From an uncultured Desulfobacteraceae bacterium (GTDB taxonomy: Bacteria; Desulfobacterota; Desulfobacteria; Desulfobacterales; BuS5), in the NCBI GenBank assembly GCA_964482535.1, contig CAYZXU010000002.1, positions 1 through 60,458 on the forward strand: DNA of 60,458 bases, in the 5' to 3' direction. The notes below the pieces were generated by a model, which saw only the letters and a program-made list of their open reading frames with translations, did not search any database and was not told the DNA's origin. The translations under genes were made by a program, and so were the position numbers. Positions 1 through 60,458 of this stretch are shown in pieces. Positions within the stretch are counted from its first letter, which is position 1. The number at the start of each line of letters is the position of its first letter.

Positions 1-90
1 AACAAACTGCTTCAGCATGGTGTAATAAGCGATCAAGCAAAGCTGATGTCAGGGTACTGTCATTATTAAAAATTTGTGCCCAGTCCTTAA

Positions 91-270
91 AAGCATGTTA
101 AAAATTTTGCATTTATGATTGATACAAATCAGGAATGGATAGTTACGCCTGCATATGATCTTATGTATGCAAAAGGACCCGGCGGGGAACACTCCATGGA
201 TATATCAGGGGAAGGGCTTTCCCTTGGGAAACAAGAGGGTTGTCCAAAGTTCTTGTTGACTTCAGACTAA
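91..270 (+). pseudogene. HipA-family toxin kinase, C-terminal remnant
   Basis: Frame-1 translation from 91 reads KHVKNFAFMIDTNQEWIVTPAYDLMYAKGPGGEHSMDISGEGLSLGK... up to TAA 268-270. This fits the conserved HipA C-terminal pattern (H-x-KN-F-x-F ... W-x-V/L-T/S-PAYDL ... GEH-x-M). In-frame stops at 67-69 and 88-90 lie just upstream, so only about 59 codons survive. It is too short to appear in the ORF track and was recognised by eye only. Confidence 0.5.
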
Positions 271-319
271 ATTTGGTCTTAACATGGGTCATGTTTTAAT
301 TGAAAGAAGGGGATTGCAT

Positions 320-598
320 ATGAAGTTAAGCGCATCGATAAAACCCATAAGTTATTTTAAATCTCATGCTGCGGAAATTATCAGACGCATCTCAGAAAAC
401 CAGGAGTCAATGATTATTACCCAAAGAGGAGAGGCAAAGGCTGTAATTCAGGATATTCACAAATACGAACAAACCCAGGAAAGTCTCGCAATGCTGAAAA
501 TTCTGGCACAAAGTCGGAAAAGTTTAAATAAAGGAGATGTCAAACTTGCAGCCGATGTTTTCAACGAGCTGAAAACAAAAGATGATTCTCCATCATGA
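320..598 (+). CDS. Phd/YefM-family type II antitoxin
   Basis: 92 aa from ATG 320, preceded by AAGGGG at 307-312 with a 7-nt spacer. MKLSASIKPISYFKSHAAEIIRRISENQESMIITQRGEAKAVIQDIHKYEQTQESLAMLKIL has the typical Phd/YefM N-terminal pattern. The stop TGA 596-598 overlaps ATG 595 of the downstream ParE-like ORF (ATGA coupling). The ORF-track start at 284 is probably too far upstream. Confidence 0.8.
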   Translation: MKLSASIKPISYFKSHAAEIIRRISENQESMIITQRGEAKAVIQDIHKYEQTQESLAMLKILAQSRKSLNKGDVKLAADVFNELKTKDDSPS

Positions 599-783
599 GT
601 TTTACTGTCCATATAATAGGAGATGCTGAGAAAGATTTATATGAAATCTATAATTATGTCAGAAAATCGGACTTTCCGCTCAATGCCCAAAAAATATTTT
701 CACGGCTGAAACAGGCATGCCTCAGTCTTGCGGATAATCCGGAACGAGGGCATATTCCACCAGAGCTTGAAAGAATAGCGGCA
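595..783 (+). pseudogene. ParE/RelE-family toxin, 3'-truncated remnant
   Basis: The first ~62 codons (MSFTVHIIGDAEKDLYEIYNYVRKSDFPLNAQKIFSRLKQACLSLADNPERGHIPPELERIA) look like the N-terminal two thirds of a ParE toxin. The expected continuation (G-I-x-E-Y-R ... P-Y-R-I-I-Y ... H-G-x-R) is missing. The rest of the 104-codon ORF (to 909) is simply the antisense of the convergent HTH gene. Confidence 0.6.
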
Positions 784-1058
784 AGTTTTTTGGCAGTAGC
801 CAGGCTGATAGTTCTATTGCCACGTTCCATGTTGGAAATGATCTGGCGGGGAACTTTGCCTATTTTTTCGCCAAGTTGGGCCTGGGTCAGGTTATGGTTT
901 TTCCGGTAAATCCGCATTGCGTCGCCTGGGCTGGTTTGTGCTTTGATTTTTTTATACCAGTCCGTTTCAGTGGCTTCGACGTATTCGTCGTCTCCTTCAT
1001 AAATTTTCAATTCACCGCCATACTCCTTTACAAAAAAAATGCGCTGATAAAAGATCAT
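654..1058 (-). CDS. XRE-family helix-turn-helix protein (antitoxin-like); native 3' end apparently lost
   Basis: Residues ~43-96 (PGDAMRIYRKNHNLTQAQLGEKIGKVPRQIISNMERGNRTISLATAKKLAAIL) form a classical Cro/C1-type HTH. Recognisable similarity stops near nt 771. The remaining 38 codons (to 654) read through the antisense of the parE remnant. Confidence 0.55.
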   Translation of the reverse strand: MIFYQRIFFVKEYGGELKIYEGDDEYVEATETDWYKKIKAQTSPGDAMRIYRKNHNLTQAQLGEKIGKVPRQIISNMERGNRTISLATAKKLAAILSSSGGICPRSGLSARLRHACFSRENIFWALSGKSDFLT

Positions 1059-1096
1059 GTTTAAATTTTAATATATTTTTCTTATTTATGATCAAT

Positions 1097-1840
1097 TTAT
1101 TTTTTTAAAAAGCGTACTTTACATTTCAAACCTGCAGAGAGTTTATATGAAGGATTGGAAAGTTTCAGCCGTACGCCGAAAGTTCCGCTTGCAGCATCTA
1201 CTATTTGGTCCACAATCACAGCTCTTACTTTATACACACCACCTACCGGTGATTCCGGGCGAACCTCCGCAAGCATATTTTTTTTTATTAAATTGATTAA
1301 TTCAACCGGAACATTCACTTCAACATACAGCGGATTTATTTCAGCAATAGTCATTATTGAATCATCACCAATATATTCTCCGGGGGAACCGGTGCGTTCC
1401 ACAACAATGCCGCTTATGGGACTTCTTATAGTACGCAGTGTAAGCCTTTCTAGTTCTTCCTGAAGCTGCAGTTCCATAATCTTCAATTCCGTTTCAAGCT
1501 CATCTTTATCATGAACCGATATTAGCTGTTTGTCATAAAGCTCTTTGTTTCGTTCAAGCTTTCTTTTGCCGAATTCAACACGTGCACCGGCAAGATTAAC
1601 CGCTGCAGTTTCAACACCTGATTTTAACCTTGCAAGCACCTGGCCTTTTCTTATTCTATCACCTCTTTCCACTGTAATTTCATCTAATATGCCGGGAACC
1701 TGACTGCTGACATTTACGACTTCGCTGGGTTCAATAATGCCGTCAATTTCCACAAATTCAGAATCTGCAAATGACACCAGAGCCGGGAGAAATAAAAATA
1801 AAATAAAATAGACTAAAATTTTCTTATACCGAACAATCAT
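1097..1840 (-). CDS. small membrane-fusion (HlyD/RND-adaptor family) periplasmic adaptor
   Basis: There is a signal-anchor (KKILVYFILFLFLPALVSFA). It is followed by a lipoyl-like motif (VSSQVPGILDEITVERGDRIRKGQVLARL), a short coiled-coil hairpin, SPISGIVVER, and a beta-barrel region. ATG 1840 has AGGAG (1848-1852) 7 nt upstream, and that SD overlaps the SecA-like TAG stop (1851-1853). ATG 1846 and the ORF-track start at 1885 are alternatives. Confidence 0.8.
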   Translation of the reverse strand: MIVRYKKILVYFILFLFLPALVSFADSEFVEIDGIIEPSEVVNVSSQVPGILDEITVERGDRIRKGQVLARLKSGVETAAVNLAGARVEFGKRKLERNKELYDKQLISVHDKDELETELKIMELQLQEELERLTLRTIRSPISGIVVERTGSPGEYIGDDSIMTIAEINPLYVEVNVPVELINLIKKNMLAEVRPESPVGGVYKVRAVIVDQIVDAASGTFGVRLKLSNPSYKLSAGLKCKVRFLKK

Positions 1841-1850
1841 TTTCATACTC

Positions 1851-3839
1851 CTATTCAGATCTACCGGAAAAAGACAGCATGTCACCGATTCTCTCCACCT
1901 GCTTAAATAAATGCTTTCTTATTTTTCCATGTTGTTTTTCAACCTTTTTTTGAGCATATATAATCGCAAATTTCCCGGCAAGTGTCCAGGCCGGAATCCT
2001 GAAACGCATCATTATAAGGGTGATAAAACTAAAAACCGAAAATTCCCTTTGAACCAGGTGATCCTCCATTGAGAGAAAAGGCTCAAAACTTCCGGGATCT
2101 CCCTGACGGGCGCAACGACCTTGAAGCTGCCTGTCAATACGGGCAGCATCATGTTTTTCTGTTAAAATTACGTGAAGACCCTTATTTTTTGCAACGCTTT
2201 TCTTTAGGATAATATCAGTTCCCCGGCCAGCCATGTTTGTGGCAATGGTAATACACCCGGGCTGCCCTGCTTCAGCAATAATATTTGCCTCTTCTTTATC
2301 CTGCCTTGCATTTAATACACGGTGTTTGATTCCTTCCCGGGCAAGAAGAAAACTGACACGCTCGGAAGCTGCAACGGAACGTGTTCCTGTTAGAACAGGT
2401 CTTCCATCGTTTTGCATTTGTTTAAGACGTTTTACTACAGCCTGCCACTTTAATTCTTCTGTTGGAAAAATTTTGTCACGATAACTGTCCCTGATCACAG
2501 GGCGGTTTGTGGGGATGCTGATAACCGGCAATTCATATACATGCCACAGCTCATTTTTAACCTCCATGGCTGTTCCAGTCATTCCAGACAGATTCAGATA
2601 CCGCCTGAAAAAACTCTGATAACTTATTTTGGATAGAGACTCCCGCTGTTTTGTCACTTCGCACCCTTCTTTTAATTCAATAAGCTGGTGCAGACCTTTT
2701 TCCCATGAACGGTCGGGCATTAATCTTCCTGTAAATTCATCAATAATATGAATTTTATTGTCCTGGATCAGGTAATGTTCATCCCTGTGGAAGAAATGCA
2801 AGGCTGTCAGGGCTTTTTGAATGATATCTTCTCTTCTTATGGTTCCGGTCCATAAATGCCCCAGGGCTTCGGTCTTTTCAATAATTAGAAGTTTTCCTTT
2901 TTTTGTAAGCTTAATCAGTTGCTGGGAACGATCAATGATATAGTCGGTTCCTTCAAGGATCTCACCGGCAATTGAAATAGCCTGTTCCATAAAAAGCTGC
3001 TCATCTTTTCCCCCTGATGTTCCTGAAATAATTAAAGGCGTTCTTGCTTCATCAATAAGAATACTGTCTGCCTCATCAACAATTGCAAAACAAAGACCTC
3101 TTTGAAGAAGACGACGGGATTTTGAGTTATTGCTGCAGATATTTTCAGCCTGCAAGTAAAGATGATGCCCTCTGTTTTCTAATGTTATCCTGTCCCTCAG
3201 ATAATCAAATACAACATCTTTATTGGTACAATAAGTAACATCACACTGATAAGCCTCTCTGCGTGCATCGGGCTCAAGTTCATGGGTAATGCAGCCGACT
3301 GTAAGGCCGAGAGCCCTGTAGACAGGCCCCATTGATTCGGCATCCCTTGCAGTAAGGTAATCGTTTATGCTGATAACATGAACAGGTATTCCGGCAAGTG
3401 CAGCGGTGCCTGCTGCAAGAGTTGCGGTAAGCGTTTTTCCTTCGCCGGTTGCCATTTCAGCTACCATTCCGTTCAAGAGAACCCATCCTCCAATAATCTG
3501 AACATTATAATGTTTCATATTGATTGTTCTGCCTGCGATTTCCCGGATTAAGGAAAAAGATTGTGCTGACAAATCTTCTTCAAATCCTTTTTTATGGAGT
3601 TCTAAACGCAGATCAGCAATCATGGTTTTCAACTGTTTGTCGGATTTTTTCATTAAACCGGATGAATATGCTTCCACAAGAGAAACAAAACGTTTGCGGT
3701 TTATGCCTCCGGAAGAAGAATAAACATAAAGTCCTTTTATTATTCCTGCAACCACATCAAAAGGACCTGATCGTTTACTTTTTTTTTCAGGACGAAAATT
3801 AACAGTGGCCGGAGGATATGAAGAGACAATGGTTTTCAT
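1851..3839 (-). CDS. SecA-family motor ATPase, C-terminally truncated paralogue (662 aa)
   Basis: Near-canonical SecA motor motifs are present: MATGEGKTL (GEGKT = 3432..3446), AIVDEADSILIDEARTPLIISG, HIIDEFTGRLMPDRSWEKGLHQLIELKEG, SYQSFFRRYLNLSGMTGTA, IPTNRP, ATNMAGRGTDI, RIDRQLQGRCARQGDPG and LSMEDHL. The protein ends 17 residues after AQKKVEKQHGKIRKHLF, which corresponds to the start of the SecA helical scaffold. The wing domain, two-helix finger and Zn-binding tail are therefore absent. Confidence 0.85.
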   Translation of the reverse strand: MKTIVSSYPPATVNFRPEKKSKRSGPFDVVAGIIKGLYVYSSSGGINRKRFVSLVEAYSSGLMKKSDKQLKTMIADLRLELHKKGFEEDLSAQSFSLIREIAGRTINMKHYNVQIIGGWVLLNGMVAEMATGEGKTLTATLAAGTAALAGIPVHVISINDYLTARDAESMGPVYRALGLTVGCITHELEPDARREAYQCDVTYCTNKDVVFDYLRDRITLENRGHHLYLQAENICSNNSKSRRLLQRGLCFAIVDEADSILIDEARTPLIISGTSGGKDEQLFMEQAISIAGEILEGTDYIIDRSQQLIKLTKKGKLLIIEKTEALGHLWTGTIRREDIIQKALTALHFFHRDEHYLIQDNKIHIIDEFTGRLMPDRSWEKGLHQLIELKEGCEVTKQRESLSKISYQSFFRRYLNLSGMTGTAMEVKNELWHVYELPVISIPTNRPVIRDSYRDKIFPTEELKWQAVVKRLKQMQNDGRPVLTGTRSVAASERVSFLLAREGIKHRVLNARQDKEEANIIAEAGQPGCITIATNMAGRGTDIILKKSVAKNKGLHVILTEKHDAARIDRQLQGRCARQGDPGSFEPFLSMEDHLVQREFSVFSFITLIMMRFRIPAWTLAGKFAIIYAQKKVEKQHGKIRKHLFKQVERIGDMLSFSGRSE

Positions 3840-3844
3840 AATAA

Positions 3845-5998
3845 TTAAATATTGAATTTATTAAGAAGCAGACGACGGAAATCCCGATACCACCGAAAAA
3901 CAAGGGGTTCCGGTTCGTGTTCAAAACGCACATACACCCTTTCGCCGACTCTGTTAACGAAAACACCTTCCAATTCTATTTCTATTTGAAATAATCTTTC
4001 AAATGCCTTTGGTTTATTATTTTGTCTTGGATCGAGAACAATATCGCCTCCGCCTTCTGAACTGAACGCCATGCTTGGCAGATCTTCAGAAGCTGCGGGC
4101 ACCACTCTTTTTATTGTTGATGGAATAATTTTTTTCATATTACCGGCGAGTCTTGATTCTACTTTTATAGAACTTTGAAACACCCTGTCCGCTTTGGTCT
4201 GGGATATGATAACAAGTGCGGTAGCATCATCCGAATCATTTATAACAAACCCTAATTGTTCGCCTCTTTGAATAAAACGTCCTGGGAGATCCTGAGAAGA
4301 CATGGGCAATAAAAATATTCCGTCTTTAGGACTGTAAATCGTCAATTCCCCGCTTCGTTCCATTGCCCTTTTTAATTCCGCATTTACCCTTTTTATTTCA
4401 TCATTTAAAATGTCCGCCTCAGTTCTGTTTTCTATCATGCTTTTCATATGCATCAACTTCAATTCTAAAAGTTTGGCCTTTAATTTTTTGACCCGGACAA
4501 CAAGTTCAAGATTTTCACAGATGATAAGGGGAGCGCCTGCTTTGACTTTTTCACCGGAAACGGCAGCAACCTCTTTAATAAACCCACTGGTTTTTATGTG
4601 GATTCTGGATTGTTCAGGCGGCCATAATACTCCCTGGGCATCAGTAATATAGCTCATGGGAACAATAATGAACAGGGGAGGAATCAAAAGACAAACAGTA
4701 AACAGGATTATTTTTAAAATGCGTTTTTGTTTTTTTTTAAAGCTGTAATTCATAATAAGATATTTGACACCCCTGAATGCCGGCATGACCAGCATGGTGA
4801 ATCCGCACCATAACGCAAGCAGGATCCCGATTAAAAAAAATTTGCCGGCAACCATTATGATGATTCTTATGGAGATAAAGATTCTGTATATGAATGCCGC
4901 AACACCGTATATCCCCATTAATAATGCTTCGCCTTTTGCGGTTGCCGGAGATTGAGCAGCTTTATCTTCAAGTAGATAGCGGCGTAAAAGATAACCGATA
5001 TACTGATTGCTGCGGGTTCCCATATTGGGGATTTCCAGATAATCCGAAAGAACATAATATGCATCAAACCGAAGAAGAGGATTCCCATTGAACAGCAGGG
5101 TGGAAATACTTGCTACAAGAATAATGTTATAAGTAATTGCGCGAATATTTCCAGGCTCAATATTTACCCATATTATTAAAGCAAGGGCTGCAATAAAAAG
5201 TTCGCATAAAATACCTGCTGCACCTACCAGCATGCGTTTTTTTTTGTCGGAAAATGCAATGGAAGCTGATGCATCCATATAGGGTATAGGCATAAAAACA
5301 AGCAGCATAATACCCATAACATGAACTTCACCACCCCATTTTTTTACGGCATAGGCATGGGCAAATTCATGAAAAAGTTTTAAAACAGGGTATACAAACC
5401 AGAGCAGCATTAAATTTTGTGCGCTTAAAGCCCTGTCAATGATATTCAAAGTAAGATCATTCCAGTGTACCATTAGAATTGATAGAGCATACAAAACAAT
5501 GGTCAACCAGATTATTGCCCCTGAAATACTGAAAACACTTTTCCCGATTAAGGCGGTTTTGTTTAAAAACCTGTCAGGATCAAAAATCGGCAACTGTATA
5601 CTTACCGGCGATTTCAGTATATTCATCATCCCTTTTCGTTTTTCCTGCTTAAAACGATAGTGAAGATTCGCAATATCGGAAGGCAGATCGGATTGTATGG
5701 CATCTACACTGTGAAGCTGGGAAAGCAGATTTATAACTTCGTCCTGGGTAGGCATATCGTCACCAAGATGTTCACATGCCTGTTCCCATATCCGGTTAAG
5801 AGTATTTTTGCCATCCATAAAACCGATGATATAATAGGCTTCCGGTGAAAAACGATGAAATTTTCCCGTGGAATTATCCTGAAGAATATACCAGTCTTCA
5901 TCGCGGTACGTGTGGCGATGAATTTTAACATGGCTGCGTAATATCGGTTTAATCGATTCAACACGGTACCATGACTGGCTGAAAAGCGTTTCGCTCAT
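3845..5998 (-). CDS. PqqD-like domain - M50/site-2-protease-like polytopic metalloprotease - HlyD fusion (717 aa)
   Basis: Residues ~15-100 show a PqqD/RRE-like pattern (KPILRSHVKIHRHTYRDEDWYILQDNSTGKFHRFSPEAYYIIGFMDGKNTLNRIWEQ...). Several hydrophobic TM segments follow. The HExxH motif is HEFAH at 5357..5371, within a hydrophobic stretch, and the second S2P motif is NGNPLLRFDAYY (aa 304-315). A last TM (ILFTVCLLIPPLFIIVPM) precedes a ~250-aa MFP-type region (VSGEKVKAGAPLIICENLEL ... KLKAKLLELKLMHMKS ... ELTIYSPKDGIFLLP). Confidence 0.8.
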   Translation of the reverse strand: MSETLFSQSWYRVESIKPILRSHVKIHRHTYRDEDWYILQDNSTGKFHRFSPEAYYIIGFMDGKNTLNRIWEQACEHLGDDMPTQDEVINLLSQLHSVDAIQSDLPSDIANLHYRFKQEKRKGMMNILKSPVSIQLPIFDPDRFLNKTALIGKSVFSISGAIIWLTIVLYALSILMVHWNDLTLNIIDRALSAQNLMLLWFVYPVLKLFHEFAHAYAVKKWGGEVHVMGIMLLVFMPIPYMDASASIAFSDKKKRMLVGAAGILCELFIAALALIIWVNIEPGNIRAITYNIILVASISTLLFNGNPLLRFDAYYVLSDYLEIPNMGTRSNQYIGYLLRRYLLEDKAAQSPATAKGEALLMGIYGVAAFIYRIFISIRIIIMVAGKFFLIGILLALWCGFTMLVMPAFRGVKYLIMNYSFKKKQKRILKIILFTVCLLIPPLFIIVPMSYITDAQGVLWPPEQSRIHIKTSGFIKEVAAVSGEKVKAGAPLIICENLELVVRVKKLKAKLLELKLMHMKSMIENRTEADILNDEIKRVNAELKRAMERSGELTIYSPKDGIFLLPMSSQDLPGRFIQRGEQLGFVINDSDDATALVIISQTKADRVFQSSIKVESRLAGNMKKIIPSTIKRVVPAASEDLPSMAFSSEGGGDIVLDPRQNNKPKAFERLFQIEIELEGVFVNRVGERVYVRFEHEPEPLVFRWYRDFRRLLLNKFNI

Positions 5999-6028
5999 TA
6001 TATTATTTTTTCCCCTTTGAGCGAGCCC

Positions 6029-7885
6029 TTATGGAAGCCATGACCATGTCCAAAGGATAAACCATTCTCTAAGATCTTTTGTCCAGATACCTATTAGTTT
6101 TCGCCTGTCCACATATATCTTGCCGACACCTTCCATGCCCGGTCTGAGCGGGGTGGAATCGGATTCGATTCGTGCCTCAACCCGGAAACTGTTTTGCCCT
6201 TCTTCTGCTATTGTTATGGGGGTAATTTTACTGACTTTAAAATTAAAATGTTTTTCAGGAAAAGAAAAAAGGAGAAGAGTTCCGGACTGGTTTTCCTTAA
6301 TATCGGAAATGCGTTTTTCATCAATTTTTAAAATAATTCTGTATGAATCAAGTGGCGCGATTTCAAAAAGCATCTCCCCTTGCTGCACAGGTCCGCCAAA
6401 CTTCTGGGAAAGATCTCCAGAAACAAGTATTCCCTTAAAAGGCGCTTTTATTAAAGTTCGTGCAAGCTGATTTTCGACAAGTTCAAGTTCTGCATCTGTC
6501 TGCTTAATACGAGCATTGATAATATTAACTTCAGCCCGATTATGATCGGCAAGAGCTTCCTGGTGTTTACTTTTTAATTGTGATTTTTCACTTAACAGGC
6601 TTATGCGTTCTAATCTCAGGTCCCTGTCATCAAGGACGCACAGCACTGTGTTTTTGTTTACAATATCCCCTGCGCGAAAGCTGGATTCTTCCACAAAACC
6701 GTTAAAGGGAGCAGCAACAATACGACGAATTTCTCCTTCAAGGACAGCATCGGCTGAAATTCTGTAATCTCCGTTTTTATAACCAAAAAAAACAATTAAA
6801 CATATAAGCATGGTAACAAAAATTTTTCTCCCGGGATATCCTGTCCCTGTCAAGCGGATGATCTGATTTTTTAATGATTCTTTTATTTTTAAAAAAAGGT
6901 GACGATCATTTTTTCGTTTATCTTCAAGGGCCGGACCTGCAAGAGAAATAACGCCGGTGCAAAATTCCAGATCAACTTCGGTAAATGGAAATTCATGAGG
7001 ACGTTCAAGTGTTAATGCTCCAAAATAGCAATCGTTTCCGAACAGGGGAATAGTTAAAATTGATCCTGAACCATGCCCTTTGGAAAGCAGGTCATGGTCA
7101 CGTATTATTATGGCGCTTTTCTCGTCCTGATAGTCGGGAAAAATAATTTCCCGGCGTTGAACAACAGCTTCATCCATTGCTTTTTCAATATCACGAATAA
7201 GATTCATTCGCTCGCCGAATTTGGAACTGTGGGACAGCGCCTGAATCCGCATTCTGTTTTTTTTTACAAACCCGATGCTTACCCTGTCACATTTCAGTTG
7301 CGTAGCAAGTTTTGTAACAAAAGCCATTGCAGATCCTTCAAACCTGTCTTCCGCAAAAGCTTCCGCAAGAAGTGTAACAGCAGATGTTAATCGACCAAGA
7401 GCCGCTTCTTCTTCCCTGGAACGTTCCCTGCGAAATAAAAGCTCCAGCCAGGAAATACCCCATTGAAGCTGTTCCATTGCATATTTTAATTCTTCTTCCG
7501 TTCTGGCGGATATTTCAACAGCCACAGAGCCGAAAAGTTCCAGGTCAACCAATACAGGATATCCAAGACCAAAATTAGAAGAGGAATCATTATCCAGCTC
7601 AATCAAAAGGCCGCAACGTTTTTCAAGCACTCTTTCCAATAAATCGGCAAGCTGTTTGGGATCACCTCCCTTTTCAGGCCATTTTGATACTGGTTCATAG
7701 GATTTTTTTGATTCCGGACTCCCAATAACCAGTACGCTGGAAACAATATTCGGGATCAGAAGAGACTGAAGAGCTAACCAGTTATGAAAATATTCATCCC
7801 TGTTTTGGGTTTTAGAAAATCTGCTCCATATTTCTGAAAAACCATCTTTCTTATTTTCTACACTGATTGCTGATTTTTGATCCAT
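6029..7885 (-). CDS. tandem GAF-like sensor - TM - HlyD/MFP fusion (619 aa)
   Basis: ATG 7885 has GGGG (7894-7897) 8 nt upstream; the ORF-track start at 7951 adds 22 weakly supported codons. The cytoplasmic half has two GAF-like halves; the second one (MAFVTKLATQLKCDRVSIGFVKK ... GSILTIPLFGNDCYFGALTLERPHEFPFTEVDLEF) is clear. One TM (IFVTMLICLIVFFGY) follows, then HlyD-type lipoyl, coiled-coil and barrel regions (APFNGFVEESSFRAGDIVNKNTVLCVLDD ... LIKAPFKGILVSGD). Confidence 0.75.
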   Translation of the reverse strand: MDQKSAISVENKKDGFSEIWSRFSKTQNRDEYFHNWLALQSLLIPNIVSSVLVIGSPESKKSYEPVSKWPEKGGDPKQLADLLERVLEKRCGLLIELDNDSSSNFGLGYPVLVDLELFGSVAVEISARTEEELKYAMEQLQWGISWLELLFRRERSREEEAALGRLTSAVTLLAEAFAEDRFEGSAMAFVTKLATQLKCDRVSIGFVKKNRMRIQALSHSSKFGERMNLIRDIEKAMDEAVVQRREIIFPDYQDEKSAIIIRDHDLLSKGHGSGSILTIPLFGNDCYFGALTLERPHEFPFTEVDLEFCTGVISLAGPALEDKRKNDRHLFLKIKESLKNQIIRLTGTGYPGRKIFVTMLICLIVFFGYKNGDYRISADAVLEGEIRRIVAAPFNGFVEESSFRAGDIVNKNTVLCVLDDRDLRLERISLLSEKSQLKSKHQEALADHNRAEVNIINARIKQTDAELELVENQLARTLIKAPFKGILVSGDLSQKFGGPVQQGEMLFEIAPLDSYRIILKIDEKRISDIKENQSGTLLLFSFPEKHFNFKVSKITPITIAEEGQNSFRVEARIESDSTPLRPGMEGVGKIYVDRRKLIGIWTKDLREWFILWTWSWLP

Positions 7886-8140
7886 AAAATATTCCCCAAA
7901 AAGTAATTTATACCTTTCCCTGCTAAGCCAGAAAAAAAACTTATCACACACGCTATGGGAATGTAAACCATATCGTTTGCTATGTAAATCAGCTATTTTG
8001 GAAAGCTATTGACACTTAGTTATTAAACGGTTTATTATATAAAGGTTATTTTTTTTCTGTCTTTCACTTCTTTTTTTTTATGATAAATTCAAAATTTTAA
8101 TAGATAATAATATATTTAGCAAAAAAGGAATTATTGCCTG
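7886..8140. promoter_or_regulatory. divergent control region between the GAF-HlyD operon and tolC/giant gene
   Basis: This is a 255-bp AT-rich non-coding gap between divergent starts at 7885 (-) and 8141 (+). GCTAT occurs four times (7952, 7979, 7992, 8005), the last three at 13-bp spacing. ATGTAAA occurs twice, 21 bp apart (7961, 7982). A TATAAA -10-like hexamer on the minus strand lies at 7907-7912. T8 and T9 tracts lie at 8049-8056 and 8071-8079. Confidence 0.5.
8009..8038 (+). promoter_or_regulatory. candidate sigma70-type promoter for tolC and the giant gene
   Basis: TTGACA (8009-8014), an 18-nt spacer, then TATTAT (8033-8038), about 100 nt upstream of ATG 8141. This is a pattern match only. 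Confidence 0.35.
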
Positions 8141-9526
8141 ATGAAGTCAAAAATTAAGCTTTTGCCATATGGAATGGTCTGGTTGACTAAACTATTATCA
8201 AGTAAAATATTTTTGTCTACTTTCGTTGTTTTAATTTTATTTTCAAGCCGGAGTTTATATGCAGAAGATTTAATGTTTTTTTATAATAGCGCCAGGGAAT
8301 TTGATGCTCAATTTTCAAAGGCAAAGTATGATAAGGCTGCCTCCCGTGAAATTATAAAACAGGCATATTCAAGACTTTTTCCCACATTAACCCTTAATGC
8401 CGAACATACTAATACAAAAGATGATATAAAAAGCAGTGACAATACTGTTTATGGTTCAGGGGTTGCCCATTATCCTTCCGACAGTTATACGCTTGCCCTT
8501 GTTCAGCCGATTTTCAATTTTTCATACATAATGGGTGTAATAAAAGCAAAGGAAGAAATCCGGCGTTCCGATGTTGAATATGTTAATGCCCGGCAGGAGA
8601 TAATCATCCGGGTTGCGGAAAATTATTTTAATACTTTGTCTGCAAAAGATAATTATGAATTTTATAAATCAGAACTTGCAGCAGTTGAACAGCATTATAA
8701 TCTTGCTAAGGTTCAACTGGATAATGGTCAGATACCTGTAACGGATATGCTGGATGCCAGGGCAAGATCGGCGACTGTTTTTGCAGATATGATAAAATCG
8801 GAAAATGAACTGGATGATGCCCGTGAGGCGCTTTATGTTGTAAGCGGGCAAAAGGATATTAAACTATCCGGCATACAAACCAATGCATCACTGGCTGCTC
8901 TTGAGCCGGCAGATTATGATTCATGGATGCAAATCGCTCTTGAAAAAAATCTGGAAATTATAATAGAAAAACATGAAGTTGAAATTGCAAAGCGCGAAAT
9001 TAAACGCTTAAAGGCAGATCATTTTCCGGTTTTAAATTTAGAGCTCAGGGATGAATGGAGCGATGTGGACGGTTCCCTTTTTGGCGGTGGCAGTGAAGTT
9101 GAAACACAAGAGATTGCTTTTCAATTGAGCTTTCCTATTTTTAAGGGCGGTTTTGTAAGTTCCCAGGTTCGGGAAGCATTACAACTGCATAAGGCTGCAA
9201 AAGAGGAACTGCGAAATAAAACACTGCTGGTTAAGAGAAAAACCCGCTCAACATATCTTGGTGTAAAAAGTGCGATTATCAGAGCAAATGCATATGAAAA
9301 ATCCGTTGAAGCACAGAAACTGACCCTTGAAGCAAAACAGCAAGGTTTTAAATCCGGTCTGTTTACCAGCCTTGATGTGCTGGACGCGGAAAGAGATCTA
9401 TATGAGGCGAAACGGGATTATACCAAGGCAAGGTATGATTATATTACCAATATCTTAAATCTTAAATTCAGTGTCGGTACATTGACGGAAGAAGATATTG
9501 CCAAGGTAAATACATGGCTGGATTAA
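8141..9526 (+). CDS. TolC-family outer-membrane channel protein
   Basis: 461 aa. A signal-peptide-like N-terminus ends ...SRSLYA/EDL. The protein has a two-fold internal repeat of long helical segments typical of the TolC/OEP family (ASREIIKQAYSRLFPTLTLNAEHT; RQEIIIRVAENYFNTLSAKDNYEF; ALEKNLEIIIEKHEVEIAKREIKRLKADHFPVLNLEL; LDVLDAERDLYEAKRDYTKARYDYITNILNLKFSVGTL). Confidence 0.85.
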   Translation: MKSKIKLLPYGMVWLTKLLSSKIFLSTFVVLILFSSRSLYAEDLMFFYNSAREFDAQFSKAKYDKAASREIIKQAYSRLFPTLTLNAEHTNTKDDIKSSDNTVYGSGVAHYPSDSYTLALVQPIFNFSYIMGVIKAKEEIRRSDVEYVNARQEIIIRVAENYFNTLSAKDNYEFYKSELAAVEQHYNLAKVQLDNGQIPVTDMLDARARSATVFADMIKSENELDDAREALYVVSGQKDIKLSGIQTNASLAALEPADYDSWMQIALEKNLEIIIEKHEVEIAKREIKRLKADHFPVLNLELRDEWSDVDGSLFGGGSEVETQEIAFQLSFPIFKGGFVSSQVREALQLHKAAKEELRNKTLLVKRKTRSTYLGVKSAIIRANAYEKSVEAQKLTLEAKQQGFKSGLFTSLDVLDAERDLYEAKRDYTKARYDYITNILNLKFSVGTLTEEDIAKVNTWLD

Positions 9527-9546
9527 ACTTGATTTAGTTTGGATAA

Positions 9547-12500
9547 ATGTTTCTCAGGGGGAAACTTGTGTTTTACAAATTAAAAAAAATTGCGAAAAAA
9601 AGAAAAGAGAGCCGCAGGAACAAGCCCAGGGATTTTCAAACAAAAAGGCGCAGGATAAGATTTGAAGCCTTGGAAGACAGAATTCTTCTGTCGGCAGATA
9701 TTCCTATTATAGCCTATGACCTTGCATCTGATACAGCCTTGCCTGCTTTTGCAGAACAGGAACAATTGTTTCATGAAGAAACTCCTGCCCCGCAAATTCA
9801 ATTTGAACCTGAATCCATGGCAGATCAGATTGAAAACATTGGTAAAGAAGAGAATGTTCAACCGGATTATCAGGATAATATTAATGAAGATTATCTTGAG
9901 GATCAGTTTCAAATATCATCAGCCACCCAGGCAACTGTTAATTTTTATCCGGAAAACCCGGAAGAACAGGTTGAAAAAATCAATGAAGTTGAGAATGCCG
10001 AACCCCTGAAGGCAGATCTGCAGTTCGTTGATAATATCTATCCGAAGTACACAGAGGAAGGAATACTTGCATCTGAAATCATAGCCCGCCATCAAGTTCG
10101 TGAGATAATAATTGTTGATTCATCCGTTCCTGATTACCATGGCCTGGTTAAAGAGATAACTGCCGTTGACAGCGAAAGCGACCATACAGATGCAGGTAAT
10201 GATAACACATCCCCCGACATTTTTTCTTCTATCACGTCTTCTATTCAGGAGCATGAAACATTACAAACCGGAGAACCTATCCACAGCAGTTCGGAAAAAA
10301 CAGAGATAAGCCCTGAACGCGGCATATTTGTTCTTGATTCCGGACGTGATGGATTTGAGCAGATAACTGAAATATTAAAAAAATATAAAGACGTTGGCGC
10401 TGTTCATATAATATCCCATGGATCAGCAGGATTAATACGTCTTGGCTCAGGTAAGATTGATAAAGAAGATCTGGAACAAAACAGAGCCATAATTAAAGAC
10501 TGGGGCAAGGCTTTGACCCCTGACGGAGATATCCTTGTTTATGGATGCAGCGTGGCTCAGGGGAAAACCGGTATCGAATTTGTTGAAAGCCTGGGCAATT
10601 TAACAGGCGCTGATGTCGCTGCATCTGATGATGCTACGGGAAGTTCTGACCGTGAGGGCGACTGGATGCTGGAGTACAGCACCGGTATTATTGAAAGTAA
10701 GCCTCTTTTTGGGAGTACACCGGACTATAGCTATTTGCTGGAAGATATTATTGGAACGGATGATAACGATACTTTATCTGGCAATAGTGAACAGGATGAT
10801 ACGCTGACCGGCGGCGCCGGGGATGACACCTACGTATTTCAGGACAATTGGGGAGACGATACTGTTGTTGAGAATATTGATGAGGGAGTGGACATTCTTG
10901 ATTTTTCTAATATAATAACGGATCTCACCTTCACCCTGCATGACGATGGAACCGTTTCTGTAACAGACGGCACCAATATTATCAACAACGCTGCCGGTAT
11001 AGAAAAATTGGTTGGCGGCAGCGGCCATGACACCCTCGTGGGTCCTGATGGGGGAGCTATCTGGAATCTGACAGGGGACAACACGGGAATTGTCAATGGT
11101 TTCATATTCAGCGGCATTGAGGACTTGAAGGGTTCTGCCACCGGACAGGACACTTTTATAGTCGAAAATAAGGCCAAATGGTTAGGGATTATCGACGGCG
11201 GTGGTGGAACGGATATACTCGATTTAACACCTGTTGCCGATAATTTGATTTTTACGATTCAAGACAGTGGAATCGTTTCTGTCAACACTGCCCCGGATAC
11301 CTGGTCTTCTCTCGGCATTATCCCTGAAGATGTTCTTTCACTCCTGAGTGACGGTCTGGAAATAGATAGTGTCAAGAATGTCGCCAAACTGGTCGGAGGA
11401 AGCGCAGACAATACTTTTGCCTTCGAGGACAATGCCTCCTTCGCGGGAACCGTCGACGGTAGTACGGGTATTACAAACACTCTGGACTACTCGGCTTTTA
11501 CCGATGATGTCAATGTGAATTTTGCAAACAGTACTGCCACGGCAACACTCGGGATCAATAATATGAACCGGGTCGTGGGTGAAAAAGACAAGCTGACTGT
11601 CACCTGCACCGATGCAGGAGAAGAGACCATATCTTTTTCTAACGACAAAGGTGTGATAGCGAGTGCTTTAAGCTGGGTCGGGCTGGATAATATCGAAGGT
11701 ACGCCCGGCAACGATGTGCTTACAGGTAATGACGGTTTCAACATTATTGTCGGAAAGTCAGGAGATGATCTCCTGATGGGCGAAGGCGGCCCTGACACGT
11801 ATAAGTTCGCTGATGGCTGGGGTGCCGATACTATCATGGATAGCGGTGGAATTGATATTCTGGATTTCACCATGTGTACGGCGGATCTAACGTTTACCAT
11901 ACACAATGACGGCACGGTCAGCGTAACTGACGGCACCAATAAAGTATTTGCCACTGATGACATTGAAGTGTTTATCGACGGTCTGGGCAACGACAAATTC
12001 GTTTTTGAAGACGGCGCGACCTTTGACGGAATAATCGGAAAACCCAACTGGCTGCAGAAGCTGCTTGGTACCAGTTTGATAGATTATGGATCCAATACTA
12101 TGGATCTGTCTGCATACACAACACCGGTTTACGTAGATCTGGGCATGAAAATTCCATATCTGGAACAGATCCTCTTTCAGCATGCATGGCAAACCGATGC
12201 CGGTGATCCAATAGTTAATACTTTTCATAACATATCCAATGTCATAGGCGGTTCTGCGGGCGATTTTATCTGGGGCAGTTCTGAAGCCAATATTTTAAAG
12301 GGAGGCGCCGGTGATGATGTGATTTTCGGCCGGGGCGGCGCTGATACGTTTTATGGCGGTACAGGTAACGATACCTTGTATGGCGGAATGGGCATGGATG
12401 ACCTGATGACTGTTATCGGTCTGCTTAAAGACCCTGCTGCCATAGCGGATCAATTCCTTGCTTCAGCCCCGGAACTTTTAATGTACATTGCTGACGGGGG

Positions 12501-15500
12501 CACAATCCAGAGTTACATCATGAACCTCATTGCCGGTGATGAGAATGTTGTATCTTACGCTGATGCAACATCTGCCGTAACCGTAGACCTGGGTCTGACT
12601 CTGGATCCGGATGACCTGGCAGGCTTTTTGCCTTATAGTACCGGTGGTGCAGGTAATGATACAATTATTGATATCCACAACGTTACAGGATCCCAATATG
12701 ATGATATCCTGAAGGGTAATTTGTTTGATAATACCATTAAGGGCGGCGTGGGTGACGATGAAATTTACGGCGGCCTGGGATCGGATACCATCATCGGCGG
12801 AAAGGGTGACGATACACTGGACGGCGGTGATTTGGGTGACGACATCAATCCGCTGGGCGACAGGGATATAGCTTCATACATTGACGCGGGAGCCGGAGTT
12901 ATGGTTGACCTGGGTATCAATGGGGTCCAGGACACCAGACGATGGGAGATCTTGCCCCACGTCAATGATGCGGTCGGCGGTCTGGTTGAGGGGCGGGATT
13001 ATGAAGTTGTATATGTAACAGATGACACGTTCAGTCTTAAGAGCCGGAGTGGTGGTGATATTGATATCACGCTCTCTCCACCAGGCGGTACCCATAGCTT
13101 TGATAAGGATGGAGTAATAAAATCCTTTACCCCTTCTGATGACCTGATGGACTATGATGGCAATATTTTTACCATCAACGGACATGGATTCAGTAACGGT
13201 GACATAGTTACATATGCTGCAGGCGGTGAAAAAATCTATACCAGCACAGGGATGGGTCACGACACCCTGATCAACATGGAGGGCGTCACCGGTTCCAATT
13301 ATGACGACGTCCTGATCGGTACTGATGGGTATAACATCATTAAAGGCGGCGCTGGAAATGACTTTCTGGTCAGTGGAAAAGGGTATGATATTGTTAGCGG
13401 TGGAGTGGGCATAGATACGATTTCCTATGAAGACGCTGATGCTATGGTATTTGTTAACCTTTGGGACCCACTACCGCAGATTACCGGGGGCTCGGATGTT
13501 GATACCCTGAAAGATATCGAAAACGTCATCGGGTCGGATTATGACGATATCCTCATCGGCAGCTTCGGGAACAACCTTCTTGAGGGTGGATTCGGTGATG
13601 ACATACTGTCAGGAACTATGGGAGCAGATATTTACAAGTTCCGGGACGGCTGGGGAGACGATACGGTTATAGACGACATCGAGAGCTTGATAGACTATAT
13701 CGATGGAAACGTGGATGCCGCAGATTATATCCAGAACGGGCTTGCCATAGCCAGTGAATGGCTGTCCAATGCTGTAGACACTGTTGATGTCCTGGAAATC
13801 CTGAATGATGCCGAAGAAAAGTCAGCCGAACATATTCCCGACACCCTGGATTTCACACAAACAACCGCTGACCTTTCGGTCAATATCCGTGGTTTTGGCG
13901 ATGTGCATGTGGGATACGGCGCAAACCAGACAAATGATATTTCCGAGATGGAAGTGATTTTGACCGGCGGCGGCAGTGATACATTCATCTTTGGAGTTAA
14001 TCCTCTCACAGGCGATCCGGAATCCTTTAACGGTAAAATCGATGGCGGAAGTGTGAATTACGCCAAATATCCGGATGCTCTTCCTGATGTGAACACTCTT
14101 GATTATTCAGCCAATGCCAAATCCGTTGTTGTGGATCTTGAAGCCCCGGAAGACGGATCACCGGGAGAAGCTCAGGGAACAAAAGGTGTTTATAACATAC
14201 ACAATGTTATCGGCGGTGACGGTGATGATACTTTGAAGGGATCTGCAGGAAATAATCTGCTGCTTGGCGGAAAAGGCAATGACCTGATCGAAGGCAGCGG
14301 CGGTGACGATGTCCTTGAAGGCGGTGCAGGAAACGACACTCTGATCGGTGGTGAAGGCTTCGATATGGTCTCCTATGTGACCTATGATAATAGCGTTGAT
14401 GACACGGGGATCTCCATTGATCTGGGCCTGGTAGACGGGGAGCAGGATACTGTTGGGGCTGGATTAGATATTTTAAAGAGTATCGAGGGTGCGGTCGGAT
14501 CGAAGCATGATGACACTCTCACTGGAGATGATCAGGACAATATGCTGATCGGCGGCAAGGGTGCTGATACCATTTACGGCATGGCCGGTAACGATTTGAT
14601 CTCCGGTGATGCGGACAACGATACCCTGTTCGGCGGTGCCGGTGACGATACCATCGAGGGCGGTGCCGGTGATGATTTCATGAACGCCGGTGCCGGTAAC
14701 GACACGGCATCCTACATTTATCCGGGAACGGCGGTGGATGTTGATCTGGCTATAACTGCCCTGCAGGATACCGGCGGCGCGGGAGAGGACACCCTTCGCA
14801 GCTTTGAGAATCTTATCGGTTCCAAAGGTGACGATACGCTCCGGGGCAATGATGAGGATAATGTTCTGACCGGCGGCGCCGGCGGCGACACCATTTACGG
14901 CAGGGACGGTAACGATCTTATCGTCGGTGAAGCGGGCGATGACATTCTCTACGGTGGTCTTGGGGATGATATCCTCAGCGGCGGCCAGGGGGATGATATT
15001 ATCGACGGGTATATCCAGGGCGGGGATCCGGCCGACGACCATGACATTGATACCGTTTCCTATGCGGAAGCGGCAAGCGGTGTGGTCATCAACCTGAACA
15101 TATCGGGACAAGCCCAGGACACCGAGGCTCTGGGCATAGACACCCTGCAGAATGTGGAAGGGGTCATGGGGTCCGATTATGATGATATCCTCACCGGCAA
15201 TGCCAGGGACAATATTCTTCTGGGACAGTCAGGTGATGATATTATCGAGGGTGGCCAGGGTGATGATATTATGTTCGGAGGCGAAGGTTTTGATTTTGTT
15301 TCCTATTCACTGTCCGACACGCCCGTATTTGTTGACCTGAGCATTACCTGGGAGCAGGAAACAGGAGACTCCACCGGCTGGGATGAGATTGCCGGCATCG
15401 AAGGTCTTATCGGATCGGACTATAATGATGTACTGACCGGCAATGAAGAGAAAAATGTCCTCATGGGAGGGCTGGGCGAAGACGAACTGGACGGCGGTGC

Positions 15501-18500
15501 GGGTGCGGACACGGCCTCTTACGAGAATGCCCTTGCACAGGTGACCGCAGATTTGAGTGGGTTGACGGCAAACACCGGTGAAGCCTGGGGCGATATTTTC
15601 TTTGGCATCGAAAACCTTATCGGCTCGAATTTCGACGATATACTCATTGGGGACTCGAAAGACAATATTATATCTGGCGGCATTGGGGCGGATATCCTGA
15701 TGGGCGGCGCCGGTGTGGATATTCTCAGGGGTGAGGAAGGCGACGATGCCCTCTACGGCGAGGACGGAGACGACATCCTCGTGGGCGGAGCAGGAGCGGA
15801 CAGTTATGACGGCGGCGGCGGTGATAATACCGCCTCCTACAGGAACGCGGCGGATGACAATGTGGGTGAAGACACCACCGGCATTACCGTGGATATGAAC
15901 AACTACAACCTGAACACCGGTGAAGCCTTTGGCGACACATTTGCCAATATCCAAAATATCGAAGGTTCCGGCGGAGACGACATCCTCATTGCAGATAATA
16001 CAGGTGTCAAACTCTTCGGTCTCGCAGGAGACGATAAACTCACCGGCGGGACGGGCAATGACGAACTTACCGGGGGTACAGGGGACGATACCCTTCAGGG
16101 GGGCGTCGGCGATGACTTGCTTCAGGGCGGAGACGGGGCGGATGCGCTGTTTGGATACATGCAGGATGGAAATGTTGACGATGATACCGGCACGGATACC
16201 GCCACCTACGCAGGCGCGGGATCCGGCGTAACCGTTGATTTGAGTAAGAAGACCGGTTCGGATGATGTTGCCGAAGGGGACACGCTGGAAGGGATAGAGA
16301 ACCTTATCGGTTCAGATTATGACGATGAACTGACCGGTGACGATAAAGACAACCGGCTCCAAGGCGGTATCGGAAACGATATCCTGACAGGCAAAGAGGG
16401 CGATGATATCCTGGATGGCGGCGACGGCGGCGATTTTGCCTCATTCGCGAACTCGTTGCGGGGTGTGACCATAGACCTTGCGCTCACGACCCCTCAGGCC
16501 AATGGTGAAGAGGGAAGCGATACTCTCATTAGTATAGAGAACCTTGTGGGTTCCACACGCAATGACACTCTTATTGGAAACGATAATGACAATATTCTTG
16601 TAGGCGGTGAGGGTGAAGATACACTAAAAGGTCTTGCCGGTGATGATATCCTTTTGGGCGAAGAAGATTCTGATTATTTGGAGGGTGGTGAAGGTGATGA
16701 CATTCTGGACGGCGGGGACTGGGGTGACATCCTTATGGGAGGAGAAGGCATTGACACCGCAACCTATGCGGATGCCCAAAACGGTGTTACCGTAAACCTG
16801 CTTACCGGTATAGGCGGTGGGGACGAGGCCGATGGTGATACGCTTACGGGTATTGAAAACCTGGTCGGCTCTAAATTCGACGACACGCTCATCGGAGATA
16901 CGCTCGGCAATATCCTCAATGGCGGCTCAGGGGACGATACCATTGACGGTGGGGCAGGGGACGACTTCCTTGAAGGCGGTGAAGGGGATGACACCATCAC
17001 GGGCGGAGATCACGGCACAGAAGGCGATACTGTTTCTTACCAGGGCGATACGGCGGCGGTCAATGTGGAACTGGGCGGCGTCGCCCTTGATGGCTCCGGC
17101 GGTACAGATAGCCTGGAAGGTATTGAAAATATCTATGGTTCAGTCCACGATGATACCCTCGTAGGCGATGCGGACAACAATATTCTCTGGGGGAACGAAG
17201 GCTCCGACAATCTGGACGGCAGTGAAGGGGACGACGTACTGTATGGCGGATTCGGCGATGACACGCTGACCGGCGGAGAAGGCGGAGACACATTCATGTT
17301 TGAGGACAGTTGGGGCGTGGATACTGTGTCCGAAATTGATGACGCTTCAATAAATACCCTTGATTTTTCCCTTGCCATTGCTGACCTGACAGTAATCGTT
17401 CATGCGGATGGAACAGTATCAGCCTATGATAGTGTTAGCAAACTGGAAAATGTATCTCATATATCAAGAATAATCGGTGGACAGGGTAATGACCATTTCT
17501 TCATTGAGCAAAATTCAACCAACCTCCCGTTTCTCGATGGCGGCCCGGACGGGTCTGACACGTTGGATTACTCTGATTATACGACAGATCTGAATATTGA
17601 CCTTTTAAATATCAGCATCAATCCCACCGGAACATCCGGGGTCTTAAACATTGAGAATATTATCGGAGGATCAGGTGACGATACCCTGACAGCAGGCGAT
17701 AGCGATAGCATTCTCAATGGCGGCCTGGGAGATGATCATCTTATCGGAGGGGCAGGCAGCGACATGCTGCTCGGTGGTGAGGGCACGGATATCCTGGAAG
17801 GCGGAGCAGGTGATGACACCCTCGACGGCGGCAAAGAAGGCGACCAACTCTACGGGTATTTCAGTACTTCACTTCCCGGTGATGATACCGGATCGGATAC
17901 CGCCTCCTACTATACCTATCAGATGGACGAGGACTGGAATGGTCTTACGGTTGATCTCACAAATCCGGATGAGTCCACTAAAGATGCCCTGGGTGATACA
18001 TTCTCGGGCATAGAGAATATTACCGGATCAATGGGTGCGGATATCCTGGTTGGTAATGCCGAAACCAATATCCTTGCCGGAATGGACGGCAACGATACCC
18101 TCATCGGTATGGGCGGTGACGATGTGATGGATGGCGGCATCGGCTGGGATATGGTTTCCTATGAGGATTATGTTAATGCAACTGGTGGCGTCGATGTCGA
18201 TTTGAGACGTACCAATGGTTCTGATGCTGTTGTTACCGGAGCTTCCGGAATTATCAGCAGGGATTCACTTGTCAGTGTTGAAGATGTAACTGGTACCCAT
18301 TATGACGATATAATCACAGGTGATTTGTTTAGCAACATTCTCATGGGTGGTGACGGGAATGATATCATCAGGGGCATGAGCGGTAATGATACCATTTATG
18401 GCGGTGATGGCGATGATACGATCTATGGCGGCGAAGATTCCGACACCCTGATTGGCGGAGCAGGAGCCGATGATCTTTATGGATATATCGAAGGAGGTGA

Positions 18501-21500
18501 CTCTGCCGATGAAGTGGGTTTAGATACAGCCTCTTATGAAAATGCAGATGAAGGGGTCGTTGTCAGCCTGCAAACCGGAATGGGAACAGCCGGCGAGGCT
18601 GCCGGAGATGAATTGGTTGATATTGAAAACCTTACAGGATCAGCATTTGCTGACAACCTGACAGGTGATGCTGAAGATAATATACTCTTGGGCAATGAGG
18701 GGGATGATACACTGACCGGCGGTGACGGCTATGATACGGCCTCCTATATTACCAGTCCTGACGGAGTGAATGCGGAACTGGTTACCGGTGCTGCCGATGA
18801 CGGCTTTGGCTCAACTGACACCCTGAACGAGATCGAATATCTGCGCGGCTCTGATTATGATGATATACTTATTGGTGACAGTGGACACAATTATCTCAGG
18901 GGCGGATTTGGTGATGATATTCTCGACGGCGGCGCAGGTGACGATTTCATCGAAGGGGAATCAGGTGATGATACGCTTAAAGATATCAGTGGAGATGATA
19001 CCCTTGACGGAGGGTTCGGATCCGACACCGTTTCATATGAAGGAGCTACTTTCGATCTGAACGTTGACCTGACGATCCTGGAGGTTCAGAACACTCTTGG
19101 TGCTGGTGAAGACTTGCTTGAAAGTATAGAAAATCTCACTGGTGGTTTCGGTAACGATATGCTCATCGGCGACAGCGGTGACAATGTTCTCCGCGGAGGA
19201 GCCGGCATTGATACACTTATTGGCGGCCTGGGTGCAGACACATTGATCGGAGGCGCCGGCGCGGATTTAATATACGGACATTTTATCGACAACACGGACA
19301 AGGCGGAAGACGTTGATATTGATATGGCATCATATATTGATTCTGCTGCGGTAACAGTAAATCTGACCACAGCCGTTCATACGGGTGGCCATGCTGAAGG
19401 TGATCAACTGCATGATATAGCTGGAATTACAGGTTCGGATTTCGATGATACTATAACCGGTGATGATAAAGACAATATTTTGAATGGCGCTGCCGGCAAT
19501 GACACCCTCATTGGCGCAGGTGGTGATGATATTCTCATTGGTGGAGCAGGGGCGGACAGTCTCACAGGCGGCGATGGTAGTGATACGGCATCCTACGAGG
19601 GCTCTGACTCAGCAGTAAATATTAACCTGGACACCGGTGTATACAGCGGTGGTCATGCAGATGGCGATTCCCTTATCGGCATTGAGAATATCACAGGTTC
19701 CGACTATGCCGATGCCCTGGTAGGTGATGTAGGGGATAATATCCTCATTGGCGGCAAGGGTGATGATATCTTTTCCTTTCTGGATGAATTCCACACAATT
19801 GACTCGAATTTGACTGTGGGTCAGGATGTTTATGATGGAGAAGAGGGAGAGGATACTTTTCCCGATTTCAAGTCACTTACAATTAATGATGTATTTCCTG
19901 GCGGCTTCACTTTAAGGGATGTGGACGGCATCACTATTACTGATGCTGAACACAGCATGAAAGCTGCCGGTGATATCATATTCACTTCGGCCACATCCAT
20001 TACTGTTGAAAATGATGTAAGGCTTGAGTCAACCGGAGGTGATGTCATACTAAGGGTGAACGCCTATGTTGCCCCGAATATTATTAACGATTTGCAGAAT
20101 TTTTATACAAGTAATGTGTCCGTGGCCGAAATTACCATCGGTAATAATGTCAGCTTGCTGGCCGGAGAGAATGTGTATATAGCAACTTCAGCTACTACTA
20201 CACGCTCTGTGGGGTATGAGTATTATCGAGTCGGTCTGGCCGAAGGGCTGGACGCAATGAATATCGCCAATATAACAGGTGAAATGACATTTACACCTGC
20301 AAAAACAGGCGAGGCACCGGTTGGAGGCGGTGAGCCGCCGGTCACTACTCATGCCAAAATCGTCTGGCATTCAACTGATGAAGATTTTGGGGCTGCCGGC
20401 TTTGAAACAGGCCAGACCATCATAGTAGATGGTTCCAAACTGAATAATAATCTCTACAGAATTCAGGAGGTGGATGCAGATAATAATACCCTGGTTATTA
20501 CCTCTGTGGAGTCTCTTGCACCAGCCGGAAACCAGGACGAGAGAGCAGATGTCGGAACTGAACCCGTATATGGTAATGCGGAACTTCAGGAAGAGAAAAA
20601 TGCAGTCTATGTCACCATTCAGGAAGTTGAAACATCCCGTCTGAATAGAAATCCTGTAACCACTTTAAATAATTTTGGTGAAGAGGCAAGCCAGCTTGAA
20701 ACAAGCGGGGCAGCGCAGGCATTATTTGTTCCATTTGCCGCAGAAAAGATAACGTCATTATTATCACCAATGTTTAATACTGCTAAAGGCAGTATTATGA
20801 ATAAACCATCCGTCAAGCAGTTCTTGAAAAAATGGCCTGTGGCAAACCAGTTGAATCCTGCAGCGGCGCCTCCGGTACAAATTTTTGAATCAGATGCAAC
20901 TGCCAGGATCTCTATTGGTGATGTGGTGATCAATGCCGGCAGTGATGTGACCATCGAATCGAATGCCATATCGGAAAGTAAACTCACCACATCTCCCACG
21001 TTGTTCGGCATACCGGTTTCCTTCGGTGTGACGGTGGTCACGTCAGATGCAGAGGCCCTGGCAGATATTACGGGTACTGCGGTTATCACGGCAGGCGGCG
21101 ATTTTAAATTAACGGCCGATGTGTCAAACACACTGACCGAAAACCTGTCCATCACATCCAAAAAATTAATAACTCTCCCGCCCAAAAAAAAGCCGACGAC
21201 TACGTCCAATGCGAATGGCCAGCAGGGAAACAATAATCGTAGTTTGCTGGATAAGTTTAAACTCCAACTCGCTGTAGGTGTTGCGGCAGCATCTTCAAAT
21301 ACGAGCGCAACCGTGGGCGAGAATGTAACGATCACCGCAGCAAATGCAAATGTGACTGCGAATAACGATAATGATTTTGATTTGCGCGTGTCGGCCAATA
21401 CACCGGCGACGACCATGTCCAAGCCCGGCAAGCTCACAAGCGCAAAGAAAACACAGGACTTCCAGGTTTCGGCTGCGGCAAATGAGTCTATTAAGGTTAC

Positions 21501-24500
21501 GCTGACGCCTGCCGCTCAACAGGCTGCAACGTCAGGTACGACGCTCCAGCCGAAGTTCAGAATCAGACTGATCAAGCCGGACGGCACATTTGTGTCCATC
21601 GAATCTCTGGAGCGAATGGGATCAAAGCAGATTGCCACCTTTAAGGCGCCTGTTGCCGGAAAATATAAGGTGCGTATCGAGCTTGCAAATGAAACGACAT
21701 TTTTTGACGGTACTCAAACTTCCGGCAATCCCAAGGCTGCCACGTTCAATATTTCCATTCCCAGGATGACCGAAAATGATCTTAAATATGAACAACAAGA
21801 ATCTTTTGGTTCCGCTACTGCGATAGGTGTAAGTAACGTCATGTCCACCAGCACCGCGCGGATCGACGGCGACGTGGTCATCACCGGCGGAGATTTTTCC
21901 GTTAATGCCAAGTCCATTACCGGTGATTCGTCAGGGGATTCAATGGATCCACTGACGGGTTTGCCGCTGGATACCGACAAGAACCACATCAGTGTTACGG
22001 CAATGCTCAACAAAAAGACGGTGGCGCTGAATACCACGCGGGACAGCAGCAGCGATACAGCCACAAGAGGGTGGCGGTCTTTCGCCAATGTCGGGGCCAA
22101 GCCCACAAGTATCACGAACCCAACCGCCAAAAAAGAGCCTCCTGCAAAGGGCCCGAATCTTACCGGTGCCGTCGGTGTCGGTATCAGTCATAACCGGGCC
22201 GACGCCATTATAGGCGACGATGCAACAATTATCGTCAACGGCGGTAATATGTCGGTGGAAGGCTACGTGGAAGAGAATATCAAGGTTAACGTCAACGCCC
22301 ATGTCAATAAACCGTCCGAGTCGGTGAGCGGTGCCGCGGCCGTTTTTGTGGGAGACTTCAATAATAAGGCCAATGCCTGGATCGGCGACAATACCAAAGT
22401 TGACGTCACGGGTCTTCTCACGGTCAAGTCTAACTCTAAAATTCCAAACCAGATTACGTTGGATGACGACTGGGATGAATTCAAAAAGAAATTCAACGGA
22501 TTTGTCGCCACGGACAGCTGGATCGGGCCCTTTACCAGTTTCGGATTGGGACAACCCCCGGAACCCACCGCCCCGGTTGGTCCGCCACCGCCGCCGCCTG
22601 CAGGAATCGGTGCGCAGATCATCCAGAAAATCATGGACGGCACCATCGTTGTCGTTCAGGACAAGGCCACCAATTTTGCGCAGTCACTGGCGGCTGGCGC
22701 CACGAATTATACCACGGGCATCGGTGATTCATTTGGCGGCGCCGAGGGCACAAAGAATACCGAATTAAGAGAATTGATGAATTTTTTCCCCAAAATACTC
22801 GAAACACCCGATATTTTTCAGAAGTTCTCCAGCACCTTCGTCTCGGCCAGCGCCAAGACACAGGCCGACCCGAAATATTGGAATTCCCAGGCCTCGACCG
22901 ATGCAGAGAAGCAGGCCGCAGCGCAAAAGGCCGATAAGCACTGGTCCTTTGCCTTTTCGGGATCCATTAATGTTTTTCTGGTGCACAGCGAGGCCGATGC
23001 CCGGATCGGGAAAAATGCTGAGATCAACCAGAACACGGCGTACCAGAACTCGAAACAGGACGTGATCGTCACGGCACATTCCTGGCTGGAAACTATCAAT
23101 ATGACCGGTCTGCCCGCCCTGAACATTACCCAACTCCTTCTGGGCCGCAACACGATTATGCCGCCGCAGACCACGGCTAAAACCTTGACGCCCACACAAA
23201 AAGCGAACATGACGCCTGAACAGAAACGGGCGCTCAAAAGACAGAAAACCCACCAGACTATCAGTTCGCTGCCGATCATCGGCGTTCCCTACGGCATGGC
23301 ATATAATCTGTCCACATTGAAAGACAGAGGGGTCGGGCGAACCGCTAAAAAGGACCTGTTTCAGAGAATTGAAAGCCAGCTCATGTTTCCCACCAAGAGC
23401 GGAGGCAGCGGGCTTGGGGTTAATTTCCAGCACACGGGATACACGAATATCGCTAGGGCAACCATCGATGACAGTGCCGAGGTCTCTTCACAGAAGAATG
23501 TCCGGGTTGAAGCTGTAACACACAACCTCCTGCTTGATCTCACCGCGGCAGGGGGCGCCGCCGAAGGATTCCTGGCCCTGACCGGTGCCGGCACCTCCAC
23601 GGATATCGATAATACGTCCATCGCCACTGTGGGGGATGATGCCGTCATCTATGCCCGAAGCAACATCAATGTTGATGCGGACACGGACAACACCCTGGTA
23701 ACGTATACGGGATCGACCACCCACGGGGCGGACCTCGGGATGGGCGTTTCGGTGACGGTCAATAATGTGGATAATAATGTCGGAGCCTACGTGGGGGACG
23801 GACAGGGCTCCGATCCCGCCGTTAATATTTCAAGGGTTGAACTGTCCTTTGATGCGGTCGCCGGCACCCTTACCCGTTCTGACGGCGGCAGCTGGATAGC
23901 CGACAATTACGACATCGGTGACTGGATCCGCGTTTCCAACCTTTCGGACTCAACTGAGGATGGTCTTTTCAGAATCACAAGCCTGAATGCCACAATCCTT
24001 ACACTTGAAGAGGGAGCAAAGTCCCCTGGTAACGAAACATCGGACATCGTTGCGATTCAGAAGATGGGTAGATTCCAGGCGGACGGGGTTGCAGTTTCTC
24101 TTGATATTCCTGCTTTGCAGTTTGATTTTATTCATGATCCAAACGCGTCCGACCGTATTGTCCGTAACGACGGCGGTGATTGGGGAAAAGATGGCTTTTT
24201 TGCCGGTCAGAATATCACCATTGCCGGATCGGCGGATAATGATGACACTTACGAGATTGAAACCATAGACGGTGAAACTATTTATCTGGTGGATGCTGAT
24301 CTTGAGAACGAATTCTCCGTTACAGGAATTTCAGTGGTGTCTGATGCCGGTAAGGTCTCCGTGACCGCGAATAACAGCTCGGTTATTGTCACCACCAGTC
24401 TTTCCGGCTCGCCGCTGCTGCTGGAAATGAAAGACAGCGCCCCGCCCCCTTCGAGCAATGCCCAGAACGCTACCCAGAAGCGATCAATTGGCAACAAGGC

Positions 24501-27500
24501 CCTCGGCGGCCAGAAGATGGGAGTTCAGGAACCGGGTAAAATCGCCCTGAATGGAACCTTTTCCCTGGTGGACATAGATAACACCACCACCGCCCATGTC
24601 GACGGCGGGTTCATCATCCAGTCCGGAACGGATATTGATGTTATTGCCGATGATTCCACGTATCTGATCAACGGCAGCACGGCCTTTGCCTATGCCGGTG
24701 ATATCGGCGGGGCCGGCAATATCGCCATAAACACGGTGAATCGAAATACGACGGCGGAAATCGGCAATGCCGCGATTGATCCTGCCGGAGAAGTTTTCAT
24801 CACGGATGCCGGAAACGTGGCAGTGAATGCCGTAAACGGCGGCGGTCTGGTTTCGGTTGCCACGTCCGGCGTTCTTCAGCAGTCCATGAACAAAAAACCC
24901 GCGCAGAAAGACGAGGCACAGCTTGCCAGGGGGAGCAGCAGCCAGCTAACTGCCCAGGATAAGGCCAGGATGGAGAAGGATAAGAAAGCCGCGGCAAGAG
25001 AAAAAAAGAGCCTGATTCCCACCTGGATGCCGGAAATGTCCCTGTCCGGCAACGTTTCCTATAATCAAATCAATGATAATACCATCGCCGATATCTATAA
25101 AGGCGTTATTGTGTCGGCGGATACGGTTGACGTGAAGGCATTGAACAATGCCTGGATCGGTGCCTATGCCGGTTCGGCTTCTATCACCGCTTCCTATTAT
25201 GATAATAGCGTCAAAACGGAGCCTGCAGCACAACCCCCACCTCCGCCTCCGGCCAGAAAGGTCAGCGACAATATCATTCGCCCGGTTCCCACGGTCAAAT
25301 TGCTGCCCAATAAACAGCTGTGGCTGGCATTTACGGGGAAATGTGCCTACTGGAATGCTTCCACCGCATCGGCGGATGCAGGCAGCCCAAGCAAACAGGT
25401 CGAGGGCGGTGATACGGACATCAATCTGACCGATTATTTTTCACGCCCCACATCTGCATCATCCACCACAACAGCGAAAACATTCTCATTGGCCGTGGGG
25501 GATTATGACGCCCATGCTGTCGGACGCCAGAAGGCCTGGTTTACCGTTACAGTTGCCGGAAAAACTTACAGTGGTACTGACGCAGAGATCGAAAAGGCCT
25601 GGGTGGCCGATATGCAGAAGGCCATCAAGAGTGCCATTACCGCTAAAAAAGGCGTCAGTAAAAGCGTCACGGAAAGCACGGCAAAGCCAGCAACGGACGG
25701 CAAAACTACTTCGCCGGGTCAGGAAGAACCTCAGAAAAACAAACCGCTCATTGCAGGAGCCGGTTCGGTGTCTGTCATTGTCAACAATATTGGTGGTGAG
25801 ACAAAGGCCTTTATTGATGGGTCTACCCTGTCCATCACGGACAGTTTGAAAGTTGCCGCTGATACCAGTCAGGTGATCGTGGGGGTCGCCACCAGCGGAA
25901 GCGTTGCCTACACCCAAAATAACAGCGGAATAGGTCTTGCCGGCTCAGGAGCAGTCAATATAATAACCGGATTGACTGAGGCTTATGTGAGTGGCAGTGC
26001 TGTTATTGTAGCAGCCGGTGGGGGCGGAATATCGATTATCGCTTCCGATAACAGCATCATTGGAACCGGCGCAGGTTCCATGAGTGTGACTGTGTCGACC
26101 AATGACCAGAAAACCAATACCGATAGTAATAATAATACCGGCACGAGCAAGAGCAATACCCGCACTCAGGCAGCAGTTTCAGTAAGCCCCTCTGCCGCAA
26201 TCAGCATCATAGACAGTGCGGTTCATGCCTTTGTTTTCGATTCAACCCTGATAGCCGATAAAGCCATTGATGTTGAAGCTGTTTCCAACGAGATGGTTAT
26301 TTCACTTGCCAGTGGTATCTCGGGCGCTGGTTCTAATGCAACCAAGGGCAGTTTTGCCCTGGCCGGTGCAGGTTCCGTTTCAGTTAACGTGATAGACGTT
26401 GAGGTGGAAGCCTATATTCAAGACAGCGATCCTGCAGCGGGCAGATCGATAGAAAGTCGCGATGAAACCGTTGCAGTCACGGCGGAGGATAATACTCTTA
26501 TCGTCAGCAACGCCGGCGCGTTGGGGATAAGTAACGCTAAAGGAAATGAATGGGGCGTGGGGATTGCCCTTGGCGCTGCTGTTGCCGTTAATATCGGTAA
26601 TAAGCGTGTTCGGGCAGGCATCTCGGGTGCGAATGTTACCAGCGAGAAAGGAGTAATCGTTACCTCCGTGTCGGATTCTTTCATCTGGGCACTGACCATG
26701 GGTGGATTCGGGGCCGGCGCCAAAGGCACGGAGAAGTTTGCCTTTGCCCTTGCAGCGGGTGCCGCAGGTTCCGTAAATGTGATCGATTCGGTTGTAGAGT
26801 CCTATATAGAAAACAGTACAATTACCACAGATAATACCGGCACAGGGGCAGTTAAGCTCTCAGCCGAAGATAACGCGTCCATAATTGCCAATTCCCTGAT
26901 TGTGGGTGTTTCCGGGGCAGTGGGCAAAACATCCGCCGTGTCAGCGTCTCTGGGCGGTTCCTTTGCGGTTAACATTCTCAATAAAGAGGTCAGGTCATAT
27001 ATCTCCTCGTCAGATGTTACGTCAGCAGGGCGGGTCGATATCGATGCTTCGTCGACCGGCATGATCTGGGCCCTCACCATCGGCGGCGTGGGTGCGGGTG
27101 CTAAGGCAGAACAGAATTTTGGTGGAGCACTTTCTGTTGCCGGTGCTGGAAGCGTCAATGTTATTGACAGCGATGTAGAGACCTACATTTATAATAGTGA
27201 TGTAGAGAGCGGTTCGACCTTCGACGTATCTCTTACAGCGGATGATTCGTCAACCATTTTCGCCAATGCAGGGATTTTGAGTGTGGCGGTAGGCTTGGGC
27301 AATAAAGCCATAGCAGCTTCACTGGGCGCGTCAGTAGCGATTAATTCGGTTACCGGCGGCATACGCGCCTATGTTGAGAATTCCAACATAACCTCCGGGG
27401 GCGGTCTTGACCTGACCGCCGAGTCGAATACGACTATATGGGCAATGACGCTGGCCGGTGTCGGTGCCGGCGGCAAAGGGAAAGACTCGTTCGGGCTGGC

Positions 27501-30500
27501 ATTTTCAGGCGCTGGCGCAGGATCACTGAACATAATAGAAAGATCAATCGAATCCTATATCACGGGGACCGTCAACGGCGGTGACCCTGAAAAGACGATC
27601 ACAACAGGCAACGAACAGGATGTTGTACTCAGCGCAAAGGATAATTCATTGATACTGGCCAACGCCGGTGTTCTGAGCGTAGCGGTCGGTGCCGGCGGAA
27701 CCACCGGTGTGGGCGGCTCTATGGGGGCATCTGTCATAATTAACGTCGTCGATAATAAGATTAATTCATATATTTCAGGTATGAAAGTCGATTCCGCCAA
27801 ACAGGTTGATCTCAATGCTGAGTCAAACGCCACAATCTGGGCCCTGGCAATTGCCGGGTCAGTCGGCGTAGGCGTTGGTAAGAATGCCAGTGGTGTGGGT
27901 ATTGCCGTTAGCGGCGCGACCACAGTAAACGTGGTTACAAATGAAATACACAGTTATATTGATCGGGACAGCCAAATCACAAGTTTGAATAACGGCTCTG
28001 TTACACTTGACGCAAAAGACAGTACCCTGATAATGGCCGATGCCGGCGGTATCAGCGTGGCTGTTGGTTCAGGCGCCAATGCAGGCGTTGGTGTTGCCCT
28101 TGGCGGTTCCGTGGCGGTCAACGTGGTTTCCAATGAAACCCTGTCCTATATATCCGACTCCACGATAGGAACGGTTGCAGCACCTGTGGGGGCTGTAACC
28201 CTGACAGCAGTCGCGGATTCACAAATCTGGGCTTTGACAATAGCCGGGTCTATTTCCGTGGGATACGGAAAAAGCAAATTCGGCGGTGCCCTGTCCGGCG
28301 CCATGGCAGGCTCTGTAAATATTGTTAAAAATACGGTCGAAACCAGGATTACTGATGGAAGTACTGTTAATAGCAGCGCGGACCTGTCACTCAGCGCCAC
28401 GGATAATACCGGTATTATTGCCAATGCATTCGGCGGCAGCCTGTCGGTTGGCGCAGGTAAAACCGGGCTTGCCATGGCAGTGGGCGGTTCCTTTGCTTTT
28501 AACTATATAAGCAACACGGTGCGTTCCTATGTGGACGACTCAGCCCTGGATATTAACGGCGTGTTATCCATTACCTCCTCGTCGGACAGCTCCATCTGGG
28601 GTCTGGCCATCGGCGCGGCGGTGGGTGTCGGTGTCGGCAGCGGGGGCGGAACCGGTGCTTCACTATCCATCGGAGTATCGATTTCCCATAATACAATCGG
28701 GAACATTACAGAGTCTTATATCAGGAATGCTGATAGTGTCCTGACAGGCGGCAATGATGTCACCATCAGTGCCGTTGACAATGTCGCGATCAAGGCATTT
28801 GCAGTGACCGCATCCATTTCAGTGGGAGTGTCAAAAGGGAATGCCGGCGTTGCCCTTAGTGGCGGCGGGGCAGGGGCCTTCAATACAATCAATTCCACGA
28901 CCAACGCCTATATCGACAACAGCAATCTCGGGACAGCACTAAATCCCGTGGGCAATGTCGATCTCGATGCCATAAGCACATCCGAAATTCTGGCCATCGT
29001 TCCCACCGTGGCAGCTTCCGTATCCTACGGCTCCAAGGCCGGTGTGGGCGTGGCTATCGGTATATCCGTGGCACGCAACATTATAGGAGAAAAGAAGAGC
29101 GATGTACTGTTTGACTATACAGACAGCTATACTCCCCATTCAGTCAATACAGGTGACAGGGTAAAAATTGCTGATGGTGCCAGGAAGGGTGATGTTTACG
29201 AGTATGTAGGGGCAGGCTATGATCGCTTTGATTTTACCGCGGATAATGCCAGCGCCGGGATGAGCAATGGTGACCGTGTATGGGTTGATGAGGATAATTC
29301 AGGAACCGCTCCGGCCGGTATATACCGTTATATAGGCGATGACTCAACCCTGGATCTCACCGCTGCGGATTACAACGATATCAATAACTGGGAACACCTT
29401 GATATGCTGAACCTCAAGGGTCAGGACTTTGGCGACAGACAAGCCTGGCGCCGGGTTGATCTCAACGCATCCGCTTCTGAAGTACAGGCCTATATCAGAA
29501 ATTCCAGCATTCAATCAAGCGGCGATATAACCGCTGACGCCATATCAACCCAGAGCATTGATTCCATTGTTGTGGCAGGGGCTGTGGCCTTGGCAGGCGG
29601 CGGCAAGGCTGGTATTGCCATCAGTGGCGCGGGCGTCTTTTCCGAGAACAAGATTGCTACGGACGTGAGGGCCTTTATCAATGGTGATGGGGCAAGCGGT
29701 ATTAATGCAAATAGTATCGCACTGGTGGCGGACGATTCCTCCTGCGTTCAGGGAATTGCGGGCGCTGCCTCAATTGCCGGTTCGGTGGGTGGAAAAGCCG
29801 GTGTTTCCGTGTCAATCGGACTTTCTCTTGCCTTTAACAGGGTGGATAACAGGGTTGAAGCTTTTGTACGGAACGCAGATATTACAACAGATACCGGGGA
29901 TGTGTCATTCTCGGCAACGACCAAAGGCAAGCATCTGTTTGATGACGGTATTTCCCTGACTGCAGCGGATCTTGATGATGCGGCCAAGGTAGATGAAAAT
30001 AATCCGGATGATCCGGATAGTGAAAATGATGATCCGGAAGATCCGACAGATGATGTGATCAATGAAGCCGAGGTCGACGCAACGGCCGACGCCCTCCTCC
30101 TTGATGCGTTGCGTGCCGATTTCGAGACCAGGGGCATTACACTCGTCGGTGAAATACGTCTTTCAACAATGGCAGAGCGCGAAATAATCGTAGATGAAGA
30201 TACAACCATTACAGAGGGGATAAGCTGGGCACTGACTACCGGTGGCGGATTGACATATTTCATTGAGTATGACGCAGCCGGCGATCAGTTCAGCGTCTCT
30301 CAGGCCTCCATCAGCGCCGTGACCGCTGCGGCCTCTATGGCAGCGGCCTTTTCCACCGGTGGGGCCACCTTTGCAATCAGCGGCGCCGGCGCCTTCGGAA
30401 TGAACATTGTTCTCACCGACACAAAGGCCTTCATAGATAACAGCGTTGTAACAAGCGCTGGAAACGTGTCGATTAGCGCTGTCAATTCTTCCGGAATCGC

Positions 30501-33500
30501 ATCGGTCACAGGCGCTTTGGCAGCTTCAGTGGCAGCCGGCACTGGAACAAGCGTAGGTGTTTCCATTGGCGCGGCCGTTGCCCTTAACTATATCGGCTAC
30601 AAATGGGACAGTACATCTAAACCAGCAACGGTTCACTCATATATAAGCAATTCCAGTGTCCATGCGGCAGGTAATGTGACTCTCTCATCAACCGCCAGCC
30701 AGACCATTGGAGCTATAACCCTTGCGGGCTCAGCAGCACTCGCCATAAGCGGCGGAACCGGTGTCGCGGTCGCAGGATCGGGCGTGTTGGCCCTGAATAT
30801 GATCGGCGCAGATGTCAAGTCCTACATTGATGGTGATGTGGCAATCGGTGGCGGTGTGGTTGAAGGAATAAAGGCAGTGGATGTCTCCCTGAATGCACAG
30901 GATACCTCCACCATAACAGCGCTGGTGGGCGCCGCATCGATATCTGCATCCTTCGGCAGCACCGGAGTTGCCGTTGCTGTCGGTGTCTCCCTCGGTCATA
31001 ACATGATTACGAGTGATGTAGGGGCCTATATTGCAAATGTTGATCAGGGCATAAACGCCAGCGGAGATATCAGTGTCACGGCCAGCGAAACATCTGTCAT
31101 AAACGTGGTTTCATCAGCGGCCGCGATTTCAATCGCTGCCGGCTCAACCGGGTTTGCTGTGAGCGGTGCCGGGGCCGAAGCATCGAATGTGATCCTGACC
31201 AAAACAAACGCCTATATAAAGGATAGCACGATTATTGACTCCAATAACGTCGAGGTTGTCGCGACCAACGAGGCGGAGATCAAGGCAATAATCGTCAGCA
31301 CGGCATTCGCTGCCGCTGCCGGCAGAACGGGCGTCGGGATTTCCATCGGTGTCTCTTTAGCCGGAAACGTGATCGGCTGGGATGCAATTCTTGATACTCC
31401 TTACAACTACACGACAGGCGATGACCCATCGAGGCTGGTAAAAGATGTTGATAGTGTCAAGATTGAATCAGGAGTACGTGCCGGAAACATTTACAAGTAC
31501 GTAGGCGAAACAGTTGATCTTTATGACCATACAACCGCTGACGGTTCTACAACACTCAATAATGGCGATCTGGTTAACCTGAATCTTGGCTACGACAAAA
31601 GCAAAGGCGTGGAAACAACAGTTTACCGCTACCTCGGTAATAACGATGACGTGGTCAATCTAAGTGAAGCGGATTATACTGATACTGATCTTTGGGAATC
31701 TGTGGGCAGCAGCAGGCTCACTATGCAGGATTACGGTGACGCTGACCTGTGGCAGCAAGTGAACCTCGGAGAATCTCCGATCGAGGTTCAGGCCTATGTG
31801 CTTGATTCGAGTATCAAGGCTGACGGCATCCTCACCGTTAAGGCTGATTCGAAACAGATCATTAATGCTATAGTTATATCAGGTTCAGTAGCAGCCTCGG
31901 CTGGCGGAACAGGTGTTTCTGTCTCCGGAGCCGGTGTCGGCGCCATGAACCTGATTTCGGCCAATATCAAGTCTTATATCGACGGTGACGGTGAGTTCGG
32001 TATTGAGGCCGGAACAATATCCATAACATCAAATGACACCTCTATCATCAATGCCATTACCGGCGCCGCGACCCTGGCAGCGGGCTTCGGCGGAACAGGC
32101 GTTGCCGTTGCCATAGGCGTTGCCGTGGCACACAACGGGATCAGCAATGACGTTTCATCGTTCATTACCAGGGCTGATACCGGTGTAAGTACGACTTCAG
32201 GCGCCATAACGGTAGCAGCTACAGAGTCCTCCGATATCTTCACCGTAACCACCGCGGCATCCGTCTCTATCGCTATCGGTGGAACCGGAGTTGCCATCAG
32301 CGGCGCAGGTGCAGCCGCGATGAATGCGATCCTTACCAAAACCAACGCCTACGTGGAGGACAGTATCCTCACAACTACGGGTATTGCAGGCGATGTTAAT
32401 ATTAACGCTGCTGATACATCGACGATTGATGCCACCGTTGCTGCGGTCGCAGCGGCAGTTGCCGGCGGCGGAACAGGTGTGGGTGTTGCTATCGGTGCAG
32501 CATACGCCAGCAACATGATCGGATACGACCTGCTCCTGGGCGTCATACCCATTAAAGACCCCGCACAGGTGAGGGCTTATGTTGACAATTCAGATATCAC
32601 GGCCGGCGGCGATGTGAAGCTGACCGCTACTGCTAATGAGACTATTACCTCCAGAATCATTTCAGGTTCTGTGGCGATTGCGGCCGGTGGCACTGGGGTT
32701 GGCGTTGGTGGTTCCGGTGTGGTCGCCATCAACCTGCTTGCCACCGATATAAACGCATTTATTAGTAATTCCAGCGATGTTACCGGTAGCAGCGTTGTTG
32801 TAACCGCAGATGATACTTCCCGCATTCTGGCCTATGGCGGCGCAGCCGCAATAACGGGCGGTTTTGGCGGAACTGGCGTTGCCGTGTCCATTGGTGTGGC
32901 TCTGGCCCACAATATGATCGATAATAATGTTGCGGCCTATATTACGGGCAGCACGGTTACATCCACTGGCGAAAACATCGAAGTGCATGCCATCGAACAT
33001 TCCCAGATCAACTCCGTCTCTGCGGCGGCAGCGCTGGCTGTCGCTATAGGCGGCGTAGGAGTATCGGTCGCCGGAGCTGGAGCAGAAGCAAGCAATGTCG
33101 TTCTCACAAAGACAAATGCCTATGTAGTGGATAGTGTTCTTGTGAGTGCTGCTGATGTTGCTGTAACAGCCCAGAGTATCTCTGCTGCTCCTAGATTGAA
33201 TGCCCTTGCAATGGCTGATAAGGCTACGGCTGATGTTTTTGCTCAAAGCATGGACGATGCCGGATCAACCGATGTTGACAACGAAGAGACTGATCTCATA
33301 GACGAAAAGCTTGCCGATATTGTCCTTGATAATACTTTTCTTATAGGGTTATCGGGAATATTAACTACTCAGGGCATAATGAATTCCGGAGCCCTGGCAG
33401 TAACTGTTCGTTCCGAGGGCGAGGATTGGTCGGTGACGGATAGAGTTACCGGTTCAACCTATGCTGTTACCAGAGAAGGAAATGATTTCACGGTGACCAT

Positions 33501-36500
33501 GCCGACGATCGGGGCGACCGTAATATCCGCATCAGCCGCCATAGCCGGCGGATCTGTGGGTGTTGGAGTATCCATCGGGCTTTCCTTCGCCCGCAACCTG
33601 ATCGGCTGGCAACTGGGATTCGATACTCCATATAACTATACCACTGGCGATGAACCATCCAGTCTGGACAGTAGCGATAATATCCTTGTTCTCGGTGATC
33701 GCGTCAAGATCGAAGAGGGAGTCAGGGCCGGTGATATCTACGAGTATATCGGCCCGGATGCAACTATGTATCAGTATACAAGTTCTGACGTTGCTCCCAC
33801 GCTCCGCGAAGGCGATCTGGTGAAGGTTAACGACGGCTACGACGACAGCAAAGGAGCAGAATCATCCATATATCGCTATATCGGCAATGATCGTATCAAT
33901 GTCGACCTCAGTAACGAAATTTACGATGATTTTGATCCTGCTACTGATGAACTCTGGGAATCCGTTGGCAGCAGCAAGCTGTCCATGCAGGACTATGGCA
34001 ACACTGATCTCTGGAAGCAGGTGAACCTTGTGTCGGCGCCTGTGGAGGTACAGGCCTATGTCTTGAACTCCAGTGTTGAAGCAGTCGGTGACTTGAGTGT
34101 GACATCTACTTCGGATCAATCCATAGACGCGTTGGTGGTTGCCGGTTCGGCGGCGGCTTCGGGCGGTGGTGTCGGCGTGAGTGTCGCCGGTGCCGGTGCG
34201 GTTGCAGTAAACACGATTACGACCGATATCAAGGCGTTCATTGATTATGATTCAGGATTTGGTACCCGTTTGACGAACATCCATTCGGGCAGTGTGGCCA
34301 TAGAAGCAAAAGATACCTCAAGGATCACTGCTGTAACCGGAGCTGCGAGCCTGGCAGCAGGTTTTGGCGGCGTGGGTGTGGCTGTCTCCATCGGATTTGC
34401 AGGAGCCTATAATGAGATCAGCAATGAGGTTTCGGCTTTTATAGCTGATGCCGGCGTGACTACAACAGACGCTGCCGGTGCAATATCAATACATGCAATT
34501 GAGGGAGCGACAATTAACGCCCTTACAGCAGCAGCCTCTCTGGCTCTTTCAATCGGTGGTGTAGGTGTTTCTGTGAGCGGCGCCGGCGCGGCAGCTACCA
34601 ACGTTATTCTCACCACGACGAAAGCCTATGTGACGGACAGCACTCTTAACAGTGCAGGTGATGTCGTAATAGAGGCATCAGATACATCGACGATTAACGC
34701 AATTATATTGGCCTCAACAGCAGCAATCGCCGGCGGAGCAGTCGGTGTTGGTGTTTCCATCGGCGGTGCCTTTGCCACCAACTTGATTGGGGTGGCATGG
34801 AATCCTGCGGGAGCAGAGTCCTATGTGAAGGATTCAACAATAACGGCTGCGGGTACTCTCACACAGACGGCCACTGCCAAGGAAACCATTAAGGCAGCAG
34901 TGATTGCGACATCAGTGGCAATCGCTCCTGGCGGCGTTGGTGTTGCTGTCAGTGGGTCCGGCGTTCTTGCCATTAATATGATTACCGCGGATATCAAGGC
35001 ATTTATAGAAGGTTCAACAATTACTGCGGGGAGCGTAAACCTGACTGCAGACGACACCTCACGGATTCTGGCCTTTGCCGGGTCCGCCTCTGTAGCAGCA
35101 GCTTTTGGCGGTGTGGGTGTTGCTGTGTCTATCGGCGCCTCTCTGGCCCATAATATGATCGATAATGATGTTGCGGCCTACATTACGGGCAGCACTGTGA
35201 CCACGACCGCAACAGACGGCAGCCTCGAAGTCCATGCCATTGAACACTCTCAGATCAATGCGGTTTCTGCGGCAGCATCGCTGGCTGTTGCGATCGGCGG
35301 GGTAGGTGTCGCGGTCAGTGGGGCTGGAGCTGAAGCGACCAATGTCATCCTTACCAAGACCAATGCTTATGTCGAAGAGAGCGTTCTTGCCGCTGCGGGT
35401 GATGTTGTTGTAACAGCCGAGAGCCTGTCAGCTGCAGCTGAACTGAATGCCCTGGCAATGGCTGATGAAGATATTGCCAATGTTTTTGCTCAAAGCATGG
35501 ACGATGCCGGATCAACCGATGTTGACAACGAAGAGACTGATCTCATAGACGAAAAGCTTGCCGATATCGCCCTTGATAATACTTTTCTTATAGGGTTATC
35601 GGGGATATTGACCACGCAGGGTATCATGAATTCCGGTGCCCTGGCAGTAACTGTCCGCTCCGAGGGAGAGGAATGGTCGGTTACGGACAGGATAACCGGA
35701 TCCTCCTATATTATTGCCAGAGAAGGTGACAACTTTACAGTAACCATGCCGACCATCGGGGCCACCGTCATATCCGCATCGGCTGCGGTAGCCGGTGGAG
35801 TTGTCGGAGTCGGAGTTTCAATCGGGGTTTCTTTTGCAGCCAACCTGATCGGCTTTGAATTGGATCTCGGTTACCCTGCCGATTACACCACCGCGGATGA
35901 GCCTGCCCTTCTCGAACAGGGAAAGACGGTCAAGATAGGAGATGGCGTAAAAGAGGGCTATGTCTATGAATATATCGGACCAACAGTGGATATGTATCGA
36001 TACACCACGGATGACGGGACCAAATCGCTTAACAATGGTGATCTGGTGAAGGTGAATTCCAGCTACGAGCCAGATAGGGGTACCGGAACGGCAATTTACC
36101 GTTACATTGGAAATAATGGGAGCCAGGTCAATCTCGGCAACGCCAATTATAGGAACTCGGATTTGTGGGAGTCTGTGGGAAGCAGTAAACTGTCCATGCA
36201 GGACTATGGCAACGAAGATCTCTGGGAACATGTCAATCTCGTAAAAGCAGATGACTCTGCCCAGGTTCGAGCCTATATGTTAGATTCCAGCGTTGACGCA
36301 ATTGGAGGCCTAACCCAGACTGCTATCTCGGATCAGTCCATTGACGCTCTGGTTGTTGCCGGTTCGTCGGCGGCTTCAGGCGGCGGAGTCGGCGTGAGTG
36401 TCAGCGGCGCCGGTGCCGTTGCAATAAACACGATCACCACTGATGTTCAATCGTTCATTGAAGGCGATATGGCAATCGGTAACGGTGAAACAGCGGGCAT

Positions 36501-39500
36501 AAAGGCTGCCAGCGTGAGTCTTTTGGCTGAAGATACCTCGAGGATCACGGCTGTTACCGGAGCCGCGAGTCTGGCAGCAGGCTTTGGCGGCGTGGGAGTG
36601 GCTGTTTCGATCGGGGTAGCCGGGGCCTATAACCAGATCAGTAATAATGTTGCAGCCTTTATCTCCAAAGCTGACGACGGCGTGAAGACCACGGATCCTG
36701 CTGGTGCCATCACTATAGAGGCCATTGAGGCTGCCACCATCAACTCGCTGACAGCAGCGGCATCGCTGTCTGTTGCTATCGGCGCTGTTGGAGTTGCTGT
36801 TAGCGGGGCCGGAGCGGCTGCCACGAACGTTATTCTCACTACGACCAAAGCGTATGTGACGGACAGCATCCTTGTCAGTGCAGGTGATGTGACGATAGAA
36901 GCTTCGGACACATCAACAATTAACGCCATTGTGTCGGCATCAACGGCTGCCATCGCAGGTGGTGCGGTTGGTGTGGGCGTTTCCATCGGCGCATCGTTTG
37001 CCACCAACCTGATCGGTGCGGCAGGCAATCATGCCGGAGCACAGGCCTATATAAAGGATTCTACAATCACTGCCACGGGAGCCCTAACACAAACAGCTAC
37101 TGCAGAGGAAACCATCAGAGCGGCTGTGCTGGCCGCTTCAGTGGCAATCGCTCCGGGCGGTGTTGGTGTTGGGGTCAGCGGAACAGGCGTTCTTGCCATC
37201 AATATAATTACTTCAGATGTCAAGTCATTTATAACCAATTCAACAATTACTGCCGGAAGCGTAAACCTGACCGCGGACGACACCTCACGGATTATGGCGT
37301 TTGCCGGGTCTGTCTCTGCAGCAGCAGCCTTCGGCGGTGTTGGTGTTGCCGTGTCCATCGGTGTGGCCCTGGCCCACAATATGATCAACAATGATGTTGC
37401 GGCCTATATTATGGACAGCACTGTCGAGTCGACAATCGGCGACATCGAAGTGCATGCCATTGAACACTCCCAGATCAATGCCGTTTCTGCGGCAGCATCG
37501 GCTGCTTTTTCCGGAGCAGGGGTAGCGGTCTCGGTTAGCGGCGCCGGTGCGGAAGCAACTAATGTTATCCTTACAAAGACGAATGCCTATATAGAGAACA
37601 GTGTTATAACCAGTGCTGATGATGTGGATGTTACAGCCCGGAGCCTGTCAGCGGCACCTGAGATAGTGCCACTGGTTGTGACCGATGCCGAAAATTTTGC
37701 TGATAACATGGATGATGCCTCTTTCACGGTCGAGGATGATCCTGATACCGGCGGTACTGACGAAAGGGCTGACGACATTGACGCCGACAACAATTTCCTG
37801 GCCTCGTTAGCGGGGGTTTTAGCGTCGCAGGGCATCATGAATTCCGGTGCTCTGGCCGTAACAATCCGCGCCGAGGGCAAGGAATGGTCGGTCACGGACA
37901 GAATTACCGGGTCCTCTTATGTCGTTACCAGAGACGGCGGCAATTTCTCGGTGACCACGCCGACGATAGCTGCGACTGTGGTCGCCGCATCGGCTTCAGC
38001 AGCCGTCGGAGTGGTCGGTGTAGGGGCTTCCGTTGGGCTTTCCTTTGCTCGTAACCTGATTGGCTGGGAATTGGGATTCGATACTCCGTATGACTACACC
38101 ACAGGCAGTGAACCATCCAGTCTGCAACGTAGTGATATTCCCTTGATTCTCGGGGATTGCGTCAAGATCGAAGAGGGCGTCAGGGCCGGTGATATCTATG
38201 AATATATCGGTTCAGAACCCCTGGTTCCGGGGGAAGGCGAAACCACCGTCAACCTCAGAACACAGGACTACGCCAACACGGACCTCTGGAAACAGGTGAA
38301 CCTTGTGGCGGCGCCCGCCGAAGTGCAGGCCTACATAATGAACTCCAGCGTTGACGCAATCGGCGACTTGAGCGTGACAGCGATTTCGGATCAATCTATC
38401 GATGCGGTAGTGGTGTCCGGTTCCGTGGCAATCTCGGGCGGTGCGGTTGGTGTGAGCCTCAGCGGCGCCGGTGCGGGCGCGGTAAACACGATTACGACCA
38501 AGGTCAGGTCTTATATAGACGGTGATATTGCAATCGGAAATGGTGAAACCGCGGGCATAAAAGCTGCCAGCGTTATTTTGACGGCAGAAGACACATCTGC
38601 GATCACGGCTGTAACCGGAGCCGCAAGCCTGGCAGCAACATTCGGAGGTGTGGGTGTGGCCATAGCCATGGGCCTGGCCGTGGCTGATAACAGCATCAGC
38701 AATGTGGTCGAGGCATATGTAGGGTCATCCACAGTGAATACGACCAATGGCAATATGGCAATCCGGGCCAAAGAAGATGTCACAATCACCACAACATCTG
38801 TGGCAGCGGCGGCATCTGCCAGCGCAAGTATTTTCAGCGTTGCTGTCAGCGGCGGAGGGGCAACTGCCTTCAATACCATTGATACGGAGACCAGGGCATA
38901 TGTCAGCCAAAGCAATCTTGATATTATCGGGGATCTTGACATCCATGCGAGCGATATATCCACTTCAAGGGCATTGACGGGCTCTGCCTCGGTTGCTGCC
39001 GGTATTATCTCCGCGGCCATGGGCGGTTCCATTGCCAATGGGACGATTACATCCACAACAGAAGCCTATATCGATAATTCGAATGTCATTGCCGACGACA
39101 TCGCTGTAAGCTCAACCGCACAGCCGAAAGCCCAGGTCGACGTATATGGTGTCAACGCGGGCACCCTGGCCGTAGGCGTTTCAAGCGCCACTGCCACCGT
39201 GTCACCCATTGTGAATGCTTATGTTGGCGGCACGATCACTGCGGACAACCTCTACCTTTCCGCCACCCAACTTATGAGCGAGGACTCCGGCAAGGCCAGC
39301 GCCACCGGTTCGTCCGGCGGTCTGGTGGGCGTTAACGCGACTTTTAGTCGAGCGGAAAACAAAGGCACTGTCCGAAGCCAGATCAGAGATGACAGCACGC
39401 TGAATGTTGCCGGAGCTGTCCAGGTGAACGCGAATTCAACCAGCTACCAGACCGTCTCTGCCGAGGGTAAATGCTATGGCCTGGCCGTGGTCGGAGGAAA

Positions 39501-42500
39501 CCAGGCCAACGCTGTTTCAGATACAACCATCGAATCGCTGGTAGGCGATCGCGTCAGCGTGACGGCGGGCAGCTTGAGTATCAAGGCCACAGGCACGGAC
39601 ATCAATAAAGCTAATTCGGTTGCGGGCAGCGGCGGCGTGATTGCTATCTCCGCAGCAGAGGCCCGGACCGATACCTCCGGTCTTACACGAACATCTGTGG
39701 GCTCAGGAACAACAGACAGGTTCATCAACGTAGACAGCCTCGAAATCATCTCAGATCACACCTCTGTGTTTAACGCCCGGGTCGACAGTTCTTCAGGCGG
39801 TGTGATCGATGCCGCGGGAGCGGATATTTCCAACATCGTCAAGCCCAGGGTTATAGCAGAATTCGAGGAAGATGCCCTTATCAAGATCCGCGATCTGGAT
39901 GTCCAGGCCAACAACCGCATCCGAAAAGATTGGCTGGCTGGCGGAGCCTATAACATTATTTCAGCCTCGGGCGGAATAGGGACATTTCCGGCAGGCAGCA
40001 GTGTAACCAACATCAACAATCAGACCACTATTTCCGTTCACAACGGTGCCAATATCCAGGTGGAAGGAGATCTTGTTAATCCTGGTGAATTCAAGTTCAC
40101 AGCTTTCAACGACGTTATCGCCAGAGACAGGGCCAAGCTTGATTCGGGCGGCGCACTGGCCACGGCCTTTACCGAGTCGATCATTAATAATACCAACGCG
40201 GCCCAAATTCAAATCAATAATGCCGACCTGTCAAGCGTCGGTGACCTTAATCTGTCCGCCCTTACGATTGCTGATGTGGAGACCAAGACCAATGTCAAGA
40301 CTTACGGCCTGGCGGGTTTTGCCGAAGGATCATCCGAATCGAATGTCTATGTTAACAACAGTATTAATGTTCGTGAAGGAGCCGTGTTGAGGGCAGACGG
40401 TGACGTCAACCTTAATGCCGGAAGGGATGGTGTACGCGTAAGTGATATCAAAGCCAAGGCGCAGACCGATCTGTGGAACAAGACCGCCTTTCCAATCCCA
40501 TCCAACCCCACGGGTAACGCTATTATCTTTGCCAACAGCAATATCAATATCGATTCAGGGGCCTGGGTAGGAAGTGTACAGGATGTGAACCTGAAGGCAG
40601 TAGTAAGCGATCTCAGCGCGCAGGGAAACTGGAGTTACCAGGATCTTTATATGGGTGCCATCGAGGATATTGCCAATCTGTTCGGGGCCGATATTTCCCT
40701 CAAGACGACCGGCGGCTATGACGTGGAGGATCTTACTACGACCGTAACGGTGGATGGAACGGTTGAGGCAGGGATTCAAAACAAACAGTTCCTGATCATA
40801 GACGAAAATCTCATTGCCGATGGTGACATTTCCCTGCAGGGTAATCCGGTTCTTGACTTCCAGCACGTTGAAGCGCGCGATACCATTACCCGAGACAGCG
40901 GCAGCTGGGTTGATGACGGGTTTACAGTCGGGGCGTTTGTCACGATTTCGGAGACAGACGACAATGACGGATCATACCGGATCGACGAAATTTCCGCTGA
41001 TGGCTTCACGCTCTATCTGGATCCGGGATATCACCTGGATAATAATGCGTTGGATAATGATGCCGAGGTAAGCCAGGGCATTGAGATGTGGGGTAAACCT
41101 ACCGTTGATTTCGGTAATGATGTTGATCGTGGAACAATAACACGTTCTTACTGGAGCTTCAGTGAAGACGGATTTGCTGTTAACCAGAAGATCGTGGTAA
41201 ACGGGGCCAATGAAAATGACAGGTTCTTTACCATAAACGAGATTTCCGCTGATGGCCTCACGCTCTATCTGAATCCGGGCGAAACTCTTGTTGTGGGAAA
41301 TGATGTCGAGAATGTTTCCATAAAGGTGGTAGAGGACCAGATCTTATCCATGACCGACCTGACCCTGGATTTTGATCAGGTGGACGGCGATTCCGACACG
41401 ATCACCCGCTCTATCGGCAGTTGGCTTGATGAAGGCTTTGCCGCGGGCCAGATCATCGAGGTTGAAGGCACGACGTCCAATGACGGGATCTATCGAATTG
41501 AATCATTGGATGCTCAAATTCTGACTCTGAATACGACGGATGAGCTTCAAATTGATGAACCGGGTATCGCGGGAGCCACAATAAGCGTGACCCAGGGTGC
41601 GAAGCTCGATCTGACCGACCTGACCATTGATTTTGATCAGGTTGCCGATGCCCCGGATACCATTACCCGTTCCATGGGGAGCTGGTTGGATGACGGATTC
41701 CTGGCAGGACAAACCCTGACCGTTGCCAATACGGCGAACAATAACAGTACATTCATTATTGATTCGATATCCGCCGCCGGCAGGGTTCTCTATCTCGCTG
41801 GGAACGTCCTGACCGATGAACCTGATGTGACAGGGGATTCAGTAGAGGCGACCGCGGTTGCTGGGCCGGGTCTGGATCTGGATTTCAATGCAGTGGCTGA
41901 TTCCATAACCCGGAATGCGGGAACCTGGAGTGACAACGGATTTGCCGTGGGCCAGACCATTACCGTTGCCAATACAACAAACAACAACGGGACGTACACC
42001 ATCGCTTCGATTGCCGGCGCGGTTCTGACTATAGCCCAGGACAGCCTGACTGACGAAGATGACGTGGCAGTGGCAACGGTTAGAACCAATGCCTTGTCCA
42101 CAGGGGAACTGACCCTTGATTTTAATCAAGTGGTTGACGCTCCTGACACGATCTCCCGCAATATGGGCAGCTGGCTGGATGACGGTTTTGCGGCGGGCCA
42201 GATCATTGTGGTTGACGGGACCACGTCCAATGACGGGATCTATCGAATTGCCTCACTGGATGCCCTCACACTGACGCTGGTTGAAGATGATGAGCTTCAA
42301 GTTGATGAACCGGGTGTCGCGGGAGCCACAATAAGCGTGACCCAGGGTGCGAAGTTCGATCTGACCGACCTGACCATTGATTTTGATCAGGTTGCCGATG
42401 CCCCGGATACCATTACCCGCTCCATGGGCAGCTGGATTGACGACGGTTTTGCTGCGGGTCAGGTTGTTACCATTGCCGGATCAAATAACCAGGGATCGAA

Positions 42501-45500
42501 TAATAATGACGGCTCCTATATAATTGATGAAGTCTCAGCCGACGGACTTACTCTTTCCCTGAATATTTACGATGAACTCTCTGATGAGCAGGATGCTCAG
42601 GGTCTGGACATTCTGGCTGCCGGTGAAAAGGTTTCATCTTTCCAGAGCGCTGGACTGAACCCCTTAACCCTTGAACATGTCGATACAAGAGACACAATAA
42701 CAAGAGAAACAGGCAATTTTACTGATGACGGTATTGTCGAAGGGCTGGTCATACAAGTCTCGGGGACAGACGACAACAACGGCTCCTACGAGATAGACGA
42801 GGTTTCCGCGGATGGTTCCATTCTCTACCTGACACAAACGAAAAAGCTGGTTACCGAGAACAACGTAGCCGGTGTATCAATGACAGCGCCCGCGCCGCGT
42901 ACGATCGGTATCTACACCAATACCATGACCGGCACTCCCTTCCTGACCTTTACCCGTGTCAGTAACGGACCCGATATCATCACAAGGTCCGCAGGGAGCT
43001 GGCTGATCGATGAATTCAGGGAAGGGCAGACAATCACCGTTACCAACTCAGCCCAGAATCTGAATGACGGAAAATACACGATCAACAATATTTCGGAAGA
43101 CGCCCTGGTTCTCACACTGGTTTCGACGGACGTACTTGTAGATCAATCCAATGTCTCGGGAGTGGATGTCACGGGCAAGGGAGTCAGCGATGCCATCGGT
43201 GATGTGGGTTTTACGGTTGAAGACCTGGCCCAGAACCTGACCAATGAGATAATACGGCTGGAGAAGCTTAAAATCGAGCACCATGGCAATAACACGGCGG
43301 TCCAGGGGTATGAAACCCAGATCAAACAGATGATGGATCAGCTTGAAGAACTCAAACTGGCCAAGGAAGAGAATGGACAACTTGTACCTATCCAGGGTTA
43401 TCAGGGTGTTTATATTAATGTGCCCGACATCAAGGCCAGTTCTGGTGATATCAATATTATCGGCAGTAGTCTGTCCGGTACAGGACGGCTGGTGAGCGCC
43501 GGGGACGCCCGGATCGACATCATTAACAAGAGTCCCTATTACCTGCGTATCAACAATCTGATCATTCCGGGGGACTATGGCGGAAGGATTATCTATAACG
43601 GTGTAAAGGTCGTTGACAAAGCCCAGATAGAAGCAAGAAACCTGAAGGACATGGGCGAGGTCGCGTTTACAGAAGTGATTTCTTCCGGCTTAGCGGCGGA
43701 ACCGATGATCAATGTGGAGAGCACCTTTAACCCTGCGACATCAAGTGATCCTGACATCAAAAACATGCCGGCGCCTGATATTGTAGTCCAGGGCAGTATT
43801 TTAAATATCCTGGGCACGGCCAGGCTGTTTAACAATAAGGGCAGTATCATCGTCAAGGAAGCTATTACGGCCAAGACCGTCGATATTGACGCGGGACGCG
43901 ATTTTGTGCTCACAAGTGATCACTTCTTCCATGTGGGCGGGTTCCCGAGCAGCAGCGCTCCTGACCTTTCCTTTGCTGCGGGCAGCGTTTCGAACAACCA
44001 GGTGCACTTTGGTTCGATCCACCAGCTCGCCAACGGCCAGGCCGTCCGCTACAGCAGCGAAGGCAACCCTATCCTCGACGGTCTAACCGGCGGCAACCTC
44101 TACTATGTGATCTTCGTTGATTCCAACTCGATCCAACTCGCCGAAACCTCCGGCGGGGCGGCCATCACCATCACCAATACCGATGCCGAGGGCACCCACC
44201 GGATGACGCCGGTTTCCATGGTCATGCCAGCCCAGGATATCGGCACCCGTCAGGCCTACGATTGCGGCCGTTGGGTCTGGCAAACCATCTCCTTGGGCAC
44301 CTTCAAGTTTTCCTTTCTGTTGCCGCAGCTTGTTACACGCACTGACACCATTGCCCTCGATTACGCCCATGGCTTTACCGCGGGGGAGAAAGTGCGCTAC
44401 GACGGCGGCAGCGGAACCGCCATCGGTGGCCTTGAGGACGGGGAAACCTATTATGTGATCCCTGTTTCCGCCAAGTCCTTCCGGTTGGCAGCGACCAAAG
44501 AGGACGCCCTCCAGATACTCGGCGGCAAGAAATTTGATTCCGGCGGTTCTTACAAGTCGGGCTACATCGACAAGATCATTTCCCTGAACCCGGGTGTCAG
44601 CTCCGGCAGCGACCACTTTTTCGAAACCCAGGTCTCATCGTCGATAATCGCCGGCAACAACGTTTACATCAGCGCCCGTTACCTGAACATCAACGGCACC
44701 ATCCAGAGCGGAAAACCTGTCCGTGAGGTAACCCTGGAATCAGGTCTCAACAGCCTGATCGCTGATTTCCGCAACAATCACATTGACAGTGATCCCAACC
44801 TTCTGTTCCTTACAACCAATGAAGGGACAGGCATCGAAACCTGGTATAATTACAACGAAGACCGGATCGAATTGGATAATGTGATCGTTGAGGGCGGCTA
44901 CATGCGTCTGGCCGGCCACATCATGAGCACCGGAAACGGCCTGCTCAGGGTAGTCGATGGGTTCGGTGAGATTACGGTCGATAATCTGACCAACTATGAC
45001 CTGTTCATCAACAATCTTAATACAGGCGGGGACGGGATCGAAGGAAAGATAGAGATTGTTGATCTCGCCACCAGGAATGTCAATATTCCGAACATTAATA
45101 CTACTGTTTTCGAAAGAGAAGACGGGGACAACCGGATAGACTCTTATCAACCCCTTGCCGGCCAGAGATACGTCTATGTTACTGGAACTGACATGTCTAT
45201 CACAACTACCAAAGAGTGGATCACCGAAGACCTCTGGGGTATCGACTGGCTGGTGAAAGATCCAGGTGAGCAGCCCAATCATGTTAGCGTTGTAAAGGGC
45301 GACTCCACCCCATTGCCTGATGGCGATCTGATAAACTGGCAATATACTGATGGAACTATCGCCAGTTCGAACAATATTATCACAGCAAATTCATACAAAT
45401 CAGGAGATGAATATCGTATCTCCACCCGTAGATGGGATACGAAACACGGCTGGTGGGTTTTCTCTACCACCAAGCATCACCTGGAAAAGGTATACCAGCG

Positions 45501-48500
45501 GACAGACAAGAAATTCGAGAACGTGAGCATCAAGTCCGATCATCTCATCGACATACAGTTTATCGGTAAGGATGAAGGCACGATCACTGTGGATTCAAAT
45601 ACAGATGTCCTGATCGGCGGCGCCATTGTTAATAAAGAAGGAAGCACAAACATCACCAGTGCAGGTGTTATTGCCCAGGCCGCGAATACGGTCCTCCTTC
45701 AGGGAGACGCTGTTACCCTGGATGCTGGAAAAGGTATAGGTGTATTGATCGGCGATCAGGGTGAAGTAATCGAAGCCCGTATCCTGATGGACATGGAAGA
45801 AAACGGAATTATTAATGTTTCGACCGATACAGGCGATATCCTTCTTACCGAAATGACAGGCGACATGGTTATCGGACAGATGGTCACAGGAAATGGAAAC
45901 ATCGGCCTGGTCGTTGACGGCAATATCCTCTCCACTGATAATACGGTCGTTATAAGCGGTAATAACATAGACCTGATGGCGGGAGTCGGGAATATAGGCC
46001 AGGAAGGGAACCTGCTCAGGGTTGACAGCGGGGAAAGCCTGACGGCTATAGCCTCGGGGAATATCTACCTGGAAGAGACTATCGGGGACATCTACCTTAA
46101 TAAGATAAAATCCATAGGCGGCGATGTTCATCTCCTGGTGACTGACGGTGATTTGAGAGATGCCAACACCAATGATGCCAGGGATACACGGGCTATTGCA
46201 GAGCTGACCGGGCTCTGGGAGGCCATGCAGCTGACCGACGGTTATGGAGCAGGGAATGCATTACAGCAGAATATAGAGGCCTACGAAGGCATTAAAACCC
46301 GAGAGTATCATAAATACTGGCAATACCGCAATCAGCAGGCAGATCCTGGTGTATACGACCCCGATTTTCAGGTAACACTCACAGCGGATGAAGAGGCTTC
46401 TTACAGAAATTATTATGAAGAGAAGGGAATGGATGAGGATGAGATAAAGGGTGCCATTACCACGATTGAACAAAAGCGAACGGATGAATATCACAACCTG
46501 CACACGGTTTACGGCGAGATGGGTGATGAACAGAATTCTGATTATGCCTATTCCGTTGATGTGGGGACAGATGAATATGACGAACTTACGGCAGGTTATG
46601 CCTGGACAGACGATGAACTGAAGAACACTGTCAGCGGAGGTCTTTTGAGGCTTAAGGTCGATACCGAAACCAGGATCGAAGAGCCCAATATTATTGGACA
46701 GAGTATATTCGTTGATGTCCTGAACGGCGGGGTCGGGATATCGGAGGATCCCTGGACTATAGATCTCAGTCAGGAACTTAGTGATGATGATAAGATCTAT
46801 CTGGCGGCGGCAGAGAGAGATGATGTGACTTTCTTTGATTCAGAGGACAATATAATCGATCCCACTGACAATTCCGTTGAAGCTGCGGCTATTATTATTG
46901 AACTTCGTGAGGATATTGATGTTGAAGTTACAGGTAGTGTTACCATAAACGCCGCTGATCATATCTATCTGGGCGGTGAGCAGGATATCAATATTGACCG
47001 GATCGCAACCGGCGGAATGATTCGCATCAAGGGTGGTGAAGGAATCTATAATGTATACGACGGCGATGTGCCTGATACAGAAGCCAATATTTCCGGGGCC
47101 GGTCTGATTATTGAAGCGGCCGGGGATAGTATCGGAACTGCGGAAAACAGGGTGACCATTAATCTGGGCGATAACGGTACTCTGACGGCCAGGGCCAGAG
47201 AGGATATCTACCTCTATGAACAGGCCGATGATCTGGGCTTGAGAGGTGATTTGAATGTTGACACGGTTTATGCCGAATCCGGTCATATATATCTCGGCTC
47301 GGAGAACTCCATTAATGACGGCCTGGAAAACGATCAATGGAATATCAAGGGGCTGACCCTTGACCTGGAAACAGGTGAAGAGATCGGGACCCAGAATAAT
47401 TTTCTGGAGATCGACCTGGACGCGGAAGGTTTTCTCAACGCTACAGCCGGTGGGGATATCTTTGTCGCGGAAACAGCGGGCGATTTTAAGGTAGGGCAGG
47501 TTATTTCCACAACCGGCAATGTGTCCCTGACTTCACAGATTTCAATTCTGGATGAGGTTGAATTGGATGATCTCGAAGTAGATGTGGCGGGGAATAACAT
47601 CATCCTGAACGCTCTGATGGGTGGCATCGGAGAAACCGGTAATGATTTTGACGTGGATACCGCCTATTCGGGCGAGGGAGCCCTGTCATCAACCAGTTCC
47701 TTAAATGCCTATATTGTTGAACCAATGGGTCCGTTGTATCTGAATCAGATTTCCACGGATGAAGAACAGACTGCCTTTATTGGTGCGTTATCGGGACGAA
47801 TTTTAAACGGGAATTCGGATGAAAGTGAAGATAATGTTCTTTCCGGCTCCACGCGTCTTTACGCATCTTCAGATATCGGAGCCAGTGACAAACATTTAAA
47901 AACATCAGTCGGCACTTTACAGGGTTGGTCTTTGAACGGTTCCATCTGGATTGATAATACCGGTGAACTCTTTATCGATCAAGTGGGTGAAGGCGATTTC
48001 GGAATTGATGCCGAAGGGCCTGTCCAAATTACTACTCACAGTCCTTTAACGGTCAACTATATAGTAAGATCGAATAATGATATCGTTCTGACAGCGGGAG
48101 ATAGCGCCGATACTGGTGACGATATCACGGTGGCAGGCAACGGGGTTGTGCAATCCGCTAAAAATGTGATTCTGCAGGCGGGAGACAATGTGATCATCGA
48201 AGAAGGTGCCACAATAGAGGCCTATGATTCGTTGAATGAAACGTACGGTCTGGTTCAGTTCTATGTGGATTACGGGGACGTAGACCCTGATGGCGGTGTC
48301 CTTTATATGCGAGAGGCGGTAATCGGCAGTGAATTACAGATTTTTGGCGAAAGCGACGATGATATCATCCCACTAACCTTTGTGACTCTGCCCACAACCG
48401 TGCAAACCATGGAAGGCGAAGATATTATTTATCTGGGGAGCAATGCAGAACCTGACAGCAATACGGGTGGTCATGTTCAAAATATTGCTGAGCTGTTAGA

Positions 48501-50262: not shown

Positions 50263-50361
50263 TATGTTGGTTCTATGAAATATTTTTTTTGTCTTTTTGG
50301 CAAATTTGGTATATTTATTATTAACTTAGACAGAGCATGACAAAACTAAAGAGGAAAAGCA

Positions 50362-50700
50362 ATGACTGAAAAAATTGATAAAAAAAAACAGACAGACATT
50401 AAAGCAGAAGACAATGATGCCGGCAAAACAAAAATCAAGTGGGATGGATCAAAAATGGTCAGCAATTATGCCAATGTCTGCAATGTTACAAGCACAAGAG
50501 AAGAGTTTACAATGCTGTTTGGAACAAATCAGAGCTGGAATGCCGCCCAAACAGAACTTGTTGTTGAGTTAACCAATCGTTTAATCATGAATCCCTATGC
50601 AGCCAAACGTTTATCCATGATACTTGGCGGGGTTGTTAAAGAATATGAATCAAGGTTTGGTTCTCTTGAAATTAATGCTGGAGACGCGCCAAATAAATAA
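50362..50700 (+). CDS. DUF3467-family small protein
   Basis: 112 aa with AGAGGA 8 nt upstream of the ATG. YANVCNVTSTREEFTMLFG ... NRLIMNPYAAKRLSMILGGVVKEYESRFGSLEI fits the DUF3467 pattern (Y-x-N ... T-x-x-EF-x-x-x-F ... R-x-x-x-x-P-x-x-AKRL ... YE-x-x-FG-x-I). Confidence 0.65.
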   Translation: MTEKIDKKKQTDIKAEDNDAGKTKIKWDGSKMVSNYANVCNVTSTREEFTMLFGTNQSWNAAQTELVVELTNRLIMNPYAAKRLSMILGGVVKEYESRFGSLEINAGDAPNK

Positions 50701-50710
50701 GGGTTTTATC

Positions 50711-51322
50711 ATGAAAGTTGGTTTTTACCAGAAAGAGCAGAGCAATACACACTTTCTGGTGGCAAAACATCTTGATTATATTTCCTGTGAAGAACAAAAG
50801 TCGCTTTTTTTTCTAATTGAAGATTATCTTGCATTTAGAAAAAAAGCGGCTTTTTTTCTTGAAAGAAATTTTAAAGATATTTGCACAAAAAAATGTTATG
50901 AGAGTAGTCTCAGTGCATGCTGCCAGAAAGAGGGAATAGTAATTTTTTTTGCAGATTTTGTTATAAATGCGCTTTTTTCAAAAAAAGAAGATATTAATAA
51001 GTTAATCTGTCTGCTGGATATTGAAAGTAAGGGAAACAAATGTATCTATCTTGGTGAGGATGGATGCATGTGGGCTCTTAAGCCAATAGTCTGTGAGATG
51101 TTTCTTTGTAATCAGGCCCAAAAAAAGGTTTTTGAATCTGACTATAAGATTAAAGAAGAGTGGAATGAATTAAAAAAATGCCAAAAACTTTTTACCTGGC
51201 CTGACAGACCTGTGCTTTTTGATGAATTGGAAGATTATTTTATTAAAGCAGGGTTTTTTTCACCGCTTATGTATATGCATAACAGCCCGGGGCTTTTAAG
51301 GCTGAAAAAAAGATGGGCTTAA
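50711..51322 (+). CDS. Cys-rich hypothetical protein, YkgJ/CxxCxxCC-like cysteine-cluster family (tentative)
   Basis: ATG 50711 (MKVGFYQ...) lies 10 nt after the previous stop; the ORF-track start at 50624 overlaps the upstream gene. CTKKCYESSLSACCQKEG and KCIYLGEDGCMWALKPIVCEMFLC resemble the two Cys clusters of the zinc/iron-chelating YkgJ family. Confidence 0.45.
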   Translation: MKVGFYQKEQSNTHFLVAKHLDYISCEEQKSLFFLIEDYLAFRKKAAFFLERNFKDICTKKCYESSLSACCQKEGIVIFFADFVINALFSKKEDINKLICLLDIESKGNKCIYLGEDGCMWALKPIVCEMFLCNQAQKKVFESDYKIKEEWNELKKCQKLFTWPDRPVLFDELEDYFIKAGFFSPLMYMHNSPGLLRLKKRWA

Positions 51323-51361
51323 GAGCAAAAAAATAAAACACAGGATTATAACTTTAAGCAC

Positions 51362-52273
51362 ATGACATCATCACATGCATCGCTTTTAGATGATCAGATT
51401 GACCGATACTTAACCTGGCTGCTTGTTGAAAAAGGTCTTTCAAAAAATACCCTGGAATCATACAGTAATGATCTTCAAAGATATTTGCATTTTCTTAAAA
51501 AAGAAAATATTACTGATATTATCAACGCAGATGCATCGGTTATATTAAAACATCTTTTATCATTAAAAGATTCCGGCCTTGGTTCAAGTTCAAGGGCAAG
51601 ACATCTTGTAACTTTGAGGGGGTTTTACAGGTTTTTAGTTCAGGAAAAGGATATTAAACAGGATTATACAAAAATTCTGGATCTTCCCAAAAAAAGCATT
51701 AAGCTTCCTGATGTTTTATGTGTTGATGATGTGAAGCTTCTTTTAAATACCCCGAAAACAGATAAACCGGCCGGGGCGAGAGATGCGGCAATGTTAGAGT
51801 TGATCTATGCTGCGGGATTAAGGGTTTCAGAGCTTGTAAATTTAAAACTTAATGATATAAATCTTGAGGCCTGTTTTGTGAGAGTCATGGGCAAGGGTTC
51901 AAAAGAAAGAGTGGTTCCCATAGGTTCATACGCAAAAGGAAAGATTGAAAGCTATATAAAAACAGCGAGAACCACGCTGCTTAAAAACAATATCAGCTCT
52001 TATATGTTTGTTGCCCGAGCTGGAAAGCCCTTAACGAGGCAGGGTTTCTGGAAACTTCTCAAACGCTATGCAGATAAAACAGGGATTAAAAAAAATATTA
52101 CACCGCATACCTTAAGGCACTCTTTTGCAAGTCACCTTCTGGAGGGCGGCGCCAATTTAAGGGCGGTTCAGGTGATGCTTGGGCATGTGGATATTTCAAC
52201 TACCCAGATATACACACATGTTGCAAGGGAACACCTTAAAAAGATGCATAAAAAATATCATCCACGGGGTTAG
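51362..52273 (+). CDS. xerD: site-specific tyrosine recombinase XerD
   Basis: 303 aa. Motifs: LSKNTLESYSNDLQRYLHFL; ARDAAMLELIYAAGLRVSELVNLKLNDI; VMGKGSKERVVPIG; HTLRHSFASHLLEGGANLRAVQVMLGHVDISTTQIYTHV; and the XerD-type C-terminus HKKYHPRG. Confidence 0.85.
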   Translation: MTSSHASLLDDQIDRYLTWLLVEKGLSKNTLESYSNDLQRYLHFLKKENITDIINADASVILKHLLSLKDSGLGSSSRARHLVTLRGFYRFLVQEKDIKQDYTKILDLPKKSIKLPDVLCVDDVKLLLNTPKTDKPAGARDAAMLELIYAAGLRVSELVNLKLNDINLEACFVRVMGKGSKERVVPIGSYAKGKIESYIKTARTTLLKNNISSYMFVARAGKPLTRQGFWKLLKRYADKTGIKKNITPHTLRHSFASHLLEGGANLRAVQVMLGHVDISTTQIYTHVAREHLKKMHKKYHPRG

Positions 52274-52277
52274 TTTT

Positions 52278-52319
52278 GCCTGAACTAAAATGCTGTTCAG
52301 GCTGGTTTTGGGTTTTTTT
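52278..52319 (+). terminator. Rho-independent terminator after xerD
   Basis: The stem is GCCTGAAC (52278-52285) paired with GTTCAGGC (52295-52302), with a 9-nt loop. It is followed by TGGTTTTGGGTTTTTTT. Confidence 0.75.
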
Positions 52320-52355
52320 GCTTCCATTAATTTATTTGAGTGAAATTTTTAAAAT

Positions 52356-54005
52356 ATGATATGTACTGATAAAAAAACAGGTTTTTCCTGTTTCCTGAAA
52401 CAGGAAGATATATGTACGCCAGGATACAGCGCTGTAAAAGCGGCTATAAGACAGGTCTCACAACCTGTAATTCTTTTAAAAAATATTAACGGTGAGATGT
52501 GTGCTGCCAAATGCAGTATGCCGGTCGGTGGACAAGAACCGGGACAATATTCAAAAGAGTATTCGTTTTGCGCATATGTTCCGCCCCTTCATCCTGAAAA
52601 TTTTGGAGATTTGTTTTTTAAGAAAGCTTATAATCTTAAATATGCTTATATAATGGGTGCCATGGCAAACGGTATTACATCTGTTGAAATGGTGGAAAAT
52701 GCTGCCCATGCCGGGATGCTGGGAATTTTTGGCTCCGGAGGCCTAGATCTTGACAGTATAGAGGATGCTGTAATCAGGTTAAAGAAAAATTTGAAAAATC
52801 TTCCATTCGGGTTTAATCTTATTCACAGCCCGAATAATATAGAGCTTGAATCAAAAACGGTTGATCTTTATCTAAAACACGAAGTAAGACTCATAAGCGC
52901 TTCGGCATATATGGGTTTGACTCTTCCCTTAGTCAGGTTTCGGGTAAGTGGAATATATAAAGACAGCTCCGGAAAAATTGTTGCTCCAAACAGAATTATT
53001 GCTAAAGTGTCCAGAGTTGAGGTTGCAAAAAAGTTCCTTTCACCTCCACCTGAAAAGTTTCTGGATCAACTTGTTCACAATAATATGATAACAGGGCAGG
53101 AGGCATTGCTGGCATTATCTGTGCCCATGGCTGAGGATTTGACTGCTGAGGCGGATTCCGGAGGTCATACAGATAACCAGGCTGCCATATCATTATTGCC
53201 CACCATGCTGTCTCTTCGGGATGAGGTGGTTGAAAAGTTCAAGTACAGTATGCCCATATGCGTGGGTCTTGGAGGAGGAATAGCAACGCCCCATTCAACT
53301 GCCGCAGCTTTTGCAATGGGAGCGGCCTATGTTCTTACAGGGTCAATTAATCAGTCCTGTGTTGAAGCCGGAACATCTGAAACCGTTCGTCAAATGCTTT
53401 CGGAAACAAAGCAGGCCGATGTGGTTATGGCTCCGGCTGCTGACATGTTTGAGATGGGTGTAAAAGTTCAGGTTTTAAAACGCGGTACCATGTTTTCCAT
53501 GCGCAGCTCAAAGCTGTATGATTTTTATTCGCAGTATGACTGTTTTGAAAATATCCCTTTAAAGCAGAAAAAAATACTGGAAAGAGATTTTTTTCGAAGA
53601 AGTTTTGAAGAGGAATGGAATGAGACAAAAAATTATTTTTCAATGCATGATCCCAAGGTTATCAACAGGGCCGAAAAGGATGATAAATATAAAATGGCCC
53701 TTGTGTTCAGGGCATACCTGTGGCGCAGTTCACATTGGGCAATAACCGGTGATTTATCAAGAAAAATAGACTATCAGATATGGTGCGGTCCATCCATGGG
53801 CGCTTTTAATGAATGGGTTAAGGGAACATTTCTTGAAAAATATGAAAACAGAAAGGTCGTTGTTGTTGCAATGAATCTTCTTGCCGGCGCATCTGTTGTA
53901 ACCCGTGCAAACTGCCTGAAGAATCAAATAGATGTTTTTTCTGGTGATATGGGAAAATTTGCTCCTTTGAGGCTTAAGGAAATTAATAAGCTGCTTGGTT
54001 TTTAA
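52356..54005 (+). CDS. pfaD: PfaD-family enoyl reductase of a PUFA/polyketide synthase
   Basis: 549 aa. LKYAYIMGAMANGITSVEMVENAAHAGMLGIFGSGGL, EADSGGHTDN, ICVGLGGGIATP and the long C-terminal extension are typical of PfaD (an NPD-like, FMN-dependent ER). Confidence 0.8.
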   Translation: MICTDKKTGFSCFLKQEDICTPGYSAVKAAIRQVSQPVILLKNINGEMCAAKCSMPVGGQEPGQYSKEYSFCAYVPPLHPENFGDLFFKKAYNLKYAYIMGAMANGITSVEMVENAAHAGMLGIFGSGGLDLDSIEDAVIRLKKNLKNLPFGFNLIHSPNNIELESKTVDLYLKHEVRLISASAYMGLTLPLVRFRVSGIYKDSSGKIVAPNRIIAKVSRVEVAKKFLSPPPEKFLDQLVHNNMITGQEALLALSVPMAEDLTAEADSGGHTDNQAAISLLPTMLSLRDEVVEKFKYSMPICVGLGGGIATPHSTAAAFAMGAAYVLTGSINQSCVEAGTSETVRQMLSETKQADVVMAPAADMFEMGVKVQVLKRGTMFSMRSSKLYDFYSQYDCFENIPLKQKKILERDFFRRSFEEEWNETKNYFSMHDPKVINRAEKDDKYKMALVFRAYLWRSSHWAITGDLSRKIDYQIWCGPSMGAFNEWVKGTFLEKYENRKVVVVAMNLLAGASVVTRANCLKNQIDVFSGDMGKFAPLRLKEINKLLGF

Positions 54006-54028
54006 ATTATAAAAGAAAGCAATCTTAA

Positions 54029-57000
54029 GTGAAACATAAAAACGAATTAAAATATCAAAATACACCTGTTGCAATAATAGGAATGGAATGTTTTTTTCCT
54101 AAATCTTCGGATTTGAAAGAATACTGGCGTCTTCTTTATAATGGTGAAGACGGAATAACGGATATTCCTGAAACGCACTGGTCTCCTGAAGATTATTTTG
54201 ACAAAGACCAGGCAAGGCCGGATCATGTTTATGCAAAGCGCGGGGGATTTCTATCACCTGTAAAATTTGATCCCTTAGAATTCGGGATTCCTCCTTCTAA
54301 TCTTCAGGCAACTGATACTTCCCAGCTTCTGGCTCTGATTGCCGCTAAAAGGGCACTGGAAAAAGCCGGTTATGGGGGAGACAAAGAATTTAACAGGGAT
54401 AAAACAGGTGTAATAATAGGGGTGACAGGCACTCAGGAGCTTGTTATTCCTCTTGGGGCAAGACTTGGTTATCCAGTATGGCGCAAAGCTCTTGAAAATT
54501 CAGGGGTTGACCATGATAAAACCGAAGAAGTAATTAAGCGTATATCCGAATCGTATCTGCCGTGGCAGGAGAATTCATTTCCTGGTCTTTTGGGAAACGT
54601 TGTTGCCGGCAGAATCTGCAACCGCCTCAATCTGGGAGGCACTAACTGTGTTGTTGATGCTGCATGCGCCAGCTCAATGGCAGCTCTTAACATGGCGGTT
54701 ATGGAGCTTGTTTCAGGCAAAAGTGATATGGTTGTTACAGGAGGGGTGGATACTCTCAACGATATATTTATGCATATGTGTTTTGCAAAAACGCATATTC
54801 TTTCACCCTCAGGTGACATAAGGCCTTTTTCAAAAAATGCAGACGGCACTCTTCTTGGAGAAGGTGTCGGCATACTTGTTCTTAAACGGCTTGCTGACGC
54901 CAAAAAAGATGGAGACAGGATCTATGCTGTTATAAAAGGGATAGGCACCTCAAGTGACGGTAAATCCCAGAGTATTTATGCCCCAAATGCAAAGGGGCAG
55001 GCAAAGGCGCTTAGAGAGGCTTATGAAAATGCTGATGTTGATCCTGGAACTGTTGAACTTCTTGAAGCCCACGGAACAGGCACCATGGTTGGTGATCTTG
55101 TGGAATTTAATGCTGTTAAAGAAGTATTTGGCCAATCGGAAAACCAGTCAGAGAAAAAAAATAACTGGTGCGCAATAGGCTCGGTAAAGTCCATGATCGG
55201 CCATACAAAGGCAGCAGCAGGTTCTGCTGGTTTGATAAAGGCAGCTCTTTCTTTATACAACAAGGTCCTCCTGCCGACATTAAAGGCTGATGAGCCTGAT
55301 CCGAAACTTGAAATTGATAAATCTCCCTTTTATATCAATTCAGAATCAAGACCATGGTTTTCTAAAAATGGCAATCCCCGCAGGGCTGGAATCAGCTCAT
55401 TCGGATTCGGAGGAAGTAATTTCCATGTAATCATGGAAGAATATCTGAGAGACAAAGAAGAGGTTTTATGCGCATCAAAAGTTGAAATTATATCATTTTC
55501 TTCATCATCATTAGAGGGACTTAAAAACGACATATCAGAATTTAAAAAACTAACTGTCCAATCTTTTTCTAAAAACTTTTTTGCTGAAAAAACCTTTGAA
55601 ACAAGAAAGAATTTTTCTTCAAAGGATCCATACAGGCTTCTTATAACTGTAAAATCCCTGTCTGAAACAGATGAAGATCTATCCCTGTCTCTGGAACAGC
55701 TTTTTGACGAAGCATCAGCGCTTATGGAAAAAATTGGCCTGGAAGGTAAAAGCATTTTAAATACAGATAATGTTTTTTTGGGTTGTGGCAAGCCTTCAGA
55801 AAAAATTGCCTTTGTTTTTCCAGGTCAGGGGAGTCAGTATGTTAACATGGGAAGGGATATTATATGCTCTTTTCCTGAGTCATTTAAGGCGATTGAAACA
55901 GCCAACAGCATATGTGGCAAACAGGCGAACGCAAACTTTTTAATAAGCGACTTTATCTTTCCACGGTTGTCAAAAAGTAAAAAAGAGACTGAAAAACAAA
56001 AAACAAGGCTCCAAAAAACAGATATTGCCCAGCCAGCAATCGGAGCTGTAAGTCTTGCAATGCTTAAAATCTTGCAAAGATTCGGCATTAAACCTGATGC
56101 CGTATGCGGCCACAGTTTCGGAGAATTAACAGCACTTTGCGCTGCCGGATGGATTGATGAAGAGACATTCTTGAACCTTGCAGCTATTCGTGGAAAATTG
56201 ATGGCCGATGCCGGCAAAAGTAATGAAGTAAATAACGGTGCAATGCTGGCAGTAAATGCACCCCTTGATGAGCTTGAAAAACTCGTTGCGGGCATGGACA
56301 ACAGGCTGATAATAGCAAATAGAAACAGCCCTCGCCAGGGAGTATTATCAGGCTCTTTAAATTATATTGAAGAGGCCCAAAAGATATGCCTTAAAAAAGG
56401 ATTTTCTGCAATAAGACTTCCTGTTTCAGCAGCATTTCACAGCAGTCTTGTTGAGGAGGCAGCCAAACCTTTTGGGGATGCCGTAAATAATTTTAATATT
56501 ATACCGACTGATATGCCTGTTTTTTCAAATACTACAGCCGGCATGTACCCTGCTGATTCCAGCAAAGCACGAGCACTTCTTGCAAATCAGATTTTGTCTC
56601 CTGTGAATTTTACAGAAGAAATTGAAAATTTATACACATTCGGTATTAATACTTTTGTGGAGGTGGGGCCTAAACCTGTTTTATCGGGTCTTATAAAATC
56701 AATATTAAGAGGCAGAGATTGCCATATAATTTCCTTAGATTCTTCTTCCGGTAAAGATTCAGGTATTGCAGATATCGCAAGAGCCCTTTGTATGATTGCT
56801 TCCACCGGCAGCCAGGTTGATCTAAAAAAGTGGGAATGCCCGATTGGGTCGGATTTGGCATCATTAAATCAGGTTAAACCGGTTAATAATGCTAAGGGGA
56901 AGATGGCTGTGCAGGTTTCAGGTGCAAATTTTAAAGTGCCAACTAAAAACAATCAGGATAAAGTGGAAAATTATAAGAATAAAAATTTTACTCCTCAAGC

Positions 57001-60000
57001 TGTGGAGAGCTCTAAAGAACCGGAAATTGGTGGTGTCATGTATAAAGATAAAAAGGATTCAGACCATAATATTATAGACTCATTAAAGCTTGTGAGGGAA
57101 GGCATGGACGCAATCTGTTCAATACAGATGCAGACAGCGGAAACTCACAAGAAATTTTTGGAAACCCAGGCTGAAGCAAGCCGTACTTTGCATGAAATGA
57201 TGGAAAGCGTAAGGAGTATTACAGAAACTTCTTCCGGAGCCGACAATAAAAAAGATATTTTTGAAAAAAAGGAGATTTTTATTCCGGATAATTTGACTGC
57301 TCAGGCTTTGGAAGTAAAACCGGAACCTGCAGAAAGCCTAAAAGCCATTTCTGTTAAAGATGAGGTTAAGGTTGACCCTGAAGAGGCCGAAAAAGCAGAA
57401 AAAGTTCAGGATATTATAACCGGAGTTGTTTCGGAACTTACAGGCTATCCTCCCGAGATGCTTGAACCTGATATGGATATAGAGACGGATCTTGGCATAG
57501 ATTCAATAAAGAGGGTGGAGATATTTTCATTATTGGAAGAAAAGATGCCTGGCCTTCCCTCGGTTTCACCTGAAGATATGGGCAGTATAAAAACCCTGGG
57601 CCAGATAGCCGAATATTTAAAAAGCAGTTCCGGCAGTAAAGATGCCGGCTTAGAATATACAGACTTAGATTCAGAAGAAGGCAGGTCTAAAAAAATAAAG
57701 GCTGAAACCAAAGATCCAAAAGCAGAACCTGAATCAGAAAAAGTTCAGGATATTATAACCGGAGTTGTTTCTCAGCTCACAGGCTATCCTCCCGAGATGC
57801 TTGAACCTGATATGGATATAGAGACGGATCTTGGCATAGATTCAATAAAGAGGGTGGAGATATTTTCATTATTGGAAGAAAAGATGCCTGGTCTTCCCTC
57901 GGTTTCACCTGAAGATATGGGCAGTATAAAAACCCTGGGTCAGATAGCCGAATATTTAAAAAGCAGTTCAGATTATAAACAAACCGGTTTAAAAGAAAGC
58001 GGGCAGGAAAACATTGAGGAAGTAAAAAATCTGAAAAATATAAGTAAGGAAGAGATAAATGAAGCAAGTCTCGATTCTGCTGAATCTGTTTCAGATTTAA
58101 TAGACAGAAAAAAAGTTTGCCTTGTTGAAACTCCTCTAAAAGCAGGAAAGAGTATAACTATTCCGGCAGACAAAAAGATTTTTATCACAGATGACAAGGC
58201 AGGACTTTCCCTGTCCATAGCTGATGAGCTTGCTCTTTTAAACATAAATACCGTTGTGATATCCCATGATATATTAAAGTATAGAAAAGATTTTCCCAAA
58301 GCCGCAGGCCTTATACTTATTCCTAAAAAAATGGACGCAGGCCCAGATTATGATCCAGATAATGACCCAGATAATAACCCAGATAAAAAGCATGAAGAAT
58401 TTCTTAAAAATGTTTTTATGCTTACAAGCCATATTGCAGGGGATTTAATAAAATCGGCAAAAAATGGCGGGGCGGTATTTGCCACAATAACCGGACTGGA
58501 CGGTGCGTTTGGCTTTAAAGGAGGAGCTGTTTTAAGCCCTGTATCAGGTGGACTTGCAGGCCTTGCCAAGACAGCTTCAATTGAATGGGAACAGGTTTCA
58601 TGCCATGCACTGGATATAGATCCGGCATGGAAAAACAACAGGGAAATTGCAAAGGCAGTTGTCGCAGAAATATTGAATGACAGTTTAGAAAACGGTATTG
58701 AAACAGGACTTGGGCAAAACATAAGGTATAAGTTAAAGCTTCAGTCTGCTCCCTATGCTGATTCCGAGAGTGTCCAGGCAGAAACTGCTCTAAATCCTGG
58801 CGAACCGGTTGTTATAACAGGCGGCGCAAGGGGCATTACCGCAAACTGCGCATTTGCCCTTGCAAAATATGAACGCCCTGTACTCGTTCTTATTGGACGT
58901 TCTCCTGCTTTATTCCCTGAGCCTGAATGGCTTGCCCCTTTGGATGATAAAGGGTTAATTAAAAAAGCCATATTGGAAAATGAAAAACCTGTAACTCCTG
59001 CTGAGCTTGAAAAATTATATGCAAGGTATATGGCAAACAGGGAAATAGCAAAGAATATAAAAATGTTAAAATCAATGGGAGAAAAGGTTTATTACTATTC
59101 TGCCGACATACGCGATTATGACCGCATATCTGTTATATTCAATGAGGTGCGAGACCTGCATGGCCCAATCAAAGGAATAATCCACGGCGCAGGTGTTCTT
59201 GAAGACAGGTTGATAACAGATAAAACAAAAGAGCAGTATGAAAAAGTTTTCAGCACCAAGGTGGATGGATTAAGAGCGCTTCTTGCTGCTGCAAAAGATG
59301 ATGATTTAAAATATCTTATACTTTTTTCTTCAATAAGCGCCAGAGTAGGCAACATGGGGCAGGCCGATTATGCAATGGCAAATGAGGTTTTAAATAAAAT
59401 TGCTCACCGGGAATCGAATCTCAGGTCAGGCTGCAGGGTTGTTTCCATTAACTGGGGGCCCTGGGATGGCGGTATGGTATCTGATACCTTAAAAAATGAA
59501 TTTAAAAAAAATAATATTGGCATGATTCCTGTTGATACAGGAGCAATGTGCATGCTTTATGAAATGAAAAGGCAAAGTGTAAAATCGGATAATCAGAATC
59601 CTGAAGTAGTTATAGGAGCAAAATCTTTTTCTAAAGATGAAGCTTATCAGGAGAACTCTCATTATTTTAAAGGCTCCCGAACTTCAGAAAAACAACCTGA
59701 TAATTTTAAGCCCGTTGGCGGTAATAATAATCTTTCTCTTATAATTAAGCGTGAGATTGATGTGAACAGCTATCCTGTTTTAAAGTCTCATGTTCTTGGG
59801 GGCAGACCGGTTGTGCCTTTTGCTCTTATGACCGAATGGATCAGCCATAGTGCACTTCATGAAAATCCCGGTCTTTTACTCTATGGCATTGACGATATGC
59901 GGATTTTAAAAGGGATTGCCCTGGAGAAAAAAAATGGTCACAGGAAAAAACTTGTCCATATGTTCACGGGAAAGGCTGTAAAAAAAGGTTTATTTTTTGA

Positions 60001-60458
60001 AGTTGATGTTGAAATCAGGGATGGTGTTAAAAAAGGCATGGGAGTAATACATTCAAGGGCAAAGGCGATTTTGACTTCTTCTCTTTCCCATAAATCTTCC
60101 GGCTCTGCCTTGCGCCTTGATCCTGATGAACTAAAGATTACGCCCTATGCGCGAACCATGGACGATGTGTATGAAAATATTCTGTTTCATGGTGATAAAC
60201 TTCGAGGTATAAGAAAAATAACAAGCTGCTCTGAGCAGTTCATGCTTGCAGAGATTGATTCAGCTCCATTGCCCGGGCAATGGATGTCTGAGCCTTTAAG
60301 AAGCCGATGGATAGCTGACCCTTTGATTATTGATTCTGCTTTTCAAATGGCAACGATTTGGACTTATGAAAAAACAGGCATGTTTTCCCTGCCGGGATAT
60401 TGTGCAACATACCGCCAGTATCAGGACAGATTTCCATCAAAAGGTGTGAAAGTTTTGC
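54029..60458 (+). CDS. pfaA: PfaA-like multidomain PUFA/polyketide synthase (KS-AT-ACP-ACP-KR-DH), 3'-partial
   Basis: This ORF is not in the supplied track: it has a GTG start and no stop within the window. GTG 54029 is the first codon after in-frame TAA 54026-54028. The translation VKHKNELKYQNTPVAIIGMECFFPKSSDLKEYWRLL is a KS N-terminus. The KS Cys codon is 54665-54667 (DAACASS). AT motifs are GQGSQ (~55822) and GHSFG (56108..56122). The ACP DSIKRVE Ser codons are 57503-57505 and 57842-57844. The KR motif is ITGGARGIT (~58817). The DH motif is HVLGGRPVVP (His codon 59789-59791). The frame stays open to 60458. Confidence 0.85.
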   Translation, partial: MKHKNELKYQNTPVAIIGMECFFPKSSDLKEYWRLLYNGEDGITDIPETHWSPEDYFDKDQARPDHVYAKRGGFLSPVKFDPLEFGIPPSNLQATDTSQLLALIAAKRALEKAGYGGDKEFNRDKTGVIIGVTGTQELVIPLGARLGYPVWRKALENSGVDHDKTEEVIKRISESYLPWQENSFPGLLGNVVAGRICNRLNLGGTNCVVDAACASSMAALNMAVMELVSGKSDMVVTGGVDTLNDIFMHMCFAKTHILSPSGDIRPFSKNADGTLLGEGVGILVLKRLADAKKDGDRIYAVIKGIGTSSDGKSQSIYAPNAKGQAKALREAYENADVDPGTVELLEAHGTGTMVGDLVEFNAVKEVFGQSENQSEKKNNWCAIGSVKSMIGHTKAAAGSAGLIKAALSLYNKVLLPTLKADEPDPKLEIDKSPFYINSESRPWFSKNGNPRRAGISSFGFGGSNFHVIMEEYLRDKEEVLCASKVEIISFSSSSLEGLKNDISEFKKLTVQSFSKNFFAEKTFETRKNFSSKDPYRLLITVKSLSETDEDLSLSLEQLFDEASALMEKIGLEGKSILNTDNVFLGCGKPSEKIAFVFPGQGSQYVNMGRDIICSFPESFKAIETANSICGKQANANFLISDFIFPRLSKSKKETEKQKTRLQKTDIAQPAIGAVSLAMLKILQRFGIKPDAVCGHSFGELTALCAAGWIDEETFLNLAAIRGKLMADAGKSNEVNNGAMLAVNAPLDELEKLVAGMDNRLIIANRNSPRQGVLSGSLNYIEEAQKICLKKGFSAIRLPVSAAFHSSLVEEAAKPFGDAVNNFNIIPTDMPVFSNTTAGMYPADSSKARALLANQILSPVNFTEEIENLYTFGINTFVEVGPKPVLSGLIKSILRGRDCHIISLDSSSGKDSGIADIARALCMIASTGSQVDLKKWECPIGSDLASLNQVKPVNNAKGKMAVQVSGANFKVPTKNNQDKVENYKNKNFTPQAVESSKEPEIGGVMYKDKKDSDHNIIDSLKLVREGMDAICSIQMQTAETHKKFLETQAEASRTLHEMMESVRSITETSSGADNKKDIFEKKEIFIPDNLTAQALEVKPEPAESLKAISVKDEVKVDPEEAEKAEKVQDIITGVVSELTGYPPEMLEPDMDIETDLGIDSIKRVEIFSLLEEKMPGLPSVSPEDMGSIKTLGQIAEYLKSSSGSKDAGLEYTDLDSEEGRSKKIKAETKDPKAEPESEKVQDIITGVVSQLTGYPPEMLEPDMDIETDLGIDSIKRVEIFSLLEEKMPGLPSVSPEDMGSIKTLGQIAEYLKSSSDYKQTGLKESGQENIEEVKNLKNISKEEINEASLDSAESVSDLIDRKKVCLVETPLKAGKSITIPADKKIFITDDKAGLSLSIADELALLNINTVVISHDILKYRKDFPKAAGLILIPKKMDAGPDYDPDNDPDNNPDKKHEEFLKNVFMLTSHIAGDLIKSAKNGGAVFATITGLDGAFGFKGGAVLSPVSGGLAGLAKTASIEWEQVSCHALDIDPAWKNNREIAKAVVAEILNDSLENGIETGLGQNIRYKLKLQSAPYADSESVQAETALNPGEPVVITGGARGITANCAFALAKYERPVLVLIGRSPALFPEPEWLAPLDDKGLIKKAILENEKPVTPAELEKLYARYMANREIAKNIKMLKSMGEKVYYYSADIRDYDRISVIFNEVRDLHGPIKGIIHGAGVLEDRLITDKTKEQYEKVFSTKVDGLRALLAAAKDDDLKYLILFSSISARVGNMGQADYAMANEVLNKIAHRESNLRSGCRVVSINWGPWDGGMVSDTLKNEFKKNNIGMIPVDTGAMCMLYEMKRQSVKSDNQNPEVVIGAKSFSKDEAYQENSHYFKGSRTSEKQPDNFKPVGGNNNLSLIIKREIDVNSYPVLKSHVLGGRPVVPFALMTEWISHSALHENPGLLLYGIDDMRILKGIALEKKNGHRKKLVHMFTGKAVKKGLFFEVDVEIRDGVKKGMGVIHSRAKAILTSSLSHKSSGSALRLDPDELKITPYARTMDDVYENILFHGDKLRGIRKITSCSEQFMLAEIDSAPLPGQWMSEPLRSRWIADPLIIDSAFQMATIWTYEKTGMFSLPGYCATYRQYQDRFPSKGVKVL
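57398..57975 (+). repeat. two tandem near-identical ACP-coding units (339-bp period)
   Basis: GAAAAAGTTCAGGATATTATAACCGGAGTTGTTTC... recurs at 57398 and 57737. About 230 bp are nearly identical, with a handful of mismatches. Confidence 0.9.

Follow-up and report, generated by a model that had tools for sequence, protein, structure and literature searches.

How does a cell export a protein of 13,571 residues when the genes around it encode an outer-membrane factor, three MFP-type proteins and a SecA-like ATPase, and no ABC transporter? The question is raised by the window, i.e., the whole 60,458-nt stretch of DNA analysed here. Four tightly packed genes occupy its minus strand. The first encodes a GAF-TM-MFP protein (GAF-MFP, 618 aa from the ATG at 7885; 6029-7885), followed by a three-part M50-MFP (717 aa; 3845-5998), a truncated SecA-like ATPase (662 aa; 1851-3839) and, as the last gene, a small MFP-type adaptor (247 aa; 1097-1840). 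The gaps, counted from the adaptor upwards, are 10, 5, and 30 nt, and the SecA-like gene ends in a TAG that overlaps the GGAG located 6 nt 5′ of the adaptor ATG. On the other side of a divergent control region of 255 nt, the plus strand carries tolC (461 aa; 8141-9526) and, after 20 nt, the giant cargo gene (13,571 codons; 9547-50262). Coordinates, strands and spacings were re-derived and found identical to those of a sequence-only reading of the locus. That reading had the six genes right but overlooked a seventh, which encodes a small cytoplasmic DUF3467 protein (112 aa; 50362-50700, plus strand) directly 3′ of the cargo gene. It had also ended the feature at 9699, which reaches just the cargo leader and not the whole cargo gene. 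Its domain calls agreed overall with Pfam and NCBIfam profiles, apart from a second GAF domain and a PqqD-like domain that scored under threshold, and its overall interpretation, an ABC-less route for the giant protein, is partly supported by what follows.

The cargo starts with a basic leader containing FEALEDRILLSAD (aa 39-51, nt 9661-9699), which passes into an acidic linker. The LEPR-XLL signature noticed earlier was confirmed by the LEPR-8K model NF012209 (25.9 bits, cut-off 17, residues 38-55). The motif, following its basic stretch, was kept in 42 N-terminal homologues, and in their alignment the leader lacks a hydrophobic core of Sec-signal length. The DUF4347 domain (165 bits, aa 254-390, nt 10306-10716) contains H291-G292 and G333-C334; the His-Gly and Gly-Cys pairs are invariant, and the predicted fold is caspase/legumain-like (Foldseek E 1e-4 to 1e-3, probability about 1). 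The main RTX block spans about aa 500-3,500, Gly/Ala/Ser/Thr-rich repeats without a Pfam match extend over about 9,000 aa in the mid-part, and only 3-4 RTX repeats lie near the C-terminus. The chain ends with the motif 'AAAGYLGW...RRFMYW' (aa 13517-13557, nt 50095-50217). Such a GW...RxW motif was present in 21 of 39 related cargo tails, compared with 4.2 ± 1.8 in shuffles and 0/39 in internal controls. Type I substrates are marked by RTX repeats close to the C-terminus and by a C-terminal signal that is not cleaved, and the C-terminal repeats and conserved C-terminal motif of the cargo would agree just as well with such a signal.

Judged from its genes, the window is reasonably likely to encode a self-contained, ABC-less, TolC-dependent exporter dedicated to the adjacent LEPR-XLL/DUF4347/RTX giant. 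We compared the locus with its relatives in other genomes. M50-MFP relatives (4,047 cluster representatives at E ≤ 1e-30) were found in at least 508 species genomes, from which the best 80 species-level loci were drawn as the synteny sample. Within these best 80 loci, the order giant RTX, DUF3467, GAF-MFP, M50-MFP, SecA-like, small MFP was near-invariant: the GAF-MFP gene stood immediately 5′ of the M50-MFP gene in 76/80 loci, the SecA-like gene lay downstream of it in 75/80, and the small adaptor was found in 65/80. Among the 47 loci with 3 kb or more upstream, 37 had an ORF of 700 aa or longer on the same strand, and among the 36 with 7 kb or more, 28 had an ORF of 1,500 aa or longer that ran off the locus end; in some further loci the large ORF is divergent, like in the window. 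Of the related loci, 64 reached far enough upstream to be scored for the DUF3467 gene, and in 40 of them it was the one gene separating the cargo gene from the GAF-MFP gene. The tolC gene either preceded the cargo gene or closed the operon; it stood immediately 5′ of the cargo gene in L084, L085, L086, L087 and L023, among which are the closest homologues of the cargo N-terminus. The N-terminus was visible in five adjacent cargoes (the window, L023, L054, L062 and L072), and all five carried the LEPR leader, whose consensus is a basic stretch ending in FExLEPRxLLSAD. The module was accompanied by a very large RTX ORF in Desulfobacterota, Gamma-/Betaproteobacteria, Nitrospirota, Latescibacterota and others. 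The tolC, cargo, DUF3467, GAF-MFP, M50-MFP, SecA-like and small MFP genes form a conserved module present in hundreds of species.

The earlier reading had itself named an alternative, in which the four-gene operon is a RiPP or bacteriocin peptide exporter that sits beside the giant gene by chance. The M50 part is indeed most like RiPP leader metalloproteases (daptide_HExxH, YydH/LiaK). Nevertheless, lineages from Desulfobacterota to Latescibacterota show the same synteny with a very large RTX ORF, tolC stands upstream of the cargo gene, and every visible N-terminus of an adjacent cargo bears the LEPR leader. Moreover, the related loci contain no conserved small precursor gene except that of DUF3467, itself a folded protein (105-120 aa across the family). 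Since the synteny is conserved across species, chance adjacency was rejected, and we regard a peptide exporter as scarcely credible.

The claim that no ORF in the window resembles an ABC component was upheld, as none of the large ORFs matched Pfam ABC_tran and a Walker A plus LSGGQ scan of all ORFs in the 60-kb window returned 0 matches. The co-occurrence check suggested with the earlier reading also came out in its favour: the four-gene set has a very large RTX protein as its neighbour, and the surrounding ±10 kb is almost free of ABC ATPases, which a strict test detected in 3 of the 80 loci. When a second Walker A pattern was applied to all stop-to-stop ORFs, the ABC signature appeared in just 2 ORFs in 84 loci. 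The few ORFs with an ABC signature were small or lay >3 kb past the operon. The gene set recurs beside giants without an ABC transporter and therefore looks like an undescribed protein-export machine.

In comparison with type I systems (HlyB-HlyD-TolC; LapB-LapC-LapE), the module has in common a TolC above the type_I_sec_TolC cut-off, MFP-type adaptors, an adjoining gene for a very large RTX-repeat cargo and, presumably, one continuous conduit through both membranes. It differs in that its loci are without an ABC transporter in about 80 species and its linked ATPase belongs to the SecA family. Where type I systems use one MFP, it has three MFP-type proteins, of which two are fusions (with GAF, and with RRE-like and M50 domains), and it includes a DUF3467 protein. 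Further differences are the conserved N-terminal LEPR-XLL leader of the cargo and, in the window, the RTX bulk near the cargo N-terminus.

It is conceivable that a classical type I ABC transporter and MFP encoded elsewhere in the genome export the giant, with the linked module acting as a processing, retention or release device. Regulated intramembrane proteolysis by the M50 protein, together with the GAF sensor, would then govern maturation or shedding, like LapG/LapD do for LapA, and the SecA-like protein would be an unfoldase or holdase. The RTX repeats of the cargo and the C-terminal motif common to many cargoes speak for such an arrangement, as do the GAF sensor domain, the existence of variants without the SecA-like gene, and the fact that S2P proteases are known as regulatory proteases and not as channels. 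However, type I ABC/MFP genes usually adjoin giant adhesin genes, and no linked ABC gene was seen across about 80 species; a purely proteolytic regulator needs neither a dedicated TolC nor three MFP-type proteins; and the SecA-like protein has kept its preprotein-binding clamp. We therefore find an unlinked type I system unlikely.

The SecA-like ATPase matched SecA_DEAD (336 bits), SecA_PP_bind (86 bits) and P-loop_SecA (184 bits). It contains NBD1, the preprotein cross-linking domain, NBD2 and the start of the scaffold helix, aligning with residues 24-601 of the 841 in B. subtilis SecA; the SecA wing/scaffold had no Pfam match in the protein. The missing parts are the wing domain, the two-helix finger and the C-terminal tail, through which canonical SecA contacts SecY, SecB and the membrane. 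The length of the family is steady at about 664 aa, and the motifs GEGKT, DEAD, TGTA, GRGTD and RxxGRxxRQGDPG are invariant among 41 homologues. Independently found SecA-like relatives likewise adjoin M50/GAF genes. The DEAD-type motor, NBD1, the preprotein cross-linking domain, NBD2 and all ATPase motifs are common to this protein, SecA and SecA2; nevertheless, it scored under the cut-off of every NCBIfam SecA and SecA2 model. We rejected its assignment to the housekeeping SecA equivalog (NF009538, 611 vs 814; TIGR00963, 602 vs 800) and to SecA2 (TIGR04397, 541 vs 1085; TIGR03714, 474 vs 930; TIGR04221, 457 vs 725; NF012136, 394 vs 1100). In contrast to SecA2, its conserved neighbours are the MFPs, the M50 protein and TolC, and no SecY2/Asp genes were present in the window or in related loci. 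Giant proteins of Omnitrophota and Actinobacteria offer an independent precedent: they bear SecA DEAD and preprotein-binding domains in cis, without wing/scaffold, and the authors proposed that these domains export their own giant protein (bioRxiv 10.1101/2023.11.21.568195). The SecA-like ATPase is also without wing/scaffold and also giant-associated, but it is a separate 662-aa protein and not a domain of the cargo.

The M50-MFP falls into three parts, namely a cytoplasmic N-domain that is PqqD-like (RRE-like), a polytopic core that is M50/S2P-like and a periplasmic MFP domain, with 7-8 predicted hydrophobic segments. The motifs HEFAH (at 210) and NGNPLLRFD (304-312) are invariant in the family, and the N-domain is largely invariant among relatives. 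Pfam PqqD covered model positions 2-65 of 67 with E 0.0015, although its 19.2 bits fell short of the threshold of 23.4; SCM_PqqD_rel gave E 0.0027. Peptidase_M50 (21.8 bits vs 27.2) and HlyD_D23 (21.9 bits) were also below their Pfam cut-offs, and a profile comparison with the S2P structure 3b4r from the PDB gave E = 3.4. Among the profiles, the M50 part came closest to the daptide intramembrane metalloprotease (NF041824, NCBIfam daptide_HExxH; E 9e-40, residues 20-407), at 137 vs an equivalog cut-off of 300; YydH/LiaK (NF058609) matched as well. An N-terminal substrate leader is common to the module and to RiPP leader-dependent exporters and proteases (C39 ABC, daptide, YydH/LiaK). As in peptidase-containing ABC exporters, the protease is physically attached to the export machinery, and the N-domain, below threshold as it is, resembles that of RRE-associated M50 proteases. 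Unlike in RiPP systems, the substrate is not a peptide but a protein with 800 to >13,000 residues, and unlike in C39 ABC exporters, the protease is joined to an MFP domain and not to an ABC transporter.

In the GAF-MFP, an N-terminal stretch of 180 aa and a GAF domain lie on the cytoplasmic side, and a single transmembrane segment leads to the MFP domain in the periplasm (HlyD_3 65 bits, HlyD_D23 50 bits). The GAF-GAF architecture proposed earlier was reduced to one GAF domain (38 bits, residues 189-317), as the N-terminal 180 residues had no Pfam match. The small periplasmic adaptor, with a hydrophobic N-terminus that is a signal or anchor sequence (MKMIVRYKKILVYFILFLFLPALVSFA), reached 123 bits with RND_mfp TIGR01730 (cut-off 94.9) and also matched HlyD_D23, HlyD_3 and Biotin_lipoyl_2. 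None of the three MFP-type domains attained the type_I_hlyD cut-off (TIGR01843, 26-39 bits vs 208.65); the small adaptor exceeded that of RND_mfp instead. TolC scored 294 bits with TIGR01844 type_I_sec_TolC (cut-off 225.15) and 211 bits with Pfam OEP. The module has its tripartite logic in common with MacAB-TolC; the PDB structure nearest to the periplasmic part of the M50-MFP is MacA, and the adaptor is above the RND_mfp cut-off. In contrast to MacAB-TolC and other tripartite pumps, its putative inner-membrane engine is not ABC, RND or MFS, the only engine families of tripartite systems given in a 2021 Chem Rev review (PMC8277102).

The nearness to MacA also bears on a two-step route, in which the SecA-like ATPase would deliver the cargo through SecYEG to the periplasm, the MFPs and TolC would expel it, and the M50 protein would be the leader peptidase. 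MacAB-TolC expels the enterotoxin STII from the periplasm in this manner, and an ATPase of the SecA family with a preprotein-binding domain would suit the first step. For giant/RTX symbiosis proteins of Chlorochromatium, periplasmic accumulation before export was reported in a 2026 preprint (bioRxiv 10.64898/2026.03.19.712371). Against this route, the SecA-like protein has no two-helix finger, wing domain or C-terminal tail, no hydrophobic stretch in the leader is as long as the core of a Sec signal, and a 13,571-residue chain with its RTX block would have to remain unfolded in the periplasm. We consider two-step export distinctly improbable.

Some related loci depart from the usual gene set. 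In a P. aeruginosa island, the gene for a LEPR/DUF4347 protein is adjoined by those for an adaptor, an MFP, an M50-MFP and an outer-membrane factor, with neither a SecA-like nor a DUF3467 gene, and the SecA-like gene is missing from L006 as well. Because these variants do without it, the M50-MFP appears as the invariant inner-membrane partner and the ATPase is therefore not universally required; the SecA-like protein may be an accessory motor, and the M50-MFP the core. We must also note two LEPR/DUF4347 genes with no M50-MFP within about 10 kb, on either side in L087 and in the sequence examined in L088, whose contig ends downstream.

In the ABC-less exporter that we favour, the three MFP-type proteins would together form a tunnel through the periplasm that leads to TolC. 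Inner-membrane anchors are probable for two of the three, and the cytoplasmic domains of these two would make up the platform at which the cargo enters. By analogy with RiPP recognition elements and the leader peptides that they bind, the PqqD-like N-domain of the M50-MFP may bind the cargo leader. In peptidase-containing ABC exporters, the leader is removed by the C39 peptidase domain; the M50 domain could similarly cut off the cargo leader during transport. The SecA-like ATPase, which seems to have lost the SecY-coupling parts (two-helix finger, wing domain and C-terminal tail) and kept the polypeptide clamp, would feed the unfolded giant chain, perhaps N-terminus first, into the platform and supply energy in place of the type I ABC transporter. 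A point against such an exporter is that no S2P-type domain is known as a protein-conducting channel. The GAF domain might tie export to a small-molecule signal.

The DUF3467 protein (Pfam DUF3467, 77 bits vs a cut-off of 25) could be a cargo-specific cytoplasmic accessory or holding factor. Its AF2 model (pLDDT 74) has four strands and one long helix, and a Foldseek search of this model against the PDB returned no match with E < 1. A SecB-like chaperone was tried and rejected (hhalign vs E. coli SecB, probability 0.3%); the likeness to SecB lies in the order of secondary structure alone, i.e., four strands and then a long helix.

The AT-rich control region (7886-8140) contains sigma-70-like candidate promoters in both directions, identified by consensus only. 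The plus-strand candidate (8009-8038, TTGACA-18-TATTAT) agrees with the consensus at 11/12 positions, and the minus-strand candidate (8063-8034) at 10/12.

All open reading frames (ORFs) of the sequence-only reading were reproduced exactly. Four genes were packed on the minus strand with gaps of 10, 5 and 30 nt, encoding a small adaptor (1097-1840, 247 aa), a SecA-like protein (1851-3839, 662 aa), the M50-MFP (3845-5998, 717 aa), which joins a PqqD-like N-domain and an M50/S2P-like domain to an HlyD-type periplasmic adaptor (MFP), and the GAF-MFP (6029-7885, 618 aa). A 255-bp AT-rich divergent region, with sigma-70-like hexamers on either strand, separated the GAF-MFP gene from a TolC-family gene on the plus strand (8141-9526). 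The cargo ORF (9547-50262, plus strand, 13,571 codons) started 20 nt past tolC. One gene had been missed, namely a DUF3467 gene directly 3' of the giant gene (50362-50700, plus strand, 112 aa, 77 bits). Because a DUF3467 gene lies between the cargo and GAF-MFP genes in related loci, we count it as a member of the module.

The domains assigned by the earlier reading were recovered in profile searches, with two qualifications. Only one GAF domain was detectable in the GAF-MFP, where two had been claimed, and the Pfam scores for PqqD and M50 were sub-threshold; both assignments were nevertheless backed by the NCBIfam model of the daptide intramembrane metalloprotease (E = 9e-40) and by invariant HExxH and NPxxxxD motifs. 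These motifs sit within 7-8 hydrophobic segments, preceded by the very conserved cytoplasmic N-domain, which is PqqD-like below threshold. The periplasmic MFP part is nearest to MacA. The M50-MFP family comprised 4,047 representatives at 50% identity (E ≤ 1e-30), nearly all of ~715 aa. The GAF-MFP consists of a cytoplasmic domain, a single transmembrane segment and a periplasmic MFP part, with matches to GAF and HlyD domains. The small adaptor scored above the RND_mfp cut-off and has a signal or anchor sequence, and the window TolC scored above the type_I_sec_TolC cut-off.

The SecA-like protein of the window matched SecA_DEAD, SecA_PP_bind and P-loop_SecA, and the profile search gave no match to the SecA wing/scaffold. 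It aligned to residues 24-601 of the 841 in Bacillus subtilis SecA, a span that covers NBD1, the preprotein cross-linking domain, NBD2 and the start of the scaffold helix; missing are the wing domain, two-helix finger and C-terminal tail. Across 41 homologues, the Walker A, DEAD, TGTA and GRGTD motifs and the arginine finger were invariant. The family is tight, its top 120 matches being 52-94% identical and nearly all ~664 aa long. Score and domain content set it apart from SecA and SecA2, as it fell below the cut-off of every NCBIfam model for either. These 664-aa paralogues are currently annotated as "preprotein translocase subunit SecA", that is, named as housekeeping SecA, which makes the distinction relevant to annotation. 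NCBIfam release 20 contained no dedicated models for the module proteins.

DUF3467 was modelled as four strands and a long helix (pLDDT 74). We considered homology to the SecB chaperone and rejected it (hhalign probability 0.3%; no PDB match in Foldseek). A chaperone role could be conjectured purely from the position of the gene.

The conservation of this gene set was followed in related loci from other genomes and metagenomes (L001-L090). Neighbourhoods of three SecA-like homologues first showed the gene-order pattern. The M50-MFP alignment was then scanned against one genome per species, yielding at least 508 species with a relative, of which the best 80 loci were inspected. Most were contigs of metagenome-assembled genomes (MAGs). 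The loci were mapped with ORFs running from stop to stop and with in-house HMMs of the window proteins. The 80 loci spanned Desulfobacterota, Gamma- and Betaproteobacteria, Nitrospirota, Latescibacterota, Rokubacteria, Deferribacteres and others. The GAF-MFP gene was directly upstream of the M50-MFP gene in 76/80 loci and the SecA-like gene downstream in 75/80, the remainder being mostly truncated contigs. The adaptor was present in 65/80 loci, and DUF3467 in 40 of the 64 with sufficient upstream sequence. DUF3467, GAF-MFP, M50-MFP, SecA-like, adaptor was the commonest order (31 of the best 80 loci); a betaproteobacterial variant reads cargo, adaptor, TolC, GAF-MFP, M50-MFP, SecA-like. The complete genome of Desulfoluna limicola encodes, in order, a 9,009-aa giant, DUF3467, GAF-MFP, M50-MFP, SecA-like and adaptor. 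The same genome (AP024488; module in L001/L004) has, inserted between the last two, a gene for a reverse transcriptase of the group II intron type (RVT_1 and GIIM; L001:12819-14096). Two further complete genomes, OY762430 and OZ252100, carry the module as well. A metagenome scan with the SecA-like protein added little: its five loci had neighbours matching the module pattern.

Large ORFs accompanied these operons. Among the 47 loci with at least 3 kb of upstream sequence, 37 had an ORF of ≥700 aa on the same strand, ending right before the module. Where at least 7 kb was available (36 loci), 28 had an ORF of ≥1,500 aa, interrupted solely where the fetched DNA ended. RTX motifs were present in most of these ORFs. 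Several exceptions had a divergent large ORF, as in the window, and two loci (L023 and L056) likewise had a divergent tolC. In the reverse direction, from the cargo N-terminus, the protein matches were all partial products below 730 aa, and six neighbourhoods were inspected (L084-L089). tolC was immediately 5' of the nearest cargo N-terminal homologues (L084, L085 and L086) and also in L087, a neighbourhood in which no M50-MFP was seen; no module genes were seen in that of L088 (Pirellulales). Since tolC precedes the cargo gene, it rarely falls inside the 10 kb next to the M50-MFP gene.

ABC proteins were scarce. Domain searches and a Walker A/signature scan of the window ORFs found none, in agreement with the sequence-only reading. 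By a strict test, ABC signatures occurred in 3/80 related loci, and a second Walker A pattern applied to all stop-to-stop ORFs gave two ABC-signature ORFs in 84 loci; such ORFs were small or lay >3 kb past the operon. The phylogenomic co-occurrence check proposed earlier, as applied to the best 80 loci, therefore placed the module beside large, mostly RTX-bearing ORFs with ABC signatures nearly absent. It had been argued alternatively that the operon is a peptide exporter adjoining the giant gene by chance. The recurrent module-cargo synteny and the near-absence of ABC signatures contradict this, and we reject it as extremely improbable.

The cargoes carry what appear to be system-specific signals. 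The window giant matched LEPR-8K (25.9 bits against 17), DUF4347 and RTX repeats in profile searches. A basic stretch followed by FExLEPRxLLSAD begins all five adjacent large proteins with a visible N-terminus, namely those of the window, L023, L054, L062 (797 aa, Nitrospira lenta) and L072 (1,700 aa). The same leader was found in 42 N-terminal homologues, in which the median start of the motif is position 24 and the stretch ahead of it typically has a net charge of +5 to +11. The leader has no Sec-type hydrophobic core. An acidic linker follows and then DUF4347 (10306-10716; cargo aa 254-390), with invariant H291-G292 and G333-C334. Its predicted fold (pLDDT >90 in the domain) resembles caspases and legumain, and its top Foldseek match was the Pseudomonas aeruginosa T6SS effector Tce1. 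According to this model, DUF4347 is probably a clan-CD-like cysteine peptidase domain and may serve in autoprocessing at the cargo N-terminus, which we take to be reminiscent of the MARTX toxin autoprocessing domain.

The RTX repeats of the window cargo are mainly at aa 500-3,500, with few near the C-terminus. Many cargoes end in a common motif, G-W/F, 8-60 residues, R/K-x(0-3)-W, or in its fuller form AG(L/F)xGW, ~25 residues, a basic stretch and R(F/Y)xRW. In the window it reads AAAGYLGW...RRFMYW (50095-50217; cargo aa 13517-13557). It was found in 21/39 related cargo tails, against 4.2 ± 1.8 in shuffles and 0/39 internal segments, and is a candidate signal, anchor or partner-binding site. 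The motif also occurred in loci without DUF3467, and with the strict pattern its association with DUF3467 was not significant (Fisher p = 0.12). Together with the LEPR leader, it gives both cargo ends conserved, system-specific putative signals.

Judging from gene content, conservation and synteny, on which all functional statements here are based, the parts probably fit a one-step, TolC-dependent exporter of the cargo. In such an exporter, the M50-MFP N-domain would bind the cargo leader and the M50 site would cut it, the SecA-derived motor would thread the unfolded chain, a duct through the periplasm and outer membrane would consist of the three MFPs and TolC, and the GAF domain would modulate export. 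The main rival, which we regard as unlikely, is that an unlinked ABC exporter moves the cargo and the module serves in its processing, retention or release. A two-step route via SecYEG seems less likely still. To our knowledge, transport across two membranes at sizes of 5,000 to >13,000 residues is known only for the ABC-driven type I route. TolC, MFPs and RTX cargo are common to the module and type I secretion; an ABC transporter, by which type I systems are defined, is absent from the module, so it is not counted among them.

Beyond the exporter itself, we tentatively propose, at somewhat less than even confidence, a widespread and previously unrecognised envelope-spanning secretion class, present in at least 500 species of Desulfobacterota, Proteobacteria, Nitrospirota and other phyla. 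In it, an M50 protease that is fused to an MFP and recognises the leader would, with a SecA-derived motor, replace the ABC transporter in N-terminally signalled TolC export of LEPR-XLL giants, possibly N-terminus first. For the coupling of protease to exporter, the closest functional parallel lies with peptidase-containing ABC transporters of RiPPs and bacteriocins. A wing-less SecA motor linked with giant proteins has its closest precedent in the Omnitrophota giants, whose SecA domains are in cis (bioRxiv 10.1101/2023.11.21.568195). According to a 2026 preprint (bioRxiv 10.64898/2026.03.19.712371), Chlorochromatium giants adjoin a TolC-like gene and are without known transport signals; it also mentions one recently acquired secA, unconnected there to the giants. 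Full-text searches of the literature covered gave no description of the module.

Several loci depart from the common arrangement. A variant in P. aeruginosa (L089:5711-16500; GCA_001374135.1, contig CUXY01000076.1) comprises the adaptor, a 439-aa MFP, a 699-aa M50-MFP, a DUF4347 cargo with the LEPR leader (572 + 1014 aa as called) and an outer-membrane factor, with neither SecA-like nor DUF3467. IS110 and rve transposase genes, along with one resembling GmrSD, lie on its flanks, so that an accessory island is probable. Locus L006 (L006:276-5301) is also without SecA-like, and its DUF3467 domains lie inside larger proteins (~219 and 423 aa, stop-to-stop) encoded upstream of the GAF-MFP gene in the opposite orientation. 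Given these SecA-less variants, the invariant core is the cargo leader, the M50-MFP, further MFPs and an outer-membrane factor; SecA-like and DUF3467 mark a large subfamily that includes the window. SecA-like is not confined to giant cargoes, as the 797-aa cargo of N. lenta indicates. In Betaproteobacteria bacterium SG8_40 (L074:2895-6254), M50-MFP and SecA-like form one frame of 1,120 aa, ended by the contig. We rejected a true fusion, as the MFP C-terminus is expected to be periplasmic and the last residues are off the family consensus; a lost stop codon or a frameshift in the MAG is the probable cause.

The gene set is strongly conserved beside giants in hundreds of species; examples come from Nitrospira, sulfate reducers, sulfur-oxidising symbionts and the island of P. 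aeruginosa. Should the set prove to be an exporter, TolC-dependent systems would gain a fourth type of inner-membrane engine, and three entities now unexplained would gain a function: the LEPR-XLL leader, DUF3467 and the SecA paralogues of 664 aa. There would also be a tie to the unexplained SecA domains within Omnitrophota giant proteins. Under the proposed secretion class, the export route of LEPR-XLL and "Planctomycete extracellular" proteins would be explained. The module is directly testable, because cultured D. limicola ASN36, with its complete genome, carries it.

The G+C content of the giant gene was 46-55%, against 35-41% in the flanking genes, and GC skew was strongly positive on the plus strand along it. 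The high Gly (12%), Ala (10%) and Asp (10%) content of the giant protein explains at least part of the G+C difference. The remaining genes of the window included a Phd/ParE pair, in which a ParE-like ORF (595-909) comes after a Phd/YefM antitoxin gene (284-598); this ORF matched the ParE model over its N-terminal half only and is therefore probably degenerate. An HTH/HipB-like ORF on the minus strand (654-1058) overlaps it in antisense. Downstream of the DUF3467 gene were a Cys-rich ORF without a family match (50708-51322, 204 aa), a XerD-like tyrosine recombinase (51362-52273) and PUFA-synthase genes, namely a PfaD-like enoyl reductase (52356-54005) and an incomplete PfaA-like polyunsaturated fatty acid/polyketide synthase (54083 to the window end), which extends past the window. 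Finally, the JGI metagenome contig Ga0190313_1012751 (L090, 3,005 nt) was 100% identical to the window SecA-like protein at L090:2-1033, as measured in the best tblastn segment (query aa 319-662), and additionally encodes the adaptor; it probably derives from the same organism or a nearly identical one.

Follow-up and report, generated by a model that had tools for sequence, protein, structure and literature searches.

We consider it reasonably probable that the 662-aa SecA paralogue encoded in the window (the whole 60,458-nucleotide stretch of DNA analyzed here, from an uncultured Desulfobacteraceae bacterium) is the cytoplasmic ATPase of a type-I-like trans-envelope exporter for giant proteins, one that works without an ABC transporter. 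The operon, with three adaptors and TolC beside the gene for a giant protein (Table 1), is probably a dedicated, SecA-driven export route for giant surface proteins. The idea that this SecA serves a partner other than SecY is a rediscovery of a published hypothesis, while the likely cargo is new here.

Table 1. Features of the module and its surroundings, with window coordinates and the basis of each assignment
Feature	Position	Strand	Basis
Small HlyD-type periplasmic adaptor, 247 aa as called, N-terminal membrane anchor	1097..1840	-	Pfam, NCBIfam
Short SecA paralogue, 662 aa (NBD1, full PPXD, NBD2, long scaffold helix)	1851..3839	-	Pfam, PDB alignment, AF2
Family-specific C-terminal motif LSFSG of short SecA, residues 654-658, 4 residues before stop	1866..1880	-	ortholog tails
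Walker A motif GEGKT of SecA motor, residues 132-136	3432..3446	-	direct sequence reading; invariant in alignments
Family-specific N-terminal motif YPPA....RPE of short SecA, residues 8-18	3786..3818	-	conservation across 115 short SecAs
M50-HlyD, 717 aa: PqqD-like, M50-type HExxH polytopic (~6 TM) and HlyD fusion	3845..5998	-	Pfam, NCBIfam, TM scan
HEFAH, HExxH zinc site of the M50 domain, residues 210-214	5357..5371	-	alignment
PqqD/RRE-like domain, residues 37-99, cytoplasmic N-terminus of M50-HlyD	5702..5890	-	PF05402
GAF-HlyD adaptor, 618 aa as called: cytoplasmic GAF sensor, then periplasmic HlyD	6029..7885	-	Pfam
Divergent intergenic region, adaptor/SecA operon versus TolC/giant operon	7886..8140	.	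gene coordinates
TolC-family outer-membrane channel, 20 nt upstream of giant gene	8141..9526	+	Pfam, NCBIfam
Giant acidic protein, 13,571 aa, LEPR-XLL, DUF4347 and RTX; presumed cargo	9547..50262	+	ORF, profiles
LEPR-XLL leader motif, residues 38-55, IRFEALEDRILLSADIPI	9658..9711	+	NCBIfam NF012209
Conserved C-terminal cargo module, ...AAAGYLGW...(~25 aa)...RRFMYW...	50080..50259	+	alignment of cargo C-termini
DUF3467 protein, 112 aa, 99 nt after giant gene	50362..50700	+	Pfam DUF3467, 9.8e-22

The short SecA shares NBD1, the PPXD, NBD2, the long scaffold helix and all motor motifs with housekeeping SecA. Pfam matches SecA_DEAD (2.5e-100, residues 49–432), P-loop_SecA (4.4e-54) and SecA_PP_bind (2.8e-24, residues 284–388, profile positions 6–110 of 110), and a scan of the 662 residues returned no match to SecA_SW, the outcome expected by the preliminary description of this DNA, which had also located GEGKT correctly and claimed, as these matches bear out, that all SecA ATPase motifs are present. 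Residues 50–646 align to residues 24–601 of Bacillus subtilis SecA (phmmer against PDB sequences, 2.8e-131; identity 39–40%), and the stop follows 16 residues further on, or 17 residues past ...IRKHLF, as had been stated. The SecY-engaging C-terminal part, described as missing, is indeed absent: unlike housekeeping SecA, the short SecA lacks the wing domain, IRA1 with the two-helix finger, the C-terminal linker or C-tail, and the zinc finger. Its N-terminus also differs, with YPPA....RPE standing in place of the canonical one; alignment to solved SecA structures begins only at residue 50. Two further readings had to be corrected. The PPXD, thought to be shortened, is of ordinary size (83 aa from ISG to YLIQ, versus 81 aa in B. 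subtilis SecA) and covers nearly the whole Pfam profile, and the protein extends beyond the point where the scaffold starts, its AF2 model (pLDDT 83.5) closing with a 34-residue helix (618–651) that corresponds to the long scaffold helix. The tail after this helix is disordered in the model, yet conserved. The Foldseek matches of the model include substrate-engaged SecA (entries 6itc and 5eul, TMq 0.80) and 5k9t (E. coli SecA-N68); 4uaq, which we take to be a mycobacterial SecA2 structure, is among both the phmmer-PDB and the Foldseek matches.

The short SecA is smaller than any housekeeping SecA and falls under every NCBIfam SecA cut-off, including those of the canonical equivalogs NF009538 (611.1 bits, cut-off 814) and TIGR00963 (602 bits, cut-off 800) and of the SecA2 models TIGR03714 (474/930 bits, score/cut-off), TIGR04221 (456.7/725), TIGR04397 (541.4/1085) and NF012136 (393.7/1100), as might be expected of a decaying or truncated secA copy, or of an assembly or frameshift artefact, without function. 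However, more than 100 relatives or clusters are ~660 aa long at 52–60% identity; about 70 full-length orthologues close with the same tail, LSFSGRxE (pattern L(S/A)F(S/T)G..E), the stop-codon position and the tail motif being common to ~70 species; and GEGKT and the other ATPase and catalytic motifs (Walker A, Walker B, arginine finger) show no variation in alignments of 48 and of 115 short SecAs. An intact gene fills the downstream sequence, and because this next gene (start 1840, after a 10-nt gap) encodes an HlyD-type adaptor, the missing part of SecA is not frameshifted, as the preliminary description had argued from the same neighbor. The conservation of length, tail and motifs effectively refutes the pseudogene or truncation reading, to which we attach virtually no credence; as judged from the aligned sequences, the naturally shortened SecA is a conserved state of its family, and its LSFSG tail is a candidate docking peptide. 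A separate nearby ORF carrying SecA C-terminal domains, raised earlier as something to look for, was not found among the Pfam-named window ORFs of at least 80 aa outside the module, a scan that took in all but the 104-aa ORF at 595..909. A 232-aa ORF (50624..51322), considered as a carrier of these domains, has no Pfam or PDB match and was rejected.

Both the genomes of relatives and the definition of a wing-less SecA_DEAD clade as secondary SecA (Kamneva et al., 2015) point to a secondary, not a housekeeping, role for the short SecA. A related genome fragment (L007) carries a canonical-type secA 6 kb from the module, and the module is found on plasmids of six cultured Alphaproteobacteria, where the copies in the same operon are 44–49% identical to the short SecA of the window. 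Relatives of M50-HlyD occur in at least 516 species-level genomes; the family was found in Desulfobacterota, Alpha- and Gammaproteobacteria, Nitrospirota and Acidobacteriota, and the literature adds Planctomycetes, Verrucomicrobia and Chlorobi.

Gene order around the short SecA was sampled from the M50-HlyD side (80 species-level genomes) and from the SecA side (7 contexts). SecA lies downstream of M50-HlyD in 73 of 74 informative loci (immediately following in 69), GAF-HlyD upstream of M50-HlyD in 62/64 and the small HlyD downstream of SecA in 63/67, so that the synteny with M50-HlyD and GAF-HlyD, earlier put forward as a check, is nearly invariant. All seven SecA-side contexts have M50-HlyD directly upstream and the small HlyD downstream, with a group II intron reverse transcriptase between SecA and the small HlyD in Desulfoluna limicola; at one locus (L008) the module is present without SecA. 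Only 30, 5 and 10 nt separate the module genes of the window. Being tied so strictly to a polytopic membrane protein in one operon, the short SecA seems to have a dedicated partner in the membrane. The synteny thus supports the earlier proposal, already published (Kamneva et al., 2015), that the protein may be a motor for a membrane partner other than SecY. SecY2 and Asp genes are absent; around the short SecA stand the HlyD adaptors, TolC and the RTX giant. No HlyB-type ABC transporter is encoded in the window, and of 83 loci scanned for the ABC signature and Walker A, 81 have no gene for such a transporter within 10 kb. A radical SAM gene was observed near the module in one locus (L002).

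Where the flank reaches 9 kb or more (38 loci), 29 loci have an ORF of ≥1,500 aa on the same strand upstream of the module; the other nine have no such ORF within 10 kb, some of them showing fragmented or more distant large ORFs and extra genes. A DUF3467 gene stands between the giant gene and GAF-HlyD in 56/61 loci, and in most loci, across Desulfobacterota, Gamma- and Alphaproteobacteria, the giant and DUF3467 genes are co-oriented and adjoin the module. In the window, TolC, the giant gene and DUF3467 diverge from the adaptor/SecA operon. The intergenic region between them contains promoter-like hexamers at 8009–8038 (+) and 8063–8034 (−); a promoter and terminator scan of 900..9700 gave overall no excess over the shuffled expectation. 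Rfam and tRNA searches of the window found no matches, and what looks like a gene-free part (54 to 60 kb) is occupied by a polyketide/PUFA synthase ORF extending past the window end.

The central membrane protein of the operon, M50-HlyD, has weak Pfam matches to Peptidase_M50 and HlyD_D23, matches NCBIfam models for daptide_HExxH (9e-40) and the YydH/LiaK RiPP protease (8e-07), both under their cut-offs, and has no match among PDB sequences. Its family numbers 4,047 representatives (50% identity) at E ≤ 1e-30, with lengths of 699–739 aa in 142 of the top 150. PF05402 is matched in 32/37 orthologues (best 3.4e-07, window copy 0.0017), and PGAP gives orthologues the name ‘PqqD family protein’. 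The two histidines and the glutamate of the zinc site are conserved in a three-protein alignment together with a second motif, NGNPLL(R/K)FD (NGNPLLRFD, residues 304–312, in the window); the Methylosinus orthologue has HEIGH and NGNPLLRFD. The small HlyD matches HlyD_D23, HlyD_3 and Biotin_lipoyl_2 in Pfam and RND_mfp in NCBIfam (123 bits, cut-off 94.9), GAF-HlyD matches GAF (3e-09) and HlyD_3 (1.6e-17), and TolC matches OEP (1.9e-62) and type_I_sec_TolC (294 bits, cut-off 225).

The LEPR-XLL giant protein is the likely cargo of the short-SecA module, as its gene neighborhood and leader suggest. It contains DUF4347 (1.4e-46) and 31 RTX stretches within the first 5,000 aa; 66 of its 70 GGxGxD motifs fall in residues 422–3,500, i.e. 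N-proximally. Hydrophobic segments occur only as Gly/Ala/Val-rich repeat stretches, and there are 8 Cys in total. The LEPR-XLL leader (27.1 bits against an NF012209 cut-off of 17) follows a basic stretch (19 of the first 60 residues are K/R), and the motif is present on all six cargos with a visible N-terminus, as read from the sequence in four (the window, locus L043, Methylosinus, Mesorhizobium) and from the PGAP product name in two (Pseudosulfitobacter, Pontibrevibacter). At the other end, 36 aligned C-termini have the common pattern (V/I)AGLxGW ... RRFxRW. Cargo sizes range overall from 6,900 to 17,800 aa, with called sizes of 9,009, 17,800 and 6,926 aa in chromosomal or metagenomic contexts and of 8,847, 10,518, 12,918, 10,603 and 8,148 aa on plasmids; full-length sizes were taken from gene calls and plasmid annotation because a search with the N-terminal 400 aa gave only fragments of ≤688 aa. 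The DUF3467 protein yielded a low-confidence AF2 model (34 sequences, pLDDT 55.6; strand-strand-strand-helix) with nothing in the PDB at E ≤ 0.001 by Foldseek, and its sequence had no phmmer match in the PDB. Comparison with a manually entered E. coli SecB sequence gave an hhalign probability of 0.3%, so that a SecB-like chaperone is not supported.

We infer every functional step of the export route as follows. GAF-HlyD, PqqD-M50-HlyD and the small HlyD would bridge the inner membrane to the neighboring TolC, with the polytopic M50 domain as the inner-membrane component. The pushing force would come from the short SecA, through its DEAD motor, PPXD clamp and scaffold helix, docked not on SecY but on its operon partners, the likely contacts being YPPA..RPE and LSFSG. 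The adjoining LEPR-XLL/DUF4347/RTX giant would be engaged when the PqqD-like domain of M50-HlyD binds its basic N-terminal leader, which the HExxH site may then cut off, and the chain would be threaded N-terminus first; outside the cell, Ca2+-dependent folding of the N-proximal RTX repeats would stop back-sliding. The GAF domain may gate export, with DUF3467 as a cargo accessory.

Several observations do not sit easily with a SecA-driven exporter. M50-family proteins are proteases and are not known as protein-conducting channels; nine of the 38 loci lack a large ORF nearby, and L008 lacks SecA; in Methylobacterium extorquens AM1 the SecA, M50 and HlyD genes are barely expressed in exponential growth; and E. 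coli SecA-N68, of similar length, is unable to translocate proteins and has a deregulated ATPase. In addition, the conserved C-terminal motif of the cargo may represent the classical type I signal found at C-termini, in which case the protein would leave C-terminus first through an ABC exporter encoded elsewhere. Such a signal would also suit a module in which the short SecA is not the translocation motor but a cytoplasmic unfoldase, holdase or gatekeeper that prevents the giant nascent chain from folding, or presents the leader to the PqqD-M50 protease, and the drive comes from, e.g., a distant ABC exporter, the proton-motive force or extracellular Ca2+ folding. As a clamp, the PPXD serves to bind polypeptides, and a SecA without IRA1 is expected, by analogy with N68, to have an unregulated ATPase. 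We nevertheless regard such a role as quite unlikely: the lack of any variation in the ATPase motifs of the family indicates demanding work that consumes energy, DUF3467 is at hand as a candidate chaperone, and ABC exporters are missing from the surroundings of nearly all the loci scanned.

Export in two steps, with the short SecA using SecYEG like SecA2, HlyD and TolC serving only the outer-membrane step and M50-HlyD acting as a leader peptidase, would agree with the canonical motor, clamp and scaffold helix, with the resemblance of the AF2 model to SecA from SecA-SecY complexes, its nearest matches (TMq 0.80), with the basic N-terminal leader of the cargo, and with Chlorochromatium giant proteins, which are reported to wait in the periplasm before export (2026 preprint). 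It appears unlikely to us: both the SecY-inserting two-helix finger with IRA1 and the lipid-binding canonical N-terminus are missing, the hydrophobic core of the leader is interrupted (LEDRILLSAD), all NCBIfam SecA2 models score far under cut-off, and the strict pairing with the polytopic M50-HlyD in one operon again speaks for another partner. A maturation and export system for a small leader peptide, in which the giant gene is merely a frequent neighbor, is brought to mind by the combination of PqqD/RRE and an HExxH intramembrane protease, which resembles the daptide and YydH/LiaK proteases (sub-cut-off matches, as above), and by the radical SAM gene in L002. We judge it very improbable, because the module has no conserved gene for a small precursor, the conserved leader is on the giant proteins themselves, and the giant and DUF3467 genes stand co-oriented beside the module in most loci of Desulfobacterota, Alpha- and Gammaproteobacteria.

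The SecA-driven exporter favored here has partial counterparts in known systems. This operon type was first described in a computer analysis, as a module of GAF-HlyD, Peptidase_M50-HlyD, SecA_DEAD without the wing/scaffold domain and HlyD/Biotin_lipoyl, sometimes with OEP/TolC, in which SecA_DEAD was proposed to replace the ABC ATPase and the M50 domain was suggested as a possible membrane component (Kamneva et al., 2015). The window has the same domain set, in the gene order of M. extorquens META1p2402-2399; its copy, probably from a Desulfobacterota host to judge by the best hits, differs in the divergent arrangement of TolC, giant gene and DUF3467. That study named no cargo and did not mention giant genes, DUF3467, LEPR-XLL or the PqqD domain, all four of which were found here; a literature search for later work on the module found, beyond Kamneva et al. 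(2015), only related themes, none linking SecA to cargo. In Omnitrophota giant proteins, a SecA_DEAD plus PPXD module, wing-less and scaffold-less, is likewise tied to giants and has been proposed to export them (West-Roberts et al., 2023, preprint), but there the SecA domains lie within the giant polypeptide beside TM segments, near type II secretion genes, rather than in a separate 662-aa protein in an HlyD/TolC operon.

Classical type I systems (HlyB-HlyD-TolC) and the giant RTX adhesin systems (LapA/LapBCE, MpIBP) resemble the window in having HlyD adaptors, TolC and an acidic, Cys-poor giant RTX cargo. In contrast to these systems, the window has no ABC transporter, three differing adaptors instead of one, and a SecA-like ATPase, and its cargo, alongside the conserved C-terminal motif, has a conserved N-terminal leader and N-proximal, not C-proximal, RTX repeats. 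Accessory SecA2 proteins are similarly second SecA paralogues devoted to few special substrates, and mycobacterial SecA2 also lacks the wing domain; however, SecA2 keeps the two-helix finger, works with SecY or SecY2 and is found in Gram-positive bacteria and mycobacteria, whereas the short SecA has no finger, a Gram-negative host and an HlyD/TolC context. Housekeeping secA, for its part, stands alone, while the short SecA gene sits with adaptors and TolC. E. coli SecA-N68 has near-identical domain content (motor plus PPXD) but is an engineered laboratory fragment, whereas short SecAs form a family that occurs in nature, is conserved and has terminal motifs and partners of its own. PCATs and the daptide and YydH/LiaK RiPP systems also fuse a leader-binding or leader-cleaving module to export machinery, which is an analogy only, the models being under cut-off; their substrates are peptides, versus a putative cargo of >10,000 aa, and the M50 domain here is fused to HlyD and paired with SecA, not with an ABC domain. 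That the system forms a distinct, widespread Gram-negative secretion class, with a wing-less SecA in place of the ABC transporter, cargos of 7,000 to 18,000 aa moved N-first via three adaptors and TolC, and LEPR-XLL read by PqqD/RRE and perhaps removed by M50, is a possibility that we hold tentatively and with some doubt.

Because the module occurs on plasmids and in culturable strains such as Desulfoluna limicola, Marinobacterium rhizophilum, Methylosinus sp. C49, Mesorhizobium ciceri R30 and M. extorquens AM1, direct testing is possible. If the inferred function is true, a SecA-type motor would drive export across two membranes without SecY and without an ABC transporter, by a route dedicated to some of the largest bacterial proteins, and would show that the SecA motor can couple to another membrane partner. 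The LEPR-XLL leader, DUF3467 and the PqqD-M50-HlyD fusion, all orphan features at present, would gain roles, and an exit route would be explained for giant proteins without known signals, such as those of the Chlorochromatium symbiosis.

The short SecA matches Pfam SecA_DEAD over residues 49–432 (2.5e-100), SecA_PP_bind over residues 284–388 (2.8e-24; profile positions 6–110 of 110), and P-loop_SecA (4.4e-54), with no SecA_SW match in the Pfam scan; this is the outcome anticipated in the preliminary description, which also had the motifs and coordinates of the protein right. With the NCBIfam SecA and SecA2 models the protein scores under the curated cut-off for all (top 611 bits versus a cut-off of 814). 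Comparison with solved structures aligned residues 50–646 with residues 24–601 of B. subtilis SecA (2.8e-131), and an AlphaFold2 model built from 48 family members (mean pLDDT 83.5, pTM 0.81) ends in a 34-residue helix (618–651) followed by a disordered tail. The wing domain, IRA1 and the two-helix finger, and the C-terminal linker are absent. Pfam, the structure alignment, and the model together confirm a SecA paralogue with motor and clamp from which the SecY-engaging parts are missing. Two details of the earlier account change: the PPXD, described as shortened, is full length (an insert of 83 residues versus 81 in B. subtilis), and the protein, said to stop at the start of the scaffold, retains the long scaffold helix.

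In the window, the minus-strand genes for GAF-HlyD, M50-HlyD, the short SecA, and the small HlyD adaptor (together, the module) are separated by gaps of 30, 5, and 10 nt and are divergent from the plus-strand TolC, giant, and DUF3467 genes. A toxin-antitoxin gene cluster borders the secretion operon; within it, the 104-residue ORF could be the toxin of the overlapping Phd/YefM antitoxin, and BrnT-toxin and DUF6932 genes come next in the source contig, beyond the Phd/YefM region. The 232-residue ORF that follows the giant/DUF3467 pair has no Pfam or PDB match and, with the adjacent recombinase, may mark a mobile-island edge, after which lies a polyunsaturated-fatty-acid or polyketide synthase cluster. 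No RNA genes were found in the window, and a promoter scan gave matches at chance level.

Features of the secretion operon and its surroundings in the window
Feature	Position	Strand	Remarks
Phd/YefM antitoxin gene	284..598	+	
104-aa ORF	595..909	+	overlaps Phd/YefM antitoxin gene
HTH_3 regulator	654..1058	-	opposite Phd/YefM pair
Small HlyD adaptor	1097..1840	-	
Short SecA	1851..3839	-	662 aa; ORF and Pfam
M50-HlyD	3845..5998	-	717 aa; M50-type HExxH membrane domain fused to HlyD adaptor
GAF-HlyD	6029..7885	-	
TolC	8141..9526	+	type_I_sec_TolC, 294 bits versus cut-off 225
Giant ORF	9547..50262	+	13,571 aa; starts 20 nt past TolC
DUF3467 gene	50362..50700	+	112 aa
232-aa ORF	50624..51322	+	directly after giant/DUF3467 pair
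XerC/D-type tyrosine recombinase	51362..52273	+	
PfaD-like enoyl reductase	52356..54005	+	NMO + FabD helical insert
KS-AT-ACP-KR megasynthase	54029..60457	+	>2,143 aa; continues past window end

A scan with the M50-HlyD alignment over one genome per GTDB species, which used two peptide patterns only and so gives a lower bound, found a relative in at least 516 species-level genomes; the family comprises 4,047 representatives (50% identity, E ≤ 1e-30), 142 of the best 150 being 699–739 residues long. Gene order, analyzed in 80 fetched loci by six-frame ORF calling and blastp, is near-invariant: large ORF, DUF3467, GAF-HlyD, M50-HlyD, short SecA, small HlyD. The short SecA immediately follows M50-HlyD in 69 of 74 informative loci and lies somewhere downstream in 73, while GAF-HlyD is present in 62/64, the small HlyD in 63/67, and DUF3467 in 56/61. 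Approached from the SecA side, the same module was found in 7/7 contexts, and the synteny with M50-HlyD and GAF-HlyD to which the preliminary description had looked is thus conserved from either direction.

Departures from this order were seen at individual loci. A group II intron reverse transcriptase (L001 12819..14096; Desulfoluna limicola AP024488.1) separates the short secA from the small HlyD gene, and in a single locus (L008 7585..10583; MAG JAFDIS010000046.1) the small HlyD directly follows M50-HlyD with no SecA between, perhaps as a naturally occurring variant without SecA, perhaps through a deletion. Longer DUF3467-containing proteins (357–701 residues) recur near the module (L002 14826..16892 (-), where a radical SAM gene adjoins, and loci L008, L017, L028, L033, L034, L041, L051, L058, and L076); in loci without an adjacent giant ORF they are accompanied by three or four additional mid-sized genes. 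A fold for DUF3467 was sought with a structure model and comparisons, and no assignment was obtained.

The system is also present on secondary replicons of six cultured Alphaproteobacteria, including Methylosinus sp. C49 pMSC49a (cargo of 8,847 residues), which carries all seven genes, TolC included, and plasmids of Mesorhizobium ciceri R30 (10,518), Pseudosulfitobacter DSM 107133 (12,918), Pontibrevibacter nitratireducens (10,603), and Alisedimentitalea scapharcae (8,148). Further called cargos have 9,009, 17,800, and 6,926 residues. In a Desulfobacteraceae MAG (L007), a second SecA ORF at 20460..22136 (+), ~6 kb downstream of the module and ending at the locus edge, aligns with E. coli SecA starting at residue 1 (527 bits, with just 559 residues visible), which identifies it as a canonical-type secA beside the short copy. 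Together with plasmid carriage and the definition of this clade as secondary SecA (Kamneva et al., 2015), this indirect evidence points to a secondary role for the short SecA.

In 32/37 orthologues of M50-HlyD, Pfam PqqD was hit within the first 140 residues (best E-value 3.4e-07; 0.0017 for the copy in the window), and independent PGAP annotation labels orthologues “PqqD family protein” or “PqqD family peptide modification chaperone”. HExxH and NGNPLL(R/K)FD are conserved, with ~6 transmembrane segments ahead of the periplasmic HlyD part; no relatives of known structure were found for this protein.

At the N-terminus of the giant protein in the window, where 19 of the first 60 residues are K/R, a basic stretch precedes IRFEALEDRILLSADIPI, a region that matches NCBIfam NF012209 “LEPR-XLL domain” (27.1 bits versus a cut-off of 17). 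All six cargos with a visible N-terminus, this one included, carry the leader, as read from sequence for a Geopsychrobacteraceae locus (L043), Methylosinus, and Mesorhizobium, and from the PGAP product name for Pseudosulfitobacter and Pontibrevibacter; it also occurs in 60/120 N-terminal DUF4347 fragments in public data. Many DUF4347 proteins (P0291, P0296, P0326, and others, one from Pseudomonas aeruginosa) have (A/S)LEPRxxFDGA at the N-terminus instead of LEPRxLLSAD, which may represent a second leader class. Past the leader come DUF4347 (1.4e-46) and then RTX repeats, with 66 of 70 GGxGxD motifs within residues 422–3,500, an arrangement that mirrors the classical type I substrate. As a whole, the giant protein has an acidic composition (1,942 D/E versus 687 K/R) with only eight cysteines, and the only hydrophobic segments flagged are Gly/Ala/Val-rich stretches within repeats. 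(V/I)AGLxGW...RRFxRW is common to 36 cargo C-termini. A search with the cargo N-terminus returned fragments only. Internally, long stretches of several hundred residues recur almost unchanged (e.g. ~residues 7,700–9,700), and the G+C content of the giant gene (46–55% over 10000..48000, versus 35–41% in flanking genes) is probably raised by its Gly/Ala/Asp-rich repeats.

We consider it reasonably probable that the short SecA is the motor of a type-I-like conduit across both membranes, with the giant protein as cargo. The M50 domain would be the inner-membrane component, bridged to TolC by the three adaptors, and the short SecA would dock on its partners, probably via its own terminal motifs. 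The PqqD domain would recognize the LEPR-XLL leader, which the HExxH site may remove; the cargo would thread N-terminus first, with its N-proximal RTX repeats undergoing Ca2+-dependent folding on the outside. The GAF domain may gate export, and DUF3467 would be an accessory. The earlier reading, a motor for a membrane partner other than SecY, is supported by the comparative evidence.

The strong Foldseek matches of the model are SecA structures only, and the top fits are to substrate-engaged SecA within the SecA-SecY complexes 6itc and 5eul (TMq 0.80, rmsd 3.1 Å; alignments of ~610 columns, targets ~765 residues long); this speaks for a two-step route via SecYEG, but with the parts that engage SecY missing that route appears unlikely. 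A role as unfoldase or gatekeeper, with energy from another source, is similarly improbable: the ATPase motifs are invariant over 115 aligned short SecAs, and 81/83 loci lack an ABC gene of HlyB type within 10 kb. Among curated families, those of RiPP leader proteases come closest to M50-HlyD, none reaching its cut-off (daptide_HExxH 9e-40, YydH/LiaK 8e-07), and the module might export a RiPP-like peptide, the giant gene being unrelated; we hold this to be very unlikely. Of the 38 loci that have 9 kb or more of flank, 29 show a same-strand ORF of 1,500 residues or longer upstream, and several of the other nine have large ORFs that are fragmented or farther off, together with additional genes.

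Decay of a longer copy deserves almost no credence. A protein search returned 119 more clusters at 52–60% identity and one at 94%, and most of the 120 listed clusters are 658–686 residues long; the 115 aligned members share an N-proximal YPPA....RPE motif and a C-terminal LSFSG motif, both family-specific. Full-length short SecAs recovered elsewhere (~70, other genomes) stop within 0–6 residues of a common position, after the consensus R+xLL+xD....LSFSGRxE. Judged from these sequences, the short SecA is not a truncation of a longer SecA. In several genomes its RefSeq name is ‘prepilin peptidase’ or ‘DEAD/DEAH box helicase’ (L088 20028..21944, L092 19782..21806, L090 19890..21851); these are mis-annotations, which would conceal the family from keyword searches.

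The same gene order and loss of the wing-scaffold domain were reported in a computational study of secondary SecA_DEAD proteins, which proposed that SecA_DEAD replaces the ABC ATPase (Kamneva et al., 2015); the earlier finding is therefore a rediscovery, and the gene in the window joins a kind already described in silico and never characterized. That study makes no mention of the cargo, giant genes, or DUF3467. Wing-less SecA domains occur within giant proteins of Omnitrophota (West-Roberts et al., 2023). According to a 2026 preprint, two giants of Chlorobium chlorochromatii with SapC and TolC on their flanks, Cag_663 and Cag_665, said to be without known signals, are exported; it lists a recently acquired secA, with no connection drawn to their export. 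A SapC-family gene also lies between M50-HlyD and the short SecA on a Pseudosulfitobacter plasmid (L092 18968..19789; NZ_CP085155.1), and together with the Chlorobium arrangement this is a hint that the system sometimes includes SapC. We found no paper linking LEPR-XLL giants to the module, subscription literature and curators’ notes lying outside the search. As far as could be checked, the cargo link, the leader, the PqqD domain, and DUF3467 are new, and they are directly testable in cultured strains.

What the first reader, a model, noticed from the sequence alone, without database searches (positions are those of the whole stretch)
3845..5998. Three-part fusion: PqqD/RRE-like leader-binding domain, intramembrane M50 protease and HlyD periplasmic adaptor
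Seen in sequence: an N-terminal ~100 aa has a PqqD-like pattern. A polytopic core carries both S2P catalytic motifs, HEFAH (5357..5371) and NGNPLLRFDAYY. A final TM is followed by a ~250-aa MFP-type periplasmic region. Established knowledge: PqqD-like RRE domains bind leader peptides; S2P/M50 enzymes cleave within or next to hydrophobic segments at the membrane; HlyD-type domains bridge to TolC. Inference: one polypeptide could recognise the polybasic LEDRILLSAD leader of the giant protein, cleave it, and couple the substrate to the TolC duct. Such a protein would also be the only candidate inner-membrane conduit in the locus.
Basis: partly seen in the sequence, partly recalled or inferred. 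Interest (0 to 1): 0.72.

Follow-up and report, generated by a model that had tools for sequence, protein, structure and literature searches.

The report
Leader-binding protease-adaptor of a giant-protein exporter
This gene encodes a membrane protein that joins a leader-peptide-binding domain, a membrane-embedded zinc protease and a periplasmic adaptor, and it is probably the signal receptor and signal peptidase of a widespread, never-tested export machine for giant surface proteins.

Summary
ORF 3845..5998 (-) encodes a 717-aa protein with three parts:
- a cytoplasmic RRE/PqqD-fold domain;
- a 7-helix site-2-protease (M50) core, whose HExxH and NxxPxxxxD residues are at least 97% conserved in 143 diverse relatives;
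- a TM-anchored HlyD/MFP adaptor.

The family is large: 4047 clusters at 50% identity, nearly all about 715 aa.

The gene sits in a fixed cassette: GAF-MFP, this protein, a truncated SecA-like ATPase and a short MFP. TolC and DUF3467 are often nearby. Kamneva et al. described this cassette computationally in 2015, without a substrate and without noticing the RRE.

What is new here:
- In 35 of 47 loci with enough flank, a giant gene abuts the cassette.
- Where the neighbouring gene's N-terminus is visible, it carries the LEPR-XLL leader. That motif was proposed as an orphan export signal in 2004.
- Distant M50-MFP relatives also sit next to LEPR-leader genes, even without SecA.
- ABC transporters are absent.

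Most likely mechanism (inferred): the RRE docks the leader, the S2P site removes it at the cytoplasmic face, the SecA-like motor pushes the chain N-to-C, and the MFPs and TolC form the duct.

No step has been tested experimentally. I score it as a new variant of TolC-dependent export, of high interest.

The parts
3845..5998 (-). Whole ORF, 717 aa: RRE - S2P/M50 - MFP fusion protein
5699..5998 (-). Residues 1-100: cytoplasmic RRE/PqqD-like winged-helix domain (strands 24-31, 34-41, 46-50; helices 52-59, 67-81, 85-97)
   Evidence: Pfam PqqD in 27 of 35 members. AF2 model. Foldseek top hits are TfuB1, TbiB1 and the CteB RRE. W10, R49, G63 and L95 are at least 97% conserved.
4661..5548 (-). Residues 151-446: seven-helix membrane core of site-2-protease (M50) type, with a re-entrant beta-hairpin at 227-242
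5357..5371 (-). HEFAH (residues 210-214): zinc-binding and catalytic motif in TM2
   Evidence: H210, E211 and H214 at least 97% conserved
5054..5089 (-). NGNPLLRFDAYY (residues 304-315): second S2P motif, with D312 as the presumed third zinc ligand
   Evidence: N304, N306, P307 and D312 at least 97% conserved
3845..4660 (-). Residues 447-717 plus the stop codon: periplasmic membrane-fusion (HlyD/MFP) domain with lipoyl, alpha-hairpin (497-550) and beta-barrel parts, following TM7 (424-445)
6029..7951 (-). GAF-domain MFP (cytoplasmic GAF, one TM, periplasmic HlyD domain); first gene of the cassette. The start may be the ATG that gives 618 aa.
   Evidence: syntenic in almost all 82 loci
1851..3839 (-). 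Truncated SecA-like ATPase (NBD1, preprotein cross-linking domain, NBD2). It lacks the wing domain, two-helix finger and C-terminal tail. Its start lies 5 nt after the stop of the target ORF.
   Evidence: syntenic
1097..1885 (-). Short MFP (about 250 aa) with an N-terminal signal or anchor
8141..9526 (+). TolC-family outer-membrane channel, divergent from the cassette and directly upstream of the giant gene
9547..50262 (+). Giant 13,571-aa protein, the presumed substrate: LEPR-XLL leader, DUF4347, and RTX repeats (detected in the C-terminal 400 aa)
9547..9711 (+). Leader: polybasic N-region followed by FEALEDRILLSAD (NF012209 match at residues 38-55)
50362..50700 (+). DUF3467 small cytoplasmic protein. 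It travels with the 3' end of the giant gene or the 5' end of the cassette in about half of the loci.

Best explanation
The ORF encodes the central inner-membrane subunit of a TolC-dependent, T1SS-like exporter that has no ABC transporter. The exporter is dedicated to giant proteins that carry an N-terminal LEPR-XLL leader.

Shown by the tools:
- The protein is a cytoplasmic RRE-fold domain, a 7-TM site-2-protease core with an intact zinc site near the cytoplasmic face, and a TM-anchored periplasmic MFP.
- It is always encoded together with a GAF-MFP, a truncated SecA-like ATPase and a short MFP. TolC, DUF3467 and a giant LEPR-leader gene are usually present too.

Inferred:
1. The RRE captures the conserved leader core ([FL]E[AE]LE[PD]R[IL]L[LF][SD][AG][DA], preceded by Arg/Lys) as an added beta-strand, as RREs do with RiPP leaders.
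2. The leader is presented to the HExxH/D site and cut off, much as SpoIVFB removes the pro-sequence of pro-sigmaK.
3. The SecA-like motor, which keeps the DEAD motor and the preprotein clamp but not the SecY-inserting finger, pushes the unfolded chain N-to-C. This may happen during translation.
4. The TM bundles of an MFP-templated oligomer form or gate the inner-membrane portal.
5. The three MFPs together with TolC make the periplasmic and outer-membrane duct. The GAF domain provides regulation.
For: - Architecture.
- Catalytic and RRE residues are at least 97% conserved across 143 representatives that are 34-47% identical to the window protein.
- The family is large and of fixed length.
- Gene order is conserved in 82 loci from Desulfobacterota, Alpha-, Beta- and Gammaproteobacteria, Omnitrophota and Myxococcota.
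- A same-strand open frame of at least 1000 aa ends just upstream of the cassette in 35 of 47 loci with at least 6 kb of flank. LEPR motifs sit at the N-terminus of the neighbouring gene wherever that N-terminus is visible: L011, L035, L042, L046, L056, L058 and the window.
- From the substrate side, LEPR-leader genes in L085 (P. aeruginosa) and L088 lie next to distant M50-MFP homologues, even with no SecA-like gene in the locus. In the two loci examined the leader flavour (FDGA versus LLSAD) differs along with the M50-MFP subfamily. One DUF4347 protein without a leader has no cassette nearby.
- An ABC nucleotide-binding domain occurs in only 3 of 83 loci.
- The leader is the conserved element, while the giant's C-terminal tail is not.
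- The SecA-like protein keeps the GEGKT and DEAD motifs and stops at B. subtilis SecA residue about 600.
- Literature: the motif was proposed as an orphan export signal (Studholme 2004, cited in PMC8567305). The cassette was proposed to be secretion-related (PMC4452313).
Against: - There is no experimental evidence for binding, cleavage, ATPase coupling or secretion.
- S2P proteases are not known to form protein-conducting channels, so the inner-membrane conduit is unexplained.
- Pfam scores for PqqD and M50 are below the gathering thresholds for this particular protein.
- Foldseek E-values for the RRE are modest, 0.03-0.1.
- The PPXD of SecA could itself be the leader receptor.
- About a quarter of well-flanked loci, for example Methylobacterium L053, have no adjacent giant gene.
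- The giant protein has C-terminal RTX repeats, so a classical T1SS encoded elsewhere cannot be excluded.
- The P. aeruginosa variant has no SecA-like gene in the locus, so SecA is not universally required.
Confidence: 0.55

Rival explanations
1. The cassette is a peptide (RiPP or bacteriocin) maturation and export system. The RRE-M50 part removes the leader of a small ribosomal peptide, and the MFP/TolC parts export that peptide. On this view the giant gene is only a frequent neighbour.
For: - The best curated match is the daptide biosynthesis intramembrane metalloprotease (E 9e-40); YydH/LiaK also matches.
- JGI names relatives 'putative peptide zinc metalloprotease'.
- RRE domains are otherwise known only from RiPP pathways (established knowledge).
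Against: - No precursor-peptide or modification-enzyme genes were seen in the window or in the loci examined.
- The scores are far below the equivalog cut-offs, 137 against 300 bits.
- A giant gene abuts the cassette in 35 of 47 well-flanked loci, and its LEPR leader is the only conserved candidate leader.
- A SecA-type protein translocation motor is always present in the main family.
Confidence: 0.08
2. The machine exports the giant protein, but the parts have different jobs. The PPXD clamp of the SecA-like ATPase recognises the LEPR leader. The RRE binds another partner (SecA-like, DUF3467 or the GAF-MFP). The M50 site acts as a clearing or quality-control protease for jammed substrate, or as a release protease, rather than as the signal peptidase.
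For: - SecA binds signal peptides at the PPXD/scaffold groove (established knowledge), and the PPXD is retained.
- S2P enzymes such as RseP also degrade remnant signal peptides (established knowledge).
- The fold alone does not identify the RRE's ligand.
Against: - LEPR-leader genes are adjacent to M50-MFP homologues even where no SecA-like gene is in the locus.
- In the two variant loci examined, the leader flavour differs along with the M50-MFP subfamily.
- The RRE edge strand (R49) and helix 3 (L95) are among the most conserved N-domain positions, as expected for a conserved peptide ligand.
Confidence: 0.22
3. The giant RTX protein is secreted C-terminus first by a classical ABC-type T1SS encoded elsewhere. 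The cassette handles only its N-terminus, by retention at or release from the cell surface, analogous to LapG/LapD control of LapA. It may instead regulate TolC use.
For: - RTX nonapeptide repeats lie near the C-terminus.
- A GAF sensor domain suggests signal-controlled behaviour.
- N-terminal retention modules exist in T1SS adhesins (established knowledge).
Against: - No ABC exporter is linked in 80 of 83 loci.
- The C-terminal 250 aa are conserved only among the closest relatives, whereas the N-terminal leader is universal.
- The protease active site and the RRE face the cytoplasm, not the periplasm or the cell surface.
- A cytoplasmic SecA-type motor would have no role in surface release.
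Confidence: 0.1
4. The M50 core is a catalytically silent scaffold or channel module, and no leader cleavage occurs. The leader stays on the mature protein as a membrane or cell-surface tether.
For: The cassette encodes no other polytopic protein, so a structural or channel role is needed (also proposed in PMC4452313).
Against: H210, E211, H214 and D312 are at least 97% conserved across 143 diverse representatives. That is hard to explain without catalysis or at least zinc binding.
Confidence: 0.05

Closest known systems
Secondary SecA_DEAD / T1SS-related conserved module (Kamneva, Poudel & Ward 2015, PMC4452313)
   Same: The gene set is the same: GAF-HlyD, Peptidase_M50-HlyD, a SecA_DEAD protein, a HlyD/biotin-lipoyl protein, and sometimes an OEP. 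The authors likewise suggested that SecA_DEAD replaces the ABC ATPase and that the M50 protein may be the membrane component.
   Different: That work was purely computational. It named no substrate, did not notice the PqqD/RRE domain, and made no link to an N-terminal leader or to giant proteins. Those links are made here.
Peptidase-containing ABC exporters with MFP and TolC (PCAT type, e.g. colicin V CvaAB-TolC)
   Same: The logic is the same. An N-terminal leader is recognised and cut by a protease that is part of the inner-membrane exporter, and export proceeds through MFP and TolC (established knowledge).
   Different: Here the protease is an intramembrane zinc S2P rather than a C39 cysteine peptidase. 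Recognition is by an RRE, the ATPase is SecA-like rather than ABC, the protease is fused to the MFP, and the cargo is 10,000 aa or more rather than a peptide. ABC domains are absent.
Classical type I secretion (HlyB-HlyD-TolC) of RTX proteins
   Same: Both use a TolC duct and HlyD-type adaptors. The profile hits HlyD 8dck and 7sgr. The cargo is rich in RTX repeats and lacks a Sec signal peptide.
   Different: There is no ABC transporter. The conserved signal is N-terminal rather than C-terminal. There are three different MFPs, a SecA-like motor and an S2P protease.
RRE-containing RiPP leader peptidases / daptide intramembrane metalloprotease (NF041824) and YydH/LiaK
   Same: The N-terminal leader-binding domain plus M50 core is homologous: E 9e-40 over residues 20-407, aligned to profile positions 3-368 of 379. 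The fold matches lasso-peptide B1 RREs.
   Different: The score is well below the equivalog cut-off. This family has an added C-terminal TM and MFP. The genomic context is secretion rather than peptide modification, and the presumed substrate is a megadalton protein.
Site-2 proteases SpoIVFB and RseP
   Same: HExxH lies in one TM helix and NxxPxxxxD in another. There is a re-entrant beta-hairpin, and the active site is near the cytoplasmic face. SpoIVFB removes an N-terminal pro-sequence from a non-membrane protein (PMC11486902, abstract).
   Different: There are no PDZ or CBS regulatory domains; an RRE and an MFP are present instead. A sequence search against PDB S2P entries finds nothing, so this is a distant branch.
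Planctomycete 'extracellular' N-terminal motif (Pfam PF07595; NCBIfam LEPR-XLL NF012209)
   Same: The giant protein's leader matches both models. The motif was proposed in 2004 to be a novel export signal (cited in PMC8567305).
   Different: No cognate machinery had been assigned to it. The 2026 Chlorochromatium preprint still says that such giants 'lack known signals'.

Membership tests
Site-2 protease / Peptidase M50 | HExxH zinc motif inside a transmembrane helix | tested here: met
   HEFAH at residues 210-214 lies within predicted helix 196-220. It is at least 97% conserved.
Site-2 protease / Peptidase M50 | Second motif NxxPxxxxD(G) in another TM helix, supplying the third zinc ligand | tested here: met
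   N304-G-N-P307-LLRF-D312 lies at the end of helix 284-304, and all key residues are at least 97% conserved. Ala replaces the usual Gly after the Asp.
Site-2 protease / Peptidase M50 | Passes the curated Pfam PF02163 threshold | tested here: inconclusive
   The window protein scores 21.8 bits against a cut-off of 27.2. 32 of 35 relatives match at E<0.01. Distant subfamily members pass, at 31.9 and 39.9 bits.
Site-2 protease / Peptidase M50 | Proteolytic activity on a membrane-proximal substrate | not testable with these tools
   Needs biochemistry or N-terminal proteomics.
RiPP recognition element (PqqD-like wHTH) | Three-stranded antiparallel sheet followed by three helices | tested here: met
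   The AF2 model has strands 24-31, 34-41 and 46-50 and helices 52-59, 67-81 and 85-97. Foldseek's top hits are TfuB1, TbiB1 and the CteB RRE, with TM 0.70 normalised on the target.
RiPP recognition element (PqqD-like wHTH) | Passes the Pfam PF05402 threshold | tested here: not met
   15.7 bits against a cut-off of 23.4. 27 of 35 relatives match at E<0.01, best 1.6e-5. The profile search against PDB sequences finds nothing. Membership therefore rests on fold and family-level signal.
RiPP recognition element (PqqD-like wHTH) | Binds a leader peptide as an extra strand between beta-3 and helix 3 | not testable with these tools
   No complex prediction was available. Only the conservation of R49 (beta-3) and L95 (helix 3) is suggestive.
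Membrane fusion protein / periplasmic adaptor (HlyD family) | TM anchor followed by lipoyl (barrel-sandwich), alpha-hairpin and beta-barrel domains | tested here: met
   Pfam HlyD_D23 matches 34 of 35 members and HlyD_3 matches 30 of 35. The profile hits MacA, HlyD and EmrA, including the TM region. Foldseek gives E 2e-11 to 1e-10 against MacA, MexA and AcrA. The hairpin helices are 497-523 and 525-550.
Membrane fusion protein / periplasmic adaptor (HlyD family) | Works with a TolC-family outer-membrane factor | tested here: inconclusive
   A TolC gene is adjacent in the window (294 bits, TIGR01844) and in some loci: L011, L026, L035, L048, L085 and L087. Physical docking was not tested.
Classical type I secretion system | Dedicated ABC transporter as energiser and inner-membrane channel | tested here: not met
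   There is no ABC gene in the window locus. A Walker A plus LSGGQ pair occurs in only 3 of 83 loci.
Classical type I secretion system | C-terminal, uncleaved secretion signal on the substrate | tested here: inconclusive
   RTX repeats are present near the C-terminus. The last 250 aa are conserved only in the closest relatives, and the universally conserved element is N-terminal.
Kamneva 2015 SecA_DEAD/T1SS-related module | Co-encoded GAF-HlyD, M50-HlyD, a SecA_DEAD protein lacking the C-terminal SecA domains, and a HlyD/biotin-lipoyl protein | tested here: met
   All four are present and contiguous at window 1097..7951. The same order is seen in 82 loci.
Daptide intramembrane metalloprotease (NF041824 equivalog) | Score at or above the curated equivalog cut-off (300 bits), and a daptide biosynthetic context | tested here: not met
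   136.9 bits. No daptide-type genes are nearby.

The most novel reading that the evidence does not exclude
The RRE-S2P-MFP protein is the signal receptor, signal peptidase and inner-membrane portal of a distinct protein secretion pathway. That pathway uses an N-terminal LEPR-XLL leader, a SecA-like motor and a TolC duct, and it has neither an ABC transporter nor SecYEG. It exports the largest known bacterial proteins N-terminus first, possibly while they are still being translated. If so, this would be the first use of a RiPP-type leader-recognition domain in protein secretion. It would also assign a machine to an export signal that has been an orphan since 2004, and to the giant Chlorochromatium and Omnitrophota-type proteins.
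Probability: 0.4. Interest if true: 0.88.

Novelty: new variant of a known kind. Interest (0 to 1): 0.74.

Why it matters
How bacteria move proteins of 10,000-36,000 residues across two membranes is unknown. The 2026 study of the Chlorochromatium symbiosis giants states that they lack a known transport signal.

This locus, and hundreds like it, physically link three things:
- an orphan N-terminal signal (LEPR-XLL, also known as PF07595);
- an orphan secretion-like cassette (SecA_DEAD, M50-HlyD, GAF-HlyD, HlyD);
- TolC.

Within the cassette, they point to one protein with the right parts and topology to read and remove the signal.

That turns an open question into simple experiments: leader-peptide binding, an E211A mutant, and N-terminal proteomics. 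Organisms that carry the system include Methylobacterium extorquens AM1, Pseudomonas, Vibrio, Neptuniibacter, Marinobacterium and Bradyrhizobium.

It would also extend RRE domains beyond natural-product biosynthesis, and S2P proteases beyond signalling. A short transferable export tag for very large or repetitive proteins would have biotechnological value.

Tried and rejected
- Sequence or profile searches of PDB with the N-domain alone, the M50 core alone and DUF3467 gave nothing significant. Only the MFP part is reachable by sequence.
- A Foldseek search with the whole model is swamped by MFP hits. A separate model of residues 1-135 was needed to see the RRE.
The probability was 0.4%, so the idea is not supported.
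- A RiPP or defence reading is rejected for lack of precursor or modification genes, and because of the giant-gene synteny.
- A canonical T1SS is rejected because no ABC transporter is linked.
- A universal C-terminal signal on the giant proteins is not supported by tblastn of the last 250 aa.
- My first LEPR regex, which required an upstream Met, undercounted loci such as L056, L058 and L042 that one search had found. The LEPR counts are therefore lower bounds.
- Literature searches for LEPR-XLL, LEPRxLL, DUF4347, DUF3467, and SecA_DEAD with Peptidase_M50 found no experimental work on the system.
- The source organism could not be named. The window matches only metagenome contigs.
Full report
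**1. The observation**

The window has an ATG-initiated ORF on the minus strand at 3845..5998, encoding 717 aa. NGNPLLRFDAYY is residues 304-315 (5054..5089).

NCBIfam gives a strong hit to the daptide biosynthesis intramembrane metalloprotease, E 9e-40 over residues 20-407. It also gives weaker hits to YydH/LiaK, a PqqD-related ScmD model and several MFP models.

At family level the signals are consistent. Of 35 homologues, 34 match HlyD_D23, 32 match Peptidase_M50 and 27 match PqqD.

**2. Structure and topology**

An AlphaFold2 model built on 35 homologues (mean pLDDT 75.7) predicts four parts:
- an N-terminal beta-beta-beta-alpha-alpha-alpha domain, residues 24-97;
- seven long membrane helices, with a beta-hairpin at 227-242 between the HExxH helix and the next helix;
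- a last TM helix at 424-445;
- a C-terminal lipoyl, alpha-hairpin and beta-barrel module.

Foldseek with the whole model returns MFPs (MacA, MexA, AcrA, EmrA) at E about 1e-11. A sequence profile also reaches MacA, HlyD (8dck, 7sgr) and EmrA, including the TM anchor.

I modelled residues 1-135 separately (core pLDDT about 90). The best PDB matches are leader-peptide-binding RRE proteins:
- TfuB1 with its leader (6jx3): probability 1.0, TM 0.70 on the target, rmsd 3.2 A over 91 columns;
- TbiB1 with leaders (5v1u, 5v1v);
- the RRE of the sactipeptide enzyme CteB.

The E-values are modest (0.03-0.1), but RREs take eight of the first eleven places.

Hydropathy and the positive-inside rule fit an N-in, C-out topology with seven TMs. 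The Lys/Arg-rich segments at 100-150, 251-255, 329-346 and 405-427 fall on the cytoplasmic side. This places the RRE in the cytoplasm, HExxH and D312 toward the cytoplasmic ends of their helices as in RseP and SpoIVFB (established knowledge), and the MFP in the periplasm.

**3. The family**

The indexed search returned more than 6,400 relatives. The best 120 are 49-93% identical and almost all are 712-717 aa long.

The exhaustive search of 50%-identity representatives found 4,047 clusters at E<=1e-30. Nearly all of the top 150 are aligned end to end.

In an alignment of 143 of these representatives (34-47% identical to the query), several positions are at least 97% conserved. In the protease core these are H210, E211, H214, N304, N306, P307 and D312. 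In the RRE they are W10, R49 (edge strand beta-3), G63 and L95 (helix 3). An intact zinc site under this much constraint argues for a working protease, not a degenerate scaffold.

**4. Genomic context**

In the window the gene lies in a minus-strand operon:
- GAF-MFP (6029..7951);
- the target ORF;
- a SecA-like gene (1851..3839, starting 5 nt after the target's stop);
- a short MFP (1097..1885).

Divergently on the plus strand lie:
- TolC (8141..9526);
- a 13,571-aa ORF (9547..50262);
- DUF3467 (50362..50700).

The SecA-like protein keeps GEGKT, DEAD, the preprotein cross-linking domain and NBD2. It aligns only to residues 22-598 of B. subtilis SecA. It therefore lacks the wing domain, the two-helix finger that enters SecY, and the C-terminal tail.

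None of the other cassette proteins is polytopic.

In 82 related loci the order GAF-MFP, M50-MFP, SecA-like, short MFP is almost invariant. These loci come from Desulfobacterota, Alpha-, Beta- and Gammaproteobacteria, Omnitrophota, Myxococcota and others. DUF3467 precedes the cassette in about half of them.

ABC-type nucleotide-binding domains occur in only 3 of 83 loci.

**5. The substrate link**

The giant protein begins MFLRGKLVFYKLKKIAKKRKESRRNKPRDFQTKRRRIRFEALEDRILLSAD. Three matches define this N-terminal region:
- NCBIfam LEPR-XLL (NF012209), at 26.7 bits against a cut-off of 17;
- Pfam PF07595, weakly;
- DUF4347, which follows the leader.

There is no hydrophobic Sec-type core.

Of 47 related loci with at least 6 kb upstream, 35 have a same-strand open frame of at least 1000 aa that ends just before the cassette. 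Called genes of 12,129 and 15,183 aa occupy that position in L001 and L002.

Where the giant gene is downstream or divergent, so that its start is visible, the start carries the motif:
- L011: LEPRILLS
- L035 (Omnitrophota): ...RRARPAHFEAMESRILLSAN
- L042
- L046
- L056
- L058

From 82 N-termini the leader is basic (Arg at -8 to -6), followed by [FL]E[AE]-L-E-[PD]-R-[IL]-L-[LF]-[SD]-[AG]-[DA]. Its median start is residue 27, and an acidic stretch follows. The window holds exactly one such motif.

The giant's last 250 aa are conserved only among its closest relatives.

I also looked from the substrate side.
- In a Pseudomonas aeruginosa accessory island (L085), a LEPR-leader/DUF4347 gene of the 'LEPRMLFDGA' flavour lies directly after a short MFP, a GAF-MFP and a 699-aa M50-MFP that is 25% identical to the window protein. 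An OEP lies downstream, and the locus holds no SecA-like gene.
- In L088 a 718-aa M50-MFP (23% identical) ends 4 nt before another FDGA-flavour gene.
- A DUF4347 protein without a leader (Microcoleus) has no cassette nearby. This is a single control.

The M50-MFP is thus the most constant partner of the leader. In the two variant loci examined, its subfamily differs along with the leader flavour.

**6. Literature**

Kamneva et al. 2015 (PMC4452313) described the GAF / M50-HlyD / SecA_DEAD / HlyD module. They proposed that SecA_DEAD replaces the ABC ATPase and that the M50 protein might be the membrane component. They did not mention PqqD, a leader, a substrate or giant proteins.

The motif RRLxxExLExRxLLA was proposed as a novel export signal in Rhodopirellula by Studholme et al. 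2004. I know this only as cited in PMC8567305.

A 2026 preprint notes LEPRxLL at the N-termini of the 36,806- and 20,647-aa Chlorochromatium proteins but states that they lack known transport signals.

West-Roberts et al. 2023 note SecA_DEAD domains without wing or scaffold in giant Omnitrophota proteins.

A major review of tripartite pumps and T1SS does not cover this module.

I found no experimental study.

**7. Mechanism**

What is shown: the domain architecture, the topology, conservation of the catalytic residues, the fixed cassette, and its linkage to LEPR-leader giant genes.

What is inferred:
- The cytoplasmic RRE binds the leader core.
- The S2P site cleaves it at the cytoplasmic face.
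- The SecA-like motor drives N-to-C translocation. An N-terminal signal would allow export to begin before a 40-kb message has been fully translated.
- MFP-driven oligomerisation of the 7-TM cores provides the portal.
- The three MFPs and TolC complete the duct.
- The GAF domain regulates.

The weakest step is the conduit, because no S2P is known to conduct proteins. The P. aeruginosa variant without a SecA-like gene in its locus shows that the energy source may differ between subfamilies.

**8. Comparison and verdict**

The system works like a leader-cleaving exporter of the PCAT/CvaAB-TolC type, and like a T1SS in using MFP and TolC. It is a member of neither, because the ABC transporter, a defining feature, was tested and is absent.

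It is a member of the module described in 2015.

Its RRE-M50 half is homologous to RiPP intramembrane leader peptidases but scores below their equivalog thresholds.

I rate it a new variant of a known kind, TolC-dependent export. The parts and the genomic logic fit, but the biochemistry is untested.

Noticed in passing
window 9547-50262 versus the flanks: The giant gene runs at 46-55% GC over most of its length. The cassette and all flanking genes are at 35-42% GC. The cause could be amino-acid composition (Gly/Ala/Val/Asp-rich repeats) or a foreign origin for the gene.
   Followed up: no
window 50362-50700 (+); L001 7212-7541; L002 5522-5851: A small cytoplasmic DUF3467 protein (about 110 aa) travels with the 3' end of the giant gene or the 5' end of the cassette in about half of the loci, and it is well conserved. 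It may be a dedicated chaperone or targeting factor. No significant similarity to SecB or to any PDB sequence was found.
   Followed up: partly
L085 5711-16500 (Pseudomonas aeruginosa GCA_001374135.1): A variant system sits in an accessory island flanked by transposases. It comprises a short MFP, a 439-aa GAF-MFP, a 699-aa M50-MFP, a LEPR(FDGA)/DUF4347 protein of 572 aa, a 1014-aa Big_12 protein and an OEP, with no SecA-like gene. This is a possible tractable model, and it shows that SecA is not universal.
   Followed up: partly
N-termini of P0271-P0390: The leader comes in two flavours...LEPRxLLSAD... and ...LEPRxxFDGAAA.... Many other DUF4347 proteins start directly with the domain and have no leader.
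   Followed up: partly
L035 5157-22103 (Candidatus Omnitrophota MAG): This locus holds TolC, a short MFP, DUF3467, a GAF-MFP and an M50-MFP, followed by an open frame of more than 3,150 aa with the leader FEAMESRILLSAN. No separate SecA-like gene is in the locus. It may connect to the report that giant Omnitrophota proteins carry their own SecA_DEAD domains (bioRxiv 10.1101/2023.11.21.568195).
   Followed up: partly
window 9547-50262, giant-protein residues about 6670-9710: There are many repeated Gly/Ala/Val-rich hydrophobic stretches, for example AAVAGGVVGVGVSIGVSFA, that score like TM segments in a hydropathy scan. They are probably repeat structure rather than membrane spans.
   Followed up: no
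window 284-909 (+) and 654-1058 (-): A Phd/YefM-ParE toxin-antitoxin pair lies here, together with an overlapping opposite-strand HTH_3 (Xre-type) ORF at the distal end of the cassette. The HTH protein could regulate the cassette or belong to the TA module.
   Followed up: no
window 50624-51322 (+): A 232-aa Cys-rich ORF overlaps the end of the DUF3467 gene. It has no Pfam or NCBIfam match, and it is unclear whether it is a real gene.
   Followed up: no
window 51362-60457 (+): XerD-type recombinase, then PfaD (enoyl reductase of the polyunsaturated fatty acid synthase), then a PKS-like open frame of more than 2,140 aa that runs off the window. This suggests a marine or cold-adapted organism. 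The window otherwise matches only metagenome contigs.
   Followed up: no
window 6029-7951 (-): The start of the GAF-MFP gene is ambiguous. The longest ORF starts at a GTG (640 aa), but metagenome gene calls use a downstream ATG (618 aa).
   Followed up: partly

Follow-up and report, generated by a model that had tools for sequence, protein, structure and literature searches.

The giant open reading frame in the 60,458-nt window (the whole stretch of DNA analyzed here) begins with a strongly basic leader and a LEPR-XLL motif, and this leader is probably a dedicated N-terminal export signal, of neither the Sec nor the Tat type, that directs the protein to a machine whose genes surround its own. 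In this proposal, a PqqD-like domain would read the leader, an M50 metalloprotease would cleave it, and the protein would be exported N-terminus first. It is gene neighborhood and domain homology, compared over ∼170 loci, that suggest such a route. The features concerned are compiled in Table 1.

Table 1. Position, strand, and basis of the features discussed, in window coordinates
Feature	Position	Strand	Basis or remark
Short HlyD/RND-type periplasmic adaptor protein	1097..1885	-	
Truncated SecA-like ATPase (NBD1, preprotein-crosslinking domain, NBD2, start of scaffold helix)	1851..3839	-	
M50-HlyD protein: PqqD-like domain, M50/site-2-protease-like membrane domain, HlyD-type adaptor domain	3845..5998	-	
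PqqD-like (RRE-like) subdomain, aa 17-101 of M50-HlyD; putative leader-binding site	5696..5950	-	
GAF-HlyD: cytoplasmic GAF domain and membrane-fusion (adaptor) domain	6029..7951	-	
Divergent intergenic region, promoter-like sites on both strands	7952..8140	.	Consensus matches only
TolC-family outer-membrane channel gene	8141..9526	+	
Giant ORF, 13,571 aa (13,564 aa if GTG 9568)	9547..50262	+	
GGGGG SD-like run (AGGGGG 9556-9561), 6-nt spacer to GTG 9568	9557..9561	+	
Basic n-region of leader, 16 K/R and 2 D/E in 31 aa from GTG	9568..9660	+	
LEPR-XLL motif, aa 38-55 (RFEALEDRILLSADIPII)	9658..9711	+	NF012209 match
Motif core FEALEDRILLSAD	9661-9699	+	
Acidic low-complexity linker, leader to DUF4347	9712..10305	+	Variable length in homologues; disordered in AF2
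DUF4347 domain, invariant H-G, Y-G-C, and ADVAAS motifs	10306..10716	+	
RTX-rich region, from aa 400 on	10744..20046	+	
DUF3467 protein, directly after giant gene	50362..50700	+	

A basic leader at the start of a giant protein

LEPR-XLL motifs mark the N-termini of extremely long bacterial proteins. Counted from the upstream ATG, residues 1 to 38 of the giant comprise 18 Lys/Arg and 2 acidic residues, a composition already reported in an earlier, sequence-only reading and borne out by our recount, and are followed directly by FEALEDRILLSAD. No other 38-residue stretch of the 13,571-aa protein is as rich in Lys/Arg. The net charge of the leader is about +14, or +16 from ATG 9547. The motif begins at residue 39 (32 from the GTG) of 13,571, which places it at the very beginning of an exceptionally long protein.

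The same reading had recognized here a LEPR-XLL variant with Asp in place of Pro, and a check with the NCBIfam model NF012209 ("LEPR-8K") was positive, yielding 27.4 bits (E = 1.7e-6) from the ATG and 29.5 bits from the GTG at a curated cut-off of 17 bits. By this profile, the motif of the giant is a true member of the LEPR-XLL family. Pfam model PF07595 (Planctomycete extracellular) matched aa 34 to 52 with 18.6 bits, under its gathering score of 25.5. When the window was scanned in six frames with a purpose-built leader HMM, the leader of the giant gene was the sole match located at an ORF N-terminus. As for the exchanged residue, the position was occupied by P in 25 of 40 aligned leaders, by A in 6, by R in 3, and by K and N in 2 each, and the LEDR variant is also present in P0145, P0154, L129, and L142; judged by these alignments, Asp for Pro is inside the variation of the family.

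The homologues share one leader layout, in which the Met is followed by a basic stretch of 10 to 54 residues and then by F-E-x-L-E-[P]-R-[IL]-L-L-S-A-D; the motif occurs within the first 200 residues of 48 of the 120 DUF4347 homologues. In the 40 homologues with a clear start, its distance from that start ranges from 10 to 54 residues (median, 24.5), and the stretch before it has a median net charge of +6, with R the commonest residue at positions -5 to -3. Across the aligned leaders, it is the motif sequence itself that is conserved, not a physicochemical pattern, and NF012209 was passed by eight of nine leaders adjoining modules or TolC genes in other loci. The giant thus has in common with the LEPR-XLL family (NF012209; related PF07595) the motif, its extreme N-terminal place, and an extreme protein length, and is set apart by Asp for the eponymous Pro and by the most extreme basic stretch seen (+16 from the ATG, compared to the median of +6).

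The start codon had been described as ambiguous, with the better SD sequence at GTG 9568, and both the SD and the homologues bear this out. Translation of positions 9547-10446, the first part of the giant ORF, starts MFLRGKLVFYKLKKIAKKRKESRRNKPRDFQTKRRRIRFEALEDRILLSADIPIIAY. No SD is evident upstream of ATG 9547, the use of which adds the seven residues MFLRGKL. The GGGGG run preceding the GTG is enclosed by a 7-bp hairpin (9549-9565). The product of a GTG start, (M)FYKLKKIAKK, aligns with the N-termini of the closest homologues, which are MSHLKKIAHRLK in P0121, MSYLEKIAGKLK in P0124, and MLPIKRITKGL in P0122. Because the SD spacing and these N-termini agree with the GTG product, the comparison favors GTG 9568 over ATG 9547 as the probable start.

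Beyond the leader, the giant ORF continues with the acidic linker, DUF4347, an RTX-rich N-terminal quarter, a long body, and a single C-proximal RTX block. The fold of DUF4347 is caspase/legumain-like, and in the homologues, too, RTX sequence comes straight after this domain. No fewer than 66 of the 70 GGxGxD motifs of the protein lie within aa 1 to 3500, and Pfam assigns 31 HemolysinCabind stretches to aa 1 to 4600. Overall, the protein is Gly/Asp-rich, with 5.1% K+R and 0.1% Cys. Tandem DNA repeats scoring ≥200 were not found in the giant gene, and an Rfam scan of the window gave no match. The remaining RTX block lies ∼250 to 400 aa before the C-terminus and is followed by a Lys/Glu-rich tail; this placement is that of classical type 1 substrates and counts against export by an N-terminal leader.

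The divergent module and its pairing with leader genes

The TolC gene ends just 20 to 41 nt before the start of the giant gene, a gap so short that the two are presumably cotranscribed. The genes across the divergent intergenic region correspond to the "secondary SecA_DEAD" module, which was defined as a GAF-HlyD protein, a Peptidase_M50-HlyD protein, a SecA_DEAD protein without the C-terminal domains, and a HlyD/biotin-lipoyl protein (Kamneva, Poudel & Ward 2015, PLoS One, PMC4452313); all four are encoded in the window, in this canonical order, on the minus strand (1097-7951). That study noted an OEP/TolC gene sometimes located near the module, named neither a substrate nor a signal, and called the biological role "completely unknown" (PMC4452313). 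As far as it was consulted, a 2021 review of tripartite systems in Chem Rev is silent on the module. New with respect to PMC4452313 would be the PqqD-like domain, DUF3467 and SapC as recurrent accessories, and the LEPR-XLL giants as candidate cargo.

The M50-HlyD protein contains two stretches, HEFAH (aa 210-214; HExxH) and NGNPLLRFD (aa 304-312; NPxxxxD), that correspond to motifs of site-2 proteases and are invariant among 25 homologues. Its score with Pfam PF02163 (Peptidase M50) is 21.8 bits (gathering score, 27.2), and several homologues have a precomputed PF02163 match. The best NCBIfam match is to NF041824, the daptide RiPP intramembrane metalloprotease, of which positions 3 to 368 of 379 are covered (136.9 bits, E = 9e-40); since the equivalog cut-off is 300 bits, we regard the protein as a relative and not a member of this family. 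Its best conserved region is the N-terminal PqqD-like domain, which matched PF05402 in 18 of 20 homologues (E ≤ 0.1, best 2.3e-6) and scored 19.6 bits in the window's own protein (gathering score, 23.4). Searched against PDB sequences, this domain gave a weak match to PqqD (E = 0.087), and PGAP names the homologues "PqqD family peptide modification chaperone." An AF2 model of the full protein is usable in its membrane and adaptor parts and shows a beta3-alpha3 topology for the PqqD-like part at a pLDDT below 50, which is why Foldseek returned matches to adaptor proteins only.

The SecA-like protein aligns with B. subtilis SecA over residues 24 to 601 only; the Walker A and DEAD motifs are intact, and the wing domain, the two-helix finger, and the C-terminal tail are missing. 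DUF3467 is encoded by a recurrent accessory gene, which in other loci stands between the giant gene and GAF-HlyD. A DUF3467 profile found no match among PDB sequences, and the idea of a SecB-like chaperone was abandoned for want of support after hhalign against a manually entered E. coli SecB sequence gave a probability of 0.45%. SapC lies within or adjoins the module in 15 loci.

How general is the pairing of leader and module? A sequence search found thousands of M50-HlyD homologues. The 80 genome loci that we collected via this protein span Desulfobacterota, Alpha-, Beta-, and Gammaproteobacteria, Omnitrophota, Nitrospira, and Myxococcota, and nearly all keep the order GAF-HlyD, M50-HlyD, SecA-like protein, short HlyD. 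A large ORF with the leader directly adjoins the module in 14 of them, and one locus (L009) repeats the divergent layout of TolC and giant seen in the window; the listing of neighboring ORFs was noisy in high-GC loci and was used for clear cases only. No leader gene was present within 10 kb in the other 66, so that the partners are often unlinked.

For the reverse test, we used 66 metagenomic DUF4347 loci in which the upstream sequence extended over 1.5 kb or more, 49 of which bear the leader and 17 of which are without a canonical motif. Directly upstream of the 49 leader-bearing genes we found the module in 22 cases, a TolC gene in 15, and neither in 12, compared to a single TolC gene and 16 times neither for the 17 genes without a canonical motif. 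Adjacency to the module or TolC is thus seen in 37/49 and 1/17 cases, respectively (Fisher p = 4.7e-7). Within the subfamily closest to the window, where TolC is followed by the giant gene, a module is nearby only in the window and L009, and it was absent near the other such loci with 8 to 10 kb of upstream sequence.

Further pairs come from plasmids, on which genes of 12 to 39 kb that PGAP names "LEPR-XLL domain-containing protein" lie directly upstream of the module, in some cases with DUF3467 in between. The carriers are Pontibrevibacter nitratireducens ALG8, Pseudosulfitobacter sp. DSM 107133, and Thalassospira marina CSC3H3; the motif is present in the giant of Methylosinus sp. C49 as well. 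In T. marina, the leader gene measures no more than 12 kb. As their plasmids carry the machine right next to the leader gene, these four cultured strains become usable for work on the system. Taken with the adjacency counts and the 14 of 80 module loci, the plasmid neighbors give strong comparative support to the suggestion, made in the sequence-only reading, that the divergent operon uses the leader as its address tag. The accompanying idea that a SecA-type motor recognizes the leader needs refinement. SecA is probably not the sole or primary recognizer: we consider the PqqD-like domain the likelier reader, as it is the best conserved part of M50-HlyD and as the SecA-like gene is missing from some clusters, including those of L104, L131, L134, and L150. 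By the same token, the SecA-like protein is not a universal reader or motor.

A possible export route and its alternatives

The machine that we envisage would handle the giant RTX protein in a nascent or unfolded state and would consist of RRE-M50-HlyD, GAF-HlyD, the short HlyD protein, the truncated SecA-like ATPase, TolC, and DUF3467. First, the cytoplasmic PqqD-like domain would bind the conserved motif in the way that a RiPP recognition element engages its leader peptide, with the basic stretch perhaps aiding the docking on the membrane and/or on the SecA-like clamp. The SecA-like ATPase, which retains the preprotein-binding domain and has lost the SecY-engaging parts, would then feed the chain N-terminus first, possibly during translation. 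By analogy to the peptidase domain of PCAT-type exporters, the M50 metalloprotease might remove the leader, after which the three adaptor proteins and TolC would take the chain across the periplasm and out through the outer membrane in a single step. Outside the cell, the RTX repeats at the N-terminal end would bind Ca2+ and thereby block back-sliding.

A more far-reaching possibility, which we put forward tentatively, is that the leader and the RRE-M50-HlyD/GAF-HlyD/HlyD/SecA-like/TolC set (plus DUF3467 or SapC) form a secretion type of their own for giants rather than a flavor of type 1. Such a system would work from N to C, possibly cotranslationally, and would be powered by a SecA-family motor where type 1 has an ABC transporter; a RiPP-type recognition domain would read the leader, and an intramembrane metalloprotease would clip it. 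The export of bacterial proteins of 10,000 to 40,000 residues is a standing problem: given a C-terminal type 1 signal, a translation of about a quarter of an hour must be finished, and the whole unfolded chain kept in the cytoplasm, before export can begin. If the proposal is true, this cytoplasmic holding would become unnecessary through the coupling of an N-terminal leader to a SecA-like motor and a TolC duct, and the leader would be a candidate secretion tag for very large engineered proteins. The proposal also offers a cargo for the widespread module described in 2015 and a function for a curated, unexplained N-terminal motif.

Alternatively, the N-terminus might control retention and release. 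A classical ABC type 1 exporter with genes elsewhere would then secrete the giant C-terminus first, the leader and DUF4347 would serve as an anchor or plug, and the GAF-HlyD/M50 module would, in the manner of LapD/LapG, perceive a signal via its GAF domain and free the adhesin by cutting the N-terminus. The RTX block close to the C-terminus fits this scheme, as do the presence in the module of a protease together with a sensory GAF domain, the folded DUF4347 near the N-terminus (compare LapA-type retention modules), and the many loci with TolC directly before the giant gene and no module. However, an ABC transporter gene is lacking in the window, and ABC-like ORFs occurred in only 5 of ∼174 loci, never next to a gene with the leader. 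A release switch would hardly need a SecA-family ATPase with a preprotein-binding domain and three adaptors, and the concentration of RTX repeats at the N-terminal end also speaks against it. Moreover, a PqqD-like domain and a leader without a signal peptide are expected to meet in the cytoplasm, not in the periplasm. We therefore consider retention and release rather unlikely.

Another explanation would be that the module exports different cargo, a small RiPP-like peptide or some other protein, and is found near giants through a shared TolC or shared regulation, with the role of the leader unrelated. The closest curated M50 relatives are indeed RiPP leader peptidases (daptide, YydH/LiaK), the 66 of 80 module loci without a leader gene within 10 kb would find a ready explanation, and M. 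extorquens expresses the GAF gene and hardly the remainder (PMC4452313). What makes this explanation quite improbable is how the two sides are arranged: leader-bearing giant genes often abut the module on the same strand with a near-zero gap (e.g., L097 and L152), the pairing recurred in several permutations across five or more phyla, and it was never seen for leaderless DUF4347 genes. Nor did we notice a conserved small precursor gene in passing, that is, without a systematic search.

This leaves the general secretory routes. The sequence-only reading had found no canonical h-region or signal-peptidase site, and our hydropathy scan agrees: the first 110 aa contain no Sec- or Tat-type h-region, as the 19-residue Kyte-Doolittle mean never exceeds 1.1 and no uncharged hydrophobic run is longer than IPIIAY, and no AxA-type site follows the leader. 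Compared to a Sec signal peptide, in which ∼7 to 15 uncharged residues form the h-region, there is an n-region without an h-region, and charged residues are spread throughout FEALEDRILLSAD; compared to a Tat signal, with S/T-R-R-x-F-L-K before an uncharged h-region, there are RR pairs, but E, E, D/P, R, and D come after them. That the leader is a Sec or Tat signal peptide of an unusual kind, which would deliver the giant through the housekeeping translocon to the periplasm and from there to TolC, is thus hardly credible despite the basic n-region and the loosely twin-arginine-like pairs just before the motif (RRRIRF in the giant; RRRMLF and RRKMKF in homologues), since the hydrophobic core is absent from a segment broken by E, E, R, and D, the leader is conserved as a sequence and not as a physicochemical pattern, a Ca2+-dependent repeat protein of 13,571 residues is implausible as Tat cargo (textbook knowledge), and substrates of TolC-dependent systems come from the cytoplasm or the inner membrane.

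Relation to known export systems

With classical type 1 secretion (HlyB-HlyD-TolC; LapA), the window shares TolC, membrane-fusion proteins, and a Gly/Asp-rich RTX cargo nearly free of Cys, and export of the giant would presumably be a one-step process, too. The place of the ABC transporter, however, is taken by a SecA-family ATPase together with an M50-type membrane protein, the proposed signal sits at the N-terminus instead of the C-terminus, and the RTX repeats are concentrated toward the N-terminal end.

The logic proposed here resembles that of PCAT exporters and of RiPP systems with an RRE (e.g., the daptide RRE-M50 protease, NF041824), where a domain fused to the exporter or protease recognizes an N-terminal leader that is removed during export. 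In contrast to PCAT and daptide systems, the cargo here is a protein of 13,571 aa and not a peptide, a double-glycine site is lacking, and protease and periplasmic adaptor domain form a single fusion protein.

Neither the description of the LEPR-XLL family nor the literature that we found to mention the motif links it to a SecA/M50 machine. Our proposal also bears on the giant "symbiosis" proteins of the Chlorochromatium consortia: Cag_663 and Cag_665 of Chlorobium chlorochromatii are giants with an N-terminal LEPRxLL, like the giant of the window. A TolC gene lies between their two genes, with sapC adjoining (bioRxiv 10.64898/2026.03.19.712371). The authors propose C-terminus-first export through SapC/TolC/HlyD for these giants, which are said to "lack known signals" (bioRxiv 10.64898/2026.03.19.712371), and a SecA-like/M50 module is not invoked there. 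The same work describes a horizontally acquired secA, Cag_1676, that is coexpressed with Cag_663 and Cag_665 (bioRxiv 10.64898/2026.03.19.712371).

The N-terminal leader of the giant protein

Translation of the giant ORF (9547-50262, plus strand) yields 13,571 residues beginning with MFLRGKLVFYKLKKIAKKRKESRRNKPRDFQTKRRRIRFEALEDRILLSADIPIIAY. The sequence-only reading had described this N-terminus as strongly basic and devoid of a canonical h-region, and both descriptions withstood recounting. Residues 1 to 38 contain 18 Lys/Arg and 2 Asp/Glu, forming the most basic 38-residue window of a protein with 5.1% Lys+Arg overall. Mean hydropathy stays at or below 1.1 in every 19-residue window of the first 110 residues, so that the leader (the first ∼50 residues, a basic stretch plus a LEPR-XLL motif) lacks a Sec- or Tat-type hydrophobic core. 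The better Shine-Dalgarno (SD) site had been assigned to GTG 9568, and indeed AGGGGG with a 6-nt spacer precedes this codon, with no comparable SD-like site upstream of ATG 9547. Because of this site, and because the product read from GTG, (M)FYKLKKIA.., lines up at its N-terminus with the closest of 26 aligned homologues (MSHLKKIA.., MSYLEKIA.., MLPIKRIT..), we favour GTG 9568 as the probable start; the leader is kept with either codon.

Two further features were seen here. A terminator scan flagged a 7-bp hairpin (9549-9565, GTTTCTC AGG GGGAAAC) that shares bases with the SD-like GGGGG in front of GTG 9568; it could influence translation initiation or be a chance feature. In addition, the Lys codons of the leader include runs of A8 (9582-9589) and A7 (9595-9601). 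Homopolymers of this length are prone to slippage during replication or transcription, which could turn the giant gene on or off.

The motif, with Asp in place of Pro, had been proposed to be a LEPR-XLL variant. NCBIfam NF012209 ('LEPR-8K', LEPR-XLL domain) matches residues 38 to 55 with 27.4 bits (cut-off, 17), the related Pfam PF07595 matches the same site below threshold, and Asp recurs at the 'P' position in other family members. Among 120 homologues of giant-protein residues 1 to 420, the first 200 residues include the motif in 48. For the 40 whose start is clear, the motif is found 10 to 54 residues in (median, 24.5), follows a stretch of median net charge +6 with R as the commonest residue at -5 to -3, and reads F-E-x-L-E-[P 25, A 6, R 3, K 2, N 2]-R-[IL]-L-L-S-A-D. 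By its sequence, the window leader is thus an ordinary LEPR-XLL member, and the most basic among the leaders seen.

Rich in Gly, Asp and Ala, with 0.1% Cys, the giant protein has a composition typical for Ca2+-dependent secreted repeat proteins. AF2 predicts a helix of modest confidence for leader residues 2 to 14, disorder for motif and linker, and a well-folded DUF4347, in which the motifs H-G, Y-G-C and ADVAAS, each behind a hydrophobic strand, are invariant in an alignment of giant-protein N-termini. The DUF4347 model (pLDDT > 90) resembles caspase-7/-3/-1 and legumain (E ∼1e-3), its best structural match being the T6SS effector Tce1 complexed with Hcp3 (9qpe_G, E = 3e-4). DUF4347 may be a cysteine protease domain of clan-CD type, possibly one that processes itself, placed shortly after the leader.

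Secretion genes around the giant gene

The window holds a complete set of secretion genes in permuted order: a four-gene module (GAF-HlyD, M50-HlyD, SecA-like, short HlyD) on the minus strand, then TolC, giant gene and DUF3467 on the plus strand. ABC transporter genes are absent from its 60,458 nt.

Features of the secretion locus and of the giant protein
Feature	Position	Strand	Remarks
Short HlyD-type adaptor	1097-1885	-	divergent from giant gene
SecA-like ATPase	1851-3839	-	662 aa; divergent
M50-HlyD	3845-5998	-	717 aa; PqqD-like N-terminal domain, M50/site-2-protease-like membrane domain (HEFAH, NGNPLLRFD), C-terminal adaptor domain; divergent
GAF-HlyD	6029-7951	-	divergent
TolC-family gene	8141-9526	+	ends 20-41 nt before giant gene
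Acidic linker		+	disordered; directly after leader
DUF4347	10306-10716 (aa 254-390)	+
RTX-rich region		+	after DUF4347; 66/70 GGxGxD motifs in first 3,500 residues
Region without Pfam matches		+	∼9,000 residues; after RTX-rich region
Single RTX block		+	about 250-400 residues before C-terminus
DUF3467 gene	50362-50700	+	directly after giant gene

The most conserved part of the M50-HlyD protein is its N-terminal ∼110 residues. Pfam PqqD is matched by 18/20 homologues, the PqqD-like profile aligns weakly with the sequence of the PqqD crystal structure, and 'PqqD family peptide modification chaperone' is the name that PGAP gives to homologues. In NCBIfam, the intramembrane metalloprotease from daptide biosynthesis, which contains a RiPP recognition element, comes closest (E = 9e-40, below the family cut-off). 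The C-terminal third has a MacA/MexA/AcrA fold. The SecA-like protein aligns to residues 24 to 601 of Bacillus subtilis SecA. Both nucleotide-binding domains are present, as is the preprotein-crosslinking domain; the parts with which SecA engages SecY, namely the wing domain, two-helix finger and C-terminal tail, are missing.

The module was described by Kamneva, Poudel & Ward in 2015 as secondary SecA_DEAD proteins associated with type 1-like proteins, with no substrate identified and a broader role called 'completely unknown' (PMC4452313). Among open papers, a single other one cites that study by title, and a large 2021 review on tripartite systems is silent on the module in its accessible part.

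Association of leader and secretion genes across loci

Searching with an M50-HlyD profile gave 80 loci in genomes of Desulfobacterota, Alpha-, Beta- and Gammaproteobacteria, Omnitrophota, Nitrospira, Myxococcota and others, each taken with 10-kb flanks; the order GAF-HlyD, M50-HlyD, SecA-like, short HlyD is near-invariant in them. Clear leader-bearing large ORFs, detected by six-frame scanning with a leader HMM, adjoin the module in 14/80, mostly on the same strand and directly downstream; 66/80 lack a leader gene within 10 kb, partners often being unlinked. Giant ORFs are present at L023, L037, L069 and L080 (L-numbers denote comparison loci), with N-termini beyond the fetched stretch. Divergent leader ORFs occur in L009 and L054, the former repeating the TolC-giant arrangement of the window; this TolC-giant sub-family has the module close by in the window and L009 alone. 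Since several module-adjacent leader proteins (L029, L063, L068) have no DUF4347 match, what such proteins share is the leader rather than the domain that follows.

From the cargo side, a giant N-terminus profile gave 80 metagenomic DUF4347 loci, 66 of them with at least 1.5 kb upstream and hence used. Where the leader was present (n = 49), the module lay upstream in 22, TolC in 15 and neither in 12; where there was no canonical motif (n = 17), the counts were 0, 1 (probably a broken ORF) and 16 (Fisher's exact p = 4.7e-7, leader status versus upstream secretion genes). Proteins with DUF4347 a few dozen residues from the N-terminus, which serve as an internal control, never adjoin module or TolC in these loci, so that the leader tracks the secretion genes within one protein family. 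This comparison supports the earlier proposal that the leader may be the address tag of the divergent operon. The NF012209 cut-off was passed by 8/9 tested leaders from genes adjoining module or TolC. ABC-type ATPase ORFs occur in just 5 of about 174 loci, none beside a leader-bearing gene; the sole HlyB-sized one (L149, 3937-6000) lies near a leaderless DUF4347 gene, and leaderless family members may use a classical type 1 system.

A second N-terminal variant before DUF4347, a basic stretch with L-A-L-E-P-R-x-L/M-F-D-G-A, was seen in L109, L115, L130, L136, L155 and L163, with no module or TolC gene adjoining; the one protein tested barely passes NF012209 (17.3 bits).

PGAP's own gene names on plasmids of cultured bacteria offered an independent check. 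In Pontibrevibacter nitratireducens, a 'LEPR-XLL domain-containing protein' gene (31.8 kb) is followed by DUF3467, GAF-HlyD, PqqD-family protein, SecA-like and HlyD; in Pseudosulfitobacter sp. DSM 107133 (38.8 kb) by GAF-HlyD, site-2 protease, SapC, SecA-like and HlyD; and in Thalassospira marina (L177; 12.1 kb) by DUF3467, GAF-HlyD, M50-HlyD, HlyD and TolC, with no SecA-like gene in the cluster. Methylosinus sp. C49 has a 26.5-kb gene (product start ...RRAKIIFDTLEPRVLLNAD), then DUF3467, module and TolC, and Mesorhizobium ciceri a 31.5-kb gene, then DUF3467 and module. M50-HlyD likewise runs straight to short HlyD in L104, L131, L134, L150, L001 and L069, which shows that the SecA-like motor is not universal. 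RefSeq/PGAP labels this protein 'prepilin peptidase' or 'DEAD/DEAH box helicase' (L167, 23074-25098; L168, 22222-24138; L165, 22139-24124), misleadingly, given phmmer E values of 1e-174 to 1e-185 to the window protein.

The ∼100-aa DUF3467 protein recurs, usually between giant gene and GAF-HlyD (many of L002-L069; L165, L166, L168, L176, L177). Directly upstream of GAF-HlyD, DUF3467 is found in 18/67 informative module loci and SapC in 6. SapC-family genes (L167, 22260-23081; L032, L053, L059, L066, L072, L073, L089, L092, others) either replace DUF3467 in this position, or lie between M50-HlyD and SecA-like, or come before TolC and the giant gene. DUF3467 has no PDB sequence match; its similarity to an approximate SecB query was not significant.

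A putative export signal and the borders of the locus

The best-supported reading of these comparisons is that the leader acts as a cytoplasmic N-terminal export signal for the module/TolC machine. The comparisons show the family memberships, the domain contents and the association of leader and secretion genes; its binding, cleavage, direction of travel and export are what we infer. Recognition would fall chiefly to the PqqD-like domain of the M50-HlyD protein: domains of this kind bind the leader peptides of RiPP pathways, no other part of M50-HlyD, the most constant component, is as conserved, and some clusters lack a SecA-like gene. The sequence-only reading had a SecA-type motor recognise the leader; its basic stretch is real, with the motor probably not the chief reader. 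The N-terminus would emerge first, Ca2+-driven RTX folding acting as a ratchet, which fits the N-terminal RTX placement, opposite to that in classical type 1 substrates. Export during translation would thereby become possible for a 13,571-residue chain.

Alternatively, the module could have a LapD/LapG-like retention-release role, with export through an unlinked ABC system, which we consider unlikely given the ATPase, the three adaptors and the lack of ABC genes beside leader-bearing genes in about 174 loci. That the module exports some other substrate appears more doubtful still, in view of the tight, recurrent, multi-phylum synteny with leader genes and the absence of leaderless DUF4347 controls beside it. 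Without a hydrophobic core, the leader is very unlikely to be a Sec or Tat signal.

Export by the module/TolC machine would be a variant of TolC-dependent one-step secretion and, if experiments bear it out, may warrant its own secretion type. Motif family and module have each been described previously; in the searched literature, where mentions of 'LEPR-XLL' assign no function, we found no account of the leader-module link, of a PqqD-like reader or of DUF3467/SapC as accessories. A 2026 preprint reports the motif in the giant Chlorochromatium proteins Cag_663/665, which flank a TolC gene, come after sapC, share a co-expression cluster with the horizontally acquired secA Cag_1676 and are said to lack known signals, and proposes a SapC/TolC/HlyD route (bioRxiv 10.64898/2026.03.19.712371). 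This sapC beside LEPRxLL giants in Chlorobium chlorochromatii is echoed by the SapC genes of module loci.

At the left edge of the locus, a Phd-family antitoxin ORF (284-598), an overlapping 104-aa ORF without family match (595-909) and an HTH antitoxin-like ORF on the opposite strand (654-1058) look like a toxin-antitoxin pair. On the right, DUF3467 and a 232-aa ORF are followed by a XerC/D-type tyrosine recombinase gene (51362-52273), which may delimit a mobile island bearing the secretion locus. Beyond it, a FabD-insert/nitronate-monooxygenase-like gene (52356-54005) and an ORF of >2,143 aa with a ketosynthase-like start, running off the window (region to 60457), probably belong to a synthase cluster for polyketides or polyunsaturated fatty acids that has no connection with the leader.

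What the first reader, a model, noticed from the sequence alone, without database searches (positions are those of the whole stretch)
9547..50262. Intact 40.7-kb single ORF (13,571 codons) with a clearly modular architecture
Seen in sequence: there is no stop codon for 40,716 nt. The order is leader; DUF4347-like; ~3,000-aa RTX region; a heterogeneous region (19.8-25.7 kb) with a PPC-like domain, two poly-Pro hinges and Lys/Thr-rich linkers; beta-helix-like repeats (25.7-40.7 kb); an array of an 85-aa domain; a coiled coil; further beta-helix-like repeats (43.4-48.3 kb); a short RTX block; and a charged tail. At roughly 105-110 Da per residue this would be about 1.4-1.5 MDa (an estimate). That places it among the largest bacterial proteins. 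An intact frame implies purifying selection despite the heavy repeat content.
Basis: seen in the sequence. Interest (0 to 1): 0.65.

Follow-up and report, generated by a model that had tools for sequence, protein, structure and literature searches.

The report
Giant secreted RTX fibre with SecA-like exporter
The 40.7-kb open reading frame is a real, intact gene for a 1.4-MDa calcium-binding surface fibre, and it is genetically tied, here and in dozens of other bacteria, to an undescribed gene set (a truncated SecA motor, a membrane protease fused to a periplasmic adaptor, further adaptors, TolC) that may export it in place of the usual ABC transporter.

Summary
Window 9547-50262 (+) is one ORF of 13,571 codons (1,400,181 Da, pI 4.05). 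The other five frames carry 249-1,123 stops, and chance would give such an ORF at about 1e-297. The repeats are diverged at the DNA level, so assembly collapse is unlikely. Paralogous blocks give dN/dS 0.17-0.19.

- LEPR-XLL leader;
- DUF4347, which keeps the His/Cys pair of a toxin-type cysteine protease;
- about 3,000 aa of RTX;
- a mixed region;
- about 70 LktA_tand_53 repeats;
- twelve copies of an ~80-aa domain;
- a terminal RTX block.

The "beta-helix" is not classical. AlphaFold2 (pLDDT 92) gives ~25-residue antiparallel strand pairs with no solved relative.

TolC sits directly upstream. A cassette, DUF3467 / GAF-adaptor / M50-protease-adaptor fusion / ~664-aa SecA lacking wing and finger / small adaptor, is conserved in the same order in about 80 species. 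It usually lies just after a giant RTX gene that ends in the same ~50-aa C-terminal tag. No ABC exporter is nearby.

I read this as a type-1-like, TolC-dependent export route driven by a SecA-like motor. That is inferred, not shown. The protein is a new member of an annotated but unstudied class. The export system looks like a new variant.

The parts
9547..50262 (+). Giant gene: 13,571 codons, 1.40 MDa, pI 4.05
9658..9711 (+). LEPR-XLL motif (aa 38-55, RIRFEALEDRILLSADIP) after a strongly basic N-terminus. There is no hydrophobic Sec-type signal.
   Evidence: NF012209 scores 25.9 bits against a cut-off of 17. PF07595 Planc_extracel matches weakly. No TM-like segment lies at the N-terminus. The same motif occurs in at least 39 of 61 DUF4347 homologues.
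10306..10716 (+). DUF4347 domain (aa 254-390), a putative clan-CD-like cysteine protease. His291 is at 10417-10419 and Cys334 at 10546-10548.
   Evidence: PF14252 E = 1.8e-48. H-G and G-C are invariant in 62 sequences. The motifs align with His186/Cys240 of Tce1 (PDB 9QPE chain G; PMC13323088).
10744..19836 (+). RTX region (aa ~400-3430): many Ca-binding nonapeptide blocks in diverged ~80-100-aa modules
   Evidence: PF00353 E from 3e-16 to 1e-80 per 1,000-aa tile. 71 of the protein's 77 nonapeptide motifs lie before residue 3500. Self-BLAST.
19837..25746 (+). Heterogeneous region (aa 3431-5400). It holds a sub-threshold PPC-like domain (nt 21451-21678), two poly-Pro runs, Lys/Thr-rich linkers, three stray copies of the ~80-aa domain and early LktA-type repeats.
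   Evidence: No PDB sequence relative.
25750..39459 (+). Dense array of LktA_tand_53-type repeats (aa 5402-9971; 59 of the 70 copies, spacing ~60-65 aa). It includes a ~740-aa higher-order repeat in three copies (nt 31693-38229).
   Evidence: NF012206 scores 198-278 bits per tile against a cut-off of 50. Self-built HMM. DNA repeat families D3-D14. AF2 model of aa 5671-6172: pLDDT 92, pTM 0.88, 16 strands of ~25 residues. No structural match in the PDB or BFVD.
40849..43176 (+). Nine tandem copies of a ~70-82-aa domain (~85-aa spacing; aa 10435-11210)
   Evidence: Self-built HMM, E from 1e-28 to 1e-34 per copy. No Pfam family.
43384..48846 (+). About 1,800 aa with no family assigned (aa 11280-13100). 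It has weak internal repeats at aa 12000-12700.
48844..49536 (+). C-terminal RTX block and the domain that follows it (aa ~13100-13330). It is conserved in position in the giants next to the cassette in other genomes.
   Evidence: PF00353 E = 1.1e-9. CyaA/HlyA RTX hits in the PDB. phmmer against the other C-termini.
50080..50232 (+). Conserved C-terminal tag (aa 13512-13562: ...AAGYLGWNLVS...FRKLDRKMKDRRFMYWNNG), a candidate recognition signal
   Evidence: The tag HMM gives E = 4e-24 here. In 83 loci it hits 37 of 13,049 ORFs. Every hit is the ORF that ends just upstream of the cassette, and every match lies 0-50 aa from that ORF's C-terminus.
8141..9526 (+). TolC-family outer-membrane channel, 20 nt upstream of the giant gene
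   Evidence: TIGR01844 type_I_sec_TolC scores 294 bits against a cut-off of 225. PF02321 E = 1.9e-62. A promoter-like site lies at 8009-8038. The same TolC-then-giant order is seen in L084, L085 and L022.
6029..7951 (-). GAF domain + membrane-fusion (HlyD-type) adaptor, 640 aa
   Evidence: PF01590 E = 3e-9 and PF13437 E = 1.6e-17. It is present in every locus where this position was sequenced.
3845..5998 (-). M50-like intramembrane metalloprotease (HEFAH at aa 210-214, NGNPLLRFD at aa 304-312, ~6 TM helices) fused to a membrane-fusion adaptor, 717 aa. Its N-terminus is weakly PqqD-like.
   Evidence: 4,047 cluster representatives at E <= 1e-30, and the best 150 are almost all collinear at ~715 aa.
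1851..3839 (-). Short SecA-like ATPase, 662 aa. It has NBD1 + preprotein-binding domain + NBD2 + the start of the scaffold helix. It has no wing domain, two-helix finger or C-terminal tail.
   Evidence: PF07517 E = 2.5e-100, PF01043 and PF21090. It aligns to B. subtilis SecA residues 24-601. It falls below every NCBIfam SecA cut-off (611 against 814). The homologues listed are 601-714 aa, mostly about 660-670.
1097..1885 (-). Small membrane-fusion adaptor (262 aa as the maximal ORF; N-terminal TM/signal-like segment)
   Evidence: PF16576 E = 3.5e-18 and TIGR01730 123 bits.
50362..50700 (+). DUF3467 protein (112 aa), 99 nt after the giant stop. In other genomes it is the first gene of the cassette.
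   Evidence: PF11950 E = 9.8e-22. It is present at the head of the cassette in most loci. No terminator-like site lies between it and the giant gene.

Best explanation
SHOWN. The ORF is a real, selected gene for a 1.40-MDa acidic protein. It has no Sec signal and no transmembrane segment. It is built of:
(i) a basic LEPR-XLL leader;
(ii) a DUF4347 domain that keeps the His/Cys pair of toxin-type (TcdB/MARTX-like) cysteine proteases;
(iii) about 3,000 aa of Ca-binding RTX modules;
(iv) about 6,000 aa of LktA_tand_53 repeats, modelled as stacked pairs of ~25-residue antiparallel strands;
(v) an array of ~80-aa domains;
(vi) a terminal RTX block followed by a ~50-aa C-terminal tag.

The gene lies between a TolC gene and a DUF3467 gene. 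A divergent operon beside it encodes a GAF-adaptor, an M50-protease-adaptor fusion, a ~660-aa SecA without wing or finger, and a small adaptor. The set DUF3467 + those four genes is conserved in order across Desulfobacterota, Alpha-, Beta- and Gammaproteobacteria and Latescibacterota. It normally follows a giant RTX gene that ends in the same tag. ABC exporters are absent from these neighbourhoods.

INFERRED.
- The protein is exported unfolded, in one step, through TolC. It folds outside on binding Ca2+, as RTX proteins do, into a very long surface fibre or adhesin.
- The apparatus is type-1-like, but the ABC transporter is replaced. The polytopic M50-like protein with its fused adaptor, plus the two further adaptors, form the inner-membrane and periplasmic conduit. 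The soluble short SecA supplies ATP-driven pushing.
- The C-terminal tag is the recognition signal. The LEPR leader may be a second one.
- DUF3467 is a small accessory or holder protein.
- The GAF domain gates the system.
- The M50 active site and/or DUF4347 trims or releases the fibre.
For: Gene reality:
- (open frame, about 1e-297 by chance).
- dN/dS 0.17-0.19 between paralogous blocks.
- no near-identical DNA repeats.

Domains:
-.
- No hydrophobic signal or TM segment.
- DUF4347: invariant His and Cys, aligned to the Tce1 dyad. The published structural likeness is to the TcdB protease domain (PMC13323088).
- Fibre repeats: AF2 pLDDT 92, pTM 0.88.

Context:
- TolC scores above the NCBIfam type-I cut-off.
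- The cassette is found in 80 species-level genomes with the same gene order.
- 44 of 58 evaluable loci have an ORF of at least 600 aa ending just upstream of the cassette. 31 of these run off the fetched DNA. The true giants among them carry RTX motifs; about ten high-GC loci probably give spurious ORFs.
- The C-terminal tag HMM hits only those ORFs, 37 of 13,049, and always at their end.
- Where N-termini are visible (L022, L080, L084, L085), they carry the same LEPR motif + DUF4347, and a TolC gene is nearby: directly upstream of the giant in L022, L084 and L085, downstream of the cassette in L080.
- An ABC-ATPase motif lies within 10 kb in 1 of 83 loci and nowhere in the window.
- The short SecA keeps Walker A and the DEAD motif and ends at the start of the scaffold helix.
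- The M50 part keeps HExxH and NxxPxxxxD.
- The M50-adaptor family is large: 4,047 clusters at E <= 1e-30.

Precedent: SecA motor + preprotein-binding domains without scaffold and wing are fused inside giant proteins of Omnitrophota and Actinobacteria. There they were proposed to export the giant itself (10.1101/2023.11.21.568195).
Against: - No experiment exists on any cassette component. Roles are assigned from domain content and synteny only.
- Only 60 kb of this genome is visible, so a classical HlyB/HlyD pair could lie elsewhere. A C-terminal RTX block is exactly what classical type-1 substrates have.
- Methylobacterium/Methylorubrum carry the cassette without an adjacent giant gene.
- The LEPR-XLL/DUF4347 head is far more widespread than the cassette: Planctomycetota, cyanobacteria, Pseudomonas. 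The head therefore cannot be a cassette-specific signal.
- The M50 Pfam score is below the gathering score (21.8 against 27.2).
- A SecB-like role for DUF3467 was tested and not supported.
- Expression and localisation of the giant protein are untested.
Confidence: 0.6

Rival explanations
1. The protein is an ordinary type-1 secretion substrate. A classical ABC transporter + HlyD pair encoded elsewhere in the genome exports it through the adjacent TolC. The short-SecA/M50 cassette does something else, for example maturation, release, anchoring or regulation of the fibre, or export of a different cargo.
For: - RTX repeats plus a C-terminal RTX block and tail are the classical substrate layout.
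- TolC scores as type-I TolC.
- Only 60 kb of the genome is visible.
- Methylobacterium has the cassette without an adjacent giant.
- In LapA-type adhesins, separate genes (LapG/LapD) handle release. That point is established knowledge, not tested here.
Against: - An ABC-ATPase motif lies within 10 kb of the cassette or the giant's end in 1 of 83 loci, and nowhere in the window.
- The cassette itself holds three membrane-fusion adaptors and an ATPase. That is an export-type parts list rather than a maturation one.
- The tag-cassette pairing is exclusive in the sampled loci.
Confidence: 0.22
2. The protein is a MARTX-like delivered toxin or effector carrier. The DUF4347 protease would autoprocess it inside a target cell and release cargo domains.
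For: - DUF4347 resembles the TcdB/MARTX cysteine protease domain and keeps the dyad.
- RTX repeats are present.
- Giant DUF4347/haemagglutinin-type proteins of Chlorobium chlorochromatii are reported to be transferred to a partner cell (10.64898/2026.03.19.712371).
Against: - No effector or enzymatic domain was found in 13,571 aa by Pfam, NCBIfam or PDB sequence search.
- NCBIfam RTX_toxin scores are far below the cut-off (at most 260 against 1000).
- The protease sits at the N-terminus, not between cargo modules.
- About 80% of the protein is repeat scaffold.
Confidence: 0.1
3. The ORF is an assembly artefact or a decaying pseudogene. Its length would reflect mis-joined or expanded repeats rather than a real product.
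For: - Giant repetitive genes are often mis-assembled.
- The closest relatives in long-read metagenome contigs appear as strings of broken ORFs.
Against: - One frame is open for 13,571 codons while the other frames carry hundreds of stops.
- The DNA repeats are at most 88% identical over 189 nt, and only one tiny tandem array is present.
- dN/dS is 0.17-0.33 between paralogous blocks.
- The head and tail match those of independent homologues.
- Desulfoluna limicola's complete genome has a 9,009-aa counterpart in the same context.
Confidence: 0.03

Closest known systems
Giant RTX adhesins exported by type-1 secretion (LapA of Pseudomonas fluorescens, MpIBP of Marinomonas primoryensis)
   Same: - Very large, acidic, repeat-built surface proteins.
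- Ca-binding RTX nonapeptides next to the C-terminus.
- No Sec signal.
- A TolC-family channel.
- Membrane-fusion adaptors encoded nearby.
   Different: - No ABC transporter is linked.
- No Ig-like (BIg) extender repeats and no LapG-type retention module were detected.
- The head is LEPR-XLL + DUF4347.
- The shaft is LktA_tand_53 antiparallel strand pairs.
- The C-terminal tag is family-specific.
- The linked ATPase is a truncated SecA.
NCBIfam classes 'LEPR-XLL domain-containing protein' (NF012209) and 'tandem repeat-containing filamentous protein' (NF012206), and Pfam DUF4347
   Same: The protein passes the curated cut-offs of all three models. The annotation pipelines would therefore already name it.
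   Different: These are sequence labels without a studied function. None of them covers the cassette, the C-terminal tag or the fold of the repeats.
SecA motor domains embedded in giant proteins of Omnitrophota and Actinobacteria (West-Roberts et al., bioRxiv 10.1101/2023.11.21.568195)
   Same: - SecA DEAD motor + preprotein-binding domain without scaffold and wing, associated with a giant extracellular protein and proposed to export it.
- Giant shafts built of antiparallel beta structure with no known relative.
   Different: - Here the short SecA is a separate ~660-aa protein in a five-gene cassette with three membrane-fusion adaptors, an M50-like membrane protein and TolC.
- The giant has no transmembrane regions.
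- The hosts are diderm Proteobacteria and Desulfobacterota.
Cysteine protease domains of TcdA/TcdB and MARTX toxins, and the T6SS effector Tce1 (PA0256, PDB 9QPE)
   Same: DUF4347 family membership (Tce1). The conserved His-Gly ... Gly-Cys pair aligns with the proposed catalytic dyad.
   Different: - Here the domain sits at the N-terminus of a 13,571-aa fibre rather than between effector modules or alone.
- Activity, activator and cleavage site are unknown.
Peptidase-containing ABC transporters (C39 peptidase + ABC + HlyD) that cleave a leader while exporting
   Same: A protease is physically joined to an export component, and the substrate has a conserved N-terminal leader.
   Different: - The protease is an M50-type intramembrane metalloprotease, not C39.
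- It is fused to the adaptor, not to an ABC pump.
- Cleavage of the LEPR leader is only a conjecture.

Membership tests
RTX protein / classical type-1 secretion substrate | Tandem GGxGxDxUx Ca-binding nonapeptides | tested here: met
   PF00353 E down to 1e-80. 77 motifs. PDB hits to the CyaA/HlyA RTX blocks.
RTX protein / classical type-1 secretion substrate | No N-terminal Sec signal; uncleaved secretion signal in the last ~60 residues after an RTX block | tested here: inconclusive
   No hydrophobic N-terminal segment. A conserved ~50-aa C-terminal tag exists. It lies ~180 aa after the RTX block and has not been shown to be a signal.
RTX protein / classical type-1 secretion substrate | Genetic linkage to an ABC transporter (HlyB type) + HlyD adaptor + TolC | tested here: not met
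   TolC and three adaptors are present. No ABC ATPase is in the window, and only 1 of 83 related loci has one within 10 kb. The rest of the genome is not visible.
LEPR-XLL domain-containing protein (NF012209) | N-terminal ~24-aa LEPR-XLL motif above the curated cut-off | tested here: met
   25.9 bits against 17, aa 38-55.
DUF4347 (PF14252) / toxin-type cysteine protease domain | Domain match, plus conserved His and Cys at the positions of the TcdB/Tce1 dyad | tested here: met
   E = 1.8e-48. H291-G292 and G333-C334 are invariant in 62 sequences. They align to Tce1 His186/Cys240. The fold of this copy was not modelled.
DUF4347 (PF14252) / toxin-type cysteine protease domain | Proteolytic activity | not testable with these tools
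   The activity is only putative even for Tce1 (PMC13323088).
Tandem repeat-containing filamentous protein (NF012206, LktA_tand_53) | Multiple 53-position repeats above the cut-off | tested here: met
   198-278 bits per 1,000-aa tile against a cut-off of 50. 70 copies by a self-built HMM.
   The AF2 model (pLDDT 92) has two ~25-residue antiparallel strands per ~62-aa repeat. The best PDB match is E = 0.12 with TM below 0.1. Autotransporter and tailspike helices score E > 1. Coordinates could not be inspected, so the overall shape is unknown.
MARTX toxin | RtxA-type repeat classes flanking effector domains and an internal cysteine protease domain | tested here: not met
   NF033943 RTX_toxin scores at most 260 bits against a cut-off of 1000. 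No effector domains were found. The protease is N-terminal.
LapA/MpIBP-type adhesin | N-terminal retention module with a LapG site; Ig-like extender repeats | tested here: not met
   No Ig-like, VCBS or cadherin-type Pfam or NCBIfam hits anywhere in the protein. The retention module has no model in the libraries used, so that part was not tested.
Canonical SecA (for the 662-aa neighbour) | NBD1, preprotein-binding domain, NBD2 | tested here: met
   PF07517, PF01043 and PF21090. It aligns to B. subtilis SecA residues 24-601 with the Walker A and DEAD motifs.
Canonical SecA (for the 662-aa neighbour) | Helical scaffold, wing domain, two-helix finger and C-terminal tail; equivalog score | tested here: not met
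   The protein ends at about B. subtilis residue 600-610. It scores 611 bits against a cut-off of 814 for PRK12904 and is below all SecA2 cut-offs. The homologues listed are 601-714 aa, mostly about 660-670.
Site-2 protease / peptidase M50 (for the 717-aa neighbour) | HExxH in a TM helix and an NxxPxxxxDG-type motif; Pfam gathering score | tested here: inconclusive
   HEFAH (aa 210-214) and NGNPLLRFD (aa 304-312) are invariant in 4 sequences at 50-93% identity to the window's protein. There are ~6 TM segments. PF02163 scores 21.8 against 27.2. NF041824 scores 137 against 300.
SecB-like chaperone (idea for DUF3467) | Structural similarity to SecB | tested here: not met
   The AF2 model has pLDDT 67 and shows four strands + one long helix. 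Foldseek against the PDB gives a best E of 2 and no SecB hit. A profile against PDB sequences finds nothing.
PPC (pre-peptidase C-terminal) domain | Pfam PF04151 above the gathering score | tested here: inconclusive
   E = 5.6e-4, 21.2 bits against 25.9, covering profile positions 2-68 of 70.

The most novel reading that the evidence does not exclude
The five-gene cassette (DUF3467, GAF-adaptor, M50-protease-adaptor fusion, wingless ~660-aa SecA, small adaptor) together with TolC is a previously undescribed protein-export pathway that spans both membranes. In it a SecA-derived ATPase, not an ABC transporter and not SecYEG, drives megadalton RTX fibres marked by a dedicated ~50-aa C-terminal tag out of the cell. 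The pathway is widespread in Desulfobacterota and Proteobacteria: thousands of sequence clusters of the M50-adaptor protein. It would be the free-standing counterpart of the SecA modules fused into Omnitrophota giant proteins.
Probability: 0.4. Interest if true: 0.85.

Novelty: new variant of a known kind. Interest (0 to 1): 0.66.

Why it matters
How bacteria move megadalton, signal-less proteins across two membranes is known only for ABC-driven type-1 systems. If the linkage found here means what it appears to mean, there is a second solution built around a cut-down SecA motor and an M50-type membrane protein. It is present in cultivable bacteria (Desulfoluna, Kistimonas, Litoribrevibacter, Desulfobulbus, Methylobacterium), so it can be tested genetically. 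It would also explain why SecA motor domains turn up inside or next to giant proteins in unrelated phyla.

Independently of that, the roughly 4,600-aa core of the shaft (aa 5402-9971) is modelled with high confidence as a fold with no solved relative. The DUF4347 head links these fibres to toxin-type cysteine proteases.

If the cassette turns out to be only a maturation or regulation module, the finding reduces to a well-documented new member of the giant RTX surface proteins.

Tried and rejected
1. SecB-like role for DUF3467. The model topology (four strands + helix) was suggestive, but Foldseek and a profile search of the PDB gave nothing. Dropped.
It was redone with database homologues.
3. 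The first paralogue alignment for the repeat region (A5) used overlapping segments, which MAFFT aligned on identity. It was discarded and rebuilt from non-overlapping segments (A6).
4. A regular expression for the C-terminal tag was too brittle and even missed the window. It was replaced by an HMM with all 13,049 locus ORFs as background.
5. PDB sequence searches of the middle ~6,900 aa (aa 3431-10300) found nothing. In the last 3,271 aa only the RTX block matched.
6. The BFVD fold search of the repeat model gave no meaningful match.
7. Rfam and tRNA scans of the window were empty.
8. Literature searches found no description of the cassette. The terms were DUF4347, LEPR-XLL, DUF3467, SecA-like + HlyD, SecA + membrane fusion protein + M50 + TolC, SecA + RTX + site-2 protease, and SecA-like + giant. 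The one 'SecA-like' hit in the polymorphic-toxin paper is unrelated.
9. Orthologue-based dN/dS was not possible. The only close relative (93-94% identity, L003) covers the cassette, not the giant gene. Paralogue-based dN/dS was used instead.
10. Taxonomic placement was not pursued. The best cassette matches are Desulfobacterota at 50-60% identity, plus one 94% metagenome contig.

Full report

Yes. The ORF listing reports 9547..50262 (+) as one ORF of 13,571 aa with an ATG start. Translation gives a single terminal stop and the window has no N. The mass is 1,400,181 Da and the pI is 4.05. The composition is Gly/Ala/Asp/Ser/Thr-rich, with only 8 Cys.

Over the same 40.7 kb the two other sense frames carry 645 and 1,123 stops. 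The antisense frames carry 249, 379 and 817. With the local base composition, the chance of 13,571 stop-free codons is about 1e-297.

- Tandem Repeats Finder finds one 27-bp x3 array.
- The best dispersed repeats are 62-88% identical over at most 300 nt.

Collapse or expansion during assembly is therefore unlikely.

Three ~2.2-kb higher-order copies (31693-38229) differ at dS 1.0-1.6 but dN/dS 0.17-0.19. A 750-nt block of the ~80-aa domains gives dN/dS 0.33. The sequence has therefore evolved as a protein under constraint.

**2. Anatomy of the protein**

Pfam and NCBIfam were run on 1,000-aa tiles, with self-BLAST and self-built HMMs. They give the following modules.

- *aa 1-57, leader.* A strongly basic N-terminus ends in RIRFEALEDRILLSADIP. 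NF012209 'LEPR-XLL' scores 25.9 bits against a cut-off of 17. PF07595 'Planctomycete extracellular' matches weakly. There is no hydrophobic signal peptide and no real TM segment anywhere in the protein.
- *aa 58-253.* An acidic linker.
- *aa 254-390, DUF4347* (E = 1.8e-48).
- *aa ~400-3430, RTX modules.* PF00353 reaches E = 1e-80. Of the protein's 77 nonapeptide motifs, 71 lie before residue 3500.
- *aa 3431-5400, mixed region.* It has two poly-Pro runs and Lys/Thr-rich linkers. It also has a sub-threshold but near-full-length PPC match (E = 5.6e-4, 21.2 bits against 25.9).
- *aa 3778-9971, repeats.* Seventy repeats of the NCBIfam LktA_tand_53 type (198-278 bits per tile against a cut-off of 50). 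They are dense from aa 5402, with spacing of ~60-65 aa.
- *The ~80-aa domain.* Twelve copies of 67-82 aa: nine in tandem at aa 10435-11210, spaced about 85 aa apart, and three earlier in the protein.
- *aa ~11225-11275.* A short helical stretch.
- *About 1,800 aa* with no family assigned.
- *aa ~13100-13330.* An RTX block (CyaA/HlyA hits in the PDB).
- *Tail.* A charged tail.

**3. Two domains looked at more closely**

(a) DUF4347. In an alignment of 62 homologues, the invariant columns include H-G (His291) and G-C (Cys334). A profile of this alignment aligns those motifs with 'IATHGTAG' and 'LYGC' of PDB 9QPE chain G, which is labelled a DUF4347 protein.

That chain is Tce1/PA0256 of Pseudomonas aeruginosa. 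Its authors describe it as a putative cysteine protease. Its His186/Cys240 superpose on the catalytic dyad of the TcdB protease domain, alongside TcdA and V. cholerae RtxA (PMC13323088). The head of the giant protein is thus a toxin-type cysteine protease-like domain. Activity is untested.

(b) The main repeat region. An AlphaFold2 job on aa 5671-6172 used an alignment of nine non-overlapping paralogous segments from the same ORF. It gave pLDDT 92 and pTM 0.88. It shows 16 strands of ~25 residues, two per repeat, with a 3-4-residue strand in the turn.

Foldseek found no relative:
- The best PDB hit is curli CsgA at E = 0.12 with TM below 0.1.
- Classical beta-helices (Ag43, Hbp, tailspikes) score E > 1.
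- BFVD gives nothing meaningful.

'Beta-helix-like' is therefore not right in the classical sense. The region is an antiparallel, hairpin-built beta scaffold without a solved relative. It recalls the 'antiparallel beta helix' tubes predicted in Omnitrophota giant proteins. I could not inspect coordinates, so the overall shape remains open.

**4. Surroundings**

Directly upstream, after a 20-nt gap, lies a TolC-family gene. TIGR01844 type_I_sec_TolC scores 294 bits against a cut-off of 225. A near-consensus promoter-like site precedes it at 8009-8038.

Divergent from it is an operon of four genes:
- a GAF + membrane-fusion adaptor (640 aa);
- a 717-aa fusion of an M50-like polytopic membrane domain and a membrane-fusion adaptor;
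- a 662-aa SecA-like protein;
- a small adaptor (262 aa).

Ninety-nine nt after the giant stop, with no terminator-like site between, lies a DUF3467 gene. No ABC ATPase is present in the window.

The SecA-like protein aligns to B. subtilis SecA residues 24-601, with the Walker A and DEAD motifs intact, and ends there. It therefore has the two nucleotide-binding domains, the preprotein-binding domain and only the start of the scaffold helix. It has no wing domain, no two-helix finger and no C-terminal tail. It is below every NCBIfam SecA and SecA2 cut-off.

The M50 part keeps HEFAH and NGNPLLRFD, which are invariant across homologues at 50-93% identity to the window's protein. It has about six TM segments. 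Its N-terminal ~100 aa is weakly PqqD-like (E = 0.0027).

**5. Is this neighbourhood meaningful?**

The short SecA has thousands of homologues. The best 120 are 52-94% identical and 601-714 aa long, mostly about 660-670.

Three contigs that carry it show the same neighbours. In the complete genome of Desulfoluna limicola a 9,009-aa protein sits directly upstream.

A scan of one genome per GTDB species with the M50-adaptor alignment returned 80 loci. They come from Desulfobacterota, Gammaproteobacteria (Kistimonas, Oceanicoccus, Thiotrichaceae, Woeseiaceae, Litoribrevibacter), Methylobacterium/Methylorubrum, Comamonadaceae, Latescibacterota and others.

In nearly all of them the order is the same on one strand: DUF3467, GAF-adaptor, M50-adaptor, short SecA, small adaptor.

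Of 58 loci with at least 3 kb of upstream DNA:
- 44 have an ORF of at least 600 aa ending just before the cassette;
- 31 of these run off the fetched DNA;
- typically more than 2,400 aa are visible, and the true giants carry RTX motifs. About ten of the 44 are high-GC loci (Methylobacterium/Methylorubrum and similar) whose upstream ORFs have no RTX motif and are probably spurious.

Their C-terminal parts match the window's protein in two places: the RTX block with its following domain, and a ~50-aa element at the very end.

I built an HMM of that element from 11 sequences. It hits 37 of the 13,049 ORFs in all loci. Every hit is the ORF that abuts the cassette, and every match lies 0-50 aa from that ORF's C-terminus. 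In the window it matches aa 13512-13562 at E = 4e-24.

Where N-termini are visible, they read '...FEALEPRILLSADLG' followed by DUF4347, as in the window:
- L022 has the window's divergent arrangement, with TolC directly upstream of the giant. In L080 the giant also diverges from the cassette, but its TolC lies downstream of the small adaptor.
- In L084 and L085, which hold the closest head homologues, a TolC gene directly precedes the giant.

Only 1 of 83 loci has an ABC-ATPase-like ORF within 10 kb.

The M50-adaptor family has 4,047 50%-identity cluster representatives at E <= 1e-30. The best 150 are almost all collinear, and most are ~715 aa long.

**6. Interpretation**

Shown: gene reality, module content, the conserved linkage giant + tag / DUF3467 / three adaptors / M50-like protein / short SecA (with TolC at the giant's 5' end where that end is visible), and the absence of linked ABC exporters.

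Inferred: a type-1-like, one-step, TolC-dependent export in which the short SecA is the motor. The M50-adaptor fusion, with the other adaptors, would be the inner-membrane and periplasmic conduit. The C-terminal tag would be the recognition signal. Ca-driven folding of the RTX modules would happen outside the cell, as established for RTX proteins. The product would be a very long fibre or adhesin. The M50 site and the DUF4347 protease are candidates for trimming or release.

There is an independent precedent. SecA motor + preprotein-binding domains lacking scaffold and wing occur inside giant proteins of Omnitrophota and Actinobacteria, and were proposed to export those proteins.

I put 0.6 on this overall reading and 0.4 on the specific claim that SecA replaces the ABC pump.

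**7. What weakens it**

- Nothing here is experimental.
- Only 60 kb of the genome is visible, so a classical HlyB/HlyD pair may lie elsewhere. I give that rival 0.22.
- Methylobacterium carries the cassette without an adjacent giant.
- The LEPR/DUF4347 head is much more widespread than the cassette, so the head cannot be its specific signal.
- The M50 match is below the Pfam threshold.
- The idea that DUF3467 is SecB-like failed its test.

**8. Comparison with what is known, and novelty**

At the level of annotation the protein is already nameable, because it passes the NF012209, PF14252 and NF012206 models. It resembles LapA/MpIBP-type RTX adhesins in logic.

It fails the defining linkage to an ABC exporter. 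It lacks Ig-like extenders, and it is not a MARTX toxin.

I found no paper describing the cassette. No NCBIfam model is specific for its components.

I therefore rate the protein itself as a new member of a known kind, and the system as a new variant of type-1-like secretion.

'Among the largest bacterial proteins' is overstated, given predicted proteins above 30,000 aa and a 26,805-aa protein in Chlorobium chlorochromatii.

**9. An unexplained feature**

Third-position GC is 0.31-0.37 in all nine neighbouring genes. It is 0.33 in the first 300 codons of the giant and 0.28-0.34 in its last 370. It is 0.42-0.72 in the ~12,900 codons between. The ends that would touch the host's machinery look native, and the interior does not.

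Possible causes are import or recombination of the interior from a GC-richer relative, or biased conversion among repeats. I could not decide between them.

Noticed in passing
window 9547-50262 compared with all neighbouring genes: There is a GC3 mosaic. Third-position GC is 0.31-0.37 in the nine flanking genes. It is 0.33 in codons 1-300 and 0.28-0.34 in codons 13201-13571 of the giant gene. It is 0.42-0.72 (peak at codons 11401-11700) across the interior. This suggests a chimeric origin or repeat-driven biased conversion.
   Followed up: partly
window 52356-60457 (+): A PfaD-like enoyl reductase (NMO + FabD helical insert, 549 aa) is followed by an ORF of at least 2,143 aa. That ORF starts with a ketosynthase-like sequence and runs off the window end. 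The ORF listing does not list it because it is cut. It looks like a polyunsaturated-fatty-acid/polyketide synthase cluster.
   Followed up: partly
window 51362-52273 (+) and 50624-51322 (+): A XerC/D-type tyrosine recombinase lies just downstream of the giant gene and DUF3467. Between them is a Cys-rich 232-aa ORF with no family hit, and its maximal frame overlaps the end of DUF3467.
   Followed up: no
window 1-1097: By eye in the six-frame translation, this stretch holds an XRE-type HTH protein (- strand), a Phd/YefM-like antitoxin with a RelE/ParE-like toxin (+ strand), and what look like fragments of other genes at the window edge. None was checked against a family library.
   Followed up: no
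L043-L056, L062, L071, L074, L075 (Methylobacterium/Methylorubrum): These cultured Alphaproteobacteria carry the full cassette (DUF3467 to small adaptor) but have no giant RTX ORF next to it. Their substrate, if any, must be elsewhere or different.
   Followed up: partly
L038:7209-8036 and L042:2601-3437: In two gammaproteobacterial loci without DUF3467, a different conserved ~278-aa protein (…LEPMQA.F…RRNLTGF.AVNR…ELELIYLHLQS.QNF…) sits in front of the cassette.
   Followed up: no
L084 and L085 (ENA long-read metagenome contigs): The closest homologues of the giant's head lie directly after a TolC gene, but the giant gene there is split into 8-10 consecutive RTX-bearing ORFs. These are most likely frameshift errors of the assemblies. 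They illustrate why intact examples like this window are rare.
   Followed up: partly
P0195 and bioRxiv 10.64898/2026.03.19.712371: A DUF4347 protein of Chlorobium chlorochromatii CaD3 is among the head homologues. The preprint on that organism reports giant proteins flanking a TolC-like gene, says they lack known export signals, and mentions one recently acquired secA (Cag_1676). Whether that secA is of the short type was not checked.
   Followed up: no
L003 (ENA ERZ23495476, scaffold_1888): A 7.1-kb metagenome contig carries the GAF-adaptor, M50-adaptor, short SecA and small adaptor at 93-94% protein identity to the window. This is the only close relative of this organism seen. All other matches are at most 60% identical, mostly Desulfobacterota.
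   Followed up: partly
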